From contig OZ242358.1 in the NCBI GenBank assembly GCA_965208835.1, positions 4,512,001-4,576,000 on the forward strand: a stretch of DNA of 64,000 nucleotides, read 5' to 3'. Numbering within the stretch: position 1 is the first letter of the stretch; every line of letters starts with the position of its first letter. Below are positions 1-64,000 of the stretch, piece after piece. This DNA is from Candidatus Latescibacterota bacterium (GTDB taxonomy: Bacteria > Latescibacterota > UBA2968 > GCA-2709665). Position numbers and translations under genes: made by a program. The notes under the pieces were generated by a model. The model did no database searches. It was not told the origin of the DNA and saw only the letters and a program-made list of their open reading frames with translations.

Positions 1-810
1 TTGCAGATCAAGGTGAATCTGATCAACAGTCTGGACCGTCTGCTGGCGTTCCTGGACGACGAGATCGTGGACGCGCTCAGCTATCACCTCCGTGAACAGG
101 GGGTGCTGATCAGGCACAACGAGGAATACGAACGCGTGGAGGCAGACGATCGTGGCGTACGCCTGTACCTCAAGTCCCAGAAGGAAATCGTCAGCGACTG
201 TCTGTTCTGGGCGCAGGGGCGGACCGGGAATTCGGACGGAATGGGACTCGAAGAGATCGGCATCCAGCGAGATTACAGGGGTGTCGTCGCCGTAAACGAG
301 AGTTACCAGACGGCGCAGAGCCACATTTACGCCGTGGGTGACGTGGTGGGGTATCCCAATCTGGCCAGCGCGGCATACGACCAGGGGCGTTTTGCGGCCG
401 CGCATCTGATATTCGGGGAGTGTGAGGCCCACCTTGTCAAGGATATACCCACGGGGATCTATACGCTGCCTGAAATCAGTTCGGTGGGAATGACGGAGCA
501 GGAGTTGACTGCGAAGAGGATTCCCTACGAAGTCGGCCACGCGTCGTTCAGACACCTGGCGAGGGCGCAGATTACCGGCCGGACCACGGGGATGCTGAAA
601 ATTCTGTTTCACAGGGAGACGCTGGAGATTCTGGGTGTTCACTGTTTCGGATCCGAGGCATCCGAAATCGTCCACATCGGCCAGGCGATCATGGCGCAGA
701 AGGATGGTGGCAATACCCTTATGTACTTCATCAACACGACGTTCAACTATCCGACGATGGCCGAAGCCTACAGGGTGGCGGCGCTCAACGGGCTGAACAG
801 GGTGCGATGA
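1..810 (+). CDS. sthA: Soluble pyridine nucleotide transhydrogenase (5' end outside the window)
   Basis: [11 protein letters not shown] motif, [15 protein letters not shown], and C-terminal [20 protein letters not shown] typical of SthA/UdhA. Confidence 0.93.
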
Positions 811-1457
811 ATGCTCTTGAAGTCATCTATATGGACAACCACCTGCTTGTGGTCCGGAAACCTGCCGGCATGCTGGTACAGGGAGACCGCACGGGCGACC
901 GGTCGCTTCTGGAATACGGCAAAGCGTACGTGAAAGCGGCGTTCAACAAGCCGGGCGACGCCTTTCTGGGTCTGGTGCACCGGCTGGACCGGCCGACTTC
1001 CGGAGTTATGGTTTTTGCCCGGACGTCCAAGGCGGCGGCCCGGCTCTCGGAACAGTTTCGCGCCCACAAGATCGGAAAGGTCTACTGGGCGCTGGTGGAG
1101 GGGAAAACGCCGCGGGAAGGCCGGATGGCGGATTCGCTGTTGCGGGTGGGACCTTCCAGTACGGTCTCCGACAGAGGCCGGGAGGCGGTGCTCGGGTTCC
1201 GGCGCCTGCGGTTCGAGCGGGGGATTTCGTGGGTGGAGGTCAGGCCGAAAACGGGGCGGCATCATCAGATCCGTGTGCAGTTCGCGCACCGCGGGCACCC
1301 CGTTCTGGGCGATATGCGGTATGGAGCGAGAGTCGGATTTCCGGAAAAGAGCCTTGCGCTCCATGCGCGGGCGCTCACGCTCTCGCATCCGACCCGAAAG
1401 GAGCAGATGACGTTCAGCGCGGCGCCGGAGGCGTTCTGGCCGCCGCGATTCAGGTAA
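807..1457 (+). CDS. RluA-family pseudouridine synthase
   Basis: KPAG, catalytic [21 protein letters not shown] and LHA motifs; overlaps the sthA stop (ATGA). Confidence 0.92.
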
Positions 1458-1532
1458 CACAAGCCCGCGCAAAAATGGCCACAAGGAGCACATACGGCAC
1501 AAAACCTAAAGGACGTTGAAAGGAGATTGTTC

Positions 1533-1925
1533 GTGAACAGGAACGAGCAGCAGTTGAACGATATACAGGTCGATCGGACCAACCTGTACCGGGAAGAAAA
1601 CTACACGGACCTGAAGGTGGCGTCCATTCGTCGCCTGGTGCCGGTAAACCAGGATGGATCGCCCGACGGGACCCGCCGCCAGAAGTTTATCGGACAGACC
1701 CATCTGATGTCCCAGGTCGGCCCGCTCCCCGTGCAGTGCGACATTGAAGCTGCAGACCTGGAAGAGGCGCTACGGAAGTTCCCGGAGGCCATCGCAAGGG
1801 CCGTTGAAGATATGATGGAGGATGCCAAGGAAAGGCGGCGACAGGAGTCCTCCCGGATTGTGGTGCCGGGCACGGGCGGACTGCCGGGCGCGGCGCCGCC
1901 TGGCGGAAACATCAATCTGAGCTAG
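1533..1925 (+). CDS. Conserved hypothetical cytoplasmic protein
   Basis: AAGGAG RBS before GTG 1533; protein-like sequence LYREENYTDLKVASIRRLVPV...SRIVVPG. Confidence 0.75.
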   Translation: MNRNEQQLNDIQVDRTNLYREENYTDLKVASIRRLVPVNQDGSPDGTRRQKFIGQTHLMSQVGPLPVQCDIEAADLEEALRKFPEAIARAVEDMMEDAKERRRQESSRIVVPGTGGLPGAAPPGGNINLS

Positions 1926-2001
1926 GGAAGCTGTCGCATGTGGTGGGCAGGAATCCCTGGGTTTTTGGCTTTAGACAGGGCGCATCAGTATGCGCCCTTT
2001 T

Positions 2002-2874
2002 TTACGTCAGCAGGGGTCTCATGGCTTCTTTGAGTTCGGCCATTTCGCGTTCCGTGAGGGGCTTTACGGGTTTGCGGCACGGGCCCACGGATCTGCCCGA
2101 CAGATTTGTGGCGGCCTTTACGGAAGCGTTGTAAACGTGATGCCAGAAAAAGCGGTTGGCGGGAAACATGCGACGCCAGAGATCCCGGGCCTCGGCGAGT
2201 TGCCCGGCGGCGACCAGATTGTAGAGATCGACGGCTTCTCCGGGCATGGCGTTGACCGCTCCCCAGACACAGCCCGGACATCCTGCAACGAGGCTGAAGA
2301 AGGCGATGGGGTCCCCTCCGTTGAAGACCTCGGCGCCGATGGCAAGCAGTTCCTGTATTCGAAGAATATCCGCCATGCTGTCCTTGATATAGTGGACATT
2401 CTCGATTTCCATCAGACGTTTGAAGAACGCGGGCGTGATATCGATTCCCGTGTGGACAGGGATGTTGTAGACCATAATGGGCGTGCTGACGGCGTCGGAG
2501 ATTTCCGCGTAGTGTCCGTACACGCCTTCCATATCAGGACCCTCAAAGTAGGGCGGAAGCACAAGCAGGCAGTCGGCGCCCGTACCCTCGGCGTGCCGCG
2601 CGTATTCGATCGTCTCCGACGTGCTCACCGCGGAGGCCATGGCGACCAGTTCTGCCCTGCCGTCAACGTGGTCGGCAGCCAGTTCGGCAAGCCGTCTGCG
2701 TTCCTCCGGTCGAAGGCAGGCGAACTCGCCCGTGCCGCCGTTGATGAGGATGCCATGGACGCCCGCGTCGAGCATGGAGTCGATATGATTCCTCAACGCG
2801 GGTTCGTCGATCCGTTCGCCGTCGTCTGCAAACGGGGTGCATAAAGCCGCGCAGATACCTCTGAGTTTTTTCAT
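2002..2874 (-). CDS. Dihydrodipicolinate synthase/N-acetylneuraminate lyase family aldolase
   Basis: GGTGEF, YNIP and IKDS (Schiff-base Lys) motifs. Confidence 0.9.
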   Translation of the reverse strand: MKKLRGICAALCTPFADDGERIDEPALRNHIDSMLDAGVHGILINGGTGEFACLRPEERRRLAELAADHVDGRAELVAMASAVSTSETIEYARHAEGTGADCLLVLPPYFEGPDMEGVYGHYAEISDAVSTPIMVYNIPVHTGIDITPAFFKRLMEIENVHYIKDSMADILRIQELLAIGAEVFNGGDPIAFFSLVAGCPGCVWGAVNAMPGEAVDLYNLVAAGQLAEARDLWRRMFPANRFFWHHVYNASVKAATNLSGRSVGPCRKPVKPLTEREMAELKEAMRPLLT

Positions 2875-3100
2875 TGCGGTCTCCCCTTCAATCGTTCATG
2901 TCGCCGGGGCGTCTGACGAAGACCCGGCTTCCGGAGCATGGCTGATGGCCCGGTATCTTGTCCCGAAGGTTTCTGATCATTCGTCAACCTGTTTCCCGGA
3001 CAGAATGATACGCCCTGCGAAGGTACGGCGAAAGTGGAATCCATACAAGCACACAGCGATCGGGCTGAAGTGCGGGCAGGGTCAGCGGTTTAGAAGGGCC

Positions 3101-3129
3101 TTGACACTTACAGGTGAAAAATCAATATT
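3101..3129 (+). promoter_or_regulatory. Putative sigma70 promoter
   Basis: TTGACA (3101-3106), 17-nt spacer, AATATT (3124-3129), in a divergent intergenic region. Confidence 0.45.
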
Positions 3130-3318
3130 GGCGGAATTCAGGAACAGACGGGAATGCCCGGTCTTGGATAGGGATATTCATCCTCTGTGGATTCCCGTTA
3201 AGGTCCTGAGTAATTCCGGGTTTTTTGCGGCCTGAGACGCCGTTCGCAGGGTCCAGGGCCCGTACATCTTGATCGTTTGACACGGGTTCGCATAGTCGGT
3301 TTTTCGGAGGAGGTTGAC

Positions 3319-5118
3319 ATGTCGCAGGTGAGGGAAGTTGGCATACCGGTTCGCGCGGTGAATCGCGCGGCGTTGTACGCGGGACGAAACGGCGCCGGCG
3401 AGCCGTGTCTGTATGCGACCATGTCGCAGCAGGCCGCGAATCTCTTCGTATTGCAGATCGATCCGCAGACGGGCAGGTTGCGTCAATTCTGGCCGGACGT
3501 TCCCGATTCGAACTATACCACGGCGGTGTATCAGGCGCGGAACGGACGCCTTTATATCGGGGCGGCGCACTCGGGTCAGCTATACTGTTTCGATCCCGAG
3601 CAGGACGACCTGGTGAATTTCGGCACCATTAACGGCACGGCGGCTATTTTTCCCTGCAGCATCGACGAGGATTCACAGGGTGTGATCTGGATTTCCAGCT
3701 ACGGCACCGCGGATCTGACGAGCTTCGATCCGGAAACCCGTGAGTTTACCCGGTACGGACGCCTGGACGACGTGGATATGTACGCCTATTGCCACGTGAA
3801 TACCGACGATACGATCGCGTCGTTGATCATGCAGACCCAACCGCACGTGGTGGTCCTGGACCCGAAGACCGGTGAAAAAAGGACGGTAGGACCCGTCGTT
3901 ACGCGCGGCGAAGGAACCTTGAACCTCCACCGGGGGGCGGACGGCAACCTCTATATTGAGTCGAGCGAGGGGAATTTCCGTCTGGAGGGCATGGACGCCG
4001 TTCCCGTGGTAGAAACCGTCGCGGCGAAAGCTGCGGCGCCCACCCTGCCGGACGGCAGCACCTTCCGGTTCGTGGATGCGGTGGAGCAGACATGCAGGAT
4101 TCTGGAGGTAACGGGCCCGGACGGCGCTGCGAAGACCTTCGACATCGAATTCGAAGCCGCGGGGACCGATATCTTCTGCCTGCACGGCGGTCCCGACGGG
4201 TGTGTGTACGGATCCAGCGTATTGCCGGAGCGGCTGTTTCGATACGACCCCGAAAACGATGACCTGGCGGACCTGGGCATCTGTTCGACCGCGACCGGCG
4301 AGGCGTATTCCATGGCGAACCTGGACGGTAAAGTCTACATCTCGTCATACCCGGGTGCGAGAATCTCCATTTACGATCCTTCGCAGCCGTACAACTTCGG
4401 CGAGAGCCGGGGCAGCAATCCCTGGGACATCGGGCGGGTGGACGACATTTCGTACCGGCCGCGATCCACGCTGGCGGGTCCCGGCGGAAAGGTCTGGCTG
4501 GCATCCATTCCGGACTACGGAATGTGGGGCGGGCCGCTCTCGTATTACGACCCGCGCACAGAGGAGAAAAAGGCGTTTTACCGCATCGTGGGAGACGGGA
4601 GCTGCTATACGCTGGCGCACCTGGAGGCGGAATCGTTGATCGCCGTCGGCACAACCATAGCCGCGGGCAGCGGGACCCAGCCGAGGGTGGACGAGGCCGT
4701 GCTCTTCCTCTTCGACTACGGGAAGGAAGAGAAAGTCTGGGAAGGCGCGCCCGACCCGCCCGTGAGGATTTTCAATGCCCTGGCAGCCGTACCGGATGGC
4801 AGGCTTATCGGCACGTTCGTCGGCGACGAACGCGGACCCGAACTCTTCGTGTTCGACCCTGCCACGCGGACATTTACGGAACGGATCGCCGCGCCTGAGG
4901 GCGGTCCGGTGGACAACGGACTGCAGCTGGGACCGGACGGGATGATCTATGGCCTCACCCACACCCTCATCTATCGGCTTGATCCCGGTTCCCTGAAATT
5001 TGACGTGATCGTGGAATTCGATGAACGGTTGACCAGCCACGCGGCGGGCGGACCGATCGTGGGGAACGAGCTGTATCTGTCTTCGGGCCACCGGCTGTTT
5101 GCCGCGGAGATATTGTAA
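3319..5118 (+). CDS. Beta-propeller repeat protein, function unknown
   Basis: GGAGGAGG RBS before ATG 3319; recurring xDG-x-[LV]Y-x-G ... YDP blade motifs. Confidence 0.8.
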   Translation: MSQVREVGIPVRAVNRAALYAGRNGAGEPCLYATMSQQAANLFVLQIDPQTGRLRQFWPDVPDSNYTTAVYQARNGRLYIGAAHSGQLYCFDPEQDDLVNFGTINGTAAIFPCSIDEDSQGVIWISSYGTADLTSFDPETREFTRYGRLDDVDMYAYCHVNTDDTIASLIMQTQPHVVVLDPKTGEKRTVGPVVTRGEGTLNLHRGADGNLYIESSEGNFRLEGMDAVPVVETVAAKAAAPTLPDGSTFRFVDAVEQTCRILEVTGPDGAAKTFDIEFEAAGTDIFCLHGGPDGCVYGSSVLPERLFRYDPENDDLADLGICSTATGEAYSMANLDGKVYISSYPGARISIYDPSQPYNFGESRGSNPWDIGRVDDISYRPRSTLAGPGGKVWLASIPDYGMWGGPLSYYDPRTEEKKAFYRIVGDGSCYTLAHLEAESLIAVGTTIAAGSGTQPRVDEAVLFLFDYGKEEKVWEGAPDPPVRIFNALAAVPDGRLIGTFVGDERGPELFVFDPATRTFTERIAAPEGGPVDNGLQLGPDGMIYGLTHTLIYRLDPGSLKFDVIVEFDERLTSHAAGGPIVGNELYLSSGHRLFAAEIL

Positions 5119-5119
5119 T

Positions 5120-6787
5120 ATGGCGACCTTTTGGAGACCCGAGCCAGAAATGTGGGATGTATTGCGAGAGGCCGTGTCCGGGATCCTCGCGGATCAGCGG
5201 GAAGACGGACGGTTCGGCACCGCGCCCTGGACCTGTCTGGACCAGCATCGGATTTTCCACCTGGCCGCCGCCTGGAGCCTTGAGAACAGTCCCTGGTTTC
5301 GTAACGACGAAGTGCTGGCGGCGATTGTGCGTGGCGGCGACGCGCTGATAGACGCGCAGGACAACGAGGGCATGTGGACCTTTCTGAAAAAGGACTACTC
5401 GGAGTGGGGTCAGATCTACATGCCCTGGACGTACAGCCGCTGGATTCGCGCGTATATGCTGGCGCGATCCGGGATGGACGGCGAGGCGCGAGCACGGTGG
5501 GACGCCGCATTGGAACTGGGTTTCGAGGGGATTTCAAAAACGTGCCTTTCGCACGTTCACAACATTCCGACCCATCACGCGATGTCCCTTTATTGCGCCG
5601 GGATGGTATTTGAACGCCAGGATTGGAAGACGCAGGCGGAGGAATTCATCCACGAGGTTGTGGCGGCACAGTCCCCGTACGGTTGGTGGACCGAGAACGT
5701 GGGCCCGGTCGTTTCCTATAACTACGTGTATTCGGACGCGATGGGCGTGTATTACAAGCTATCAGGGGACGGACGCGTACTCGAAGCGCTGGAACGGGCG
5801 GCCCAATTCCACAGGAACTATTCGTATCCGGATGGAAGCGCCGTGGAGACGGTGGATGAGCGAAATGCGTACAACAGCGAGGTGCGGCCGGGGAATCCCG
5901 GATTCAGCCACACATCAACAGGCAGAGGCTATCTGGCACGGCAGCATCGCCTCTTCCTGGAAGCCGGCGGGAAATTCGATGTGGATTACGCCGCGCACAT
6001 GCTGCTCTATGCAGGCGACGGCGGAATCGAGGAGATGGAGGCCGACCGGGACGGGCGTACCTATGCGATGGGCGGCGATGCGCTGATCGTCTCACGCAAA
6101 CCCTGGTTTCTGAGCCTGTCGGCCTATTGCTGTCCTTTGGACGAGAACCGGTTCCGGCAGGACCGGCAGAATTTCGTGAGTGTCTTTCACGAGTCGACCG
6201 GTTTGATCGTTGGCGGCGGCAATACCAAGCTGCAGCCGCTCTGGAGCACGTTCAGCGTGGGCGATACGTCCCTGATGCGGCATACGCCCGGGGACGCCGA
6301 TCCTGACTTCGGTCCGTTCGAAGGGCTGGCGCATATCCCCGACCGGGCGGAAATCAAGGCGGATGAAGCATGTCCCGGCATTGATTTGCATTATGGCGCG
6401 GACGTGGGACGCGTTACGCTCGTTCCACGCGGAGACTCGCAATTGCTCCTGATTCTTGAGTCGTCGTGCATTTCCGAAAGCGGAATGGAAGCACACGTGA
6501 CGTTGATCCCGCATTTGAGGGAGGCGCTGCGTTCGTCGACCGGCGAGCTTGCTGAACTGCAGACGGATGTCGTGGAATGGACGGGGGCCGACGGCGCCTG
6601 GTTCGAACATGCGGGATGGCGGCTGTCGCTCCCTGCGGGCGCGCGGCTTGTGTGGCCGGCGTTGCCCCACAACGCGTATACAAAGGGAGGAGAGGCCGGC
6701 GTCGGGCAAGCCCGGCTGGTACTCGCGCTGCCGTTCTGCGAAGACTGCACCCGGTACGAACTGAGCCTGGACATTCTTCAGGAATGA
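5120..6787 (+). CDS. Hypothetical protein, possible alpha/alpha-toroid plus beta-sandwich (lyase/hydrolase-like)
   Basis: 555-codon ORF starting 1 nt after the upstream stop; helical Trp/Tyr/His-rich N-half and beta-rich C-half. Confidence 0.7.
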   Translation: MATFWRPEPEMWDVLREAVSGILADQREDGRFGTAPWTCLDQHRIFHLAAAWSLENSPWFRNDEVLAAIVRGGDALIDAQDNEGMWTFLKKDYSEWGQIYMPWTYSRWIRAYMLARSGMDGEARARWDAALELGFEGISKTCLSHVHNIPTHHAMSLYCAGMVFERQDWKTQAEEFIHEVVAAQSPYGWWTENVGPVVSYNYVYSDAMGVYYKLSGDGRVLEALERAAQFHRNYSYPDGSAVETVDERNAYNSEVRPGNPGFSHTSTGRGYLARQHRLFLEAGGKFDVDYAAHMLLYAGDGGIEEMEADRDGRTYAMGGDALIVSRKPWFLSLSAYCCPLDENRFRQDRQNFVSVFHESTGLIVGGGNTKLQPLWSTFSVGDTSLMRHTPGDADPDFGPFEGLAHIPDRAEIKADEACPGIDLHYGADVGRVTLVPRGDSQLLLILESSCISESGMEAHVTLIPHLREALRSSTGELAELQTDVVEWTGADGAWFEHAGWRLSLPAGARLVWPALPHNAYTKGGEAGVGQARLVLALPFCEDCTRYELSLDILQE

Positions 6788-6883
6788 GGATCGAGAAAAC
6801 GCACGGCGACGACGCCTGCGGACCCCGCATGAGGGATTCCGGCACCAATTTCGGCTGTACACTCGTTCATATTGGAGGGTGCT

Positions 6884-7297
6884 GTGGGAGATAAAATCCG
6901 GAAGACCGATGAGGAGTGGCGGGTGATGCTCACGCCGGAACAGTACCACGTGACAAGAAGAAGCGGAACGGAACGGGCGTTTACCGGCGAGTACCACGAC
7001 TTCAAGGGAACGGGGATCTATCTGTGCGTGTGCTGCGGAAACGAGTTGTTTCGGTCGGACGCCAAGTACGATTCCTGCACGGGCTGGCCGAGTTTCTGGT
7101 CGCCGTCGGATGATGGTAACGTGGAAACGGAAGCGGATATGTCCTACGGCATGGTGCGGACGGAGGTGAAGTGCAGCCGGTGCGACGCGCATCTCGGGCA
7201 TGTATTCGACGACGGTCCCCGGCCCACGGGACTGAGATACTGCATGAATTCCGCGGCGCTGGACTTTGTGGAGAACGATACCGAAGAGAAGGATTGA
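6884..7297 (+). CDS. msrB: Peptide-methionine (R)-S-oxide reductase
   Basis: GTERAFTG, two CxxC Zn motifs, [23 protein letters not shown]. Confidence 0.97.
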
Positions 7298-7377
7298 ACG
7301 ACCGTACGCGACGCAGGGGCGCATCCGGACGATCTGAATTCCATTTCGAAGTCACCCCGTCAATTGAGGAGACGCCG

Positions 7378-7839
7378 ATGAGTTTGAATTTTGCCACCCG
7401 GGAAATCCAATCGCAGCCGATCGTGGGCATCCGCGCCACAACCACGATGGAGGAGATCAAACAGGTCATCGGCGCCCTTTTCGGCGAGATTATGGAGTAC
7501 TTTACCCGGAATGGACTTGCGCCCGCAGGAATGCCCTTAACGATTTACCACGAGATGGACGCCGACCGGCTGGAAATGGAATGCGGGATGCCGGTGGCGT
7601 CGCCCGTTGAGGGCACCGAGCGCGTTCGCCCTGGAGAATTGCCCGCCGGGAAGGTCGCGACCGTTACCCACATGGGTCCCTACGAGCAGTTGGGACAGAC
7701 GTGGTCGGCACTGATGAAATGGATGGAAGAGGAGGGCCTGCAGGCGGCGGGCGCCCCCTGGGAGGTGTACGTGACGGATCCCGGCGAGGAGCCCGACCAG
7801 TCGAAATGGCGAACCGACATCTTCTTTCCCATACGCTGA
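7378..7839 (+). CDS. GyrI-like small-molecule-binding domain protein
   Basis: GAGGAG RBS before ATG 7378; HMGPYEQL, PWEVYVTDP, WRTDIFFP. Confidence 0.88.
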   Translation: MSLNFATREIQSQPIVGIRATTTMEEIKQVIGALFGEIMEYFTRNGLAPAGMPLTIYHEMDADRLEMECGMPVASPVEGTERVRPGELPAGKVATVTHMGPYEQLGQTWSALMKWMEEEGLQAAGAPWEVYVTDPGEEPDQSKWRTDIFFPIR

Positions 7840-7872
7840 CCGCCGCGACGGGCACCTGGATTCATCCGTTAA

Positions 7873-8055
7873 CAGTCCGTTGATAAAGTCGCTCTGCAGG
7901 CGAGGTATGGTGTCCCGTCCCGGAAATAGATTGCCATTTTGGCCGAAGACAAGGCGCGCGACCGAGTCCCATCCTGCGATTCGGCGAGGGAGCGCAACGC
8001 GGTATTTCGACCGCAAGGGCCGGCCGTAGCCCGGATGGACTTTATCAACGTGCTG
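7873..8055 (+). mobile_element. MITE family A, copy 1 (183 bp, carries a remnant of family B)
   Basis: TIRs CAGTCCGTTGATAAAGTC / GACTTTATCAACGTGCTG; homologous to 41203-41362 and 61815-62138. Confidence 0.85.
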
Positions 8056-8069
8056 TAAAGGAGTCGAGA

Positions 8070-8885
8070 ATGAAATACCGCTTTGCCGAAATGATCTGGT
8101 ATGAAATCAAGGAGGCGGCGGAGCAGGACCGTGTTGCCGTCCTGCCGGTCGCGACGTACGAGGACCACGGACCGCACCTCCCCGTGGATACTGACGTCGT
8201 CCTCTGCACGGAGATCTGTGAAAGGGCGGTGGCGCGGATCCCGTCGGAGGCCGTTCTGGCTCCGCCGGTCCCGCACGGGTACAGCCCCCATCACATGGAT
8301 TTTCACGGGACGCTGACGATAACCTGGGATACCTTCATCCGATACGTCAAGGATGTCTGCTGCAGCCTCGCCCACCACGGCTTCAAGCGGATCCTGGTCG
8401 TGAACGGCCACGGCAGCAATACGCCCCCGCTGGACCTGGCAACCCGCCTGACGGTGATCGAATACGAGGGCAGGGTTCTGTGCGGCTCGGTGAACCACTG
8501 GGGGCTCCGGAAGGTGAAAGAGGTGGGACGCGAACTGAGGGAGTCGGACTACGGCGGGACCTCCCACGGCGGCGAGTTCGAGACGTCGCTATACCTGGCA
8601 TTGAAACCGGACCTGGTCGATATGAGCAAGGCGGTCGACGAACGGTCGCCCCTGTCGAACAGCTTCCAGTCCGACCTGCTCGCGGGCGGCCATCCCGAAG
8701 GGTCCAGCGCGAATTTCACGCCATACTGGAGCACGAAAACCGCCAGCGGCGTGATGGGAGACGCGACGAAGGCCAGCCGGGAGAAGGGGGAGCAATTCCT
8801 CGAGGCGGGCATCGAGGGGCTGATCGAACTGGTTCGGGAACTCAGGGCGACCGAAATCATGGGCCGCCGCGACCAGCACGAATAG
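8070..8885 (+). CDS. Creatininase family amidohydrolase
   Basis: [18 protein letters not shown] and HGGEFETS motifs. Confidence 0.93.
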
Positions 8886-8901
8886 ACGAAGGGTCGAATC
8901 C

Positions 8902-9903
8902 GTGAAGACTCACGTTTTCACCAGCGGACGGGATGGCTATCACACGTACCGGATTCCCGCCGTGCTTGCCGCTGCGAACGGAACGCTGCTGGCCTTGTGC
9001 GAAGGCCGGCGTAACAGCCGTTCGGACCACGGAGATATCGATCTCCTGGCAAAGCGTTCCGAAGACGGTGGGCAGTCCTGGTCGGCGCAGCGGGTCGTCT
9101 ACAGCGAAGCGGGCGAGGTCACGATCGGCAATCCCTGCCCTGTGGTGGACGCGGAGACAGGCACGGTGTGGATGTTGTTCTGCAGAGACAACGTCGATGT
9201 GCTAGTCACACACAGTAGAGACGACGGTCTGACGTGGTCCGATCCCATCGACATCACGAGTGACGTCAAGAAAGAAACGTGGACCTGGTATGCGACGGGC
9301 CCGGGCGTGGGCATCCAGCTCCGGAACGGGGCGCGCAAGGGGCGGCTCCTGATTCCCTGCGACCACAGGAACCCGGAAGCGTACGACTGCGGTTCCCATT
9401 CCGTCTACAGCGATGACGGAGGGGCGTCCTGGCGTTTGGGCGGTTCGGTCCGGCCGGGGGCCAACGAATGTCAGTTCGGTGAACTCGCGGACGGGACCGT
9501 GGCCATGAACACCCGGATGCAGACGCACAGCGAGGGGTATCGCGGAACCGCGTTGAGCCGGGACGGAGGCGAGTCCTGGTCTGAATTCCGGCACGACCGC
9601 AATCTGCCCTGCCCGAAGTGCCAGGCCAGCCTGGTGGGTGGCGGCAACCCGGACAGCCTGCTGTTTTCGAATCCCGCGCCGCCCGTTCCGCCAGAAGCCG
9701 GCGGCGGAGAGCGGGCGAACATGACCGTCCGGCTGAGCAACGACGGAGGCAGGACCTGGCCCGCGTCCGAATTGCTGCACGAGGGACCCGCGGCGTATTC
9801 CTGCCTGGCTTTACTTCCGGACGGCTCGGTCGGCTGCCTGTACGAAGCCGGGTCGAAATCCCCCTACGAGCACATTGTCTTCGAGCGTTTCAGGTTGAAT
9901 TGA
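8902..9903 (+). CDS. Sialidase-family (GH33-like) glycosidase
   Basis: YRIP motif, five Asp-boxes SxDxGx[ST]W, AYS motif; no signal peptide. Confidence 0.9.
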
Positions 9904-9912
9904 GAAAACGCA

Positions 9913-11238
9913 ATGGATGAGACTACGTCTGGAAGCGGTCCTGCGCTCGAGGAACGATATCGGGCGGCGAGCCCGCGTTCCCGGGCGGCATTCAATCGTG
10001 CCAATGCGGTGATGCCCGGCGGCGTGAAAGGGGCGTACTTCTACCAGCCCTATCCGCTGACCATTGAGCGCGGCGATGGCTGTTACGTGTACGACCTGGA
10101 CGGCCGCAAGCTGGTGGATTTCAACAACCACCATACGGCGCAGATCCTGGGCCACAACCATCCGGCGGTCGTTGCCGCCGTACGAGAGCAGGTTTCCAGG
10201 GGGATTGCGTTGAGCGCGCCCGCGGGCGTGGAGGCGGGACTGGCTGAAGCAATGTGCGGCCGGGTAAAGACCGTGGAGAAGATCCGGTTCTGCAATTCCG
10301 GCACGGAAGCCACCCTGCACGCCATTCGACTGGCGCGAGGCGTCACCGGAAGGACGAAGATCGCCAAATTCGAGGGTGGATACCACGGCAGCCACGACGT
10401 GGTGGAGGTGAGCGTGGCGCCGCCGCTGGAGAAGGCGGGGCCCGCGTCGGCGCCGCGTTCGGTTTCCACGGCGGGCGGCGCTTCGCCGAATGCCGCCGGC
10501 GAAGTGGTGGTCCTGCCGTATAATGACGAAGACGCTATTGAGCGATTGCTGGCGCGGTATCGACGCGAACTGGCGTGCGTGATATTCGACCCACGGGCGG
10601 GCATATTGTCCCAACGCGCGGAGTTCGCGCAGTTCGTATGCGACATGGCGCGGAGGCACGACGTACCCGTGATATTCGACGAGATCGTTGGATTCCGGTT
10701 CGGTACCGGGGGTCTTCAGGAGCACTATGGCATCGAGCCGGATCTGACGACGTTCGGAAAGGTCATCGGGGGCGGATTTCCGGTGGGCGCCTTCGGAGGC
10801 CGGGCCGACCTGATGGATCGCTTCGACTCCTCCCGGGGGCCGACAGGCTTCTTTCAGAGCGGGACGTTCAGCGGGCATCCCGTGGCCATGGCCGCGGGTC
10901 TGGCGACCCTGAAGCAGTTGACGCCGGACGTGTTCGCGCACCTCAACCGGCTGGGAAAACGGCTCAGGGACGGGTTGAACCGGCTGTTTTCAGAACGTGA
11001 AGTCGATGCCACGGCCGTAGGCGTGGGATCGTTGTTCAGCATCCACTTTTCGGGCGAAGAAATGCTGAACTACCGACATCTGGCGCGAACCGACAGTGCG
11101 GCGGCGCACCGGATGCTGCTCGGACTGATCGAACGGGGATATTTCCTGGGTAACGGGCTGTTGATGTGCGCCATCTCCGCGCCGATGGACGAAAGTCACG
11201 TGGACGGATTGATCGATGCTGTCGAGGGAGCGATTTAA
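9913..11238 (+). CDS. Class III aminotransferase (glutamate-1-semialdehyde aminomutase-like)
   Basis: NSGTEA, FEGGYHG, FDEIVGFR, TFGKVIGGGFPVG, GTFSGHP. Confidence 0.9.
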   Translation: MDETTSGSGPALEERYRAASPRSRAAFNRANAVMPGGVKGAYFYQPYPLTIERGDGCYVYDLDGRKLVDFNNHHTAQILGHNHPAVVAAVREQVSRGIALSAPAGVEAGLAEAMCGRVKTVEKIRFCNSGTEATLHAIRLARGVTGRTKIAKFEGGYHGSHDVVEVSVAPPLEKAGPASAPRSVSTAGGASPNAAGEVVVLPYNDEDAIERLLARYRRELACVIFDPRAGILSQRAEFAQFVCDMARRHDVPVIFDEIVGFRFGTGGLQEHYGIEPDLTTFGKVIGGGFPVGAFGGRADLMDRFDSSRGPTGFFQSGTFSGHPVAMAAGLATLKQLTPDVFAHLNRLGKRLRDGLNRLFSEREVDATAVGVGSLFSIHFSGEEMLNYRHLARTDSAAAHRMLLGLIERGYFLGNGLLMCAISAPMDESHVDGLIDAVEGAI

Positions 11239-11257
11239 AGTCGCTAATCGTCTCTGA

Positions 11258-11418
11258 CTATTGTGGCTTCGTGTTCTTCAGCAGCGACCCTGCAGAGCAA
11301 AAAAGATCATACTTACCCTTTCAATGAAACAATCACTCCCCCCTTGAGGGGGAGTCGCAGAAGCCGAGCCGTTCCCTGAGCTTGTCGAAGGGCCGGCGAT
11401 GGCTGATGCGGTGGGGGG
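11258..11418 (+). repeat. Composite REP-like element (ACTCCCCC-CTTGA-GGGGGAGT palindrome plus a partial CCCTGAGCTTGTCGAAGGG unit)
   Basis: 8-bp-stem palindrome at 11335-11355; similar to 20970-21196. Confidence 0.7.
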
Positions 11419-11611
11419 ACTTCAATGCCCTACTGTATGTATGCATCTTGGCATTGTACACTCTCATTCTGCGTTGACGCCTTATTGTAAGACTCGCAGC
11501 CAGGTTTATATACCCTTGCCCCACCGGCCTGGAGGCTTTTCTGGTGACTTATATTCACGCGGTCGTCCGCGGCATGCCGCATAAGAGGTGTTGATTCGGG
11601 AGGACAATCAG

Positions 11612-12379
11612 ATGCGATACATCGACACACACGCCCACCTGGGGCCGTGGTTCGACGAAATCACGACATTTTCAGCCGAGGGCTTCGTGGCCATGCAGGA
11701 ACGGGCGGGAATCGAGCGAACCGTGGTGACATCCGGGTCCGCCCTGTTTACAGAATTGATATATGGCAACGAATGGACCATACAGCAGGCCGAGAAACTG
11801 GATCATCTGCTCGTCTGGCTGGTGTTGAATCCGTTGAAAATGAGCGAGTCGCTGGCGTTGCTGGACCGTTTCAAGGATCATCCCAAGGTCGCGGGCTTCA
11901 AGATCCACCCGGTACAGCACAAGTATCCGGCGGACATCAAGCCCACCTTCCGGCTCTTCGAAAAGCTGGAGCCGCTCGGGCTTCCGGTGCTTTCGCATGG
12001 AGAGAACGAATCGTACGCGGCGCCTGCCCGGCTGCGGCGGGTGGCCGAAGCCTTTCCGACCGTGACAGTTATTACGGCGCATTTTGGCGCGGGACAGCCA
12101 GGCCAGACGTACGAGGCAATTGATGCGCTCCAGGATTGCAAAACGGGCAACCTTTACACGGATATGGGTACGGCAAGGGCAATCCGCACAGGCATGATCG
12201 GGCTGGTGGTGCGCGAAGTCGGGGCGGACCGGGTGTTGTTCGGTACGGATTCGCCTCTGTACGAGCCGATGGCGTTCCCCGCGCTGCTGGCGGCGGCGAA
12301 TATTACGGACGACGAACGGGAACAGATCGCCTGGAGGAACGCGGAGCGGCTCGTGCTCGCGCCGAAGGGATTGTCATAG
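11612..12379 (+). CDS. Amidohydrolase_2 family metal-dependent hydrolase
   Basis: IDTHAH, GFKIHP, AHFG and LFGTDSP motifs; GGAGG RBS. Confidence 0.9.
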   Translation: MRYIDTHAHLGPWFDEITTFSAEGFVAMQERAGIERTVVTSGSALFTELIYGNEWTIQQAEKLDHLLVWLVLNPLKMSESLALLDRFKDHPKVAGFKIHPVQHKYPADIKPTFRLFEKLEPLGLPVLSHGENESYAAPARLRRVAEAFPTVTVITAHFGAGQPGQTYEAIDALQDCKTGNLYTDMGTARAIRTGMIGLVVREVGADRVLFGTDSPLYEPMAFPALLAAANITDDEREQIAWRNAERLVLAPKGLS

Positions 12380-12424
12380 AAACTTCCGATGTTGTTGAGT
12401 CAGTGCGTCAGGGGGAATCGATAG

Positions 12425-13777
12425 ATGAAACTGGATGGTCGCCGGCGGCGACTGCTTGAAAGGACGTTCCTGGACTATCAGCAGACGTCGGCTTTCATGG
12501 AACATCCGTTTATCGTTAAGAGAGCGCAAGGACTTCACTATTGGGATACGGACGGCACGCGTTATTTCGACGGGATCGGCGGCATCTTCGTGGCTTCGCT
12601 CGGACACGGGCACCCCAGGGTTCTGGAGGCGATGCGAAGGCAGGCGGAAACGCTGGGGTTCTCCCCGCCAATGCACGGGCTTTCGGACGTGGCGCTGGAC
12701 TTCGTCGAGAAGCTGAGCGAGGTGACGCCCGAGAATCTGAATTTCATCAAATCCTACAGCGGCGGGTCCGAAGCGGTCGAATCCGCATTGAAGTTCACCC
12801 GGCAGTATTTCAGGCAGAGCGGCCACCCGGGCAAGTACAAATTCGTCAGCCGTTATTTCGGGTATCACGGCGCCACGTTCGGCGCGATGGCGGCCAGCGG
12901 GACGGGAAAACGCAAGACGCCGTTCGAACCCCAGGCGGGCGGATTCCTGAAGGTTTTCCCGCCTACGTATTACAGAGACCGTTTTGCTTCCTGGGAGGAA
13001 TGCAACCGTTTCTGCGCACAGATGTTCGAGGACGTGATCGTCAGCGAAGACCCGGATACGGTGGCGGGCGTCATCCTGGAGCCGATAGGCAACACCGGCG
13101 GAATTATCACACCCACCGAGGAATATTTCCGGATGATCCGCGACATTTGCGACCGTTACAACGTGATGTTGATCTTCGATGAGATCATTACGGGGTTCGG
13201 CAAGACCGGCTCGATGTTCGCCGCCCAGACGTTCGGGGTCACTCCGGATATCATCTGCGCGGGCAAGGGGATCTCGAGCGGGGCGTATCCGGTGGGCGCG
13301 ATGATGGCGCGGGAGGATATGGGAAACGTCTTTCTCGGTCCGGTGGAGGCCGACGTCAATTTTGCACACGGACATACGTTCGCGGCCAATCCGGTCGCGT
13401 GCGCGGTGGGCATGGCCGTGATCGACGAAATCGTCGAACAGGAGCTGGACCGCAAGGCGGGGGAACTCGGCCGCTATTTGGCATCGAAGCTTGAAGGATT
13501 GAAGGACCTGGGCGTGGTGCGGGAAGTGCGGGGCCGCGGGCTGCTGCAGGGCGTGGAACTGGTGAGGGATACGAAGTCGATGGCCCTGTTTCCGGAACTG
13601 GGGCGGGCGCTGAAGCGGACTTCACTGGAGAACGGGCTGCTGATTCGCATCGATCCCGCGTGGTTCGCTGTTAGCCCGGCGTTGATCGTACAGCGGGAGG
13701 ACATCGACGAGTTGTGCGATCTGGTGAGGAAGAGCCTGGTCGACGCGCTGGAGCAGGTTGATTCGCAGTATAGCTAG
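12425..13777 (+). CDS. Class III aminotransferase (omega-amino acid/BioA-like)
   Basis: GGSEAVESA, GYHGAT, IFDEIITGFGKTG, AGKGISSG, HGHTFAANP. Confidence 0.92.
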   Translation: MKLDGRRRRLLERTFLDYQQTSAFMEHPFIVKRAQGLHYWDTDGTRYFDGIGGIFVASLGHGHPRVLEAMRRQAETLGFSPPMHGLSDVALDFVEKLSEVTPENLNFIKSYSGGSEAVESALKFTRQYFRQSGHPGKYKFVSRYFGYHGATFGAMAASGTGKRKTPFEPQAGGFLKVFPPTYYRDRFASWEECNRFCAQMFEDVIVSEDPDTVAGVILEPIGNTGGIITPTEEYFRMIRDICDRYNVMLIFDEIITGFGKTGSMFAAQTFGVTPDIICAGKGISSGAYPVGAMMAREDMGNVFLGPVEADVNFAHGHTFAANPVACAVGMAVIDEIVEQELDRKAGELGRYLASKLEGLKDLGVVREVRGRGLLQGVELVRDTKSMALFPELGRALKRTSLENGLLIRIDPAWFAVSPALIVQREDIDELCDLVRKSLVDALEQVDSQYS

Positions 13778-13799
13778 AACCCCTCAAAGGGAGGCGGAA

Positions 13800-14465
13800 A
13801 TGACGGCAATGAGAATGACGGTACTCTTGTGTTTCCTGCTGCTGGCAACGCCGCAGATCGTAAGCGCCGGCGAAATGGAAAGACGGTCCCGTATCGAGCT
13901 CAGGATGGGACTGCGTAATCACGGGGGAACGACCGGCGCGGCAACGCGGATCGGTCCGCTGGGGGTGGAAACGACCGCTGGAGCGGACGATGTATTCTTC
14001 TCGCTGGGTTACTCGCGCTGGATGAAGGAGAACGTCGCCGGCCAGGCCACGGTTGGCGTCCTGTCGGTCGAGGCGAGTTCACGCGCTGGGCCCTTGGGCG
14101 TCTCCCAGCAGGCGGCGGTCATCTGCCCCATGATCGTCGGCATGAGATATTATCCGCACAAGGGTTCGCTCGACACCGCGTTCAGGCCCTTTCTGACCGC
14201 GGGTATAGGACTCATCACCGGGTTTCAGTCCAGGAACGACGTCGGGCTACACGTGGTACAGGAATCCGGCGCGATGACGACATTCGGAAGCCGGGCGGGC
14301 GTGGGGTTTGATCTCGGTATGGGTCGATCCTTTGTAGCGATTGCAGACCTGGGATATAGCCTGATGACGGATTTTTCAGACGAGATAGGCGGCCGGCGCA
14401 ACTACAGCGGACTTGAATTCGGCCTGGGCATCGGCTGGCAGTTCGGCGGGAGCGCCGCACAATAG
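13800..14465 (+). CDS. Outer-membrane beta-barrel protein (OmpA/OmpW-like)
   Basis: Signal peptide, alternating beta strands, terminal LGIGWQF. Confidence 0.75.
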   Translation: MTAMRMTVLLCFLLLATPQIVSAGEMERRSRIELRMGLRNHGGTTGAATRIGPLGVETTAGADDVFFSLGYSRWMKENVAGQATVGVLSVEASSRAGPLGVSQQAAVICPMIVGMRYYPHKGSLDTAFRPFLTAGIGLITGFQSRNDVGLHVVQESGAMTTFGSRAGVGFDLGMGRSFVAIADLGYSLMTDFSDEIGGRRNYSGLEFGLGIGWQFGGSAAQ

Positions 14466-14503
14466 GCACGACCTGAGCAGGCCCGCAAATGCAGGAGGTT
14501 GCG

Positions 14504-15604
14504 ATGGCGAAGTACAAAGTGGCGATCATTGGCACCGGCCGGGTGGGGTACCAGTTCAGTTTCGGCGACCTGCCGGACAACCACGCCGATGCCCTCAGCC
14601 AACATCCGGATTGTGAACTCGTGGCGGGTGTGAACCGGGGTCGTGAAAAGCTGGAGGTCTTCGGGCAGCGATACGGGATCGACGCACTGTATCACGACTA
14701 CCGGCGAATGCTGGACGCAGTCAGGCCCGATATCTGCATTGTGGCCACCCATCCGGAACTGCATTGCGAAATGGTGGAAACATGCGCCGCGGCGCCCGCG
14801 ACGAAAGCGATCATCTGCGAAAAGCCGATGGCGCTGTCCCTGGAGGAATGCGACCGGATGATCGCCGCCTGCGACAACGCGGGCATCCTGCTGCAGGTCA
14901 ATCACAACCGCAGGTGGTCTCCGGAGTGGAACCTGGGACTGCGGCTGCTTCGGGAAGGCGCGATCGGAGAGCTGAACCACGTCTATTGTTACATGGACGG
15001 GGGCAAACCTGACCCCTCGTGGCGAAGCGAGAACGAAGGGCCGTTTCTGCACGACTTTACACACTACTTTGACCTGATGGATATGTACGCCGGGGAGGTG
15101 GCCTGGATGTGCGGGATAGCGGAGCAACGGATGCGTCCCTGGGCAGTGGAGGACTTCGGCGCGGCCATCGTGAAATTCAGGAACGGTTCGACGGGTCTGG
15201 TCCACGGCGCCGAATTGACATCCTATACCGACAATGCGTTCGAGTTGCGCGGCACCGAGGGCGTCATCCGTTTTCTGGGAGAACGGGTCCATCTCTATTG
15301 CGCGGTTGAGGATGACTACGAACCGGACAGCGGGTTTCAGTGGCATGCCCTGCAGCACACGCCCGTCGACCACCCGTCGCCCGCGTCCACATATGTCGTC
15401 GCGCTGAACGAGCTGGTCGAAGCGCTGGAAGGCCGCGGGGAATTGCGCAGCGACGGACGGGTGGGGCTGCGATCACTGGAGATGGTGATGGCGATCTACC
15501 AGTCCCAGCTCACGGGGAACCGTCCGGTCGATTTCCCGCTCGAAGCGCGCGGTTCGGGCGTGGCGGCCCTGCGGGACGCGGGACAGTTTGTCGATCGGAA
15601 TTGA
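14504..15604 (+). CDS. Gfo/Idh/MocA oxidoreductase
   Basis: IIGTGRVG, CEKPMA, NHNRRW, HYFDL. Confidence 0.92.
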   Translation: MAKYKVAIIGTGRVGYQFSFGDLPDNHADALSQHPDCELVAGVNRGREKLEVFGQRYGIDALYHDYRRMLDAVRPDICIVATHPELHCEMVETCAAAPATKAIICEKPMALSLEECDRMIAACDNAGILLQVNHNRRWSPEWNLGLRLLREGAIGELNHVYCYMDGGKPDPSWRSENEGPFLHDFTHYFDLMDMYAGEVAWMCGIAEQRMRPWAVEDFGAAIVKFRNGSTGLVHGAELTSYTDNAFELRGTEGVIRFLGERVHLYCAVEDDYEPDSGFQWHALQHTPVDHPSPASTYVVALNELVEALEGRGELRSDGRVGLRSLEMVMAIYQSQLTGNRPVDFPLEARGSGVAALRDAGQFVDRN

Positions 15605-15631
15605 ACATCAAACGGTAAGAAGAGGATTGCA

Positions 15632-17449
15632 ATGGCGGAGACCGAAGCGCGGGGGTCGTGGATCGAGTACGATGTGATCGTCCGAAGAAACGTGATGGTC
15701 CCCATGCGGGACGGCGTGAAGCTGGCGACGGACCTGTATTTCCCAGCGAAGCACGGGGAGATTGTGCAGGGCGCGTTTCCCGCGGTAATCGAGCGCACGC
15801 CGTACGATAAAGAATCCAAATTCAGTGAAGGCCGGTATCTCGCGCGGCGCGGGTACGTGGCCGTGCGCCAGGACGTCCGGGGGCGTTTCGAGTCGGAAGG
15901 CGTGTGGCATCCGTTCGCAAAGGAAGCGCCGGACGGGTACGATACCGTAGAATGGGTTGCCGCACAGCCATGGTGCGACGGAAACGTGGGGACAATGGGC
16001 GGGTCCTACTGTGGAAGCGACCAGAGCGCGCTGGCCACGCTGAATCCACCCCACCTGAAGGCGATGGTTGTCGCGGTGGGTACGTCGAACTATCACACCA
16101 GTTCGATGCGGCAGAACGGCGCCCTGGAATTGCGGTTCATGATCTATGCGTTCAGGATGGCGACGACAAGCAGGGAAGCGCTCGCCGACGCAACGCTGAA
16201 GGCTGCGCTGGACGCGGACTTCGCGAGGGTGGGCGAATGGCTGACGAGGACGCCCTACAGGAAAGGGTCTTCCGCCCTGCGGTTTCTGCCCTCCTATGAA
16301 CAGTGGGTGCTGGATCTTCTGGGAGAAGGAGACTTCAACGAATATTGGAAGCAGCGGGGATATGCGATCGACCACTACTACGACGAGCACGCGGACGTGC
16401 CCACGATTTATCTGGGCGGGTGGTACGACACCTACACCCGGGGAACCACGGCGAACTACGTGGCGCTTTCCAAACGGATGGAATCCCCGCAGCAGCTGCT
16501 GATGGGCCCGTGGACTCACGGCGGCTGGGGGAACTCGTTCGCGGGAGACGTGGATTTCGGTCAGGAATCCGTCCTGGACGATTACGACGGATACCGGCTG
16601 CGCTGGTTCGACAGGTGGTTGAAGGGCATTGACAACGGCGTCGACCGCGAAAAGCCGGTACGGATCTTCGTGATGGGCGGCGGCGACGGCCGCAGGAACC
16701 GGGAGGGGCGACTGAACTACATGGGCGTCTGGCGCGACGTGGAGGACTGGCCGCTTCACGGGACGCGGTTTACGCCGTACTATCTGCACCAGGACGGCAG
16801 CATCGGAGAAGACTTGCCTGAACCTTCCGATCCGAGCCGGTACACGTTCGATCCAAGGGATCCGGTTCCCACGGTCGGCGGCAATCTGTCCGCGGGGGAT
16901 CCGATTCTCGTTGCAGGCGCGTACGACCAGCGAGGCGATTCACGCTTCTACGGATGCACGGACAACCTGCCGCTGTCGGCGCGGAGCGACGTCCTCGTCT
17001 TTCAGACGCCCGAATTGAAGGAGCCCCTGGAAGTCACGGGACCGCTGACGATGAAACTGTGGGCGTCTTCCTCTGCGAAGGACACGGACTTTACGGTAAA
17101 ACTGATCGACGTGCATCCCCCGAACGAGGATTATTCCGATGGCTTCGCCCAGATTATAACGGACAGCATCGTCAGGGGACGTTACCGGAACTCGCGGGAT
17201 ACACCGGAATTGATGTCGCCGGGAGAAATCCATGAACTGGAAATAGTAATGTATCCGACCTCCACCGTATTCGGCGTGGGGCACCGCATCAGGGTGGATG
17301 TCTCCAGCAGCAATTTCCCCAGGTTCGACATCAATCCGAATACAGGAGGCCCATTGGGACGGGACCGCCGGGTTGTCCTCGCGGAAAACGCGGTGTTTCA
17401 CGATCCGGAACACCCTTCGCACATCGTCCTTCCCATCATCCCAGGGTAA
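15632..17449 (+). CDS. CocE/NonD family serine hydrolase
   Basis: MRDGVKLATD, RTPY, GGSY nucleophile, GGWYD, GPWTH, SSSNFPRF. Confidence 0.95.
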   Translation: MAETEARGSWIEYDVIVRRNVMVPMRDGVKLATDLYFPAKHGEIVQGAFPAVIERTPYDKESKFSEGRYLARRGYVAVRQDVRGRFESEGVWHPFAKEAPDGYDTVEWVAAQPWCDGNVGTMGGSYCGSDQSALATLNPPHLKAMVVAVGTSNYHTSSMRQNGALELRFMIYAFRMATTSREALADATLKAALDADFARVGEWLTRTPYRKGSSALRFLPSYEQWVLDLLGEGDFNEYWKQRGYAIDHYYDEHADVPTIYLGGWYDTYTRGTTANYVALSKRMESPQQLLMGPWTHGGWGNSFAGDVDFGQESVLDDYDGYRLRWFDRWLKGIDNGVDREKPVRIFVMGGGDGRRNREGRLNYMGVWRDVEDWPLHGTRFTPYYLHQDGSIGEDLPEPSDPSRYTFDPRDPVPTVGGNLSAGDPILVAGAYDQRGDSRFYGCTDNLPLSARSDVLVFQTPELKEPLEVTGPLTMKLWASSSAKDTDFTVKLIDVHPPNEDYSDGFAQIITDSIVRGRYRNSRDTPELMSPGEIHELEIVMYPTSTVFGVGHRIRVDVSSSNFPRFDINPNTGGPLGRDRRVVLAENAVFHDPEHPSHIVLPIIPG

Positions 17450-17669
17450 AAAAAGACAAGAGTCAAATTGGCCACAAAAGCGCAGCTAGTTCTGCTGTTG
17501 CGTCAATGCCTATTATTCGCGTCATCTCGCGTTATTCGTAGTTTGATGCCCTTCGGCTTCTTTCGTGGTTTTTCGTATTCTCGTATTCTCGCGCCGTTCA
17601 GCTTTTTTTCGCGGCATTTCGCGTTGTTCGTAGTTCATTTTTTCGGTTTTTGGACAGGCGTGCGGGCAG

Positions 17670-18608
17670 ATGGATGACGATTTCGAGATCAGGTACCGGG
17701 ATCGAAGAACGGAACGGACAATAACGGAGCCGCTGTCCTACGGGATTTTTCAACGGGTATTCCGGTCTTCGTTCGTGCTTGGACTCTTCCACCTCCTGCT
17801 GAACAATTCGGTCTTTTGCCGGTTCTATGGCTGGGTGCAGGCGCGGCCCGGAAGCCGCCGGAAGATTTCCCGTTTCGTGCGGGATTACGGCATCGACGTG
17901 GAAGAGATCGAGTTTCCCCCGGAGCGGTATCCGAACTTCAACTCGTTCTTCACCCGCCGCCTGAAACCCGGCGCCAGGCCGTTTGCCCCGGAATCCGACG
18001 CGTTATCCTGTCCCGCGGACGGCAAGGTGATGGTCTTTCAGCATCTCCTGGAGGGCGCCAGGATCCCGGTCAAGGGAGGGGCGGTTCCATTGGATCTCCT
18101 GCTGGATTCCGACGAGGAGGCGCGCCCCTATCTGCACGGTTCGGCGCTGGTGGTTCGACTCGCGCCGTACGACTATCACCGTTTTCACTTTCCGGATTCG
18201 GGAGTCGCCGGCCCGGCGCGCGTTGTTCGAGGCAGGTACTATATCGTCAACCCGCTGGGCCTCGCCAGGGTGCCCGGCGTATTCCGGCGGAACAGACGCG
18301 CGGTGACCAGGTTCGATTCGGACGGGTTCGGACGGATCGCTTATCTGGAAATAGGCGGCTTTGCGGTTGGGAGCATCGTTGAAACGTACACGCCGGGCCC
18401 GGTCGAACGGGGTCAGGAGAAGGGTTTTTTTCAGTTCGGCGGGTCCACGCTCGTGCTGCTGTTCGAGCCGGGAACGGTCGTTTTCGACAATGACCTGAAG
18501 GAAGAATCCGGACGCGGTATCGAAGTGCACGTGAGGGCGGGAAACCGAATCGGCAGACGAATTCAGGATCGGGGAGACAGAACGCGTCAGCCCGGAGCCG
18601 CTCCCTGA
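17670..18608 (+). CDS. psd: Phosphatidylserine decarboxylase proenzyme (GGST type)
   Basis: FNSFFTRRLK, PADGK, RLAPYDYHRFHFP, FQFGGST autocleavage motif. Confidence 0.92.
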   Translation: MDDDFEIRYRDRRTERTITEPLSYGIFQRVFRSSFVLGLFHLLLNNSVFCRFYGWVQARPGSRRKISRFVRDYGIDVEEIEFPPERYPNFNSFFTRRLKPGARPFAPESDALSCPADGKVMVFQHLLEGARIPVKGGAVPLDLLLDSDEEARPYLHGSALVVRLAPYDYHRFHFPDSGVAGPARVVRGRYYIVNPLGLARVPGVFRRNRRAVTRFDSDGFGRIAYLEIGGFAVGSIVETYTPGPVERGQEKGFFQFGGSTLVLLFEPGTVVFDNDLKEESGRGIEVHVRAGNRIGRRIQDRGDRTRQPGAAP

Positions 18609-18697
18609 GCTTGTCGAAGGGTCGGCGAAGGGATGTCGATTGGCCCCTCAGGGATAGTGAAACGCGGGCATTTCGACAAGTTCAATGACCACGTTTC
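18595..18697 (+). repeat. REPIN-like doublet
   Basis: TGAGCTTGTCGAA ... TTCGACAAGTTCA inverted pair; homologs at 21101-21196 and 59081-59166. Confidence 0.8.
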
Positions 18698-18716
18698 ATG
18701 CAAACGGGATGAATAG

Positions 18717-18751
18717 GCCTGCCTGCAGCGCAGGGCACTGCGCAGGCAGGC
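18717..18751. terminator. Hairpin between convergent genes
   Basis: GCCTGCCTGC / GCAGGCAGGC 10-bp inverted repeat; no U-tract. Confidence 0.4.
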
Positions 18752-18812
18752 GGGAGAATGCTGAGAGACTTCTGGGACAGGATACCAGAGCGGGGTAAGG
18801 CGCAATCCGGCC

Positions 18813-20873
18813 TCACCCCGTTTTTTCTTCGGGTCCAAGGCGGACGAATGCCGTCGGATTCGCAAGGTTCCTGTGGGTCACGTCAATCCACTGATCGGAT
18901 CGTGCGGTAGTTGAGACGCGCACTTCCCTGATTTCGCCCTCAAACGGCGCTCCGCCGCCCGCGATGCTGCCGACGGTAATCGGTATATCGTTCGGTTGAA
19001 CCGGTCCCGTTGCTTCGGCCGAAGCCACGGCCGTCCCGTCGATGTAGAGGGTTATCCGTTCCCCGTCGTATACGCCCGCCAGGTGATGCCGGCCGGGGGC
19101 AGGCGTCCTGTTGGCGCGCACGCTCCGGGTGCCGTTTTCCGTATTGATGGTGAAGGTCGGTCCCGGCAGCGATGCACAGAGACCGCCGTTGTGACCGCAT
19201 TCCGCGTATTTGAGAATGAAGGAAGCGTCGTCCGCGGTGTCGTAGCGCAGCACCTTGCCGTGAGGCGTGTATTCGCGGTCGTCGTTTTCATCGGGGTCTT
19301 CGCGCCACGGCGAGAAGTACACGTAGCGTCCGTCGAACGCGCCTCCGTTGAATCCGCCGGGATTCGGCGGATAGGTAAAGACGCCTCCGTCGGCTGCGTC
19401 CCACGCGGCCCTGTCGCTGAAGTTCATGCAGGTGTTGTAACGCAGCACGCGACAGTGGAAACCACTCTGTTGTTCGTCGCCCTCGTAGAACGGAATGTAG
19501 TAGACGTACTGGCCGTCGAATGCCGCGCCGTCGTAGCCCTTTGTATGCAGGCCCGACGTTCCGGCTGCGTCGTAGGCTTCCCAGCTTTCCGGGTCCCTGA
19601 AGTCGCCCCGGGTATCGTATCTGACGGCGTTGCTGTGGGCGTAAGGGACGTAATAGACGAAGCGCCCGTCGAAAACGGCGCCTACGCACATCCCCAACCC
19701 GAGATCGCTGGCGTCCATGGCCTGCCAGGCGGCCGGATCGTCGAACCCGGCGCGGGTGTCGTGCCGCAGCACGATTCCGCGGTCGTTGAGCGGCGAGTAG
19801 TAGACGTAACGACCGTCGAAGGTGGCGCCGTCGTAGTTTTTCGACTCCAGTCCGTCGGTGTTTCCGGCATCGAACATCGCATAGCTGTCCGGATCCTTGA
19901 AGCCGCCATGGGTATCGTAACGGACCGCTTTCCCACTTTCGCCCATATCACCGTAGTATCCCGGTGAGAGGTAGATGTATCGCCCGTCGTACGCGGCGCT
20001 CTGGCAGGCCATGGTCCTCCCGATGTCGTACGCCTCCCAGCTGCCGGGATCCCGGAATTCCCCGCGCCGGTCATATCGCAGGAAGCGGCTGTGCAGGGTC
20101 TCGCCGTCGGTACGCGGGACAAAGTAGATATGGTTTCCGGCGTGCACGACGCCGTAGTACCCTTTCGTGTTGAGGCCGTCCGTACAACCGGCATCGTATC
20201 CCTGCCAGCTTTCGGGATCGTTGAACCCGCCCCGGGAATCGTATCGCAGGACCTGGCCGTGGCGATCCTGTGAAGCATTGCATTGCGGCGCGAAGTATAC
20301 GTAGCGTCCGTCAGAGACGGCGCCGAAATAGCCTTTGGTGTCCAGGCCGTCGGTTTCCCCGGCATCGTAGGACTCGAACGTATCCATCGTGGATCGCAGC
20401 GACCATCTGGAGACCAGCGTCTGGAAGGCGTCCGTATTGGCCTGGCTGCTTTGGACCCAGGCTTCGACGGTCAGGGCTTCAACGCGGTCGAGCGGTAAGG
20501 AGCGGATCGCGTCACCGTTACATCGGACCAGCGCATAGTGCGCATCCCAGACCGGGTCCGGGCATGAGACAGCGCCTTCTCCATAGCACAGGTTCAGCGT
20601 CGTATCCGCGGAGAGCAAGGGAACCCTGACTCGCGCCCTCAGGGCGCCGTCTTCGGAGCAGTAGGACTCGATACGGTACACCAGCGCGTCGCCCTCGCCG
20701 GATGCGAAGTGGATGTCGCTCCCGTCTTCCCTGAGAACATGGCCGCCCTTCTCGATTGACTTGAGTGCGTCATCCCGAATGACCACGAGGAGCGGAAAGT
20801 CCCGAAGATTCGGGACCACCACTTCAGGATTGAAGGTGATTTTCCGGCGGATCAGTTTCCCTGTTTCTTTCAT
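18813..20873 (-). CDS. DUF2341-like and LamG-like protein with seven inserted 'FDGRYVYF' repeats
   Basis: N-terminal LRDFPLLV...DGSDIHF...RVRVPLLS; LTVEAWV ... HHLAGVYDG..TLYIDG...FEGEIREVRVS; seven ~50-60 aa repeats in between. Confidence 0.8.
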   Translation of the reverse strand: MKETGKLIRRKITFNPEVVVPNLRDFPLLVVIRDDALKSIEKGGHVLREDGSDIHFASGEGDALVYRIESYCSEDGALRARVRVPLLSADTTLNLCYGEGAVSCPDPVWDAHYALVRCNGDAIRSLPLDRVEALTVEAWVQSSQANTDAFQTLVSRWSLRSTMDTFESYDAGETDGLDTKGYFGAVSDGRYVYFAPQCNASQDRHGQVLRYDSRGGFNDPESWQGYDAGCTDGLNTKGYYGVVHAGNHIYFVPRTDGETLHSRFLRYDRRGEFRDPGSWEAYDIGRTMACQSAAYDGRYIYLSPGYYGDMGESGKAVRYDTHGGFKDPDSYAMFDAGNTDGLESKNYDGATFDGRYVYYSPLNDRGIVLRHDTRAGFDDPAAWQAMDASDLGLGMCVGAVFDGRFVYYVPYAHSNAVRYDTRGDFRDPESWEAYDAAGTSGLHTKGYDGAAFDGQYVYYIPFYEGDEQQSGFHCRVLRYNTCMNFSDRAAWDAADGGVFTYPPNPGGFNGGAFDGRYVYFSPWREDPDENDDREYTPHGKVLRYDTADDASFILKYAECGHNGGLCASLPGPTFTINTENGTRSVRANRTPAPGRHHLAGVYDGERITLYIDGTAVASAEATGPVQPNDIPITVGSIAGGGAPFEGEIREVRVSTTARSDQWIDVTHRNLANPTAFVRLGPEEKTG

Positions 20874-21100
20874 TTTTTCCTCTCCTGATCAATGTTGAGA
20901 ATCAGTTTAATCCAGACGCAATTCAGCTGGTCTGAGTCATTCAATTATTAGTACCTATAGAATCCTATTCGCTATCGCGGCTTCGCATTGTTCTGCCAAA
21001 ACCAGTGAGATGAAAAGGAACGCAGGAGCCCGATTGACGGTCCCAATCAGTTCCACTTGAGGGGGAGTCGCAGTATTCGACCCCTTCCCCTGAGCATGCG

Positions 21101-21196
21101 ACCTGAGCCGCTCCCTGAGCCTGTCGAAGGGTCGGCGAAGGGCTGCCCAAGGGTGCCGAAACGCGCGCACTTCGACAAGCTCAGTGACCACGTTTC
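21101..21196 (+). repeat. REPIN-like doublet preceded by a TTGAGGGGGAGTCGCAG unit
   Basis: TGAGCCTGTCGAA ... TTCGACAAGCTCA inverted pair. Confidence 0.8.
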
Positions 21197-21392
21197 GGCA
21201 GGCTTAACGCCCGTTTCCGTAAACTGAACCGCTGCAGTGTTAGCCGAGGCGAGTCTGAAACCTGCCCATACGGTCCGGATATCAACATGCACCTGCACTT
21301 TCTGTGCCTTTTGTGCTTTTTGTGGCCAATGACGTGGTTAACCACTTGAACAACCAAGATACCGCGTTTGTGGAATTTCCGCCGCGTCCCAT

Positions 21393-22484
21393 CTACGGCT
21401 CAAGCGTTACCTTGATCGAACGGTCACCCTCCGCGACGAGATCGATCCCTTTCTGGAATCTCTGGAGGGGCAGACGATGGGTCACGATGCGATCCATCGG
21501 CAGGAGACCCTTCCGGATCATATCGATCGCTACAGGGTAACAGCCGGGTCCCAGGTGGGCGCCGTGGATGTTGAGTTCCTTGGTGTCGCCGATGATGGTC
21601 CAGTCCGTCGTCACCGGCTCCCGCATAACGCTGAACTCGACAAACGTGCCGAGTTTGCAGATCATGTGCAGACCCTGTTCCACGGCGGCGGGATGCCCGG
21701 TCGCTTCGATGTACACGTCGCAGCCGTACCCGTCGGTAAGTTGGTTCACTTCCCGGATGACGTCCGTCCTTCCGGGGTTGAAGACCAGGTCGGCGCCGCA
21801 GGCGCGCGCCACGTCCAGACGGTCGTCGCTGAGATCCAGGGCGATCAGCAGGCGGGGATTCTTGAGCCGGGCGGCCGCAACCATTCCCAACCCCAGCGGT
21901 CCCGCTCCCGCGATGACCACGGTATGGTCCAGCTCGATTTCGCCCCGCTGCACGGCGTGGATGGCGCACGCCAGCGGCTCGATGTACACGGCCTGATCGG
22001 GAGGGACGCTCGCGGGAACCTTATAGTTGAGGGCGTCGGCGGGAAAACGCATGTATTCGGCCATCGCGCCGAAGGTGTTCTGACGGAAGCCGTAGATGTC
22101 GTGCCGCATGCACATCCAGTACTGGCCGCGACGGCAATAGCGGCACGCATGACAGGGAACGATCTGTTCCGAGATCGCCGTATCGCCAATGGCGAGTCCG
22201 TATTTCTCGCCGGCGCCCGGGCCGAGAAGAACCACCTCGCCGATGAATTCATGGCCGGGGATTACAGGCGCCTGGCAGTAACCCTCGCGGTGTTCGTCCC
22301 CCCAGAACAGCGGAGCCCCCAGATAACACTTGAGATCGCTGGCGCAGATACCGGCGGAATTCACGCGGATAACGACTTCCCCGGGTCCCGGACGCGGCAC
22401 GGGGCGTTCTTCAAGGCGGTAGTCCCCGGGTCCGTGGCAGACAACCGCCGGCATGGAGCGGGGAAGTCCGGTTTGCGGTGTCAA
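21393..22484 (-). CDS. Zn-dependent polyol dehydrogenase (erythritol/L-threitol dehydrogenase-like)
   Basis: GICASDLKC, GHEF, CxxCxxCx7C, GAGPLGL, KELNIHGAHLGP. Confidence 0.88.
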   Translation of the reverse strand: MTPQTGLPRSMPAVVCHGPGDYRLEERPVPRPGPGEVVIRVNSAGICASDLKCYLGAPLFWGDEHREGYCQAPVIPGHEFIGEVVLLGPGAGEKYGLAIGDTAISEQIVPCHACRYCRRGQYWMCMRHDIYGFRQNTFGAMAEYMRFPADALNYKVPASVPPDQAVYIEPLACAIHAVQRGEIELDHTVVIAGAGPLGLGMVAAARLKNPRLLIALDLSDDRLDVARACGADLVFNPGRTDVIREVNQLTDGYGCDVYIEATGHPAAVEQGLHMICKLGTFVEFSVMREPVTTDWTIIGDTKELNIHGAHLGPGCYPVAIDMIRKGLLPMDRIVTHRLPLQRFQKGIDLVAEGDRSIKVTLEP

Positions 22485-22697
22485 TGGCGAATTCCTTCGA
22501 TGTCCGGCCAGTCGAATTCGTTTTTCGGTTGCAATCGCGCGTCGGCCGGAGACATCAAGATAGGTCGAAACAAACCGGATGGCAACCGAATCAAATGGAT
22601 TGGTCGCCGGGGTTTTTCCTTGTGTCAGCGTTCACCGTCTCTTTACATTGCGGACGTCTGATTCCCTGATTCTCACTTACCGCGAGAGGAGTGGTTG

Positions 22698-25600
22698 ATG
22701 GACCGTCGTGATGCGATATGGCTGCTGGTATTCGTGGTTCTGGGCGTGGTCGGGCTGGCGGTATTTCTCAATTACTACACCGAGGCGATTCCGTCCGCGT
22801 CGCTGGACTTCAGATTAAGCCGCGACGAGGTACATCGCGAGGCGCAGGGCTATTTGGAAAACCTGGGGTACAATCTTGCCGATTACCAGAGCGCCCAGAT
22901 CTTCTCAAGCAGCCAGATGCAGCAGGTTTTCCTGGAGCAGACACTGGGTCTGGAGGAGACCAGCCGGCTGGCGAGAGAATGGCTGTCTGTCTGGTCCTGG
23001 AGCGTGCGGTGGTTCAAGCCGCTCCAGAAGGAGGAACTGCGGGTGGGGCTTGATCCCGGCGGACGAATTGTCGGATTCTCGCACCGCATCCTGGAATCGG
23101 ACGAAGGCGCGAGCATCGCGCAGGACGACGCTCTGGTCGTCGCATCGGATTTCCTGCGGAAAAACCAGGGGTACAACCTGGACGCCTACGAGTTGATCGA
23201 CCGGTCCAGCACGGAACGCAAAGCCCGGGTCGATCACCGGTTCGCCTTTCGGAAGAAAGATTTCACCGTTGGCGACGACGGACACTACCGGCTGGACGTC
23301 GTGGTTCAAGGGGACCGTATCGGACAGTTCAGCGAGTACCTTAAAGTGCCGGACAGCTTCTCCCGCAGTTACAGGGAAGTACGTTCACGGGCGAATCTGT
23401 TGACGCAGGTGTTTCTGCCGTTCTGGCTTGCGCTGGGCGTCGCCATGCTGGTGATTCTGGTCAAGAACTATCGCAGAAAGCGGTTGCGCTGGCAGGCCGG
23501 ACTGATCGTCGGAACGCTCGTGGCCATTGCCTGGTTTGCCGCAAACGTAAACGCCCTGCCTCTCTCGCTTCATAATTTCGAAACAACGGTCTCCTACGGC
23601 GCATTTCTGGTGACGCTTCTTTTCAGCGCCGTTCTGGTCGCGGCGGTCAACGGCGGAATCGTCTGCCTGGCCGGGACGGCTGGCGGCGTTCTTGAGAGGG
23701 ACGTGTTGTCCGAGCGGCGGGCGAGCCCGCTCGGCCGGCTGTCGCTCAGGGGCGTGTTTTCGGCCGGTTTCCTGCGGTCAACGGTTGTGGGTTACGGCGC
23801 CGCCGGGGCCGTTCTTGGCTACGTCGCCGTGTTCTATCTGCTGGGCGGGCGGTATTTCGACGTCTGGGTGCCCGCGGACGTGAGCGAGTACAACAACGCG
23901 TTCAGCACGGCCATTCCCTGGATCTACCCGTTGCTGGTAGGACTCTCCGCCGCGGCGGTCGAGGAGTTTTTCTTCCGTCTGCTGGCGATTCCCCTGCTGA
24001 TCAGATGGCTGAAACGGCCGTGGCTGGCGGTGTTGCTGCCGGCGATTGTCTGGGCGTTCCTGCATTCAAACTATCCCCATGAGCCGATTTACATACGCGG
24101 AATTGAGATAACGGTCATCGGTATCCTCTTCGGAATCCTGTTCCTGCGATTCGGGATCTGGGCGCCCATCATCGCCCATTATGCGATCAATGCTTTCATC
24201 GTGGCGCTGCCGATGGTGAAGTCATCCAGCCTCTACTTCCAGGTGTCCGGCGTGCTCGTCATTGGGATTCTGCTGGTGCCGGCCATCCCAGCGGCGTTCG
24301 CGGTCCTGACCGGAAGGGCCCGGCCAGGGGAAGTCGACGACGTCGACGACGGGGAGGCGCCGGACGAACCTGCCGAAATAGAGGAACCTGCGCCCGAGCC
24401 CGTACGGTCGGACGTGGATGAAAGAGAGCCCGATTCCTATTTGCCGGACAAGAGGAGATGGATTGTCGCCGGCCTCTGCGCCGTCGCGGGAATCGCGCTG
24501 ATGATCGGATTCCGCGTGGACCGGTTCGGCGCCCGCTCATTGAAGCTGGAGGTGACCCGGAGTCAGGCAGCGGGTATCGCGGAGGCCTTTTGTGCCGAAA
24601 TGGGACTGGATGCGTCGGATTATCGCAGGTCCGTTCAGTTTCGAAGCGGGGTCGGCTCTTCCCACTACACGCATCTGATCCGAAACGCGGGGGTCGCTCG
24701 CGCGGATACCCTGATGGTGGAGAACACATCGCCGTGGTACTGGCACGTGCGTTGGTTCAAACCGATGGAGAAGGAGGAGATCCAGGTCCGCGTGGACGCG
24801 TCCGGGCGCGTCGCGGGATTCAACCACATCATACCCGAGACTCGGGCGGGGCCGGAGCTGGAGACGGACGACGCGCGCGCGAAGGCGGAGGCGTTCGTCG
24901 AGCAGACGTTCTCCCGCACCGTCACGGATACCGCGCAATACAAGCTGCTGGAAGCCCGATCGGAAAAAGAAAAGGACCGGATGGACCACCTTTTCGTCTG
25001 GGAGCGGATCGACCGGAAGATCGAAGACGGCGAGTTCCGGCTGAAGGTGCGCGTGCAGGGCGACGAAGTGGGTCTCTTCAGTGCGCACTACAAAGCGCCG
25101 GAGGAGTTCCTGCGATCCCTCAAACAACGGGGCGCCCGGCAGGAATTGGCCTCGATGGTGCCGGTTCTCCTGATGCTGGCGACGCTTATATTGGCGGGGA
25201 TCTATTTCTTCCGTCAATACCGGGCAGGGGAAATCCGCTGGAAGCTGCCGATTGGCATCGGCATTGCGGTTGTCTTATTGACCCTGTTGAACTGGATCAA
25301 TTCCCTGCCGACCTTCTTCCACGGTTACGATACGAGCCAGGCGATGATGACCTATCTGGGTATCCAGGGCGTCGGCCTGCTGATCGGGACGCCGATGACC
25401 GGGCTGGCGATAGCGGCGATGTTTGCGCTGATGATGGCGATGAAAGGGTCGCTCTATCCGGAGGAGATGGGAGCCGGCAGATGGCTGGGACTCCTGCGGA
25501 TGCGGGAGGGCGGCCTTCGCTTCTGGGCGGGCACGCTGGTTCTGGCGGCGGCGTTTCTGTTTCTTCGGACGGGCACCGACAGTCTCGCAATGTACGTGAA

Positions 25601-26108
25601 ATACAACGGCTTGACGGAGTACCTGGAGGCTGGCGGATTTAATCTGCCGTCGGTCAATACCTACGTTCCGCTCTTCAGCGCCGCCATCGGCACTGCCCTG
25701 GAGTTAGTCAATCCATTCGCCGTGCTGGCAATTCTGCTGGTCTGGAAGGCCGGAGTCAAACGGGTCTGGTTGATCGTGGCCGGAATCGCGGTCGCCCTGT
25801 TGTCGGAGGATGCGATCGCGCCCGCGAGGAGTTTCTATCATTTCGCCGTGCTGGCCGGCCTGGAACTTTTCGCTCTTGGTGTACTGGTTTTCCTCGTCGC
25901 ATGGCTGATCCGGTTCAATCTGATGGCCTATATTATCGCGATCTGGTCCGGCAAGCTCATCCTGGGCCCTGGGATCGCGTTCATTCAACGGACAACCGAC
26001 ACCGTTTTTCAGTGGAACGGCATCGTAATACTCGTGCTCGGCCTTGCGCCGCTGCTCTACCTGCTGGCTGCCGGTCTTCACGAACGGCGCGAGCGGGCGG
26101 AAGGATAA
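22698..26108 (+). CDS. Large CPBP (CAAX/Abi-type) intramembrane glutamic endopeptidase with internal duplication
   Basis: EEFFFR, WAFLH, HYAIN motifs; many TM segments; duplicated VRWFKP..KEE extracytoplasmic domain. Confidence 0.85.
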   Translation: MDRRDAIWLLVFVVLGVVGLAVFLNYYTEAIPSASLDFRLSRDEVHREAQGYLENLGYNLADYQSAQIFSSSQMQQVFLEQTLGLEETSRLAREWLSVWSWSVRWFKPLQKEELRVGLDPGGRIVGFSHRILESDEGASIAQDDALVVASDFLRKNQGYNLDAYELIDRSSTERKARVDHRFAFRKKDFTVGDDGHYRLDVVVQGDRIGQFSEYLKVPDSFSRSYREVRSRANLLTQVFLPFWLALGVAMLVILVKNYRRKRLRWQAGLIVGTLVAIAWFAANVNALPLSLHNFETTVSYGAFLVTLLFSAVLVAAVNGGIVCLAGTAGGVLERDVLSERRASPLGRLSLRGVFSAGFLRSTVVGYGAAGAVLGYVAVFYLLGGRYFDVWVPADVSEYNNAFSTAIPWIYPLLVGLSAAAVEEFFFRLLAIPLLIRWLKRPWLAVLLPAIVWAFLHSNYPHEPIYIRGIEITVIGILFGILFLRFGIWAPIIAHYAINAFIVALPMVKSSSLYFQVSGVLVIGILLVPAIPAAFAVLTGRARPGEVDDVDDGEAPDEPAEIEEPAPEPVRSDVDEREPDSYLPDKRRWIVAGLCAVAGIALMIGFRVDRFGARSLKLEVTRSQAAGIAEAFCAEMGLDASDYRRSVQFRSGVGSSHYTHLIRNAGVARADTLMVENTSPWYWHVRWFKPMEKEEIQVRVDASGRVAGFNHIIPETRAGPELETDDARAKAEAFVEQTFSRTVTDTAQYKLLEARSEKEKDRMDHLFVWERIDRKIEDGEFRLKVRVQGDEVGLFSAHYKAPEEFLRSLKQRGARQELASMVPVLLMLATLILAGIYFFRQYRAGEIRWKLPIGIGIAVVLLTLLNWINSLPTFFHGYDTSQAMMTYLGIQGVGLLIGTPMTGLAIAAMFALMMAMKGSLYPEEMGAGRWLGLLRMREGGLRFWAGTLVLAAAFLFLRTGTDSLAMYVKYNGLTEYLEAGGFNLPSVNTYVPLFSAAIGTALELVNPFAVLAILLVWKAGVKRVWLIVAGIAVALLSEDAIAPARSFYHFAVLAGLELFALGVLVFLVAWLIRFNLMAYIIAIWSGKLILGPGIAFIQRTTDTVFQWNGIVILVLGLAPLLYLLAAGLHERRERAEG

Positions 26109-26114
26109 ACCGCT

Positions 26115-26141
26115 GCCCGGATGGGCTTTTTCAACGGGCTG
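26115..26141 (+). mobile_element. Solo right end of MITE family A
   Basis: GCCCGGATGGGCTTTTTCAACGGGCTG, identical to 62112-62138. Confidence 0.75.
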
Positions 26142-26186
26142 TCGGGCCAGGTTTTTCGAACCGCCAGGCCGACGGCTGAAAGGGCA

Positions 26187-26224
26187 ACCCCCCTCCGAAG
26201 GATATCGGAGGGGGGTCTATTTTC
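26187..26224. terminator. Intrinsic terminator, probably bidirectional
   Basis: 12-bp stem ACCCCCCTCCGA/TCGGAGGGGGGT followed by CTATTTTC, between convergent genes. Confidence 0.7.
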
Positions 26225-26245
26225 GTTCCGTCCGATCCAGGAACT

Positions 26246-27262
26246 TTACGGAAGCACCCGTTCGACCTCCACGCTCTCCCCGGTCTGTTCCGCCTTCCTG
26301 ATGGCGTCGGCTACGGCCACGGCGGCGACCATGTCCTCTCCCAGGGGATGAGGCCGGCCCGTCCGGACCATTTCTTTGAGGTGTTCGAGGATGATCGCGG
26401 AGCCTTCACAGGCGTTGAAGTCGTTGAGAACCAGACCCTGAATGGCGCCTTCAGGGCCGAACACGTGAGTGAACATCTCGGTAAAGCGGAAGTTGGCCAC
26501 GCCGCAGTTGATGACCACCCCGTGTTCCGGCCGGCCGGACGCGACGCCGTAATGGAGATGATAGACCGTATGGTTGGGCGCCTTTAGACAACTCACGGAG
26601 TGGATGCCCGTCCCAAACACGTGTTGAGCAATCGAAATCGCGTGGATGACCGCGGCAAGGTGGGTGGAGGCGCATGTTATGGTGCCGAAGGTGACGCGGC
26701 CGACCTCGTCCAGGCGGCGGACCAACTGTACCACGGCGGGGTTCGTCTGCAGCATGGAGAGCGACATCACAGGCACTTTGTTGGCATTCGCGAGTTCTAG
26801 GATCGCGCGGACGTCGGCGATGCAATGCGCGAAGGGTTTGTCGATGAATGTGGGCACACCTTTCTTCAGACCCGGACGCGCCAGTTCCAGGTGATCGGAG
26901 CCGTCGTAGTTGCAGTTCGCAATCAACACCAGATCCACGTCATCGCTCACCTGCTCGAAGCTGTCGCAAACTTCCGGCCTTCCGTAGAAGACGTTCGAGA
27001 ACATCTCCGCGTTGCGACGCTGTTCGTCCCAGACCTTCACGATCCGGAAGCCGTCCACGCTGGGAGCGGTCATCCGGGTCGGTTCGCTGTACTTAGTATA
27101 GTAGAAGTAGTGCGTTCCGCCGCGTTGCCAGGTATAGGACATGTCGTCTTCGACGGGCATGGGTTCCCTCAACCGCAGTGGATCGTGGTCGTCCATCTGC
27201 GCGCCGAACCACATGCCATGCATGTCGCAGCGGATGATCCCGGTGCGAATCACATCGGACAC
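26246..27262 (-). CDS. Divergent Gfo/Idh/MocA-like oxidoreductase
   Basis: DVDLVLIA, HLELARP, PTFIDKPFA. Confidence 0.75.
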   Translation of the reverse strand: MSDVIRTGIIRCDMHGMWFGAQMDDHDPLRLREPMPVEDDMSYTWQRGGTHYFYYTKYSEPTRMTAPSVDGFRIVKVWDEQRRNAEMFSNVFYGRPEVCDSFEQVSDDVDLVLIANCNYDGSDHLELARPGLKKGVPTFIDKPFAHCIADVRAILELANANKVPVMSLSMLQTNPAVVQLVRRLDEVGRVTFGTITCASTHLAAVIHAISIAQHVFGTGIHSVSCLKAPNHTVYHLHYGVASGRPEHGVVINCGVANFRFTEMFTHVFGPEGAIQGLVLNDFNACEGSAIILEHLKEMVRTGRPHPLGEDMVAAVAVADAIRKAEQTGESVEVERVLP

Positions 27263-27320
27263 GACAGGGATTCCTCTCGTTTGATATTCTCAAATATCCG
27301 TTGGCCCAGAGTTAGTGAGG

Positions 27321-27345
27321 GTGGGGCGAACATTCCTGTCTGCCC
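27321..27345. repeat. Degenerate REP-like hairpin
   Basis: GTGGGGCGAACATTCCTGTCTGCCC, intergenic, single copy in this window. Confidence 0.4.
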
Positions 27346-27391
27346 GAACCAATGGCTCTTTGCCGCAATGCGGATGGAAGAGCCGTCGCTG

Positions 27392-27760
27392 CTACAATTC
27401 CAATGGGTCGGCCGTGCGGATGACGAAAAATTTCCTTACCGGTTGCATCACGTGCCAGTGGGTCTTTAGTCCCGCGGGAAAGTGAACCGTATCCCCCGGC
27501 CCCAGGGTGTAACTGTCGCCGCCGTCTTCTTCAATGGCGACCCTTCCCTCGAAGACGTGGGCGAACTCGTCCCATCCGAAAGTCCACTCGAATTTTCCTT
27601 CGGAACATTGCCAGTACCCGCCGGACACCCTTTTGTCCGCGCTTTGAGTAACGATGGCGCCGCGTGCCGTGGGTTCGCCTTCCTGAATCCAATCGGGATC
27701 GATGGGCATGTCGGGCAGATTTTCCGGCATTGCGGCGGTTTTCATCTTCAACTCGCTCAT
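27392..27760 (-). CDS. Cupin_3 (DUF861/EutQ-like) protein
   Basis: GYWQCSEGKF, DEFAHVFEG, GPGDTVHFPAG. Confidence 0.88.
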   Translation of the reverse strand: MSELKMKTAAMPENLPDMPIDPDWIQEGEPTARGAIVTQSADKRVSGGYWQCSEGKFEWTFGWDEFAHVFEGRVAIEEDGGDSYTLGPGDTVHFPAGLKTHWHVMQPVRKFFVIRTADPLEL

Positions 27761-27790
27761 CTCGCGCTCCTTTACTCTAACGGGTTTGAC

Positions 27791-28801
27791 TTACAACGCC
27801 AGGACTTCCCGCCAGCGGTCCGCTTCGACAGGTATTCCCAGCGCCTGGTTCTCCTCCCGGGTCCTGAACATGCGCTCCCCGGGATAGGTCACCGGCTCGC
27901 AGCCTTCGAGAGTCTCGGCGGCGCGAAAGTCGGCGAGGGTCTGGTCGACGATTTCGCGCATCCGGTCACCGGCGACAGCGTCGGCATGGATGGCGATATA
28001 GACCTGGGAGACGCCGTATTCGTCGTCGTCCTGGGCGATCTGGTACGTCGAACGGCCCCCCGACAGCAGCGAGGCAACCAGATCCAGCGACATCGCGAGT
28101 CCGATCCCCTTCCAGTGACCGATGGGCAGCGGGCGCCGGGCGGCCTGGATGGCGGCTGCGTCGTACGACAGGTTTCCGCTGTCGTCGTAACCCCCGGGGA
28201 CCGGAAGCCGCCGGTTGGCGACGCGGTACACGTCCAGTTTTCCATGGGAATACTGGCTCATCGCCATATCCAGCAGAAAATGACGGCCTCCCGGACGGGG
28301 TATGCAGAAGACGAGGGGATTGTTGCCCACTTTCCGGTCGGACGAGCCGAACGGGGGGATGAGCTGGGTCGTATTCGTCCAGCAGATGCCGATACAGCCG
28401 GCTTCCGCGGCCCTCAGACCATACGTTCCGGCCCGCATCCAGTGGTTGGTGTTTCTGAGGGCCACGCAACCCATTCCCTGTTCTTTCGCGAGTTCAACCG
28501 CGCGGTCCACACAGGCGCATGCATTGAGGATACCTGGGCCCAGTTTTCCGTCCCATTGCTCCAGGACACCGAAGGCACCCGCCCGTTCTGGCTCGGCATG
28601 GAGATCCATGCCCTTTCCGGAACGGGCCTGCCCGGCGAACGACGGGAACCGGTTGACCCCGTGGGAATAGACCCCGTCGCGCGTGGTTTCGGCGAAGATT
28701 CGCGCCAGGGGTTCGGCGCGTTCGGCCGCGAAGCCGATGTTGTGCAGGACGCGGTTCAGTTCCGTCACCATCGTGTCGAATTGGATCCGGCGCTTTTCCA
28801 T
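27791..28801 (-). CDS. yiaK: 3-dehydro-L-gulonate 2-dehydrogenase (Ldh_2 family)
   Basis: DGVYSHGVNRFP, NTNHWMRAGTYG, GNNPL, LDMAMSQYS, GHWKG, YPGE; start ATG 28801. Confidence 0.88.
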   Translation of the reverse strand: MEKRRIQFDTMVTELNRVLHNIGFAAERAEPLARIFAETTRDGVYSHGVNRFPSFAGQARSGKGMDLHAEPERAGAFGVLEQWDGKLGPGILNACACVDRAVELAKEQGMGCVALRNTNHWMRAGTYGLRAAEAGCIGICWTNTTQLIPPFGSSDRKVGNNPLVFCIPRPGGRHFLLDMAMSQYSHGKLDVYRVANRRLPVPGGYDDSGNLSYDAAAIQAARRPLPIGHWKGIGLAMSLDLVASLLSGGRSTYQIAQDDDEYGVSQVYIAIHADAVAGDRMREIVDQTLADFRAAETLEGCEPVTYPGERMFRTREENQALGIPVEADRWREVLAL

Positions 28802-28805
28802 CGTG

Positions 28806-29216
28806 CTACGAGTCCCTCTCGGTGTAACCCAGGACAACCAGCAGACACGGGCCGCCCGACACGACCGCGATGCCGGCGTCCTGAGCATCTTCAACGGCTT
28901 TCCTGCTTTCCGCGCCGGGTTGCATCCAGATGAATTCGATGCCGGCGTCCGCTGCTTCACGTACGATCTGTTCGGTTACCCCGGGCGGTGTGATCACGGA
29001 AATGCGCGCCACCGGTTCCGGAAGCGCCGCGAGATCGGGATAGGCCTTTTGGCCTTCGATTTCCTCGGAACCCGGATTGATCGGGTACGCCTTCAGACCG
29101 TGCTGCAGATAACATCGAAGGACCTTGTTGCCGTATTTGGCACGATCCATAGACGCCCCGACGACGGCATACGGACCGGTCTCCAGAAATGCATCGATTG
29201 TTTCATCCGGTGTCAC
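28806..29216 (-). CDS. CoA-binding protein (YccU-like)
   Basis: AVVGAS, KYGNKV, YPINP, IWMQPGAE. Confidence 0.9.
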   Translation of the reverse strand: MTPDETIDAFLETGPYAVVGASMDRAKYGNKVLRCYLQHGLKAYPINPGSEEIEGQKAYPDLAALPEPVARISVITPPGVTEQIVREAADAGIEFIWMQPGAESRKAVEDAQDAGIAVVSGGPCLLVVLGYTERDS

Positions 29217-29251
29217 GCCAGTTCTCTCCTGCGGTTTGGGTTTGCCAACGG

Positions 29252-29704
29252 TTACAGTTCATCGTATCGCGGCAGGCTGTGCAGGAACCGGTAGCTCCGT
29301 TCCTCGCGGTCGAGCGCGTAGCAGTAGTGTGTGATTCCGTTGGTCACAACCAGGTAATTCGTCCCGACAGACGTATTGTAGCGCGCGATCTGATCGAACG
29401 CCTGCTGTTTGATTTTTACGTCGGGCGCCTTGCATTCGGCCATGAGAACGGGTTCTCCCCTGCCGTTGTAGACGATAACGTCGGCGCGGTGCTGCATTGC
29501 GCCATACGCAAAAGCCGATTCGACCGCGGTTCGACCCGCCGGAAAACCCAGGTCCTGAACGAGGTGCTGTACCAGGTTCTGGCGGACCCATTCCTCGGGC
29601 GTGAGGCGCACGTACTTCCGGCGAAGCGGATCGAAAATGGTCCTTTTCTCGCCGCTGGTTCGGATGTCGAAGTCGTACTGGCGGGGAAAGTTGAGGGATT
29701 GCAT
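29252..29704 (-). CDS. Stand-alone type I restriction HsdR N-terminal domain protein
   Basis: IFDPLRRKYV.LTPEEWVRQ, RADV, ECKAP, QIARYN, TNG. Confidence 0.88.
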   Translation of the reverse strand: MQSLNFPRQYDFDIRTSGEKRTIFDPLRRKYVRLTPEEWVRQNLVQHLVQDLGFPAGRTAVESAFAYGAMQHRADVIVYNGRGEPVLMAECKAPDVKIKQQAFDQIARYNTSVGTNYLVVTNGITHYCYALDREERSYRFLHSLPRYDEL

Positions 29705-29802
29705 TGGAATAGGCTGAGAAACGTAAAGCCACGGCGTCGAATGCCGCTAAGACCGTCCTCCGGATTCAGGCAGGTTTGTCGCCTGGCGGGCGGCGTCCGT
29801 CG

Positions 29803-30972
29803 CTACCGGGCGTGCCAGAGTTCGGGACGTTCGACGTGGCGACGGATGGTGTCCAGGAATCGGGCGGCCGGGCCGCCGTCGACGACGCGATGGTCGAAGG
29901 TGAGGCTCAGGGCGACCAGGTCCCGGGGTACGATGCGACCCTCGTAAACGGCCGGCCTGGAGACAATCCGACCCACGCCCAGAATGGCGCACTCAGGCAG
30001 GTTGACGATGGGCGTAAAGACGTCGATTCCGTACGCGCCAAGGTTTGTAATCGTAAACGTACCCCCTTGAAGGTGCTCCGCTTCGAGGTCTCCCTGCCTG
30101 GCCATCTGAATCAGCTCCGAGGTTTCCCTGGCGAGGTCCGACAGGTCTCTGGCGTCGACATTGGTGATGACCGGGACCAGAAGGCCGGCGTTCGTATCCA
30201 CGGCGATACCGATGTGGATCTCATCGTGCCTGTGGACAGACCCGTCCCGCCACGAGGCGTTCAGGTCCGGATGTTCGGCCAGGGCGGCGGCCGTCAGCTT
30301 CAGGAAAAGGCCGTTATACGTAAGGTGAGGAACGTCGAGTTCCGCGCGCAGAGCCACGAAATCCGTCGCATCGGCCTCCGTGGAGAGCGTCACGGGCGCG
30401 GTCTCGCCGTGGCTTTCGGTCAGACGCCGCGCAATGGTCCGGCGGGTGGCGCTTGCGACTTTGTTCGCGGACCTGGCCGGTGTCGCCTCACGGACGTCCC
30501 GTTCGACAATACGTCCGTTCCGACCGCTGCCCTTCAGCGTACTCAAGTCGACACCCAGTTCCGTCGCCAGGCGGAGCGCCCGTGGGCTGATCGCGGACCT
30601 GCTCTTTCTGCCTTTCGGTCGATCTTTGCGAAGACGGGATGGGGCGGACTGTTGCGGCAGGGATTCCGTTTCCCTATCGACCGCCGGCGACGCGGGAGTA
30701 GCGGCGGGCGGTTTTTCTCCCGGGCCCAGCAGGAAGCCCAGCACCGTGCCGATTGGTAACGTGTCACCGGGTTGAGGCGCATTGGCCGGTATATGCAGGG
30801 TTCCGCTGTCGAAGGATTCGATTTCGTTTATCGCTTTATCGCTTTCAACGGTGAAGATGATTTCTCCGGCCTCGACCTGATCCCCGTTCTGCTTGAGCCA
30901 CTCGACCAGGGTGCCTTCCTCCATGGTCCATCCCAGGCGTGGCATGACGATTTCAATTGGCATGGAGGTCAT
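29803..30972 (-). CDS. 2-oxoacid dehydrogenase E2 (dihydrolipoamide acyltransferase)
   Basis: Lipoyl ESDKA, E3-binding GSGRNGRI, catalytic FDHRVVDG. Confidence 0.93.
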   Translation of the reverse strand: MTSMPIEIVMPRLGWTMEEGTLVEWLKQNGDQVEAGEIIFTVESDKAINEIESFDSGTLHIPANAPQPGDTLPIGTVLGFLLGPGEKPPAATPASPAVDRETESLPQQSAPSRLRKDRPKGRKSRSAISPRALRLATELGVDLSTLKGSGRNGRIVERDVREATPARSANKVASATRRTIARRLTESHGETAPVTLSTEADATDFVALRAELDVPHLTYNGLFLKLTAAALAEHPDLNASWRDGSVHRHDEIHIGIAVDTNAGLLVPVITNVDARDLSDLARETSELIQMARQGDLEAEHLQGGTFTITNLGAYGIDVFTPIVNLPECAILGVGRIVSRPAVYEGRIVPRDLVALSLTFDHRVVDGGPAARFLDTIRRHVERPELWHAR

Positions 30973-30991
30973 CCTCGTGAAGCGCCCGCGA

Positions 30992-31978
30992 CTATTCCTC
31001 CATCAGGTCGCGGATGGCCTGTGAAACGGTTTCCGGCTGGGGCATGCAGGCGGCCTCGAGCGGAGCGCTGTACGGCGTGGGCGCATGCGCGCCGTTGAGG
31101 CGGCCGACCGGTGCGTCCAGATCGTCGAACGCCAGGCTCTGAACCTGAGCGGCGATTTCGGCGCCGATCCCGCATGGGCCGAAGGCCTCGTCCACGATGA
31201 TCAGACGACCCGTCTTGTGGACGGATTCCAGTATGGTATCCACATCCAGCGGCGCCACGGTGCGCGGGTCGATGAGTTCCACGGAGATGCCGTCCCCCGC
31301 GAGTTCGTCGCAGAGCTTCCACGTCAGGGGAACCATATTTGCCAGCGCGACTACCGTGACGTCGCTGCCTTTGCGGCGGACCTCGGCCTGTCCGAAAGGA
31401 ATGGCGTACGGCGTTTCGGGAACCGGACCCCGATGGTTGAGGATGGATTTGTGCTCGAGGAAGAGAACGGGATCATCGCCTTCCAAGGCGGTTTTGAACA
31501 GCCCCTTGGCGTCGTACGGCATAGCAGGCAGGGCCACGCGGAAACCCGGCAGATGCGCGAAAACGGGATAGTAGTTTCCGGAATGGTGGGTGGCGGCGGC
31601 GCCGCCAATACCGACACAACCGCGCAGGATCACAGGCATGGACAGGCGGCCGCTGCTCATATACTGCATTTTGGCGATCTGGTTGACCATCTCGCCAAAG
31701 CCGTCCAGGATGAAGTCGATGAACATGAAGTCCACCACGGGCCGCGCGCCGGCCATGGCCGCGCCCGTGCAGAGCCCGATAAAGCCCCGCTCGCAGATGG
31801 GGGTATCGCACACACGCATGGGACCGTAGCGTTCGTAAAGTCCGGTGGTGGTATTGAAGTTGCCGCCCCGCTCGCCCACGCCTTCGCCCACGACGAAGAT
31901 GGTCGGGTCCGCCGCCATGGCATCGGACAGGGCTTCGCGCGCGGCTTCCGTAAACGTGATTTCACGCATGGTTCGCAT
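30992..31978 (-). CDS. 2-oxoacid/acetoin dehydrogenase E1 beta
   Basis: DTPICE, DAKGL, PVLFLEHK, ELIDPRTVAPLD. Confidence 0.93.
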   Translation of the reverse strand: MRTMREITFTEAAREALSDAMAADPTIFVVGEGVGERGGNFNTTTGLYERYGPMRVCDTPICERGFIGLCTGAAMAGARPVVDFMFIDFILDGFGEMVNQIAKMQYMSSGRLSMPVILRGCVGIGGAAATHHSGNYYPVFAHLPGFRVALPAMPYDAKGLFKTALEGDDPVLFLEHKSILNHRGPVPETPYAIPFGQAEVRRKGSDVTVVALANMVPLTWKLCDELAGDGISVELIDPRTVAPLDVDTILESVHKTGRLIIVDEAFGPCGIGAEIAAQVQSLAFDDLDAPVGRLNGAHAPTPYSAPLEAACMPQPETVSQAIRDLMEE

Positions 31979-32951
31979 CCTGTCCGCTGAAGACGTGGTC
32001 CGTTACCGTGGCGGGATCCGGCCACGGGCTCTTTCTGGCGAACTCGACGCCCTCTGCGACGGCGGCCCTGACCTCGCTTTCGATTCCGTCTAGGGCTTCC
32101 CGGTCGGCAATGGCATCGTCCATCATTTTTCCGGCCAGCAATGCGATGGGGTCCCTGGCCTTCCAGGTCTCGAGTTCCTCTTGTGTCCGGTACCCGGTAT
32201 CCCGCATGCCCTCCGCGTGGGAACGAGTGCGGTAGGTCTTGCAGTCCAGCAGCGTGGGGCCGCCGCCGTCACGGGCGCGAAGGACGGCGTCGCCGGCTTT
32301 TTCATAGACGTCGAGGACGTCGTTTCCGTCCACCTGAACGCCGGTTACGCCATAGCCTTCCGCTCGCTGTGCGATATTCGTATTGCGGGTGGCGTACTCG
32401 AAGGCGACTTCCGTGGCGTACCGGTTGTCTTCCAGGACGAAGACGACGGGCAGTTGCCAGATGGCGGCCATATTCAGGCCTTCGTGAAAGGCGCCGTTGT
32501 TGACGCCGCCGTCCCCGAAGAAGGCCACGCTGACGCGGTCTGTTCCGAGCAACCTGAATGTATACGCGGCGCCGGCGGCCTGCAGGATGCTGGGGCCCAC
32601 GATGCCGCTGGTGCCCATCAGGCCGATTTCGGGAGAGAAGAGGTGCATGCTGCCACCCCGTCCCCGCGCGCAACCTGTGGACTTTCCATAGAGTTCGGCG
32701 ACGAGTTCGCCTATAGGCACGCCCTTGGCGAGCGCATGGCCGTGGCCCCGATGGGTGCTGAAGATCGTGTCTTCCCTGCGCAGATGCGCACAGACGCCCG
32801 CCGCGATGGCCTCTTCTCCGACGTACGTGTGGCAGGCCCCCGGGATGAGTCCGGCCTGGTATGACCTGGCAATCTGCTCCTCGGTGCGCCGGATCGTCAG
32901 CATCTGGCGGTAGAGGGACAGGATGCGTTCGTTTTCGAGACCTTGCGGCAT
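31962..32951 (-). CDS. 2-oxoacid/acetoin dehydrogenase E1 alpha
   Basis: STHRGHGH, GRGGSMH, TPP motif GDG...N, TYR..SH. Confidence 0.93.
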   Translation of the reverse strand: MPQGLENERILSLYRQMLTIRRTEEQIARSYQAGLIPGACHTYVGEEAIAAGVCAHLRREDTIFSTHRGHGHALAKGVPIGELVAELYGKSTGCARGRGGSMHLFSPEIGLMGTSGIVGPSILQAAGAAYTFRLLGTDRVSVAFFGDGGVNNGAFHEGLNMAAIWQLPVVFVLEDNRYATEVAFEYATRNTNIAQRAEGYGVTGVQVDGNDVLDVYEKAGDAVLRARDGGGPTLLDCKTYRTRSHAEGMRDTGYRTQEELETWKARDPIALLAGKMMDDAIADREALDGIESEVRAAVAEGVEFARKSPWPDPATVTDHVFSGQDANHA

Positions 32952-32987
32952 GGTGCCTACCTTGCCTGCTCTGTTGGTGTCACGGGG

Positions 32988-33800
32988 TTACCCGCTGACG
33001 ATCGGGCCGCCGGGGTAGGTGCCTCCGGCGTTCATCGCGAGGTTGCCGCCGTCCATGGGCAACATCACGCCGGTGACCCACGCCGAGGCATCGGATGCGA
33101 GGAAGATGGCGGCGCCCACGATGTCCCGCGGCTCGCCGAACCGGCCGGCCGGTATGCCGCCCAGCCATGTATCGGCCATACGAGGTTCGGCCCTCAGGCG
33201 TTTTTCCAAAAACGGGTTCATGACCTGGGCGGGCAGAATCGCGTTCACACGCACGCCGCGGCTGCTCCACTCCGTGCTGAGCTCCCTGGTCATCTGCGCG
33301 ACAGCGCCCATGCCGATACTGTAGGCGACGTGGCCCCGCCCGATCGCGGTGAGGCTCGCGAGAGAGCCGATGTTGATAATACTGCCCTTGCCCGCGGCGA
33401 GCATGCGTCTGCCCCCCTCCTGGCAGCTGCAGAAGCGTGCGATGACCAGAGACTGCAGGCTTTCCTGGAGCTGATCCAGGGTGAGGTCCTCGGGCTTGCC
33501 GATCATCGTGGCGCCGGCGACGTTGCCCAGAACGTCGATCCGGCCGAATTCGCTGTCCAGCCTGGAGAACATCCCGCGGACCTGGTCGACGTCCGAAACG
33601 TCGCACCGCACGGGTATGGCGCGCCGGCCCAGCGATTCGATCTCGTGCGTGGTTTCCTGCGCGCCCGCTTCGTTGATGTCGGCCAGCATGAGATCCGCCC
33701 CGGCCTCCGCAAAACCGACGGCCATCGCCTTGCCCATCCCGCTGGCCGCGCCCGTCACCAGGGCGACGCGGTCGGTCATGTCGAATATCGGATGTGACAT
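32988..33800 (-). CDS. Short-chain dehydrogenase/reductase
   Basis: TGAASGMG, GSIINIGS, RVNAILP, DGG; catalytic YxxxK reads YSIGM. Confidence 0.9.
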   Translation of the reverse strand: MSHPIFDMTDRVALVTGAASGMGKAMAVGFAEAGADLMLADINEAGAQETTHEIESLGRRAIPVRCDVSDVDQVRGMFSRLDSEFGRIDVLGNVAGATMIGKPEDLTLDQLQESLQSLVIARFCSCQEGGRRMLAAGKGSIINIGSLASLTAIGRGHVAYSIGMGAVAQMTRELSTEWSSRGVRVNAILPAQVMNPFLEKRLRAEPRMADTWLGGIPAGRFGEPRDIVGAAIFLASDASAWVTGVMLPMDGGNLAMNAGGTYPGGPIVSG

Positions 33801-33859
33801 AGCCCATCTCCGTTCTTGCGCCTGGAAGCGGCTCCGGCTTCGATCGTCCCGGGGATTCG

Positions 33860-34225
33860 CTATTTCCCGAGATACGCGACGGCGTCGATTTCCACCAGGA
33901 TGCCCTTGTACATGTCACCGGCGCCAACCAGACGCCTGGTAGGCATCCGGCTCCTGTTTGTGAAATATCGCATATACGTGCGATTGAATTCGTCGCGGTC
34001 GTCCATGTCAAGGAGGAAGACGTTGACGCGGACGACGTCGTCAAAGGTGGCGCCTTCGCTTTCCAGCACCTGCACCATGTTGTCCATCGTGAAGACGGTC
34101 TGTTCCTCGATATTCCCGCCAACCACCTCGGCGCCTTCGACGGGGCCGAAGCCGGAGAGAAACAGCAGATCGCCCGCGCGGCGGGACATGGAGTAAAAGG
34201 GTTCGGGGCTCATCTGTTTAGCCAT
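33860..34225 (-). CDS. RidA family protein
   Basis: YS..RRAGDLLFLSG, VVRVNVFL, PTR, LVEIDAVAY; AGGAGG RBS. Confidence 0.9.
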   Translation of the reverse strand: MAKQMSPEPFYSMSRRAGDLLFLSGFGPVEGAEVVGGNIEEQTVFTMDNMVQVLESEGATFDDVVRVNVFLLDMDDRDEFNRTYMRYFTNRSRMPTRRLVGAGDMYKGILVEIDAVAYLGK

Positions 34226-34263
34226 TGAATTTGCCTCCTGTAGTATTCCGGATTCCCTTCCTG

Positions 34264-35361
34264 TCAATTCTGAAGATGCAGCGCGTTGTCCTTTCGATGA
34301 TGGAACAGCGCGGGTTCGTGTTCCTTCAGCGGACGGCGCGGGCGAACGCCGGTGTTGACGATGTTGTCGGGATGGGGCCAACGGCTGTTGAGCACCGAGA
34401 CGAGGTTCTCCACGCCCGTGATCGCCACGTCCTGGCTGGCCTGCACGGACAGGCCCGAGATGTGCGGGGTCAGGATCACGTTTTCGAGCCGGGCGAGCGC
34501 ATGGTCGGGCGGCGCCTCCTGTTCGCCGAAGATCTCGATGTCGTCGAAAGTATCAATGGCGGCGCCCCCCAGATGTCCGCTTCGAATAAGGTCTGCCAGG
34601 GCATTCTCGTCCGTGATGGCCCCGCGGCAGGTATTGATGAAAAAGGAGCCGGGTTTCATCTTCCTGAGGGTGGGCGCGTCCAGCAGGCGAAAGGTCTCCC
34701 GCGTTAGAGGCAGATGCAGAGAAACAAAGTCCGATTCCGACAGCAGTGTGTCGAGGTCCACCATCCGTACGCCAAGGGCATCGGCCTCGTCCCGCGGCGC
34801 GTGCATATTCTTCCTTGTGGCCAGTATCTTCAGACCAAAGGGCTTTGCCCGTCTAACGACAGCCTTGGCCGATGCGCCGAAACCGATCAGACCGAGCGTC
34901 AGGCCCGAGACGCGTTGAAGCCTGAGACCTTCGTCTCTCGCTTTCTGGAACCTGCCGGCGTAGAAGTGCCGTGACATTGCCGGAATCTGCCGGGCAAGGG
35001 CGAGCAGGGAGGCCATGACGTGGTCCGCCATCTCGTCGTTGCAGAACGTAGGGACGTTGGAGACCACGATACCTGCATGGGTGGCGGTCTCGACGTCGAT
35101 CTTGTCGGTGCCGTTGCCCAGACGGGAGATGATCGTGCATTTGGTGAGGCTCCTGATGACCGGTTCGGGAAGGGACCCCGATACCACGGCCAGGGCGTCG
35201 CAATCCGCAACACCCGCAATGATGTCGTCCGGTTCGTACGCGTCCAACAGAGTTGGCGTGATGCCGTAGTGCCTGTACAGCGCCGCCTCGGTCGGATTGA
35301 TCGGAATGACCTCGGCATTGAGGCGGACGAATCGGATATCTTCGAAACCAGTACTGGGCAT
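34264..35361 (-). CDS. D-2-hydroxyacid dehydrogenase (CtBP/SerA-like)
   Basis: GLIGFG, SLHLPL, INTCRG, LTPHISG. Confidence 0.9.
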   Translation of the reverse strand: MPSTGFEDIRFVRLNAEVIPINPTEAALYRHYGITPTLLDAYEPDDIIAGVADCDALAVVSGSLPEPVIRSLTKCTIISRLGNGTDKIDVETATHAGIVVSNVPTFCNDEMADHVMASLLALARQIPAMSRHFYAGRFQKARDEGLRLQRVSGLTLGLIGFGASAKAVVRRAKPFGLKILATRKNMHAPRDEADALGVRMVDLDTLLSESDFVSLHLPLTRETFRLLDAPTLRKMKPGSFFINTCRGAITDENALADLIRSGHLGGAAIDTFDDIEIFGEQEAPPDHALARLENVILTPHISGLSVQASQDVAITGVENLVSVLNSRWPHPDNIVNTGVRPRRPLKEHEPALFHHRKDNALHLQN

Positions 35362-35432
35362 CGGAAAAATCGTCGCAAATAGACCGCGTCCGCGCAACGA
35401 CGTTTGCGGCCTGATTTAATCTCTTGAATGGA

Positions 35433-35879
35433 TCAACTTGCGGAATGTTCGTCCCCGTCTCCCTGTTCCCCCTGCGGCGCGGGTGCCTCCGGTGAAAGAA
35501 GAAGCAATCCCGGTACGGAGGCAAAGTGGTGATCCATCGTGACCAGCCGCAAACCGTGCTCCATGGCCTGCGCCGAGATCCAGATGTCGTTCGTCGGGAT
35601 TGGGGTTCCGGCGCGTCTCAACCCGTTGAGGATCTCGGCATAGAACTCGGCTGTATCCTCGCTGACGGCACATATCTCCACGCGTGGCGTATCGAGAAAT
35701 TCGGCCAGTTCATCGCGGTTCTTGCGCTGCCTGATCCCGCCTTTGAAGCCCGATAGCAGCTCTCCTATACTGATCGAACTCATTACGATTCGTGAAGCTC
35801 GCCGAAGCAACGACACAACCGCCGGTTCCGCGCGCATGGCGTGCGAGTAGATATTGGTATCGATCAGGAGTTCGTTCAC
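35433..35879 (-). CDS. vapC: PIN-domain toxin
   Basis: LIDTN, GEL, PIPTNDIWISA, LVTMDHHF. Confidence 0.92.
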   Translation of the reverse strand: MNELLIDTNIYSHAMRAEPAVVSLLRRASRIVMSSISIGELLSGFKGGIRQRKNRDELAEFLDTPRVEICAVSEDTAEFYAEILNGLRRAGTPIPTNDIWISAQAMEHGLRLVTMDHHFASVPGLLLLSPEAPAPQGEQGDGDEHSAS

Positions 35880-36148
35880 TGCCAGAGTTCCGGATCGATG
35901 CGTCGCTCGGAGTCGATCTTTTCCTGGATGCGGACGAACTCATCCTCGTCCCAACGTCCAAACAGGTGGTCCAGGTCGCGATGGACCTCTGTGAACCGGC
36001 GTGATTTGTCCAATCCGAACTGCTGTCGCAATGCGTCCAGGGCCGTCTGGTTCATGCTCTTTCCTTCCCGCCTGGCCACCTCCCTCAACCTGGCGGCAAG
36101 CTGGGGATCCAGGCCACGCAGGGTCATGCTCTTCAGAACATCCGCCAA
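35876..36148 (-). CDS. FitA-like ribbon-helix-helix antitoxin
   Basis: MTLRGLD..L...L...A..EGKSMNQ; DLDHLFGRW; 4-nt overlap with vapC. Confidence 0.85.
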   Translation of the reverse strand: MADVLKSMTLRGLDPQLAARLREVARREGKSMNQTALDALRQQFGLDKSRRFTEVHRDLDHLFGRWDEDEFVRIQEKIDSERRIDPELWQ

Positions 36149-36168
36149 AGCGCATTTCCTTCCTTAAT

Positions 36169-36228
36169 TGCAATCAATATATGATGGCGAATTGATATCA
36201 TTATACGAGATCACGCTCCGCAGGTCAA
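36169..36228 (-). promoter_or_regulatory. sigma70 promoter and putative antitoxin operator
   Basis: Minus-strand TTGACC (36228-36223), 17-nt spacer, TATAAT (36205-36200); TGATATCA (36193-36200) and TGCAATCA (36169-36176) boxes. Confidence 0.8.
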
Positions 36229-36571
36229 GCACGATCCGTGCGGTCACTTTGAAACAACGGACGTCGAGGGGATTCCGCGCAGGTTCTGCCCCTCCACTGT
36301 CGAACACCTCGCAGCCCATAAGGAAGACGACATCAAGCCTGAGTAGCCATTCTCAGGTAAATTAGATGCACGGCTCGGGCCAGACGCTCATCAGCGCGTT
36401 GATGGCAGCAGTAAGCGGTCTGAGGTTGAAGGGATGATCTCCTTTAGCCCATGAGGCGCCGCGTCTGCGACATCTCGCTCAATCACCTCGAACGGCATCA
36501 GTCGCCTCGGTCGGCCTTCGGCTCTCCTCTGGACCTGAAGCGGGCTATGCGGCAAGTGTTCCTCGCACATG

Positions 36572-37396
36572 CTACAGTTTCAGAAACAACCCGACTTCCC
36601 AGACAGGGGCATCGAGCAGGTTGTGGCTTCGCGTGAACCTCGAAATCCCGGCGGTAATTCCCGCGTTGGGCGAAACATGGAAATCGATCTGGGATCCAAA
36701 GGACAGGTACTCGAGATCGTTGCGCGGGTGAAACTCATCGTCTGCTCTGTCTAGGGCTTCGACCCCGCGGAGCCAGATCGAGACGCCTATTCGCTCGGCG
36801 ATCGTATATCCAGCCTGCAGATTATATCGCAACTCGTCCGCGTGATTGTCATCGCGATTGTCACTGCTCTTTCGGTTGTTGTATCCGATCTCACCTATCA
36901 GATAGGCAGGTGCGGGATAGAGCGAATGGCCTACTTGAAGGGAAACATGTTGATTGAATTCGCCGTCGCCTGTCCAGAGGACGATATCCCCCCCCGATTC
37001 GCCCAGCGGCAATCCTGCCATGGCCTGCAAGCCGACCACCGTTGGTCCTTCTGTCAGAATCCCGATCCTGACACCTGCGTCCCAATCGCCAACACCGGTC
37101 GTTGAATCGAACCCTTCGACATCCACGGCGAAGTGCGTATAGACCGGCAAGTAGCCCACCAGCGTCACCCGGTCAATCACGCCGAATTCCCCGTAAAGAC
37201 TTGTCGTATAGCCACTCACGGTCGGGATCTCGGTCTTCGATCCATTCGCGATGAAAAGTGACTCGGCGCTGATAACCTGCTGGCTGAGTTTGAAGTACCC
37301 CCTACCCTTCGGCTGCGTCCATCCGCCTGCGTGGGCGATGGAGGAATCCAATATCATCACGCCCGTGAACAACGCGGCAAGAACAAACCCGTTCAC
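36572..37396 (-). CDS. Putative outer-membrane beta-barrel protein
   Basis: Signal peptide ending AHA, GGWTQPKGRGYFKLS, alternating strands, terminal WEVGLFLKL; AAGGAG RBS. Confidence 0.75.
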   Translation of the reverse strand: MNGFVLAALFTGVMILDSSIAHAGGWTQPKGRGYFKLSQQVISAESLFIANGSKTEIPTVSGYTTSLYGEFGVIDRVTLVGYLPVYTHFAVDVEGFDSTTGVGDWDAGVRIGILTEGPTVVGLQAMAGLPLGESGGDIVLWTGDGEFNQHVSLQVGHSLYPAPAYLIGEIGYNNRKSSDNRDDNHADELRYNLQAGYTIAERIGVSIWLRGVEALDRADDEFHPRNDLEYLSFGSQIDFHVSPNAGITAGISRFTRSHNLLDAPVWEVGLFLKL

Positions 37397-37414
37397 TTAA
37401 TTCTCCTTTGCTTA

Positions 37415-37624
37415 GAAGCTGTCTTAAAATTCCCAGCGGTCTTCGCGCGGCTGCAAGAGCGCCGGTCGGCGTTGGTCAAACCCACCCGTCTTACGAGATC
37501 GAGGCTGCGCTTGCTCGCCTGTCATAGGCGGATTTGCCCGTCGGCGTTGCGCGCCCCTCGCGCCTCTTAACCGCCACTTTTTCGCTCGCGCTCTGGAACT
37601 CACCGGTAATTTTAAGACAGCTTC
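37415..37624. mobile_element. MITE family C (210 bp)
   Basis: Perfect 17-bp TIR GAAGCTGTCTTAAAATT/AATTTTAAGACAGCTTC with TTA on both sides. Confidence 0.85.
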
Positions 37625-37627
37625 TTA

Positions 37628-40600
37628 TCAATTGCCCAATGAAGCGCTTCCGACTTCGCTGTTGATCAGCCTGCAATGAAGAATGAGGTGGCTCCATGAG
37701 TCGATATTCTTTCCACTGGCAGGAGTAAACGTCCATGCCTTATTCCCCGACTGCCGTGACACTTCACCAAATCCCCTGGCGCCGGCAGGTAAAGAACCAC
37801 CTTTGGGCCAGTTAATGTTGTTGCTGGTGTAAAGAGCAACAAACACATCCGGCGCCCCGCTCGGCGTTGACAGTCCGGTAATGCTGAGTCTGAGCTTCCC
37901 GTCGGAAGTCTCGCGTAGCGTCACGGATCCACCCGATGAATAGTTGTTTCGTCCACTAATCGTACCGGTACGGCTTCGCAGTGGTTCCGTTACGGTCAGC
38001 GTCGCCGTGCCGGATTTGCCGTCCACGGTCGCCGTGATCGTTGTGGAACCGGCGTCCACGCCCGTTGCCAACCCGGATGAGTTGATGGTGGCCACCGAGG
38101 CGCTGCCGCTCGTCCATGTGAACGTCTTGCCGGATATCATCGTGTTGTCCGAGTCAAAGGCGGTGGCGCTGAACTGCTGGGTCCCGCCCTCTTCGATTGA
38201 TACGGACGATGGACTTACCGTTACACGGTCCACAACCGGCGGCGGCTCGGTCACGGTCAGCGTCGCCGTGCCGGATTTTCCGTCCACCGTCGCCCTGATC
38301 GTCGTGGAACCGGCATCCACGCCCGTTGCCAACCCGGACGCGTTGATGGTGGCTACCGAGGTGCGGCTGCTCGACCAGGCGAACGTCTTGCCGGATATCA
38401 TCGTGTTGTCCGAGTCAAAGGCGGTGGCGCTGAACCGCTGGGTACCGCCCTCTTCGATTGATACGGACGATGGACTCACCGCGACACGGTCCACAACCGG
38501 CGGCGATTCGGTCACGGTCAGCGTCGCCGTGCCGGATACGCCATCCACCGTCGCCCTGATCGTTGTGGAACCGGCGTCCACCCCCGTTGCCAACCCGGAT
38601 GAGTTGATGGTGGCCACCGAGGCGCTGCTGCTCGTCCAGACAAAGGTCTTGCCGGATATCATCGTGTTGTCCGAGTCAAAGGCGGTGGCGCTGAACCGCT
38701 GGGTACCGCCCTCTTCGATTGATACGGACGATGGACTCACCGCGACACGGTCCACAACCGGCGGCGGCTCGGTCACGGTCAGCGTCGCCGTGCCGGATAC
38801 GCCGTCCACCGTCGCCCTGATCGTCGTGGAACCGGCGTCCACCCCCGTTGCCAACCCGGACGCGTTGATGGTGGCTACCGAGGTGCGGCTGCTCGACCAG
38901 GCGAACGTCTTGCCGGATATCATCGTGTTGTCCGAGTCAAAGGCGGTGGCGCTGAACTGCTGGGTCCCGCCCTCTTCGATTGATACGGACGATGGACTCA
39001 ACGTGACACGGGCCACAACCGGCGGCGGCTCGGTCACGGTCAGCGTCGCCGTGCCGGATACGCCGTCCACGGTCGCCCTGATCGTCGTGGAACCGGCGTC
39101 CACCCCCGTTGCCAACCCGGATGAGTTGATGGTGGCCACCGAGGCGCTGCTGCTCGTCCACGTGAACGTCTTGCCGGATATCATCGTGTTGTCCGAGTCA
39201 TAGGCGGTGGCGCTGAACCGCTGGGTCCCGCCCTCTTCGATTGATACGGACGATGGACTCACCGCGACACGGGCCACAACCGGTGGCGACTCGGTCACGG
39301 TCAGCGTCGCCGTGCCGGATTTTCCGTCCACCGTCGCCCTGATCGTCGTGGAACCGGCGTCCACCCCCGTTGCCAACCCGGATGAGTTGATGGTGGCCAC
39401 CGAGGCGCTGCTGCTCGTCCACGTGAACGTCTTGCCGGATATCTTCGTGTTGTCCGAGTCATAGGCGGTGGCGCTGAACCGCTGGGTCCCGCCCTCTTCG
39501 ATTGATACGGACGATGGACTTACCGTTACACGGTCCACAACCGGTGGCGACTCGGTCACGGTCAGCGTCGCCGTGCCGGATACGCCGTCCACCGTCGCCC
39601 TGATCGTCGTGGAACCGGCGTCCACCCCCGTTGCCAACCCGGATGAGTTGATGGTGGCCACCGAGGCGCTGCTGCTCGTCCACGTGAACGTCTTGCCGGA
39701 TATCTTCGTGTTGTCCGAGTCATAGGCGGTGGCGCTGAACCGCTGGGTACCGCCCTCTTCGATTGATACGGACGATGGACTCACCGCGACACGGGCCACA
39801 ACCGGCGGCGGCTCGGTCACGGTCAGCGTCGCCGTGCCGGATACGCCGCCCACGGTCGCCGTGATCGTCGTGGAACCGGCGTCCACCCCCGTTGCCAACC
39901 CGGATGAGTTGATGGTGGCTACCGAGGTGCGGCTGCTCGACCAGACAAAGGTCTTGCCAGATATCATCGTGTTGTCCGAGTCAAAGGCGGTGGCGCTGAA
40001 CTGCTGGGTCCCGCCCTCTTTGATTGATACGGACGATGGACTTACCGTTACACGGTCCACGACCGGTGGCGACTCGGTCACGGTCAGCGTCGCCGTGCCG
40101 GATACGCCGTCCACCGTCGCCCTGATCGTCGTGGAACCGGCGTCCACCCCCGTTGCCAACCCGGACGCGTTGATGGTGGCTACCGAGGTGCGGCTGCTCG
40201 ACCAGGCGAACGTCTTGCCGGATATCATCGTGTTGTCCGAGTCAAAGGCGGTGGCGCTGAACTGCTGGGTCCCGCCCTCTTCGATTGATACGGACGATGG
40301 ACTCAACGTGACACGGGCCACAACCGGCGGCGGCTCGGTCACGGTCAACGTCGCCGTGCCGGATACGCCGTCCACCGTCGCCCTGATCGTTGTGGAACCG
40401 GCGTCCTCGCCCGTTGCCAACCCGGACGAGTTGATGGTGGCCACCGAGGCGCTGCTGCTCGTCCACGTGAACGTCTTGCCGGATATCATCGTGTTGTCCG
40501 AGTCAAAGGCGGTGGCGCTGAACTGCTGGGTCCCGCCCTCTTCGATTGATACGGACGATGGACTCAACGTGACACGGGCCACAACCGGCGGCGGCTCGGT

Positions 40601-41185
40601 CACGGTCAGCGTCGCCGTGCCGGATACGCCGTCCACGGTCGCCGTGATCGTCGTGGAACCGGCGTCCACCCCCGTTGCCAACCCGGACGAGTCGATGGTC
40701 GCCACCGAGGTGCTGCTGCTCGTCCAGGTGAAGGTCTTGCCGGATATCATCGTGTCGTCCGAGCCATAGGCGGTGGCGCTGAACTGGTGGGTCCCGCCCT
40801 CTTCGATTGATACGGACGATGGACTTACCGTAACACTGGCCACGACCGGCGACGGCGGCTCGCAGGTCGTGCCGAACACTTCGGCAAAGAGCACAAAATC
40901 ACGAAAGCCGATCGCGTCATTGCCGTCTATATCCATCAGCGCGTTGAAATTGGCATCGCCCGAAGAGGTGTTAAACACTGCGACAAAGGAAAGAAAATCC
41001 GCGAATTCAACGATACCATTGTTGTCAAAATCAGCCTGACAAGCACGACTCCCATCTCCGTTTTCGGAGATCAGATCAAGAGACACGACGGCCATCGCGT
41101 TGCGACCGGAAAAGTCCGATGGTGCGAAGACGAGCAACAAAACGGCGAGAAATAGCAACTTCCTGATTGTCCTGTACGTGAACAT
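37628..41185 (-). CDS. Secreted protein: dockerin/EF-hand-like module, 11 Big_2 Ig-like repeats, C-terminal DM13-like domain
   Basis: Signal peptide from ATG 41185 (the longer ORF start lies inside a MITE); DFDNNGIVEFADF and DIDGNDAIGFRDF; 87-aa repeats; APDVFVAL...LILHC...VGSASL. Confidence 0.85.
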   Translation of the reverse strand: MFTYRTIRKLLFLAVLLLVFAPSDFSGRNAMAVVSLDLISENGDGSRACQADFDNNGIVEFADFLSFVAVFNTSSGDANFNALMDIDGNDAIGFRDFVLFAEVFGTTCEPPSPVVASVTVSPSSVSIEEGGTHQFSATAYGSDDTMISGKTFTWTSSSTSVATIDSSGLATGVDAGSTTITATVDGVSGTATLTVTEPPPVVARVTLSPSSVSIEEGGTQQFSATAFDSDNTMISGKTFTWTSSSASVATINSSGLATGEDAGSTTIRATVDGVSGTATLTVTEPPPVVARVTLSPSSVSIEEGGTQQFSATAFDSDNTMISGKTFAWSSSRTSVATINASGLATGVDAGSTTIRATVDGVSGTATLTVTESPPVVDRVTVSPSSVSIKEGGTQQFSATAFDSDNTMISGKTFVWSSSRTSVATINSSGLATGVDAGSTTITATVGGVSGTATLTVTEPPPVVARVAVSPSSVSIEEGGTQRFSATAYDSDNTKISGKTFTWTSSSASVATINSSGLATGVDAGSTTIRATVDGVSGTATLTVTESPPVVDRVTVSPSSVSIEEGGTQRFSATAYDSDNTKISGKTFTWTSSSASVATINSSGLATGVDAGSTTIRATVDGKSGTATLTVTESPPVVARVAVSPSSVSIEEGGTQRFSATAYDSDNTMISGKTFTWTSSSASVATINSSGLATGVDAGSTTIRATVDGVSGTATLTVTEPPPVVARVTLSPSSVSIEEGGTQQFSATAFDSDNTMISGKTFAWSSSRTSVATINASGLATGVDAGSTTIRATVDGVSGTATLTVTEPPPVVDRVAVSPSSVSIEEGGTQRFSATAFDSDNTMISGKTFVWTSSSASVATINSSGLATGVDAGSTTIRATVDGVSGTATLTVTESPPVVDRVAVSPSSVSIEEGGTQRFSATAFDSDNTMISGKTFAWSSSRTSVATINASGLATGVDAGSTTIRATVDGKSGTATLTVTEPPPVVDRVTVSPSSVSIEEGGTQQFSATAFDSDNTMISGKTFTWTSGSASVATINSSGLATGVDAGSTTITATVDGKSGTATLTVTEPLRSRTGTISGRNNYSSGGSVTLRETSDGKLRLSITGLSTPSGAPDVFVALYTSNNINWPKGGSLPAGARGFGEVSRQSGNKAWTFTPASGKNIDSWSHLILHCRLINSEVGSASLGN
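37980..40850 (-). repeat. Coding tandem repeat, 11 x 261 bp
   Basis: Near-identical 261-nt units visible in the DNA. Confidence 0.97.
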
Positions 41186-41202
41186 GGCAGGCACGTCCTT
41201 AT

Positions 41203-41362
41203 CAGTCCGTTGATAAAGTCGCTCTGCAGGCGAAGCCGAGCCATTGTGGCCGAAGACAAGGCGCGCAACCGAGTCCCATCCAGCGATTCGGCGAGGGAGC
41301 GCAACGCAGGTTTTCGACCGCAAGGGCCGACCGTAGCCCGGATCGGTTTTTTCAACGGGCTG
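41203..41362 (+). mobile_element. MITE family A, copy 2 (160 bp, empty form)
   Basis: TIRs CAGTCCGTTGATAAA / TTTTTCAACGGGCTG; TTAT direct repeat on both sides. Confidence 0.88.
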
Positions 41363-41519
41363 TTATGTAAGGGTTCAGGTCACCGCTGTCCAGAAACCAT
41401 GGGATTCTCAGAGATGACGTTCGAAAAGTGGCTTCAAATGGCAATTTTGTACGGGTCTGACCCGGATAACGAAAACCAGGTTGCGATTGGTTCCCGATTG
41501 CGGATCACTGTCAACACCG

Positions 41520-41670
41520 TCAATTTCGCGTATTTCGTACTCTCGTATTCTCGCTTTACGAAACTACGAATTGACGAATCTACGAATTGACGAATCTACG
41601 AAAAAGCGGGAATACGTCATTCGTCTTCTGGTTTTCTCGTTCACTCGTATTCTCGTATTCTCGCGCTTTT
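41520..41670. repeat. 8/16-nt periodic low-complexity repeats
   Basis: (CTACGAATTGACGAAT) x ~2.4, flanked by TCTCGTAT units. Confidence 0.75.
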
Positions 41671-41717
41671 GAGGCCAGTCTTACCGTTGCCTTTTTTCGG
41701 ACTGAGGCTTACGCCAT

Positions 41718-42779
41718 TCAGCGGATCCGGCCGCGCGCGTGTACCGGCCACGTCGCTTCGACCATTCCGTTGCGGGTGGCGACCATGACGTCGTGTTCGT
41801 TGACGCACGGACAGGGGTGAACCGGAAGCACCTGCACTCGCTCGCCGATCTCCGGTTTGACCGCGCATTGGGAGATGTCCACGTGGCCGTGCTCTTCGGA
41901 CGCGACTCCGATGAGCGCGTCGGGGTATTCGACGATATGTCCCATGCTGTCTCCCCGTTCCGTCTTGTAGATGGATGCGCTTAACGACTTGCTTCCCGCA
42001 TCCAGGAACATGCGGTCCCCGGTAGGCCTGCTCACGACGGTCGTGATCACGCGGAGCGCGCACTGATCCACGGTGTGCCGGCCTTCGGCCAGGTGCATGG
42101 CGCCGCCTACGGGGTATTCGCCGGCGCGGTACTCGGTGAGTTCGGGGATCTTGTGAGCGTCCAGCGCATGGGGGGTGCCGCCGCCGCTCACGACGTCGCG
42201 AGGCAGGCCGGCCCTGTCGAACAGGTCGATGGTTTCCTGTATGAGCGGTCTGGAATCGGGCGGCGTGGGAAAGCCCATGAATCCCCTGAGTTCCAGGCCG
42301 GGAAGATCGTGGACGAGTTTCGCCAGCTCGGCGGCCTCCCGAGGCGTGGGAACGCCCGTGCGTTCGAACCCCATTTCCACTTCGATCAGAATGCCGATGG
42401 AAACACCCTCGGAAGCGGCGGCACGGGAGAGTCCTCTGACGGTGAATTCGGAGTCCGGGGCGAGTGTTATCGGCAGTCGTTTCGCCAGGGCCGTAAGCCG
42501 TTCGAGTTTCCGGGCGCCCATGATGTTGTAGGGAATCAGCAGGTCGGTGTGGATGCCACCCGCCGCCAGGACTTCCGCTTCGCCGAGTTTCTGGCAGGTG
42601 AGGCCGATTGCGCCGTGATTCAGTTGCATCTGTGCGACGGCCAGGTTCTTGTGGGTCTTGATGTGGGGACGGAATCCGATGCCGTGTTCTTCGAAGTAGC
42701 CGTGGTATCGCTTCAGGTTTTCTTCAAGTGCGTCCAGGTTGATGACAAGGACAGGCGTGTCCAGTTCTTCAATGCGCAT
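41718..42779 (-). CDS. PLP fold-III D-threonine aldolase/D-serine dehydratase family
   Basis: RPHIKTHK, QKLGEAE, RTGV, SGGGTP, DAGSK, SEEHG, PVHPCP; AAGGAG RBS. Confidence 0.92.
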   Translation of the reverse strand: MRIEELDTPVLVINLDALEENLKRYHGYFEEHGIGFRPHIKTHKNLAVAQMQLNHGAIGLTCQKLGEAEVLAAGGIHTDLLIPYNIMGARKLERLTALAKRLPITLAPDSEFTVRGLSRAAASEGVSIGILIEVEMGFERTGVPTPREAAELAKLVHDLPGLELRGFMGFPTPPDSRPLIQETIDLFDRAGLPRDVVSGGGTPHALDAHKIPELTEYRAGEYPVGGAMHLAEGRHTVDQCALRVITTVVSRPTGDRMFLDAGSKSLSASIYKTERGDSMGHIVEYPDALIGVASEEHGHVDISQCAVKPEIGERVQVLPVHPCPCVNEHDVMVATRNGMVEATWPVHARGRIR

Positions 42780-43107
42780 GCAGGTCTCCTTCGCCGTAAG
42801 TCGTCGCTTTGACTGCAGTGCCATTAAATAGCTTGCGCGGCGGCACGGGTCAAGGGATTTCGAAAGGGGAGCCGGCGTGAACGCTTTTCGCTTGACACGC
42901 GTCGCCTCCGGCCCAAAGTTTAGTGCGAATAACAGACGTCATAAGGTTCACGGTACCGTACATACGGATGCCCCGTCGAGAAGACCGACCGGCGTTGGTG
43001 TGACTGTGAACTGTTGACCCGGAACGGCAGGTTGGATAGTTTTCCATGGAACGGTCAACATTGTTTACGAAACGTCCAAACAAGATACCGGTTCGCGGAG
43101 CAAGGCT

Positions 43108-45570
43108 ATGAAAAACCAAATCCGTCGTTGCAGCCCCTGCCGTCCGGGCCGACTGTGCGTCTGGTTGTGGGTTCTCGCTGTTGCCCTGGCGTCTGAGACA
43201 CCTGCGGCTGAGGAGTCCCGTCCCACCGTTCGTCCGGCCGCGCGTGACTCGCTGGAATCCGCCGCCGAACGGCACGTGCATTCGGGCGCTTACAGGGAAG
43301 CCGCCGAAATTCTCGGCCGGCTTGTCGAAGCGTTTCCGGACGACGTCAATCTCCTGACGCGACAGGGGTACGCCCTGTTGAAAGCGGAAGATTTCGAATC
43401 CGCCATCATTGCGTTCGAATCGGCGAAGAAGCTCGATTCGGACCTTCCGGGCACCTACGTGGGGCTCGGGCTCGCCAGATTACGAAACTCGGGAAGGGGC
43501 CTGGAGGCGTTTTTCAATTTTCGCCAGGCCGTGGGTGAAGCGAGGTCCGCCATCGAGATCAACGCGGCTTACGGGCCGGCATACCGGCTCCTGGGGGAGG
43601 CCTATGGACGGTTTGAAGAAGACCACGAAAAGGCCCTGGGCTATTACACGACCTACATCGAACTGGAACCCGACAACCCCGAAGGACGCTACGAATTCGG
43701 ACTCTCGCTGGTCCAACTCGGGCAGTTTGACAAAATCGACGAACACATAACGCCCTTTATTGAAACGCACCCGTCGGAAAACCGGCTGCTCCCACTGGCC
43801 GCGCAGGCGCACTTCTACCTGGAACGGTTCGGACGGTCCCTGGAGCTCTTCGAGCGATATCTGCAGACGCTGGACCCCCCGGAGCGCGAACTCTTTAACG
43901 ATATCTCACTGGTCGCCTCCGCGGAGGAACTCGAAGCGTACCGGGCCGCCACGGAGGAGGAAAGGGTGACCTTCCTCAACAGGTTCTGGCTGAAGAGGGA
44001 CTCCGACATCCTGACGGCGATCAACGAACGGGTCATCGAGCACTATCGCCGGGTCTGGTACGCCCGGACCTTCTTCGCCGCCGCCGCCAGCCCCTGGGAC
44101 AAGAGAGGGGAGGTCTACATACGCTACGGACAGCCGGATTACCGGTCCCGATCCACGCGCAGGCAATTCGTGCAGAATCCGAAGGTCCAGGCCGTACGGG
44201 ACCGGATGGCGGTGGCGCTCTACGGCGACGAAGCCGCGCTGTTGACGTTTACAGGACCCGTGTTTCCGGTCAGGGCGAATCGCAGCCATCTGGAGGCCAC
44301 GCTCTTCGACCAGCGGGTCACCCCCGACGCAGCCGGCGCGACAACCGCTGACGACGACGTCGGCATTGACGCCTCCCAGGTTTCCGCACTGGCGGAAAAA
44401 GAACAGGATCCAATGGCGGCGATCAGGGAAAACAGCCGCTTCGACGAGTTCGGGGATCTGAATACCCGGCTTAATTTCGGCGGGTACGCCCCGATCACTC
44501 TGGACAACGAGGTCGGCACGGTGCCCTGGGAAACCTGGACGTACACGGGTATCGGAAACGGCATGGAAATCACGTTTACTGACGAACGGGGAACCGGAGC
44601 GTTCGACTTCGCGCCCATTCCGCCTCCATCGCTCGACACGGACGTGTCACGGCTGGCCCGATTCACCGAATACGCCCCGCGCGTCGTTTTTCGTAACGCG
44701 GTCTCCCGCATGCCCGACGTCTATCGCCCCAGGTTTCACCATCCCCCGCTGGATTTTTACTTCGATCTCGCCAGTTTCCGAGCTCCGGAGGGTGGGACCA
44801 CGCTGGAAGTCTACTACGGGATACCGGCCGCACAGGTGCAGGTCGGACAGAGACGCGATGTGTCGTACATCCAGGTCAAGTGCGCGCTCGCACTGGCCCC
44901 GGCGGATTACAGCGTTATCCATCGTACGTCTTCCAGTCGCGCCTACAGGGTCGCGAGCGATTTCAGTGGCGCACAGAAAGCGTTTATGCCGGAACTGCTC
45001 AAACTCCAGGTCCCGCCCGGGAAATACGACCTTCAGGTTCAGATCAAAGACCTGCTTTCCGGCCATAACGGCATATACCGGCAGACGGTGGACGTGAAGG
45101 AGTATCCCGATGACCGGCTTCGGATCAGCGATATTCAACTCGCCGCCACAATTGGCGAAACGAAGCTGCAGAAGCGATTTAAAAAGGGAGAAGTGTGGGT
45201 TGTGCCCATGCCGACGCGGAACTATCGGGGTGCCCAGCAGGTATATGCATACTACGAGATCTACAACCTGAAGAAGAATCGCTTCGGCCAGACCCGTTTC
45301 AAGGTCAAGTACGTTGTGCGGTACGTTTCGAAACCCATCCGCGGCGCGCTCGGATCCGTGGCGTCCGGTCTCCGCTCACTGTTCAAGAACAAGAGACCCT
45401 CGGTCTCGATTTCGTACGAACATGACGGTACCGAACCGAACGAACAGAGTTACCTGGAAATCGACCTCGACAAGGTCAAACACGGCGTGAACGTGCTTGA
45501 AGTCGAAATCAAGGACCTCGTCAGCGGCAGGAGCGAGGAACGCGAAATCCGCTTTCAGTACGGAGGTTGA
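43108..45570 (+). CDS. TPR plus GWxTD-domain protein
   Basis: Signal peptide, TPR-like helices, FW..RD, EHYRRV.YA, WDKRGEVYIRYGQPD, WETWTY. Confidence 0.85.
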   Translation: MKNQIRRCSPCRPGRLCVWLWVLAVALASETPAAEESRPTVRPAARDSLESAAERHVHSGAYREAAEILGRLVEAFPDDVNLLTRQGYALLKAEDFESAIIAFESAKKLDSDLPGTYVGLGLARLRNSGRGLEAFFNFRQAVGEARSAIEINAAYGPAYRLLGEAYGRFEEDHEKALGYYTTYIELEPDNPEGRYEFGLSLVQLGQFDKIDEHITPFIETHPSENRLLPLAAQAHFYLERFGRSLELFERYLQTLDPPERELFNDISLVASAEELEAYRAATEEERVTFLNRFWLKRDSDILTAINERVIEHYRRVWYARTFFAAAASPWDKRGEVYIRYGQPDYRSRSTRRQFVQNPKVQAVRDRMAVALYGDEAALLTFTGPVFPVRANRSHLEATLFDQRVTPDAAGATTADDDVGIDASQVSALAEKEQDPMAAIRENSRFDEFGDLNTRLNFGGYAPITLDNEVGTVPWETWTYTGIGNGMEITFTDERGTGAFDFAPIPPPSLDTDVSRLARFTEYAPRVVFRNAVSRMPDVYRPRFHHPPLDFYFDLASFRAPEGGTTLEVYYGIPAAQVQVGQRRDVSYIQVKCALALAPADYSVIHRTSSSRAYRVASDFSGAQKAFMPELLKLQVPPGKYDLQVQIKDLLSGHNGIYRQTVDVKEYPDDRLRISDIQLAATIGETKLQKRFKKGEVWVVPMPTRNYRGAQQVYAYYEIYNLKKNRFGQTRFKVKYVVRYVSKPIRGALGSVASGLRSLFKNKRPSVSISYEHDGTEPNEQSYLEIDLDKVKHGVNVLEVEIKDLVSGRSEEREIRFQYGG

Positions 45571-45660
45571 GGGAGCGACCGCGCGTGAAAGGAACGGCAA
45601 GGTCCCGCTTCGCGGGCAAATTCCCGTTTCGGGAGTTTGTCTTACGGGTAACCGACGAGA

Positions 45661-46401
45661 ATGGAGATGAATCATCGCGTTGGATCCGCCTTGGTCGCAG
45701 CGATTGGCTTCGTTGCGCTTTTCTCAGAACGGGAAACGCCGGCGCAGGTCGCCGGGTTCGACCCGGAAGCCCTGGCGAAGCAGTTCGTGGGCTACGACGT
45801 CTCCAGAAACGCGGGAAAGGGGTATTCCGAGAGCGCGAGTTTGGCTACGCTGGCGTGGGGTGAAAGCTATCTGCTGAACGCCTACGTCAAGATGTACCGG
45901 TCGACCCGGAACACGCGGTGGCTGGATAAGATCGTGGACCACTTCGACCGGATGGTCGCCAATATGAGCGACCACGACGGCGACGGGATCCCCGGGTGGC
46001 ACACGGACCGGTATTCCGTGTCGCGGATGCGGGCCGAATCGCTGCACAATCGGGGAATGGCGTCCATAAGGCCGTTAGAGGCCACCGTCAGGAATATACA
46101 ACAGGCCCACGAGGCGATCGACGCGGAGTTCATCATCGAACGGGTCGCTTCGAACCGGTACGTGGTACGGGACCTCACCCACGGAAACGTGGTCTATGAC
46201 GGCCCGTATTCTCTGGGTCAGAACATCCCCGGCATTCCGGGTTTCGAACTGCGCCTGGACAGAATCCCCGAAATCGGAGACAGGTTCCGCGTGGAGACGT
46301 GGGCCGTGCGCCCCCTGGAATACGCCGTTCACGAGGGGATGATCCTGTACCCCATCGTGCAGTTTATCGAACTGGCCCTGAGTGCGGTTGCTGTTAAGTA
46401 A
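45661..46401 (+). CDS. Secreted hypothetical protein, possibly C-terminally truncated
   Basis: Signal-like N-terminus; LAWGESYLLNAYVKMY..T....WLDK helical-barrel-like motif; ends abruptly. Confidence 0.6.
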   Translation: MEMNHRVGSALVAAIGFVALFSERETPAQVAGFDPEALAKQFVGYDVSRNAGKGYSESASLATLAWGESYLLNAYVKMYRSTRNTRWLDKIVDHFDRMVANMSDHDGDGIPGWHTDRYSVSRMRAESLHNRGMASIRPLEATVRNIQQAHEAIDAEFIIERVASNRYVVRDLTHGNVVYDGPYSLGQNIPGIPGFELRLDRIPEIGDRFRVETWAVRPLEYAVHEGMILYPIVQFIELALSAVAVK

Positions 46402-46437
46402 ATGCGTCGGGACACCACCAATGTCCCTATTGACACG

Positions 46438-46464
46438 CGGGCAACCACACGGATTGCCCCTACA
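46438..46464. repeat. GTAG-family REP-like palindrome
   Basis: GGGCAACCACACGGATTGCCCCTAC (GGGCAA/TTGCCC stem with a CTAC tail). Confidence 0.6.
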
Positions 46465-46549
46465 AATCCGAATTCAGCGCGTCCGGTGGCGTCAGAGATG
46501 TATTTTCAGAACACCAGACAAGAAACCGGCGATTCAGGAGCGTTCTGCG

Positions 46550-47689
46550 GTGCCGATATTTGAACTTCCAGGGGGGCGTCTTTCGTTACGGACTTTTGGC
46601 CGGTTGGCCTGGCTCTGCGCAAGGATAGCCGCCGGCGTCGCCGTCGTCGTCGTACCGTTCGGTTACGCGATCACCGGCGTGCACAAGGACGTCCTCATGG
46701 GGGCGGGTTCCGGGCTCGCGTTCGGCATCGGCATCGGCCTGCGCATGGGCCATCGCGCCGGTCTGTCCACTGGCATCCTGATCGGTACGGTGGCTGGGCT
46801 CATCACGGCGCTTCTGGCAGGCATCATTCCCCAGGACGGCACACTCTTCATCGTTCCGCCGGTCGTCGCGCTCGCCGTGGGTCTGGTCGACGGCATCTCG
46901 CCCACGGTCCGGCACGGATACCGGCGCGCCGTCCTCGAGTCCCTGACGATGTCCGTCCTTCTCGGACTGGGTCTGCTGCCCGGACTCGGTCGGGCCGGAT
47001 TGATATCCTCTCTCATGGTCATGCCGCCCACAGCCCTGATCGTTGGCTCGTACGGGCAAATCGCCGCCAGGCGTCCTTTCCGTCCGCCGGTGTTGCTGAT
47101 ACTTGGTTCCGTGGCGATGTGGGCTCTGGTTGGCTTCCTTGTTGCGAGCGAATTGGCAAGGGGCTCGTCCGTAAGGATTCACGGCGTTCCGATAAGTCCC
47201 ACTCAGCTCGCTACAGTCTCTATCGTCGTTTTCATGATCATCGTACCGATCGCCGCGTTCCTGGCTGGACGGGCTGCCGCGATGTGGATTCAGCCCCGGC
47301 TCCGGGTTTACAGGCAACTCACCGAGTACCTGAGGGTGATGTGGGTGCCCATCGGGAGCTTTGCCATCGGGTACCTGACGCTCATCGTCCTGTTCGCCGG
47401 CTTCTACGGCATGCTGGGACGTTTCAGCCAGGACGCGTTCTCGGGGGACGGCGCCGCATCCGGTATCGTCGACTGGATTGCGTTCTCTTTCTTTACCTCT
47501 CTGGCAAGGGACTACTCGGAAATCGTTCCTCAGTCCCTTTCGGCGCGGGCGCTGGTCGCCGGCCACCTCGTCCTTTCCATCGGGTGGGGCCTGGTCGTGT
47601 TCGCCGCCGTGATGTCCTACCTTCAGCCGCAGATTGAGCGGATCGCAAAGCGGGAGAACGCGGACGGCGACGAACCCGCGTCGACCTGA
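46550..47689 (+). CDS. Polytopic membrane protein with C-terminal 2TM/pore (Ion_trans_2-like) module
   Basis: AGGAG RBS before GTG 46550; Gly-rich TM helices; FAGFY...WIAFSFFT...IVPQSLSARALV. Confidence 0.72.
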   Translation: MPIFELPGGRLSLRTFGRLAWLCARIAAGVAVVVVPFGYAITGVHKDVLMGAGSGLAFGIGIGLRMGHRAGLSTGILIGTVAGLITALLAGIIPQDGTLFIVPPVVALAVGLVDGISPTVRHGYRRAVLESLTMSVLLGLGLLPGLGRAGLISSLMVMPPTALIVGSYGQIAARRPFRPPVLLILGSVAMWALVGFLVASELARGSSVRIHGVPISPTQLATVSIVVFMIIVPIAAFLAGRAAAMWIQPRLRVYRQLTEYLRVMWVPIGSFAIGYLTLIVLFAGFYGMLGRFSQDAFSGDGAASGIVDWIAFSFFTSLARDYSEIVPQSLSARALVAGHLVLSIGWGLVVFAAVMSYLQPQIERIAKRENADGDEPAST

Positions 47690-47703
47690 CTGGCGCGTGA
47701 AGC

Positions 47704-50154
47704 ATGACACGGAGGAAAGCAATGTTGAAACTGAGGGTTTTGCAGATCGCGGCGAACCGCGTACGGTTGGGGGTGGATCTCGCGGGTCTCCCCGGAGCCC
47801 GGATATACCGTTCGCGACGGGCGTCCGGCCCCTATGAAGAAGTCGGGGTGGCGTTCGAGGAGACGTACGACGATACGATTAACCTGGAGCCGGGCAGGAC
47901 CTATTTCTATCAGGCGATGGAGTGGCGGGCGCCCAGCCTGTATCCGGATGCCGGCAGCATAAAAGGCGGGACCCCGATTCGCGTCGCGGTGCCCCGTGCG
48001 CAGAAGGAAAAGCGTTTCGAGCTGTCGGAAACCCGCGAGGAATTCACGATATCGATGGGCGGTTACCTGGATGAATCCAATTCGGTCACCGTGGGCCCGG
48101 AAGTCTACTGTCCCGGTCCGAATTCGAGCATGCCGCCGTACGACCAGATCTTCGAACCGAACCAATACGTCGTCATCGAGAACCGGGGAGAGACGGACGT
48201 GGTGAACCCGTGGGTGGTGGCCAACGGCCGGCGGGACTGGTGGTCCGTGGAGACAATGACGGAAGAAATCGCGGGCATCGCCGGAGGGGGCAGCGTGAGC
48301 GACCAGGACAAGATGATGGCGGTCTGGAAATTCGTGGTTGACGAACTCTACGACAGCCGGATCGGATTGTCCTGGTTCGACCAGACCAGCGACCCGGTCA
48401 GGCTCTTCAACGTCTACGGCTTCGAGGGCTGCGTGGCCAACGCCATCACCAGCCGGCGCCTGGCGGAGCAGATGGGCGTGAAGAGCCGGGAAATCTGGCT
48501 GGGCGGGACCATCGATGGTTACGGTCGCGGGCGCAGCTGCGGACACGATATCTTCGAGGCGTTCGCGGACGGCGCGTGGCATTTTCTGGATACGGACCTG
48601 ATGGTGTTCTTTCTGAATCGCGACAACACCACGGTTGCCGGCTCCGGGGACCTGGCGCGGGATATCGACCTGCTGCGCCGCTCCCACCGCAACCTGGGCC
48701 TGTGCGGGCGAGACCTGCCCGAGAAGGACTATTACTATACGCCCTTCCGGGAAGGCCAGTACGTCTATCCGCCCAACAAGGGCGGCGCCTGGATGGACGC
48801 CGCGGGAAAGATAAATCAGACGCCCGGGGAATTCCCGACTGCACGGACCATGGCATTGCGGCTGCGACCAGGCGAGAAACTCGTCCGCTACTGGGACAAC
48901 GTCGGAAAGAACGTGATCCGGGGGCGGCGCCTCTATCCGACCGTTCGCTATTCCAACGGGAAGCTGGCCTACCGGCCCGATCTGCGCAGCCCGCTCGCAT
49001 TGAACGGGACAGAATCGGCGCGTAACGTCGCACAGGAAACGTCCGGCAGACGCGTCGCGCTGCATCCGGAGAAGCAGGGCGAGGTATCGGAGGTGGTGTG
49101 GCGGGTGGCGTCGCCCTACGCGATTGCCGGGGCGCGGGTGGGTATCCGGTGTCGATGCGACACGCAGGAAGACGGCCTGGAAGTGCTGCTTTCCAAGGAC
49201 GGAGAGGAGTGGCGGTCCGTGTGGGTCGCCATCGGACGGCGGCTGGACGCCAGCGTGGACCTGGACTGGTACCTGAATCCCGCGCTGAACGACTGGCGCG
49301 GCGAAAAAGACCTCGGATGGCGGATGGGGCCGTGTTATCAATACTATATCAAGGTGGCCATGTGGGCGGGGTCCCGGCCTCACGGGGTGGGCCTGGACGC
49401 AATCCGTTTCGATACGGATATCCAGTGCGCCACGCGGTCCCTTCCTTCGCTGTTCTGTGGCGAAAATACGATCGCATACCGGGACGACACCCCGGGGCAC
49501 AGAAACGTGCGGGTGACGTACGGATGGCGGGAGGAGCGATCCATCCGCCCGCCGGGCGCGCCCGGGCTGGTATACCCTCAGGATGAGTCGGACGTCGACT
49601 GTCTGGATTTCGAATTCCGCTGGAAGCGCCCGCGAGGGGGTACCGGAAAGGTGGACGATTACCACGTCCAGGTCAGCCGGTACGCTGATTTCAGATGGTG
49701 CGTATGCCCCGCGTTCAACCGCTACGTGGGAAGGACCGCATACGCGGGCGGGACGAAATGGCAGGCGGAGTTTCCGAATCTCCTGAATCCCGATGAAGTC
49801 TATTACTGGCGCGTGCGGGCCCGGAACGAAAGGGGCGTGTGGGGAGACTGGAGCGAAGTGCGGTCCTTCGTGCCCCACGGTCCGAGTCTGCCGGCGGACC
49901 TCAGGGTGGAGGGCCGCGGCGGAAAGCGATCATTGGCGTGGTCCGCGAATCCAGGCGGGAACCCGGCGGTGCGCTATCGGGTTCACGGGTCCCCGGAGCC
50001 CGGCGGATTCTCCGCGACGGATGAGAATCTGCTCGGTGCCGTTGGCGAAGCCCGCTGGCCGTTGAACGATGTGGAGAAGGGGATGTCCTATCGGGTCGTG
50101 GCGGTGGATGCCAGCGGCGTCCCGAGTACGCCGTCGGAATACATAACGGTGTGA
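47704..50154 (+). CDS. Large hypothetical protein with transglutaminase-like core and Fn3-like domains
   Basis: GC, HDIFE and WHFLDTD (putative Cys-His-Asp); YYWRVRARN...WGDWS; YRVVAVD. Confidence 0.75.
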   Translation: MTRRKAMLKLRVLQIAANRVRLGVDLAGLPGARIYRSRRASGPYEEVGVAFEETYDDTINLEPGRTYFYQAMEWRAPSLYPDAGSIKGGTPIRVAVPRAQKEKRFELSETREEFTISMGGYLDESNSVTVGPEVYCPGPNSSMPPYDQIFEPNQYVVIENRGETDVVNPWVVANGRRDWWSVETMTEEIAGIAGGGSVSDQDKMMAVWKFVVDELYDSRIGLSWFDQTSDPVRLFNVYGFEGCVANAITSRRLAEQMGVKSREIWLGGTIDGYGRGRSCGHDIFEAFADGAWHFLDTDLMVFFLNRDNTTVAGSGDLARDIDLLRRSHRNLGLCGRDLPEKDYYYTPFREGQYVYPPNKGGAWMDAAGKINQTPGEFPTARTMALRLRPGEKLVRYWDNVGKNVIRGRRLYPTVRYSNGKLAYRPDLRSPLALNGTESARNVAQETSGRRVALHPEKQGEVSEVVWRVASPYAIAGARVGIRCRCDTQEDGLEVLLSKDGEEWRSVWVAIGRRLDASVDLDWYLNPALNDWRGEKDLGWRMGPCYQYYIKVAMWAGSRPHGVGLDAIRFDTDIQCATRSLPSLFCGENTIAYRDDTPGHRNVRVTYGWREERSIRPPGAPGLVYPQDESDVDCLDFEFRWKRPRGGTGKVDDYHVQVSRYADFRWCVCPAFNRYVGRTAYAGGTKWQAEFPNLLNPDEVYYWRVRARNERGVWGDWSEVRSFVPHGPSLPADLRVEGRGGKRSLAWSANPGGNPAVRYRVHGSPEPGGFSATDENLLGAVGEARWPLNDVEKGMSYRVVAVDASGVPSTPSEYITV

Positions 50155-50210
50155 GCCCAATCCAACTTTCTCGCTGAAGTCCGTCTCAACTGACTCAATG
50201 GGGGATACGT

Positions 50211-51260
50211 ATGTCCGAACGTGAATACAGCGCGGTTATCGTGGGTCTGACGGGTATCGGGGCCAGGCGTCCTGCTGAAGCCGAGGGTCTGCCTTTATAC
50301 GGCGCCATGCCCATGTCGCACGCCTCGGCCTATTACCGTACTCCGCAGACTCGGCTGACCGCTGTCTGCGACCTCCGCGAGGAGGCGCTGGACGGTTTCC
50401 GGGAGAGTTGGAAAGACGTGTGGCCCGAAATGCGCTACTATCTGGATTATCGGGAGATGCTGGAAGCCGAAAACCCCGATCTGGTGAGCGTTGCGACGTC
50501 CGACCACCGCCACGCCGATATCGTGGTGGACGCGGCCGAGCGCGGTACGGCCGCGATTCTCTGCGAAAAACCGCTTGCAACCACGCTCGAAGACGCCGAC
50601 AGGATGATTGCGGCAACCGAAGCGAACGGGACCGTTCTTTCCGTGGACCACTCCCGGCGGTGGTACCCGCAATACCTCAAGGCGCGCGAGATCCTCCGCA
50701 GCGGCGAGATCGGACCGCTCCGCACCGTCGGGTGCGAGATGTTCGGTCCGCGCTCGATGCTGTTCCGCAACGGGACGCACGCCCTGGATACGGTCTGCTT
50801 TCTCGCCGACGGAGACCCGCTCTGGCTGGTGGCGGATCTGGAGGACGGGTTCGAACATTTCACGGAATATCGGGGCGGCGGAGGGAAGGACTCCGCGAGC
50901 GATCCCTACGCCTCGGCTTACATCCGGTTCGGAAACGGCGTAAGGGCTTTTTACAACTCCTTCAAGACCGCGTTTTCCGGCTGGCGGTTCGTCATGACGT
51001 GCGAGGACGGGCGGGTGGAAGCCACCGATACGTCCGCGAGACTGATCCGCGGCGGCACCTTCGAGACTTCCGAGATCGTCACGGAGCACTACATGATGCA
51101 CTCCAAGGGCGCCCTGGTGGCGGAACTGGTGCATCTGCTGGAACACGGCGGAGACCCGGTGTCTCCCGCGAGGGAGGCGAGAAAGTCGCTGGAGGTCATC
51201 CTGGGCATCCTGAAATCGCACCACGCCGGCAACACGCGCGTCGACTTTCCCCTGTCCTGA
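50211..51260 (+). CDS. Gfo/Idh/MocA oxidoreductase
   Basis: AVCD, PDLVSVAT, CEKPLA, DHSRRW, NGTHALD. Confidence 0.92.
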   Translation: MSEREYSAVIVGLTGIGARRPAEAEGLPLYGAMPMSHASAYYRTPQTRLTAVCDLREEALDGFRESWKDVWPEMRYYLDYREMLEAENPDLVSVATSDHRHADIVVDAAERGTAAILCEKPLATTLEDADRMIAATEANGTVLSVDHSRRWYPQYLKAREILRSGEIGPLRTVGCEMFGPRSMLFRNGTHALDTVCFLADGDPLWLVADLEDGFEHFTEYRGGGGKDSASDPYASAYIRFGNGVRAFYNSFKTAFSGWRFVMTCEDGRVEATDTSARLIRGGTFETSEIVTEHYMMHSKGALVAELVHLLEHGGDPVSPAREARKSLEVILGILKSHHAGNTRVDFPLS

Positions 51261-51274
51261 GGAGTACATCTGTA

Positions 51275-52573
51275 ATGAAAACCGTCGATCCCGCCGCTGT
51301 CTGGGACGTGCGCCCATGGGGGTGTCCGGCACTCACCGTCCGTGACTTCAACGGCGATGGAAGGAACGAAGTCCTGTTTATTCAGAATGCGGGCGCGCAC
51401 GCCAACGAGGCATTCGATCCGCGATTTCCGGACGTGCAGGGGTACAAGACCGGTGTGGAAGAACAGGAGCTTTTCTGCCTGACGCTTACGGACGGGGAGG
51501 GACGGGTTCTCTGGCAGGTGGGAGAGCCGTGGGCGCTCGAACGGCCGTTTTCATGGAACGGCAGCAACTTCTGCCAGGTGGTGGACCTGGACGGGGACGG
51601 TCAGGTCGAGATCATGCTCATCCACAAATCTGAACTGATGGTGTACAAAGGGGCCACGGGCGAGTTGTGCAGCCGGCACAGTCTGCCCCATTCCGGGTTC
51701 TATTTCGCCCGCGCGGTCCGGACCGATCGCTCAGGCCGGTTCCACATCTTCACGAAGAGCGTGACCACCTCGGCCACCCATGGCTACGGGAATCCCTCCC
51801 TCCTGCTGGACCACAATTTCAACGTCGTCTGGGAAATCGAGGTCGACGGCGCCGGGCATGGCGGCAACTACGCTGACGTGGACGGCGACGGGCTGGACGA
51901 ACTCCTGGTCGGCTTCAGCCTGTTCGATCATGACGGCAGTCCCCTGTGGTCCCATCCCCCCATGTCCGAAAACGATCACCTTGACGATTCCGTGATTGCC
52001 GATATCGACGACGACGGACGGTTCGAATTCGCCCTCGCCCACGACGGGCACGACGCGGTCGTACACAATTCGGATGGAACCGTGCGGTTCACCGTTCCGA
52101 TGCACCATTGCCAGAACATCCTGCCGGGAAGATTCTTCAAGGACGAACCGGGGCTTCAACTGGCCTTTGTGGACAAGGCAATGGGCCGCCCCGAGGAAAG
52201 GGAGGCCGCGATCGTCAACGCAGGCGGCCGCGAACTGTCGCGTCACCGGACGATGGGCTATTACTCGGTCATTTCGTGGGCGACCGATCTGGGCGGGGAC
52301 AGCCTGATGCGCCTGGAGTGGCCGGCCCAATCCGACGCCGAACATCGCGTGGTGTGGGTGGACCCCACGGGCAGGGAACTCGCAAAGCTGAAAGCCAGGG
52401 AGAACTTCCACGACCGGTTTCAGAAATTCGGTCTCGAGTCATTTCCGGCCGGGGGCCGTTATTTCGGGACGTGCCACAATTCGACCATCGGAGACGTCGA
52501 CGGAGACGGACAAGACGAGTACCTGGTAACCGATCGCGAAAAGGTGTGGGTTTTCAAGCAGCCGCGATTATAG
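51275..52573 (+). CDS. FG-GAP/VCBS-like repeat protein (PL11-like propeller)
   Basis: GAGGAG RBS; five DxDGDGxxE-type loops. Confidence 0.78.
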   Translation: MKTVDPAAVWDVRPWGCPALTVRDFNGDGRNEVLFIQNAGAHANEAFDPRFPDVQGYKTGVEEQELFCLTLTDGEGRVLWQVGEPWALERPFSWNGSNFCQVVDLDGDGQVEIMLIHKSELMVYKGATGELCSRHSLPHSGFYFARAVRTDRSGRFHIFTKSVTTSATHGYGNPSLLLDHNFNVVWEIEVDGAGHGGNYADVDGDGLDELLVGFSLFDHDGSPLWSHPPMSENDHLDDSVIADIDDDGRFEFALAHDGHDAVVHNSDGTVRFTVPMHHCQNILPGRFFKDEPGLQLAFVDKAMGRPEEREAAIVNAGGRELSRHRTMGYYSVISWATDLGGDSLMRLEWPAQSDAEHRVVWVDPTGRELAKLKARENFHDRFQKFGLESFPAGGRYFGTCHNSTIGDVDGDGQDEYLVTDREKVWVFKQPRL

Positions 52574-52599
52574 TGATTGGATCCTGGCCGGCGCATCGC

Positions 52600-53217
52600 C
52601 TAATCGAAATACTCGTCTTCGCTGAACTTCGTCCAGGACTTGAAAACCGGAAACGGCAAGGGCAGATTACCGTTCGGGTCGTTTACCTTGAACGATATCT
52701 TCCCGCCGTCGAAGAGGTCCCGGATCGAAATGGAAACGCCCGATGTCTGAATACAGTTCTCGCACTTATCCGGGAATGACTGCGCCGAATTCGGCGCGAC
52801 GAAGGAAATCCTGTACTCCGATCCGTTTCCTGACCCTTCAATTCGATAGTCTTTCGCCCGGACCTCCCATTCGTTTATGGCGTGTGCGTCCCTGGCATAC
52901 TGGGCCCAGAGGTTGAACCCGCCGGTAAAATCGAGGATGACGCCCTTTCTCGGACTCGCGTCCCTGGAAGGCTGGAACTGACGAAACGACCGCCCGTCCA
53001 TCGTCGTCCTGATTCGTTCTTCTTCATCTGCGCTCACCGGTTCGAACGGGCCGTTCTGCCCGCATGACGTCGCGAACAACAAGGTAGACAGTGAAGCCAA
53101 CAGCGCAATCCACAGCCGATTCCAACCGTCGGTACGTTCCCCGGTGGACTTCGCACCGCAGTTCACGGCAACGCCCGCTTCCGGCGTTACACGGATTCTA
53201 TCGGGTTCGTCAGACAT
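52600..53217 (-). CDS. Hypothetical lipoprotein
   Basis: GGAGGA RBS; hydrophobic stretch ending FATS-C. Confidence 0.65.
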   Translation of the reverse strand: MSDEPDRIRVTPEAGVAVNCGAKSTGERTDGWNRLWIALLASLSTLLFATSCGQNGPFEPVSADEEERIRTTMDGRSFRQFQPSRDASPRKGVILDFTGGFNLWAQYARDAHAINEWEVRAKDYRIEGSGNGSEYRISFVAPNSAQSFPDKCENCIQTSGVSISIRDLFDGGKISFKVNDPNGNLPLPFPVFKSWTKFSEDEYFD

Positions 53218-53361
53218 GATTTCCTCCCTGCTGGACGGGACATCTGTCATGCCGGTCCGGACGCCACTGACACGACGCATCACGACCCCTGCGAGGGAAA
53301 TATACCCAAACGTCCGCGTAGGTTCAACCCGGCGGTCCGGACGAACGGATGGGAATGCCCC

Positions 53362-54771
53362 ATGACGCCTGAAGCCATTCTGAACAAGGTCTGCGATTCG
53401 ATCGACGTGCTGGTCGAGGCGGGAAAACCCTACGGCGGTCTGTTTCCGTCATTGCTGGATCTGGAAACGCACCGGATGTTGACGAAACTGCCCCCGCCGA
53501 TCCACGGACAGCGTATGGGCGACCGCGCTTTTCTGGGCAGCAATCTTATGCACGACCAGCACCTGCTCAAGATCATGTACGCCCTGGACCGTGACGGGTA
53601 CCGGGAAGCGGCCGACCGGTACCTGCGCCGGTTCGCGACCCATTGCACCGATACGGTTACCGGCCTGTTCCCGTGGGGCGAGCACGCGTACTGGCATCTT
53701 GAGGAGGACCGTGTGGGCGACAGCCACCGGCTGGCCCTTCCGGATAAGGAGCCCGGCACCACGCTGCACGACCATCTGCGGCAGGCGCCCGTCTGGCTGT
53801 GGGAAAAGCTGCATGCCTTCAACCCCGCGTGCGTCGAGCGGTTTGCCGAAGGGCTGGACTACCACTACAAGGACGGGGCGCCTCGGGAATATATCCGCCA
53901 CGCCCACATCGAGCGGAGAGAGCGCCTCGAACGCGGACCGGCCTCCTCGGATTTCCCGCGGCACGGCGGGTTCTACATTCTGGACTGGTCGTTTGCCCAT
54001 CGGAAGTCGTCGCGCGCGGATTTTCTGAGGCAGATCGAGACGATGCTGGACTACTGGTGGGCTCACCGTGACCCGGCCGGCCTGCTGCTGTCCACGACTC
54101 GGGGTCCCGAAGCGCCGGCGCCCATGCACAACGCGAACACCCCGGCCCAGACGGTTTCCCTTGCGGCCAGCCTGCTGGAAGCCGCTGAACTGCTCGATGG
54201 AAGCGCGAAGGAGCTGATCGACCGGATGCGGAAGCGCGCCGGCGTGTATATCGACGGTTTTCTGACGGCCCCCCACGATCCTGACGCCGGCGTCTTCGTG
54301 TCCGCCTGCCGGCGTGGGACGAATGAAATCTTGAACACGAACCCCGTCTGGGGAAGCATCTATGGAAACTGGCCGCTGGCTTACGTGGCTCTGATCGCCC
54401 TGTGCATCTACAGGATCACGGAGGATGAACGGCTATTGGACTGGGCGGACGGTGCGGGCCGCTGGCATTCCACGACCCCCTTCCCCGAGGGTGTCCCGGT
54501 CCCCGCGATGGACGCCGGTCTCGCGGTCGAGTTGCTGGCGGACCTCTACGACCTGACCGGTGACACCGACTGGCTGGAACGGGGACTGGAGCTGGCCCGG
54601 ACGCTGATTCCGAATTATATGGATAGGGATCTTGTACGGGGCGCGGCGGGTATCGAGTGGTACGAGTCCCAGATGGTACCGGGAGACCTGCTGCACGGCA
54701 TGGCGAGGCTGGCGTTGCTCGCCATAAACCGAGATGCGTGCCCCCTGACAACGAACTATACCGCGAAGTGA
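53362..54771 (+). CDS. Hypothetical protein, PL2 pectate-lyase-like alpha/alpha barrel
   Basis: SNLMHDQHLLK, YREAADRYL, TGLFPWGEH resemble the PL2 SNL..QQN...GL..WGGH pattern. Confidence 0.65.
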   Translation: MTPEAILNKVCDSIDVLVEAGKPYGGLFPSLLDLETHRMLTKLPPPIHGQRMGDRAFLGSNLMHDQHLLKIMYALDRDGYREAADRYLRRFATHCTDTVTGLFPWGEHAYWHLEEDRVGDSHRLALPDKEPGTTLHDHLRQAPVWLWEKLHAFNPACVERFAEGLDYHYKDGAPREYIRHAHIERRERLERGPASSDFPRHGGFYILDWSFAHRKSSRADFLRQIETMLDYWWAHRDPAGLLLSTTRGPEAPAPMHNANTPAQTVSLAASLLEAAELLDGSAKELIDRMRKRAGVYIDGFLTAPHDPDAGVFVSACRRGTNEILNTNPVWGSIYGNWPLAYVALIALCIYRITEDERLLDWADGAGRWHSTTPFPEGVPVPAMDAGLAVELLADLYDLTGDTDWLERGLELARTLIPNYMDRDLVRGAAGIEWYESQMVPGDLLHGMARLALLAINRDACPLTTNYTAK

Positions 54772-54779
54772 GGCGGAAC

Positions 54780-55829
54780 GTGCGTGCAAAGACGTTCAGG
54801 CTGTGGGCGGGAGGAGACGCGCACGTGGGCACGGACCTGGCGGCGGGCAATCGCCGGAGCCTGGCCGAGGCGATCGTGCAGGCGGAAAAGGGCGGCGCGG
54901 AGGGCGGACCTCCGTTCGAGTGGGACATCATGCTGGACATTGGAGACCTGTCGGGGTCCCAGGCGCCGCCTGGAGACGAAGAAGGGGAAGAGGTCGTACG
55001 GCAGTACAGCGCGTCGACGCTTCATCCGCGGGAAGACTTCTACAATATCGTGGGCAACCACGACGCCAGCGGACCGGACGAGCCGTGCCAGTGGTGGTTC
55101 CGGAAATGGGTGGATCCCACCGGTGAAAATACCGAGTATTCCAACGTCCACGCGGGCCGGCGGCCGTACCAGGTCGAAGGGACCTGGGAGCGGTACTCGT
55201 TTCAGGTTGGGAATATCCTGTTTCTGGCGATGGGAGACCGGAACGACGGCGGGCCGCCGGTGGGGCGGGCCGCCAGAGGCGGGTTCCCGGCCGGCGCGGT
55301 GACGCGGGAGACGTTTGAATGGTGGAAGAAGAAAGTAGAGGCTAACCGGGACAGGATCATTGTGACGGCGCACCACCACATGTTGAAGGACACAACGGTG
55401 GCATCCGGCCCCTGGGAGGGCGTGGACGGCGGATATCACGGCCGGTTCGAAAACGGAGCGCCCATCGGCGCGTCCTACCTCTATTTCGTTGGGGGAACAC
55501 CGGATGCCGGCGCATTCGAGTCCTACCTCGAAGCGCATCCGGGGGCGATTGACCTCTGGCTGGGGGGGCATACCCATACGAATCCGGACGACACCCTCGG
55601 CGGGAGGACCCACGTGGAGCTGAAGTGGGGGGTGACTTTCGTCAACGTGGCGGCGATTTCCCGATATCACGGAAAGAAGAACATCTCGATGAGCAGGCTG
55701 CTGACATTCCGGGAAGGCGCGTCGGAGGTCAATATCAAATGCTATCTCCATATGAGCGATTACGCTGCCCAGGGATGGTACGACAGTGCGGAGAGATCGG
55801 CACCGCTTCGGAAGGCATTCTCATATTGA
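54780..55829 (+). CDS. Calcineurin-like metallophosphoesterase
   Basis: DAH, GD, GNHD, HHH, GHTH in canonical order. Confidence 0.88.
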   Translation: MRAKTFRLWAGGDAHVGTDLAAGNRRSLAEAIVQAEKGGAEGGPPFEWDIMLDIGDLSGSQAPPGDEEGEEVVRQYSASTLHPREDFYNIVGNHDASGPDEPCQWWFRKWVDPTGENTEYSNVHAGRRPYQVEGTWERYSFQVGNILFLAMGDRNDGGPPVGRAARGGFPAGAVTRETFEWWKKKVEANRDRIIVTAHHHMLKDTTVASGPWEGVDGGYHGRFENGAPIGASYLYFVGGTPDAGAFESYLEAHPGAIDLWLGGHTHTNPDDTLGGRTHVELKWGVTFVNVAAISRYHGKKNISMSRLLTFREGASEVNIKCYLHMSDYAAQGWYDSAERSAPLRKAFSY

Positions 55830-55859
55830 CCGGCGTGCCGGTCACGACGGACGGAACCG

Positions 55860-56022
55860 GTGTTCTGTCCCGGAAATAAGTTGCCTGAATTCGGCCGCCG
55901 AGTCGCCCGACTCGCAAGGCGCCAGAGCGCAGGCGACCTGCGCAAGGTCGGCGAGCGAGGGGAACGAAGCGAGACGGGATGAATCGACGGCCGAATGGTG
56001 AGGTATTTATGGGACAGGACAC
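55860..56022. mobile_element. MITE family B, stand-alone copy (163 bp)
   Basis: TIRs GTGTTCTGTCCCGGAAATA / TATTTATGGGACAGGACAC; reverse-complement homolog at 61852-62013. Confidence 0.85.
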
Positions 56023-56026
56023 TGAG

Positions 56027-56992
56027 ATGACGACATTCCAGATCGACGGCCGTGACAAGCGGCGACCCATCCGGCTGAGGATTGAGGTCGACAACCAGTT
56101 CGAAGGCGGTGGCCGGTGGCTTCGGGGCGGCCTGCACTCCCACGTGGCGCAAATGGGCGAGTCCCGCGAAGTCTGCGAACACTACATGAACCTGGGATTC
56201 GACTTCCTTGCGACAACGGACTACCTCAGCATCACGCCGATGCCGGAAGCGACGGAAGCCTTCGTAACCGTTCCCGGCGCCGAGATGTTCTGCCCCGGCG
56301 GCGACGACCTGACCCATATTATCTGCCTGGGCATGCGGCATCTTCCTCAGCCGCTGGACGGCACGGTGGAGGACGTCTCCCGCCTGGTCCGGGACACCGA
56401 GGCGCAGGGCGGACTGGCCGTGCTGGCGCACCCCGCCTGGAGCGACTACTCCTGGGAGAAAGCGTATGCCCTGGCAAAGTCCGGGCTGGTCGGCCTGGAG
56501 GTAAGCAACCGGCTGACCTGGCAGATCAACGGCAAGGAGCGATCGGAGGAACTCTGGCAGATGCTGTTCAACGCGGGCGTCCGGCTGGCCGCGATCGGCG
56601 TGGACGATGCGATCGTGCTGGACGACGCGGACGTGACCGGGCGGACGTGGACTGGCGTACTCGTCCGGCGACCGGGCGTGGAGGGCATTCTGGAAGGTAT
56701 ACGCGCGCAGCGGACGTACGCCAGCGAGGGACCGGAGATTCGCGACTTTCGCATCGAAGCTCGGGGCGCGGTTGTCGTGGAATGCAGCCCGTGTACGGCG
56801 TGTCACATCCGGTCGAAGGGGTTCGGGGTCCGCAGTCTGCAGTCGGCGTCGCCTTCGAATCGGTTCGAGGTCGACCTGACCGTTGAAGGCTACCGCATGC
56901 GGGACTGGGTATTCGCGTGCGTGGAGGACGAATTCGGGCGACGTGCCTGGACCAGCGCCATACCCGTCCGCGTTGAGAAGACATCACTCTAG
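56027..56992 (+). CDS. PHP-domain (CehA/McbA-like) metallohydrolase
   Basis: GLHSH, FLATTD, PGAE, LAHP, GLEVSN, YASEGP; alternative ATG 56009 lies inside the MITE. Confidence 0.82.
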   Translation: MTTFQIDGRDKRRPIRLRIEVDNQFEGGGRWLRGGLHSHVAQMGESREVCEHYMNLGFDFLATTDYLSITPMPEATEAFVTVPGAEMFCPGGDDLTHIICLGMRHLPQPLDGTVEDVSRLVRDTEAQGGLAVLAHPAWSDYSWEKAYALAKSGLVGLEVSNRLTWQINGKERSEELWQMLFNAGVRLAAIGVDDAIVLDDADVTGRTWTGVLVRRPGVEGILEGIRAQRTYASEGPEIRDFRIEARGAVVVECSPCTACHIRSKGFGVRSLQSASPSNRFEVDLTVEGYRMRDWVFACVEDEFGRRAWTSAIPVRVEKTSL

Positions 56993-57007
56993 CCCTGGGA
57001 GGACAGG

Positions 57008-59023
57008 ATGAAGAGGACCATTCGACGGACGGCGATGCTGCACTTTGAAGAGGCGAGCTTCTCCCGGGACTACGTGAAGTGGGTCGGCGAGGAGGGATTT
57101 ACCGACATTGGATTGGGGCTGAAGCCTGAAGACGATAAGATGACAGGGCAGGGATACGTCTGGGAAAAGGTCTGCCGGCTGGCGGAATGGGCCGGCGAAT
57201 TCGGGCTGGGCGTGATCGTGTTTACCGGATACATGAAATATCGCGAGACGTTTCTTCGGACCCATCCTGAACGCAGCCTCGTCTGCGTCGGGGGCAGCGG
57301 CGCCGCGTTGGACAGCGACAATATCGTGAGGACACGGTGGCTCTGTCCGTTCCAGCCCGAGAACAAGGCCGAATACGTGGACATGATTCACAAGGTGATC
57401 CGGCTGCCGGCGGTTCGGGAAATCCATCTCAATGACGAGGCCGAAATCGGGTTCTCGAATGGAGATGTGGGCTGCTATTGCGACCACTGCGTCGCGGAAT
57501 ACGAACGCGACACCGGCGAACCCCCTCCCAGGGAGGTCGACTGGGCTTCACCGTCCTGGTGGCGGTGGGTGCAGCACCGGATGGAGGCCTGGTCCGCCGT
57601 TCACGCCTTTTTTCGCGAGGGAATCAAGAAGGTGCGGCCGGACGTCGTCGTGGGCATCCAGCATTCGCCGAAGGTGGTGACTTTCAACGAAAACCCCTGG
57701 CTGTCCGGCATCGACCTGTCCCGCGACGCGGAGGCCATGGACGTCCTGTGCACCGACCCGTACCACCACATTCACTATTCCCATTTTACCTATCGCCCCA
57801 TGCGCCGCATCCAGGCGGAGGCGACGCGCGCGCTGGGCGGAGCGACGATCGGGCGTTCACTGTTCATCTATCCCCAGGGTTTCATGCCGCCCTCGGGGAG
57901 CCTGGAGTTGACACGCCGGGACGGATTCATGGCCGGTGCCGTGCCGTTTGCGCTGGGGGCGGAGAATATCTCCCCATACACGTTCGATCTTTGCCAGATC
58001 ATCCCGGGCTACTACGACGGACTGCAGGACGCCTCGCGGCTGATTCCCTATTTTGAAAAAACCCGGCCCTACAGCGCCGCCACGTTGATCAAGCCCTCCC
58101 AGACGGAAATCTACGGGTATCCCGACAAGCGATGGGGGCGGGAGTACCTGGCAATATGGCCAGACGTGATGAACCAGGTTGGGCTGCCCTGGCGATGGGT
58201 CTTCGACCGGCGGCTTCCGGATGCCGGCGAGGCGTTGAGCGGCCCGGTCATCCTTCCGGAGACCCACTGCCTGACGCGTGAACAGCGCTCCGTACTGGAA
58301 GCGCACGCGCGCGGCGGCAACGGGCTGCTCCGGGTGGGGCGGACGCCGTCCGGCGACTGGTCCGGGGAAGGCGCGCATCCGCCCCCCTCCGGCGACGAGA
58401 CAGGGCTCTCGGAGTTAAAGCCGCTCGATTCCGGCCACTCGCTGCTCAAGGGGATCGATACGCCCATCATGCTGGGGTCGGCGTTCCTGGAACCCGGTCT
58501 CGAAGGGGAGACGATCGCCGAAGTGGACGGGCGACCCGCTCTCGTAGCGGCCGAGACCAACGGACGGCGTGAGGTCTGGCTGGCGGGAACGCCCCTGTTC
58601 AACTACGTGGAACCCGGAGACCACGGAGCCGTACGGGCGCCCACGGGCGGGATGTCACTCTTGCGGAACGCGCTGGCGTGGCTGTCGGCCGAAGCGCCCG
58701 CGGCGAGGTTGTGGCCGTATCCACCAAAAAACGACTACGGAGAACTGCGCCCCTGGGACCGCCGGGACGTGCCGACGATGGAACTGTTTCCGAGTCTGGG
58801 AGATGGGTGCCTCGTCGGTCTGATCTTCAACTACCTGGGGCTGGCCTACGAGACGAATCTGGAGATGCGGGTTCCGGATGGGTCGGCGCCAAAAACGCTG
58901 GTGGATATATATTCCGGCGAGGATCTGATGGGATCCGCCGACTTCGACGGGCAAATTGTCCGGTTGCCGGTGGATATGCCCGGCGACCAGGACTTCCTGG
59001 CTGTTGAACTGCAATGGGAGTAA
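57008..59023 (+). CDS. Hypothetical GH42-like protein (TIM barrel plus trimerisation-like domain)
   Basis: LCP, LNDEAE, GCYCDHC, KKVRPD, TDPY, VILP. Confidence 0.68.
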   Translation: MKRTIRRTAMLHFEEASFSRDYVKWVGEEGFTDIGLGLKPEDDKMTGQGYVWEKVCRLAEWAGEFGLGVIVFTGYMKYRETFLRTHPERSLVCVGGSGAALDSDNIVRTRWLCPFQPENKAEYVDMIHKVIRLPAVREIHLNDEAEIGFSNGDVGCYCDHCVAEYERDTGEPPPREVDWASPSWWRWVQHRMEAWSAVHAFFREGIKKVRPDVVVGIQHSPKVVTFNENPWLSGIDLSRDAEAMDVLCTDPYHHIHYSHFTYRPMRRIQAEATRALGGATIGRSLFIYPQGFMPPSGSLELTRRDGFMAGAVPFALGAENISPYTFDLCQIIPGYYDGLQDASRLIPYFEKTRPYSAATLIKPSQTEIYGYPDKRWGREYLAIWPDVMNQVGLPWRWVFDRRLPDAGEALSGPVILPETHCLTREQRSVLEAHARGGNGLLRVGRTPSGDWSGEGAHPPPSGDETGLSELKPLDSGHSLLKGIDTPIMLGSAFLEPGLEGETIAEVDGRPALVAAETNGRREVWLAGTPLFNYVEPGDHGAVRAPTGGMSLLRNALAWLSAEAPAARLWPYPPKNDYGELRPWDRRDVPTMELFPSLGDGCLVGLIFNYLGLAYETNLEMRVPDGSAPKTLVDIYSGEDLMGSADFDGQIVRLPVDMPGDQDFLAVELQWE

Positions 59024-59080
59024 CAGTTCAGGAAGACCGGCCTATAGGTGCGAACTCGCGCAGGCATCCTTATCGGCTAT

Positions 59081-59166
59081 CGAAGCGTGGTCATTGAGCT
59101 TGTCGAAATGCCCGCAATGCGCTACCCTTCGCCGACCCTTCGACAGGCTCAGGGAGCGGCTCAGGT
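59081..59166 (-). repeat. REPIN-like doublet (reverse orientation)
   Basis: TGAGCTTGTCGAA ... TTCGACAGGCTCAGGGAGCGGCTCAGGT. Confidence 0.8.
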
Positions 59167-59885
59167 CAGGGCCTTGGATGCTACGGGCTTGAGATTCCAA
59201 CCCACAAGAAATCGCATCTGGCGCCCACGTAGTTGCGATCGAATTCCGGACTGACTCCGCAAGACATATCGGTCGCACTCAGGTAGACAGTCCGGTTACG
59301 TATAAGATACCATACCGGATTACTCCCAGAGCAGGGCGCGCTGTTCCGTCCCGCACCGATTTAAGTTATCCATCGGGGTTGGCAGGCCAGCGTAGCGGGT
59401 CCGTCCCGTGAGGGAATTCGCGCCATGCATTAGGCAGGCCCCGCGCCCAGCGGCGACTTTTCTAAAGGCGGTAAGAAGGTAGAGGGAAGCCGGTAGAAGA
59501 AATCCGTGCCCGCTACTATATGCCTTCTTGCCTCCGGCACGAGAAGAAACCTTACATGGCAGGCAATCTCTCCCCTCTCCCGTCTTACGTCTACCCGGTT
59601 TTTCAAGGAACACGCCGTAGGCAGGGAATTGGGGGAAAGGTGAATTTTGAATTTGGGTCTCGCTTTCTAATTCCGGCCTCTGGCTGATCACCGATAGCTG
59701 ATAGCGCTGTTTGATGTCGGGGATCGAAGGAATCTTGCTCTCGTTGCTATCTAAGGAGTCGCCCGCCTTGCGGTTTCTTCGGATTCTCTTTGTGCCCTTG
59801 ATTTTTCATCCTGTCCATCCTGTTCATCCATGTTGGTTTCGCCTCACGACTTAAGGCATTCCACAATAAACGGAGGAACCGAACG

Positions 59886-60731
59886 ATGTCCGAACGAGCC
59901 GACGCGCACATCCATCTGTTCGACGGAGGCTACCAGGATTCCTTTATGAAACGGCTGGGCCGGCCCGTCGATGAAGCCGTCGTCTACGCCTCCCTGGCGA
60001 AAGACCACGGGGTGAAGGCCGCGCTGATCGTCGGGTACGCGGACGTTCCATGGGCGGCGGAGAACACCCGCTATCTCACGCGGATGGCGGCCGAGTACGA
60101 CTGGGTGTATCCCGCGGCCTATTTTGATGCAGCGGAGCCCCCTACGATCGAAGCGCTGACGCAACTTCAGGCGGACGGATTCGTGGGGGTGAGCTTTTAT
60201 ATTTTCGGGCCCGAACGCGTGGACGCGCTCCTCGCCATATCGGACGAGGTCTGGCAGTGGCTGGTTTCCAGGCGCTGGCTCGTGAGCGTGAATTCCAAGG
60301 GCGACGACTGGAACGCCTGGCAGAATGTCCTTACACGACATCCGGAGTTGCGTCTCGTCCTGTCCCATCTTGGCCTGCCTCCAAAGCAGGCGGAAGCGCC
60401 CGACGCGGACGGTGCGAGAGAGGCGATGGCCAGCGTCCTGGCGCTGGCGGAATTTCCCCAGTCGCGGGTCAAGCTTAGCGGCTTCTACGCGCTGACCGAT
60501 CCGGGCCACGACTATCCGCATCACGCGGCCTGGCCCTACGTTGAAGCGCTGCTGGATGCCTACGGCGCTGGTCGTCTGCTATGGGCATCGGACTATTCGC
60601 CCTGCCTGGACTGTCTGACGTTTCCACAGACGTACGACCTGTTTTCGAAAATGCCGTTCCTCACCGATGAGGACCGGACGCGCATCGAAGGATCCAATCT
60701 TCTCGCGCTGCTGGACGAGGTCGAATATTGA
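59886..60731 (+). CDS. Amidohydrolase_2 family (sugar-lactonase-like)
   Basis: DAHIHLF, LSHLGLP, VKLSG, RLLWASDY. Confidence 0.9.
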   Translation: MSERADAHIHLFDGGYQDSFMKRLGRPVDEAVVYASLAKDHGVKAALIVGYADVPWAAENTRYLTRMAAEYDWVYPAAYFDAAEPPTIEALTQLQADGFVGVSFYIFGPERVDALLAISDEVWQWLVSRRWLVSVNSKGDDWNAWQNVLTRHPELRLVLSHLGLPPKQAEAPDADGAREAMASVLALAEFPQSRVKLSGFYALTDPGHDYPHHAAWPYVEALLDAYGAGRLLWASDYSPCLDCLTFPQTYDLFSKMPFLTDEDRTRIEGSNLLALLDEVEY

Positions 60732-60806
60732 GCCGGGCTCCGTTTCGCAACAATAAGCTCACCGGAATCGCAATTGTATTCCGAGGTCTGCCCCGGAGGT
60801 TCTGAA

Positions 60807-61799
60807 ATGCAAAAACTGGGCGTTGGGATCGTTGGCATCGGACACGCGGGACGGGAACATTTCAAGGCGTTTGACGAGAATCCGGATGCAGAGGTGCGGG
60901 CGGCCTGGGCGCCAAGTGTACGCAGACTGGACCTCTTCCCCGGCTCCATGGACCTGTTTGCCCCCACCTACGAGTCGATGCTGGAGCGTGACGACATTCA
61001 TATTATTTCCCTGTGCAGCCCCAACTACGCCCACGCCGATCAGTCGGTTGCGGCGCTTGAAGCAGGCAAGCACGTGATCTGCGAAAAACCCCTGGCGACC
61101 ACCCTGGAGGACTGCGAGCGGATCGTACGGATGGCCGACACGAAACCCTCGCTGAAGTTCATGGTGGGGCAGAGCGCGCGGTTCAATCCCATCTGCAAGA
61201 CCATCAAACGTATGTACGACGATGGAGAACTGGGTGAAGCCTTCTACGCCGAGGCGGACTATCTGCACAACATCGGGAAACGGATCAAGGACTGGTGGGT
61301 CGACGACCGGAATCCGCACTTCGGACTGATGGGCGGCGGCGTCCACCCCATCGATCTCCTGCGATGGATCGTGGGAGACATCGACGAAGTATTCACGATT
61401 TCCAACCACAAGGTGCTCGCCGAATTTCCGCACGACGATGCGTACCTGATGAATTTCCGATTCGAAAACGGATGCATGGGCAAGATGGCCGCGTTCCTGG
61501 GTTGCCAGCGGCCCTATGAGTTGAATCTGGCGATTTACGGCACAAGGGGCACCGCGATCAACGACAGGTTGTATCTCAGCAAAATCGAAGAGTTGGAGGA
61601 TTTTATCCGGCTCCCGATTACGATTCTTGCCGAGCACCCCACGTTCGGGGAAGAGATGGCGCACTTCGTGGGTTGCATTCTGAACGACGGGACGCCGATG
61701 ATCGACGTGCGGGACGGCGCGAAATCCGCGGCCACCTGCATCGCGGGTGCGGTGTCCATCGAGACCGGCAAACCCGTTCGCGTGAAGAATTCATTCTGA
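60807..61799 (+). CDS. Gfo/Idh/MocA oxidoreductase
   Basis: GIVGIG, GKHVICEKPLA, GVHPIDL. Confidence 0.93.
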   Translation: MQKLGVGIVGIGHAGREHFKAFDENPDAEVRAAWAPSVRRLDLFPGSMDLFAPTYESMLERDDIHIISLCSPNYAHADQSVAALEAGKHVICEKPLATTLEDCERIVRMADTKPSLKFMVGQSARFNPICKTIKRMYDDGELGEAFYAEADYLHNIGKRIKDWWVDDRNPHFGLMGGGVHPIDLLRWIVGDIDEVFTISNHKVLAEFPHDDAYLMNFRFENGCMGKMAAFLGCQRPYELNLAIYGTRGTAINDRLYLSKIEELEDFIRLPITILAEHPTFGEEMAHFVGCILNDGTPMIDVRDGAKSAATCIAGAVSIETGKPVRVKNSF

Positions 61800-61814
61800 A
61801 ATCCGTTCGTCAAA

Positions 61815-62138
61815 CAGTCCGTTGAAAAAGTCGCTCTGCAGGCGAGGTATGGCGTCCCGTCCCGGAGATATGTCACCATTCATCCGCCGATTCATCCCGT
61901 CTGGCGGCGTTGCCCTCGCTCGGGGACCTTGCGCAGGTCGCCTCGCTCAGGCGCCTTGCCAGCCGGGCGACTCGGCGGTCGAATTTCGGCAATCTATCTC
62001 CGGAACAGAACACTTGCCATTGTGGTCGAAGACAAGGCGCGCAACCGAGTCCCATCCTGCGATTCGGCGAGGGCGCGCAACGCCGTATTTCGACCGCAAG
62101 GGCCGGCCGCAGCCCGGATGGGCTTTTTCAACGGGCTG
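61815..62138 (+). mobile_element. MITE family A, copy 3 (324 bp) containing a complete family B element at 61852-62013
   Basis: Outer TIRs CAGTCCGTTGAAAAAG / CTTTTTCAACGGGCTG; inner TIRs GCGTCCCGTCCCGGAGATA / TATCTCCGGAACAGAACAC. Confidence 0.9.
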
Positions 62139-62152
62139 CTAAGGAGAACCCG

Positions 62153-62950
62153 ATGAAGCTATCGCTGTCCGGTCGCCTGATTGAAATGACGAAGCAGTCC
62201 TATGCGATGACGGTGGAAGAATTCCTGGCGCTTACGGTCAGCGCGGGCTATGAGGGCGTGCACCTGAGGGACGGTCAGATCGATCACCTCATCAGGGACG
62301 AACGCTTCGATGAGGTTGAAGCCCTCTATGCCGGGCACGGGCTGGGCTGCAGCATGCTCTGGGGACGGCTGGATTCGGCTTCGTTCGACGCGGACCTGAC
62401 CGGAAAGAAACTGGCGCTTCTTCCGCGTGTCGGACTGGACCAGTTGATGATCGGGTATCCCACGGATATCGAATTGATCCGTGAGTGGTGTGACCTGGCC
62501 GCACGGCAGGAAATCACGCTTGTCATCGCATGTCATTTCAACAGCATGTTCGAGGATATCCTCCGCGCCCGAGATTTCGTCAGGAAGGTGGACCGCCCGA
62601 ACCTCGGGCTGAACGTCGATCCGCTGAATATCCACATGGCCGAGCAGGACTACGGCCTGGCCACCCTGGAACAGGTGCGGGACCTGCTGAGCATCGTCAA
62701 CGTACAGGGCGGCGTACTGCACCAGGGCGAACAGACCATTATCCGGTATTACCTGAAGACCACCCCGACGTTCCGCAGGGTGTACCTGTGCGACGAGGAC
62801 CATCTCGACATCCCGCGATTCATATCGAATCTGAAGACCATCGGATATGATGGTTACGTCAACGTCCTCGAGCCGTATTCAAAGGACGAAGACCCCTCTC
62901 GCGTGGCGACGGAAACGGCCCGGTTGCTGCAGGGATATATCGATGGTTGA
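62153..62950 (+). CDS. Sugar phosphate isomerase/epimerase-type TIM barrel (AP_endonuc_2)
   Basis: AAGGAG RBS; AGYEGV, VDRPNLGLNVDPLN, LKTIGYDGYVNVLE. Confidence 0.82.
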   Translation: MKLSLSGRLIEMTKQSYAMTVEEFLALTVSAGYEGVHLRDGQIDHLIRDERFDEVEALYAGHGLGCSMLWGRLDSASFDADLTGKKLALLPRVGLDQLMIGYPTDIELIREWCDLAARQEITLVIACHFNSMFEDILRARDFVRKVDRPNLGLNVDPLNIHMAEQDYGLATLEQVRDLLSIVNVQGGVLHQGEQTIIRYYLKTTPTFRRVYLCDEDHLDIPRFISNLKTIGYDGYVNVLEPYSKDEDPSRVATETARLLQGYIDG

Positions 62951-63032
62951 TGGCAGCCAGATGGCTCCCTCTCCGGGGTCCGCACGTTCCAAAGAATCTC
63001 ATCAATTTTTCTAATAGCAGATTGAAAAAGAC

Positions 63033-63060
63033 TTGACATCGATAATTCTCGTCCATTAAT
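63033..63060 (+). promoter_or_regulatory. Putative sigma70 promoter
   Basis: TTGACA, 16-nt spacer, ATTAAT, in AT-rich intergenic DNA. Confidence 0.5.
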
Positions 63061-63258
63061 TGCGATTCGTAGGAATATTACTATCGTGATTTATTCGGAA
63101 TCATTTCCCACCTTATTCATCGAACAACTACGCATAGACGCCGGACGATAACACTGCAAGGAGGTGATGATCCGACAGGATTGATGGTGCGTTTTGCCTG
63201 ATGGCACCGGAATGTCCGGATGTTGCTCGTGACATCTGAATTTTGGAGGAGGTTGAAT

Positions 63259-63975
63259 ATGCGTAACGGTGTGTTGGTATGTATGGCAGCGGCGCTGCTG
63301 CTGCTTTCGGCGGGAACGGTCTACGGGGGCGGTGTGGCCGGAAGTTGGGGGCTCGGGATGTTCCTGGACTACAACCGGTCGATCTTCAAGCTGAAAGACT
63401 GGTATGAAACCGGCCGGGGGCAGGCAGGCGTCGTGTTCACCTACGTGATGAGTCCTAGGACCAGCGTGGAGATGGAGTTTCACCGGTCAATATTCGAGAA
63501 CGGAGCACTGGAAGACACCCCGTTTACCTGGCCCGTAGACGGCAGAGACTATAAGTCACCTGATGCTGCGAGCGAGATGCGTATCAGCAGCTTTCTGGTG
63601 AACGCGGTGGTCAGACGAGGAGGCGGAGGCATCCTTGCAAAGGAGAAGTATTCCACCTACGTGACCGTCGGCGCGGGCTTCTACGACTACAAGACGGACG
63701 TAAGCGGCCTGATCTTTCCGGGGCAACGCGAGGCGCCCCTGGACAAGGATCTGGTGATCGAGCCGTTCAGCGATTCGCGCACGGCACTGGGCGCCAACGT
63801 GGGCCTGGGTGTGGAGGCGTTCGTGTTCGATAACATTTCGCTGGATGTGCGCGCGCGGTACAATCTCCTGCTGGGCGAGTTAAGGCCGATGGAGGCGTGG
63901 GGTCTCGAAGGCCAGACGTTTCCGATGCAGTTCCTGAATGCGCGCGGGGGCATCCGGTTCTACTTCGAGAAATAG
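63259..63975 (+). CDS. Outer-membrane beta-barrel protein
   Basis: GGAGGAGG RBS, signal peptide, YVTVGAGFY, GANVGLGVE, terminal IRFYF. Confidence 0.8.
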   Translation: MRNGVLVCMAAALLLLSAGTVYGGGVAGSWGLGMFLDYNRSIFKLKDWYETGRGQAGVVFTYVMSPRTSVEMEFHRSIFENGALEDTPFTWPVDGRDYKSPDAASEMRISSFLVNAVVRRGGGGILAKEKYSTYVTVGAGFYDYKTDVSGLIFPGQREAPLDKDLVIEPFSDSRTALGANVGLGVEAFVFDNISLDVRARYNLLLGELRPMEAWGLEGQTFPMQFLNARGGIRFYFEK

Positions 63976-64000
63976 CAACGCAGGCGTGACATTGAAAGAG

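Follow-up and report, generated by a model that had tools for sequence, protein, structure and literature searches.

Two interacting MITE families in an uncultured genus of Latescibacterota: a nested composite, its derivatives and possible gene conversion

Two MITE families in the window and across the genus

The window analysed here is a stretch of 64,000 nucleotides from the genome of a Candidatus Latescibacterota bacterium (contig OZ242358.1, positions 4,512,001 to 4,576,000). It carries five copies of two repeat families, A and B, all of which had been located in a first-pass annotation and are confirmed in the sequence. The relevant features, in window coordinates, are as follows:

7873..8055, plus strand: 183-bp A derivative with a single 26-nt B terminus; flanks TTAA and TAAA
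7910..7935, plus strand: the B-terminus remnant, 26 nt; similar to the proximal B end in its outer half and to the distal B end in its inner half (ATAGATTGCC)
26109..26141, plus strand: solo A right end of about 33 nt (blastn match at genome 4538109-4538141 to A positions 128-160, 87.9%)
41203..41362, plus strand: family A MITE in its canonical 160-bp form; 4-bp TTAT duplication at 41199-41202 and 41363-41366
55860..56022, plus strand: free B element (163 bp), flanked by an RBS-like GGA and the downstream gene's start codon
61815..62138, plus strand: 324-bp composite of A (160), B (162) and a 2-bp duplication; flanks CAAA and CTAA
61852..62013, minus strand: B MITE nested in A, 162 bp long and running opposite to the free copy at 55860; flanks inside A TG and TT

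Family A is a genus-wide MITE: a short, non-coding, foldback element with matches in all 14 congeners, in none of 7 genomes of the family's other genera and in none of 19 genomes of a second family. Genome-wide, its 15-nt terminus gives 200 forward and 202 reverse matches at up to 3 mismatches, and these form 114 pairs no more than 330 bp apart, corresponding to about 114 two-ended copies. The canonical element is 160 bp long, has the ends CAGTCCGTTGAWAAAG / CAGCCCGTTGAAAAAG, and generates a target duplication of exactly 4 bp with the consensus YTAR. Of 112 oriented copies, 42 have identical 4-bp flanks and 84 have flanks that agree in at least three of four bases; when the flank pairings are shuffled, the mean number of identical pairs is 7.6 and the maximum 19. 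The copy at 41203 folds as one end-to-end hairpin (-71.2 kcal/mol, z = -3.66) and has an orthologue with the same TTAT flanks in the related genome G004, and a 5′-truncated one in G011. The sites occupied by A often adjoin ribosome-binding-like AGG/GGAG sequences.

Family B, which like A has spread through this one genus of uncultured bacteria, is represented in the genome by 79 terminus pairs, with a length of 163 bp and the ends GTGTTCTGTCCC / GTGTCCTGTCCC. The free copy at 55860 lies in the opposite orientation to the nested one, to which it is 83-86% complementary; it folds as a single hairpin (-88.8 kcal/mol, z = -8.0), and its site is empty in seven relatives (G006, G009, G011, G002, G004, G010 and G013). 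The flanks of B take the form cTA|B|TAg (left C 58%, T 60%, A 67%; right T 57%, A 66%, G 63%) and are degenerate in many copies; identical flanks number 14 of 68 against 13.4 expected, a test that is uninformative since TA is near-constant on both sides. The characterization of A and B as real MITEs, one inside the other, is borne out by their TIRs and duplications and by the nested copies described below. Not only the 183-bp form but also the free B and composites have empty sites in sister genomes.

Candidate partner IS elements

The A ends had been likened to those of IS5/IS1182 elements, and the window had been described as devoid of a transposase gene; both observations hold. Across nine transposase Pfam families there is no match inside the window, and the genome's only matches are two to PF13358, both outside it; PF01609, PF05598, PF13359, PF13586, PF13546, PF13701 and PF13612 have none in the whole genome. 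Ends matching those of A are borne by a 1552-bp IS of the relative G001, with termini CAGTCCGTTGAAAAA / CAGCCTGTTGAAAAA, the first 15 nt of which are common to A. It is present there in four copies that are 99-100% identical, with the 4-bp, YTAR-like duplications CTAT/CTAT and CTAC/CTAC. Its 448-aa ORF matches DUF772 at 66.5 bits; the DDE domain scores 19.9 bits with DDE_Tnp_1 (cut-off 23) and 20.1 bits with DDE_Tnp_1_6 (cut-off 25.1), and with both values below the Pfam cut-offs IS5 and IS1182 are not separable for this IS. Full copies occur in only one of 15 genomes (G001), and a search of the genome under study detected neither the IS nor a remnant of it (no blastn match above 40 nt, and none by tblastn). 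The interior of A is unrelated to it in sequence. From its ends and duplications, we propose this IS5/IS1182-like IS as the candidate autonomous partner of A, such that an IS5/IS1182-like DDE transposase, since lost from this genome, would have mobilized A in trans. It counts against this picture that the genome has lineage-specific A insertions and yet no IS5-type transposase.

For B, a potential partner is still resident: an intact 1181-bp IS with the ends GTGTTTTGTCCC / GTGTCCTGTCCC lies at genome 4436227-4437407, about 75 kb upstream of the window. Its 365-aa ORF contains DDE_3 (79.8 bits) and HTH domains, and full-length copies in four other species (G008, G014, G012 and G010) confirm its boundaries. 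The TA duplication, the CTAG-like targets and the matching IS ends mark B as a probable IS630-type MITE, that is, an IS630/Tc1-type foldback element which would insert at CTAG-like sites and duplicate TA. In both families the match between MITE and candidate IS covers just the terminal 12-18 nt of each MITE; hence, it is from the ends and the target duplication alone that we infer which transposase acts on which element. A and B are ordinary MITEs of known IS superfamilies rather than a new kind of element, seen here with exceptional clarity.

The composite, its derivatives and its fate at orthologous loci

The genome has 10 full composites, counting that of the window. In the latter, both ends of B are present, and 160 + 162 + 2 gives 324 exactly, with inner flanks TG/TT rather than TA/TA. 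Genome-wide, all 11 nested copies have B at a single A position and facing one way, and in the tree the 10 of these Bs that are full-length group as one clade (support 99/80), within which the B of the window composite is sister to that at genome 2894764 (100/93). Since the nested Bs form one clade, B appears to have entered A once: a single B would have inserted at a TA of a variant A, near A position 36, to give the 324-bp composite. The variant so predicted, GAGG-TATA-GCC, is absent among the 114 A copies, a point that, like the TG/TT inner flanks, counts against this account. The first-pass annotation had presented the window copies as one nesting caught in three states, empty, full and deleted. 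All three forms exist, but the 160-bp form does not correspond exactly to A before the insertion, its junction reading GAGG-CCGA-GCC versus GAGG-(T/C)ATG[B]TT-GCC in the composite; the three are rather amplified subfamilies among at least ten forms of A (160, 146, 99, 154, 324, 253, 183, 147, 129, 114 and 72 bp).

The composite at genome 2894639 is absent from all five relatives examined, and the positions of 12 out of 13 composite loci drawn from G009 and G002 could be identified in this genome, 10 of them empty. With its sites empty in sister species, the 324-bp composite has moved as a unit, presumably transposed through its A ends, as had been suggested earlier. Transposition is probably not the only mode of spread: orthologous As gain or lose B, most likely by gene conversion.

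Short repeats occur at the junctions of the 253, 183, 160′, 147, 129, 114, 72, 146 and 99-bp forms, and deletions between such short direct repeats probably produced derivatives which then underwent transposition themselves. For the 183-bp copy at 7873, the site is empty in G006, G009, G005 and G002, and its subtype is found at other loci in G006 and G007; this form, too, has moved as a unit. Its origin had been ascribed to an inversion of B followed by a deletion via TTGCC. TTGCC is indeed found after the site of B insertion, and the inner half of the remnant does match the opposite B end, the remnant in the paralogue at 1006462 being 1 nt off the distal B terminus of several composites. Moreover, A fragments with B in the opposite orientation in G003 and G008 indicate that the inverted state needed for the TTGCC deletion did occur. 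However, one of the three 183-bp copies in the genome (422932) carries an un-inverted B end, explained by a simple CCATT direct-repeat deletion; thus, inversion is not the sole route, and it is indistinguishable from an independent insertion of B the other way round. The order of events that we infer would accordingly end in either a TTGCC or a CCATT deletion. It is quite possible, if somewhat less than probable, that B was never inverted in place, and that an independent opposite insertion at the same palindromic TA, or a rewriting of the proximal end from the distal one within the hairpin, preceded the TTGCC deletion. The junction GGTATC of the inverted-B fragment in G008, as against GGTATG in the composites, hints at such a separate insertion, and the copy at 422932 demonstrates that direct CCATT deletion also happens. 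Conversely, GGTATG is common to the 183-bp copies and the composites, which fits descent from the same insertion, and a search for inverted-B composites in 15 genomes at up to 2 mismatches recovered truncated forms and no full-length one.

The forms of A also differ between species at one and the same locus. At the position of the window composite, G006 and G011 have a canonical 160-bp A, and the site is empty in G009, G008, G012, G003, G001 and G010. In all, a relative carries a canonical 160-bp A at three of the five composite loci tested (4573815, 3640627 and 3416301), each of these contrasts involving the fragmented assemblies G006 (about 100 contigs) or G011 (about 40 contigs). In addition, where G009 has two of its 324-bp composites, this genome has 99-bp forms, and each of the two assemblies is a single contig. 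The A arm of the window composite has 1 mismatch in 121 to its orthologue versus 9 to the composite at 2894639, from whose B its own differs at 4 of 162 positions; across the composites (10 only), A-backbone and B distances are uncorrelated (Mantel r = -0.098, p = 0.71). Together, the orthologues with and without B and the uncorrelated histories of A and B point to ectopic gene conversion, which is the most likely explanation, on sequence comparison, for orthologous A copies that differ between species by just B and its junction, whether gained or lost. Conversion between dispersed As would introduce B and the junction into A copies already in place, or remove the two from such copies. We give an even chance to the broader proposition that the nested B spreads among, and is purged from, the roughly 100 A copies mainly by conversion, with the A arms (33 nt and 121 nt) supplying the homology, rather than by its own transposase, behaving like a homing insert, with the form at a locus (324, 160 or 99 bp) being repeatedly rewritten between close species.

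Transposition by itself, through independent insertions or excision and re-insertion into the same preferred YTAR target, is an improbable alternative. It could draw on the strong target preference of A, whose sites are often beside ribosome-binding-like AGG/GGAG, and on species relationships that vary from locus to locus, which complicates lineage sorting. However, at 3416301 this genome and G011 have identical arms and the same imperfect TTAA/TCAG flanks, at 3640627 a rare GACGAGG variant is common to three species, and at the window locus the arm is the one that differs from its orthologue at a single position; such common arms, flanks and rare variants are not expected from independent insertions. 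We regard as very unlikely the possibility that metagenome assemblers threaded the wrong repeat variant and so generated the presence and absence of B as assembly errors. The G006 and G011 assemblies are fragmented, and public short-read contigs break inside the repeats, with none bridging the window composite, but the left A arm is just 33-36 nt, so that ordinary reads link the unique flank to the junction; besides, other loci of G006 and of G011 contain about 10 assembled composites each, and the two contrasts of 324 with 99 bp lie between single-contig assemblies.

Significance and relation to known systems

We thus favor, with considerable confidence, a picture in which A and B are MITEs that underwent a single nesting, unit transposition, deletions and ectopic conversion, drawn from the observed TIRs, TSDs, partner ISs, single nested-B clade, empty sites and orthologues with and without B. 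That A and B are instead REP/BIME-like structural or regulatory repeats spread by other means is scarcely credible: they are intergenic, form long hairpins close to gene starts, and A has no transposase in this genome, yet their target duplications are of fixed length and sequence and autonomous ISs with matching ends and the same duplications exist for both. Rfam returned no match, nor did scans of A for terminators and promoters.

What makes the system valuable is that, within a single genus of a little-studied, uncultured lineage, it can be read as a natural time series, with an orphaned MITE whose IS is left in one species, another family whose IS is still resident, a single insertion of one into the other, multiplication of the composite, successive microhomology deletions and orthologous copies differing just by the nested element. 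If the conversion reading is true, bacterial MITEs would have a transposase-independent route of spread or loss, and MITE subfamily trees may misreport transposition history. On the practical side, the A/B repeats break short-read assemblies, and those immediately before start codons may influence both annotation and expression.

Among known systems, A is closest to the MITEs derived from IS5 and IS1182, archaeal examples of which are tabulated in PMC3852290. Like these, it is short, non-coding and foldback, has a 15-16-nt TIR in common with a DUF772 and DDE IS, makes a 4-bp YTAR duplication, and far outnumbers its IS, with a far wider spread. It differs in being an unnamed family that belongs to an uncultured lineage, in that full copies of its IS occur in one genome of 15, and in an interior unrelated to that IS.

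IS630 elements target CTAG and duplicate TA. A studied bacterial member of the IS630/Tc1-mariner group is ISY100 (PMC2170065). B resembles the MITEs of this group in its cTA|B|TAg flanks, its ends matching a DDE_3 and HTH IS, and its make-up as one imperfect palindrome; unlike them, it matches the IS over no more than its outer 12-18 nt, has flanks that are degenerate in many copies, and includes one lineage that resides inside another MITE.

The ERIC and BIME repeats of enterobacteria are mosaic, intergenic and palindromic, with size variants arising from insertions and deletions at fixed positions. A and B are likewise intergenic palindromic repeats with size variants by internal insertion or deletion at fixed positions, but they have the transposon hallmarks of target duplications and partner ISs, and the inserted module is a complete MITE.

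BIME is also mentioned in PMC3184786, which describes bacterial MITEs of the Nezha and Chunjie type, whose mobility was shown by empty and filled sites in related species. Such elements have, like A and B, TIRs as in ISs of other species, direct repeats, hairpins of high stability and orthologous sites found both empty and filled; what sets the present case apart from them is that two families interact, with nesting, composite amplification, a deletion series and locus forms switching between species. Nested MITEs are on record in plants and fungi (e.g., PMC3227409 and PMC5172404), and none is bacterial among the literature matches listed. As in nested MITEs generally, one MITE lies within another and the inner element is complete; unlike the plant and fungal cases, A+B is bacterial, the composite amplifies as a separate subfamily, and B has apparently been exchanged among its hosts.

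Two element families and their candidate autonomous partners

The genome under study is a single contig of 5.18 Mb, of which the window spans positions 4512001-4576000. The first-pass annotation had named five stretches of the window as copies or pieces of two MITE families, A and B, and each of these was recovered:

41203-41362: A, 160-bp form, with TTAT flanking it on each side
61815-62138: composite of 324 bp, an A that contains an entire B of 162 bp (61852-62013)
7873-8055: A derivative of 183 bp, with a 26-nt B-like stretch (7910-7935) at the same position of A
55860-56022: free B of 163 bp, in the orientation opposite to that of the nested B
26109-26141: right end of A alone, about 33 nt

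A search of the whole genome with the 15-nt A-terminus motif, allowing up to 3 mismatches, gave 200 forward and 202 reverse matches, and 114 pairs of A termini lie no more than 330 bp apart. Their lengths fall into discrete forms of 160 bp (48 copies), 146 bp (17), 99 bp (13), 324 bp (10), 183 bp (3), 154 bp (3) and 253 bp (1), the remainder occurring once or twice each. Family B is represented by 79 pairs of termini, 11 of them within A copies, with lengths of 163 bp (20 copies), 155 bp (15), 162 bp (13) and 184 bp (4), along with short forms of 56-70 bp. Each family folds as a single end-to-end hairpin (A, -71.2 kcal/mol, z = -3.7; B, -88.8 kcal/mol, z = -8.0), and an Rfam scan of the window at the gathering threshold returned no family. 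The possibility that A has an intrinsic terminator or a promoter at its right end was considered and dropped, because scans of the two A loci tested gave no sites.

The flanks of 112 oriented A copies define a target duplication of exactly 4 bp: these flanks are identical in 42 copies and match at three or more of the four bases in 84, shuffled pairings giving a mean of 7.6 identical and a maximum of 19. The target consensus is (C/T)TA(A/G), with CTAA seen 12 times and TTAG 9 times. In this genome, 13 pairs of A termini lie 0.33-6 kb apart, none with matching 4-bp flanks, and seven Pfam families covering IS4/IS5/IS701/IS1380/IS982-type transposases have no matches. Genes with PF01609 in relatives were tried as partners of A and rejected: at 12 representative loci none has A ends around the gene, one having an A copy merely nearby. 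A partner was found only through a DUF772 search of the genus, as a 1552-bp IS in the congener G001 whose ends have their first 15 nt in common with A. Its 4-bp duplications read CTAT/CTAT, CTAC/CTAC and TTAG/TTAA, its copies are 99-100% identical to each other, and its 448-aa ORF matches DUF772 at 66.5 bits, with DDE_Tnp_1 and DDE_Tnp_1_6 scoring slightly below their cut-offs. These features bear out the earlier suggestion that the A ends are IS5/IS1182-like, and by its ends and duplications A is predicted to be a MITE of the IS5/IS1182 type. Full copies of the 1552-bp IS are confined to G001 (n=4), with a partial copy in G007, a fragment in G008 and none in the remaining 12 of the 15 genomes; the present genome, one of these 12, has lineage-specific A insertions, yet neither an A transposase nor a remnant of one was found in it. 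Family A itself is present in all 14 congeners and absent from the 26 searched genomes of other genera, and its exact 33-nt end is found in MAG records titled Candidatus Latescibacterota, Gemmatimonadota and uncultured bacterium.

The flanks of 68 free B copies read cTA|B|TAg. IS630 elements target CTAG and duplicate the TA, and B is, by its flanks and ends, a putative MITE of the IS630 type. Two genes of this genome match PF13358 (DDE_3). One lies in a 1181-bp IS at genome positions 4436227-4437407, the ends of which match those of B over 12-18 nt and the 365-aa ORF of which matches DDE_3 at 79.8 bits together with four HTH families; full-length copies with identical boundaries are present in G008, G014, G012 and G010, and G005 has many pieces of it at contig ends. 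Candidates for the autonomous elements with matching ends that the annotation had proposed looking for are the 1552-bp IS of G001 for A and this 1181-bp IS for B. The second IS630-like gene (genome 4422044-4423129, positions 1044-2129 of the fetched locus L215, outside the window; 361 aa, DDE_3 74.4 bits) lacks convincing terminal inverted repeats, as well as ends resembling those of A or B.

Insertion polymorphism among congeners and neighboring repeats

Sites empty in sister genomes were seen for the 183-bp form, the free B and the composites. The composite at genome position 2894639 is missing from all five relatives examined (G011, G006, G009, G005 and G002), the flanks in G011 being 95-97% identical, in keeping with the earlier proposal that A with B moved as a unit. 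Conversely, of 13 composite loci taken from G009 and G002, both complete genomes, 12 (all except L250) were located in this genome, 10 being empty here and two having a 99-bp A. The site of the window 183-bp copy reads ...ATGCTTCAAGGAG... in G006, G009 and G002 and nearly identically in G005; because it is empty in these four, this copy would have arrived already deleted, and its subtype also occurs at other loci in G006 and G007. By comparison, the 160-bp A at 41203 is common to G004 (same TTAT), G011 (truncated) and G009 (by alignment), and is an older insertion.

The free B at 55860-56022 is absent from G006, G009, G011, G002, G004, G010 and G013. On one side of it is an RBS-like GGA(A/G) and on the other the start ATG of the downstream gene, two features that in relatives are separated by 7 nt. 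An in-frame ATG within the element, at window position 55979, opens an ORF at 55979-56992; therefore, the insertion may have changed the translation start of the downstream gene.

Other repeats occupy the same intergenic landscape. At the site orthologous to that of the window composite, G013 has an insert of ~1.8 kb (C2 ~2742887-2744719), G014 one of 260 bp (C1 411706-411965), G005 one of 312 bp and G002 one of 119 bp, the last three having a …TCCTGTCCATCCATGT… motif in common; elements appear to have landed repeatedly in this intergenic site. A third interspersed repeat of 45-100 nt, containing CCCTGAGC(T/C)TGTCGAAGGG, occurs in direct and inverted orientation at four places in the window (11363-11406, 18592-18697, 21100-21197 and 59081-59167), with arms of up to 94-95% identity. 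Two 27-nt inverted arms at 37408-37631, TTGCTTAGAAGCTGTCTTAAAATTCCC and its complement, are 89% complementary and 170 nt apart, and closely similar ends (…TAAGAAGCTGTTTTAAAATTACC…) lie in unrelated intergenic sites of G002, G005 and G006; this repeat is possibly a fourth MITE. Positions 37978-40895 hold 11 tandem repeats of a 261-bp unit (83-94% identity), within a minus-strand open frame of 1231 aa (37628-41323). The predicted product of this frame would have 87-residue repeats, and immediately upstream of its likely start is the A copy at 41203. Short runs of TCGTATTCTCG-like units are found at 17562-17601 and 41524-41673, and similar short-unit arrays fill orthologous intergenic sites, such as a 362-bp insert in G011 and ACGAAACTACGAAT units in G005.

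Nesting of B in A and differing forms at orthologous loci

All 11 nested Bs of this genome have one A position and one orientation, so the position at which the annotation saw B in A recurs across the genome. The 10 that are full-length form one clade (support 99/80), the sister of which is a single free B copy, and these patterns suggest that B nested into A in one event. The composite junction reads GAGG-(T/C)A-TG[B]TT-GCC versus GAGG-CCGA-GCC in canonical A. On the simplest reading, B would have entered the TA of an A variant of the same 160-bp length, GAGG-TATA-GCC, and the two TA copies flanking it would later have mutated to TG and TT. The lengths are additive (160 + 162 + 2 = 324, an exact fit), and the inner duplication around B is imperfect (TG/TT). 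Because this pre-insertion variant is absent among the present A copies, the 160-bp form would be a relative of the empty allele, not that allele itself; of the earlier "empty" form, the element stands as real, but its CCGA junction sets it apart from an exact empty allele.

Five loci at which this genome has a composite were compared with their counterparts in relatives.

Composite loci (genome positions) and their state in relatives
4573815 (composite of the window): G006 and G011 carry a canonical 160-bp A at this site, flanked by CTAA; G009 is empty
3640627: G009 carries the composite; G006 carries a 160-bp A, with the rare GACGAGG variant in common; G011 is empty
3416301: G011 carries a 160-bp A whose arms are identical and whose imperfect flanks, TTAA/TCAG, are the same; G009 is empty
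1220765: G009 and G006 carry the composite; G011 is empty
2894639: all five relatives are empty

At three of the five, the orthologous A copies are distinguished solely by having CCGA or (T/C)A(T/C)G + B + TT. An origin of the 160-bp junction by excision of B was rejected, CCGA not being derivable from TATG...TT by a Tc1-type footprint, and, judged from these junctions, the canonical one cannot plausibly have arisen by insertion or excision of B in place. The right arm of the window composite differs at 1/121 positions from its orthologue and at 9/121 from the composite at 2894639, and its B differs at 4/162 from that of the latter copy, its sister in the tree. Arm similarity alone is not decisive for orthology, the orthologue being no closer than two of the paralogues. 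Polymorphic A sites common to composites and 160-bp forms occur in all combinations, and A-backbone and B distances over 45 composite pairs are uncorrelated (r = -0.098, p = 0.71). Since the loci differ only by B and its junction, the distances are uncorrelated and the in-place routes fail, we infer that ectopic gene conversion between dispersed A copies adds or removes B, through tracts of no more than about 200 bp that would carry B into or out of A copies.

Independent insertions of different forms into the same site have a low probability; a rare variant is held in common at 3640627 and imperfect flanks at 3416301. An assembly error is likewise improbable: two further contrasts, 324 bp in G009 versus 99 bp here, are both between single-contig assemblies. 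Public short-read contigs break in repeats, with joints at the window composite coming from paralogues, and none of those from runs X18, X22, X1 and X2 bridges the element over window positions 61300-62700; these contigs carry no information specific to this locus on whether B is there.

Deletion derivatives and comparison with known MITEs

Of the 114 A copies, 20 contain B-derived sequence. Half of these are full composites; the other 10 are derivatives, with lengths of 253 bp (1 copy), 183 bp (3), 160', 147, 129 and 114 bp (1 each) and 72 bp (2). Every derivative junction lies at a short repeat common to B and A, such as CCCGGA in the 72-bp forms and GTCCC(G/A)TCC in the 129-bp form. Similarly, the 146-bp form has lost 14 bp between GGCCGA repeats and the 99-bp form 61 bp between imperfect GGCGAGG(C/G)CG repeats, and a derivative in G011 is a TIR-to-TIR stub.

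The 183-bp copy of the window, the copy at 1006462 and the 147-bp copy carry ...ATAGATTGCC, a remnant that is, as far as its match indicates, the distal B end in inverted orientation; that at 1006462 is 1 nt from the distal B end of several composites. The copy at 422932 instead carries ...ATATGTCGCC, the un-inverted proximal B end, and deletion at a CCATT repeat would explain it. The earlier scheme, in which B was inverted and then deleted at TTGCC, would apply to two of the three 183-bp copies and is not needed for that at 422932. Forms of ~117 bp in G003 and G008 have 37-39 nt of the distal B end inverted beside the A left arm; these fragments show that B has lain inverted inside A, which supports that scheme. 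This state could alternatively have come from a separate insertion of B in the opposite orientation: the junction of the G008 fragment is GGTATC, not GGTATG. No full-length composite with an inverted B was found in the 15 genomes searched.

In the open-access papers searched, nested-MITE wording was found only for eukaryotes, with no bacterial case, and no paper combines Latescibacter* with "miniature inverted-repeat"; two reviews of prokaryotic MITEs mention neither nesting nor gene conversion. Archaeal MITEs derived from IS5, IS1182 and IS630 have been tabulated (PMC3852290). Families A and B are further cases of known kinds of MITE, documented unusually closely, and the proposed conversion dynamics deserve testing. 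Their mobility rests on the same classic kind of evidence as that of Nezha, namely orthologous sites that are empty in some genomes and filled in others, plus a partner IS in a different species (PMC3184786).
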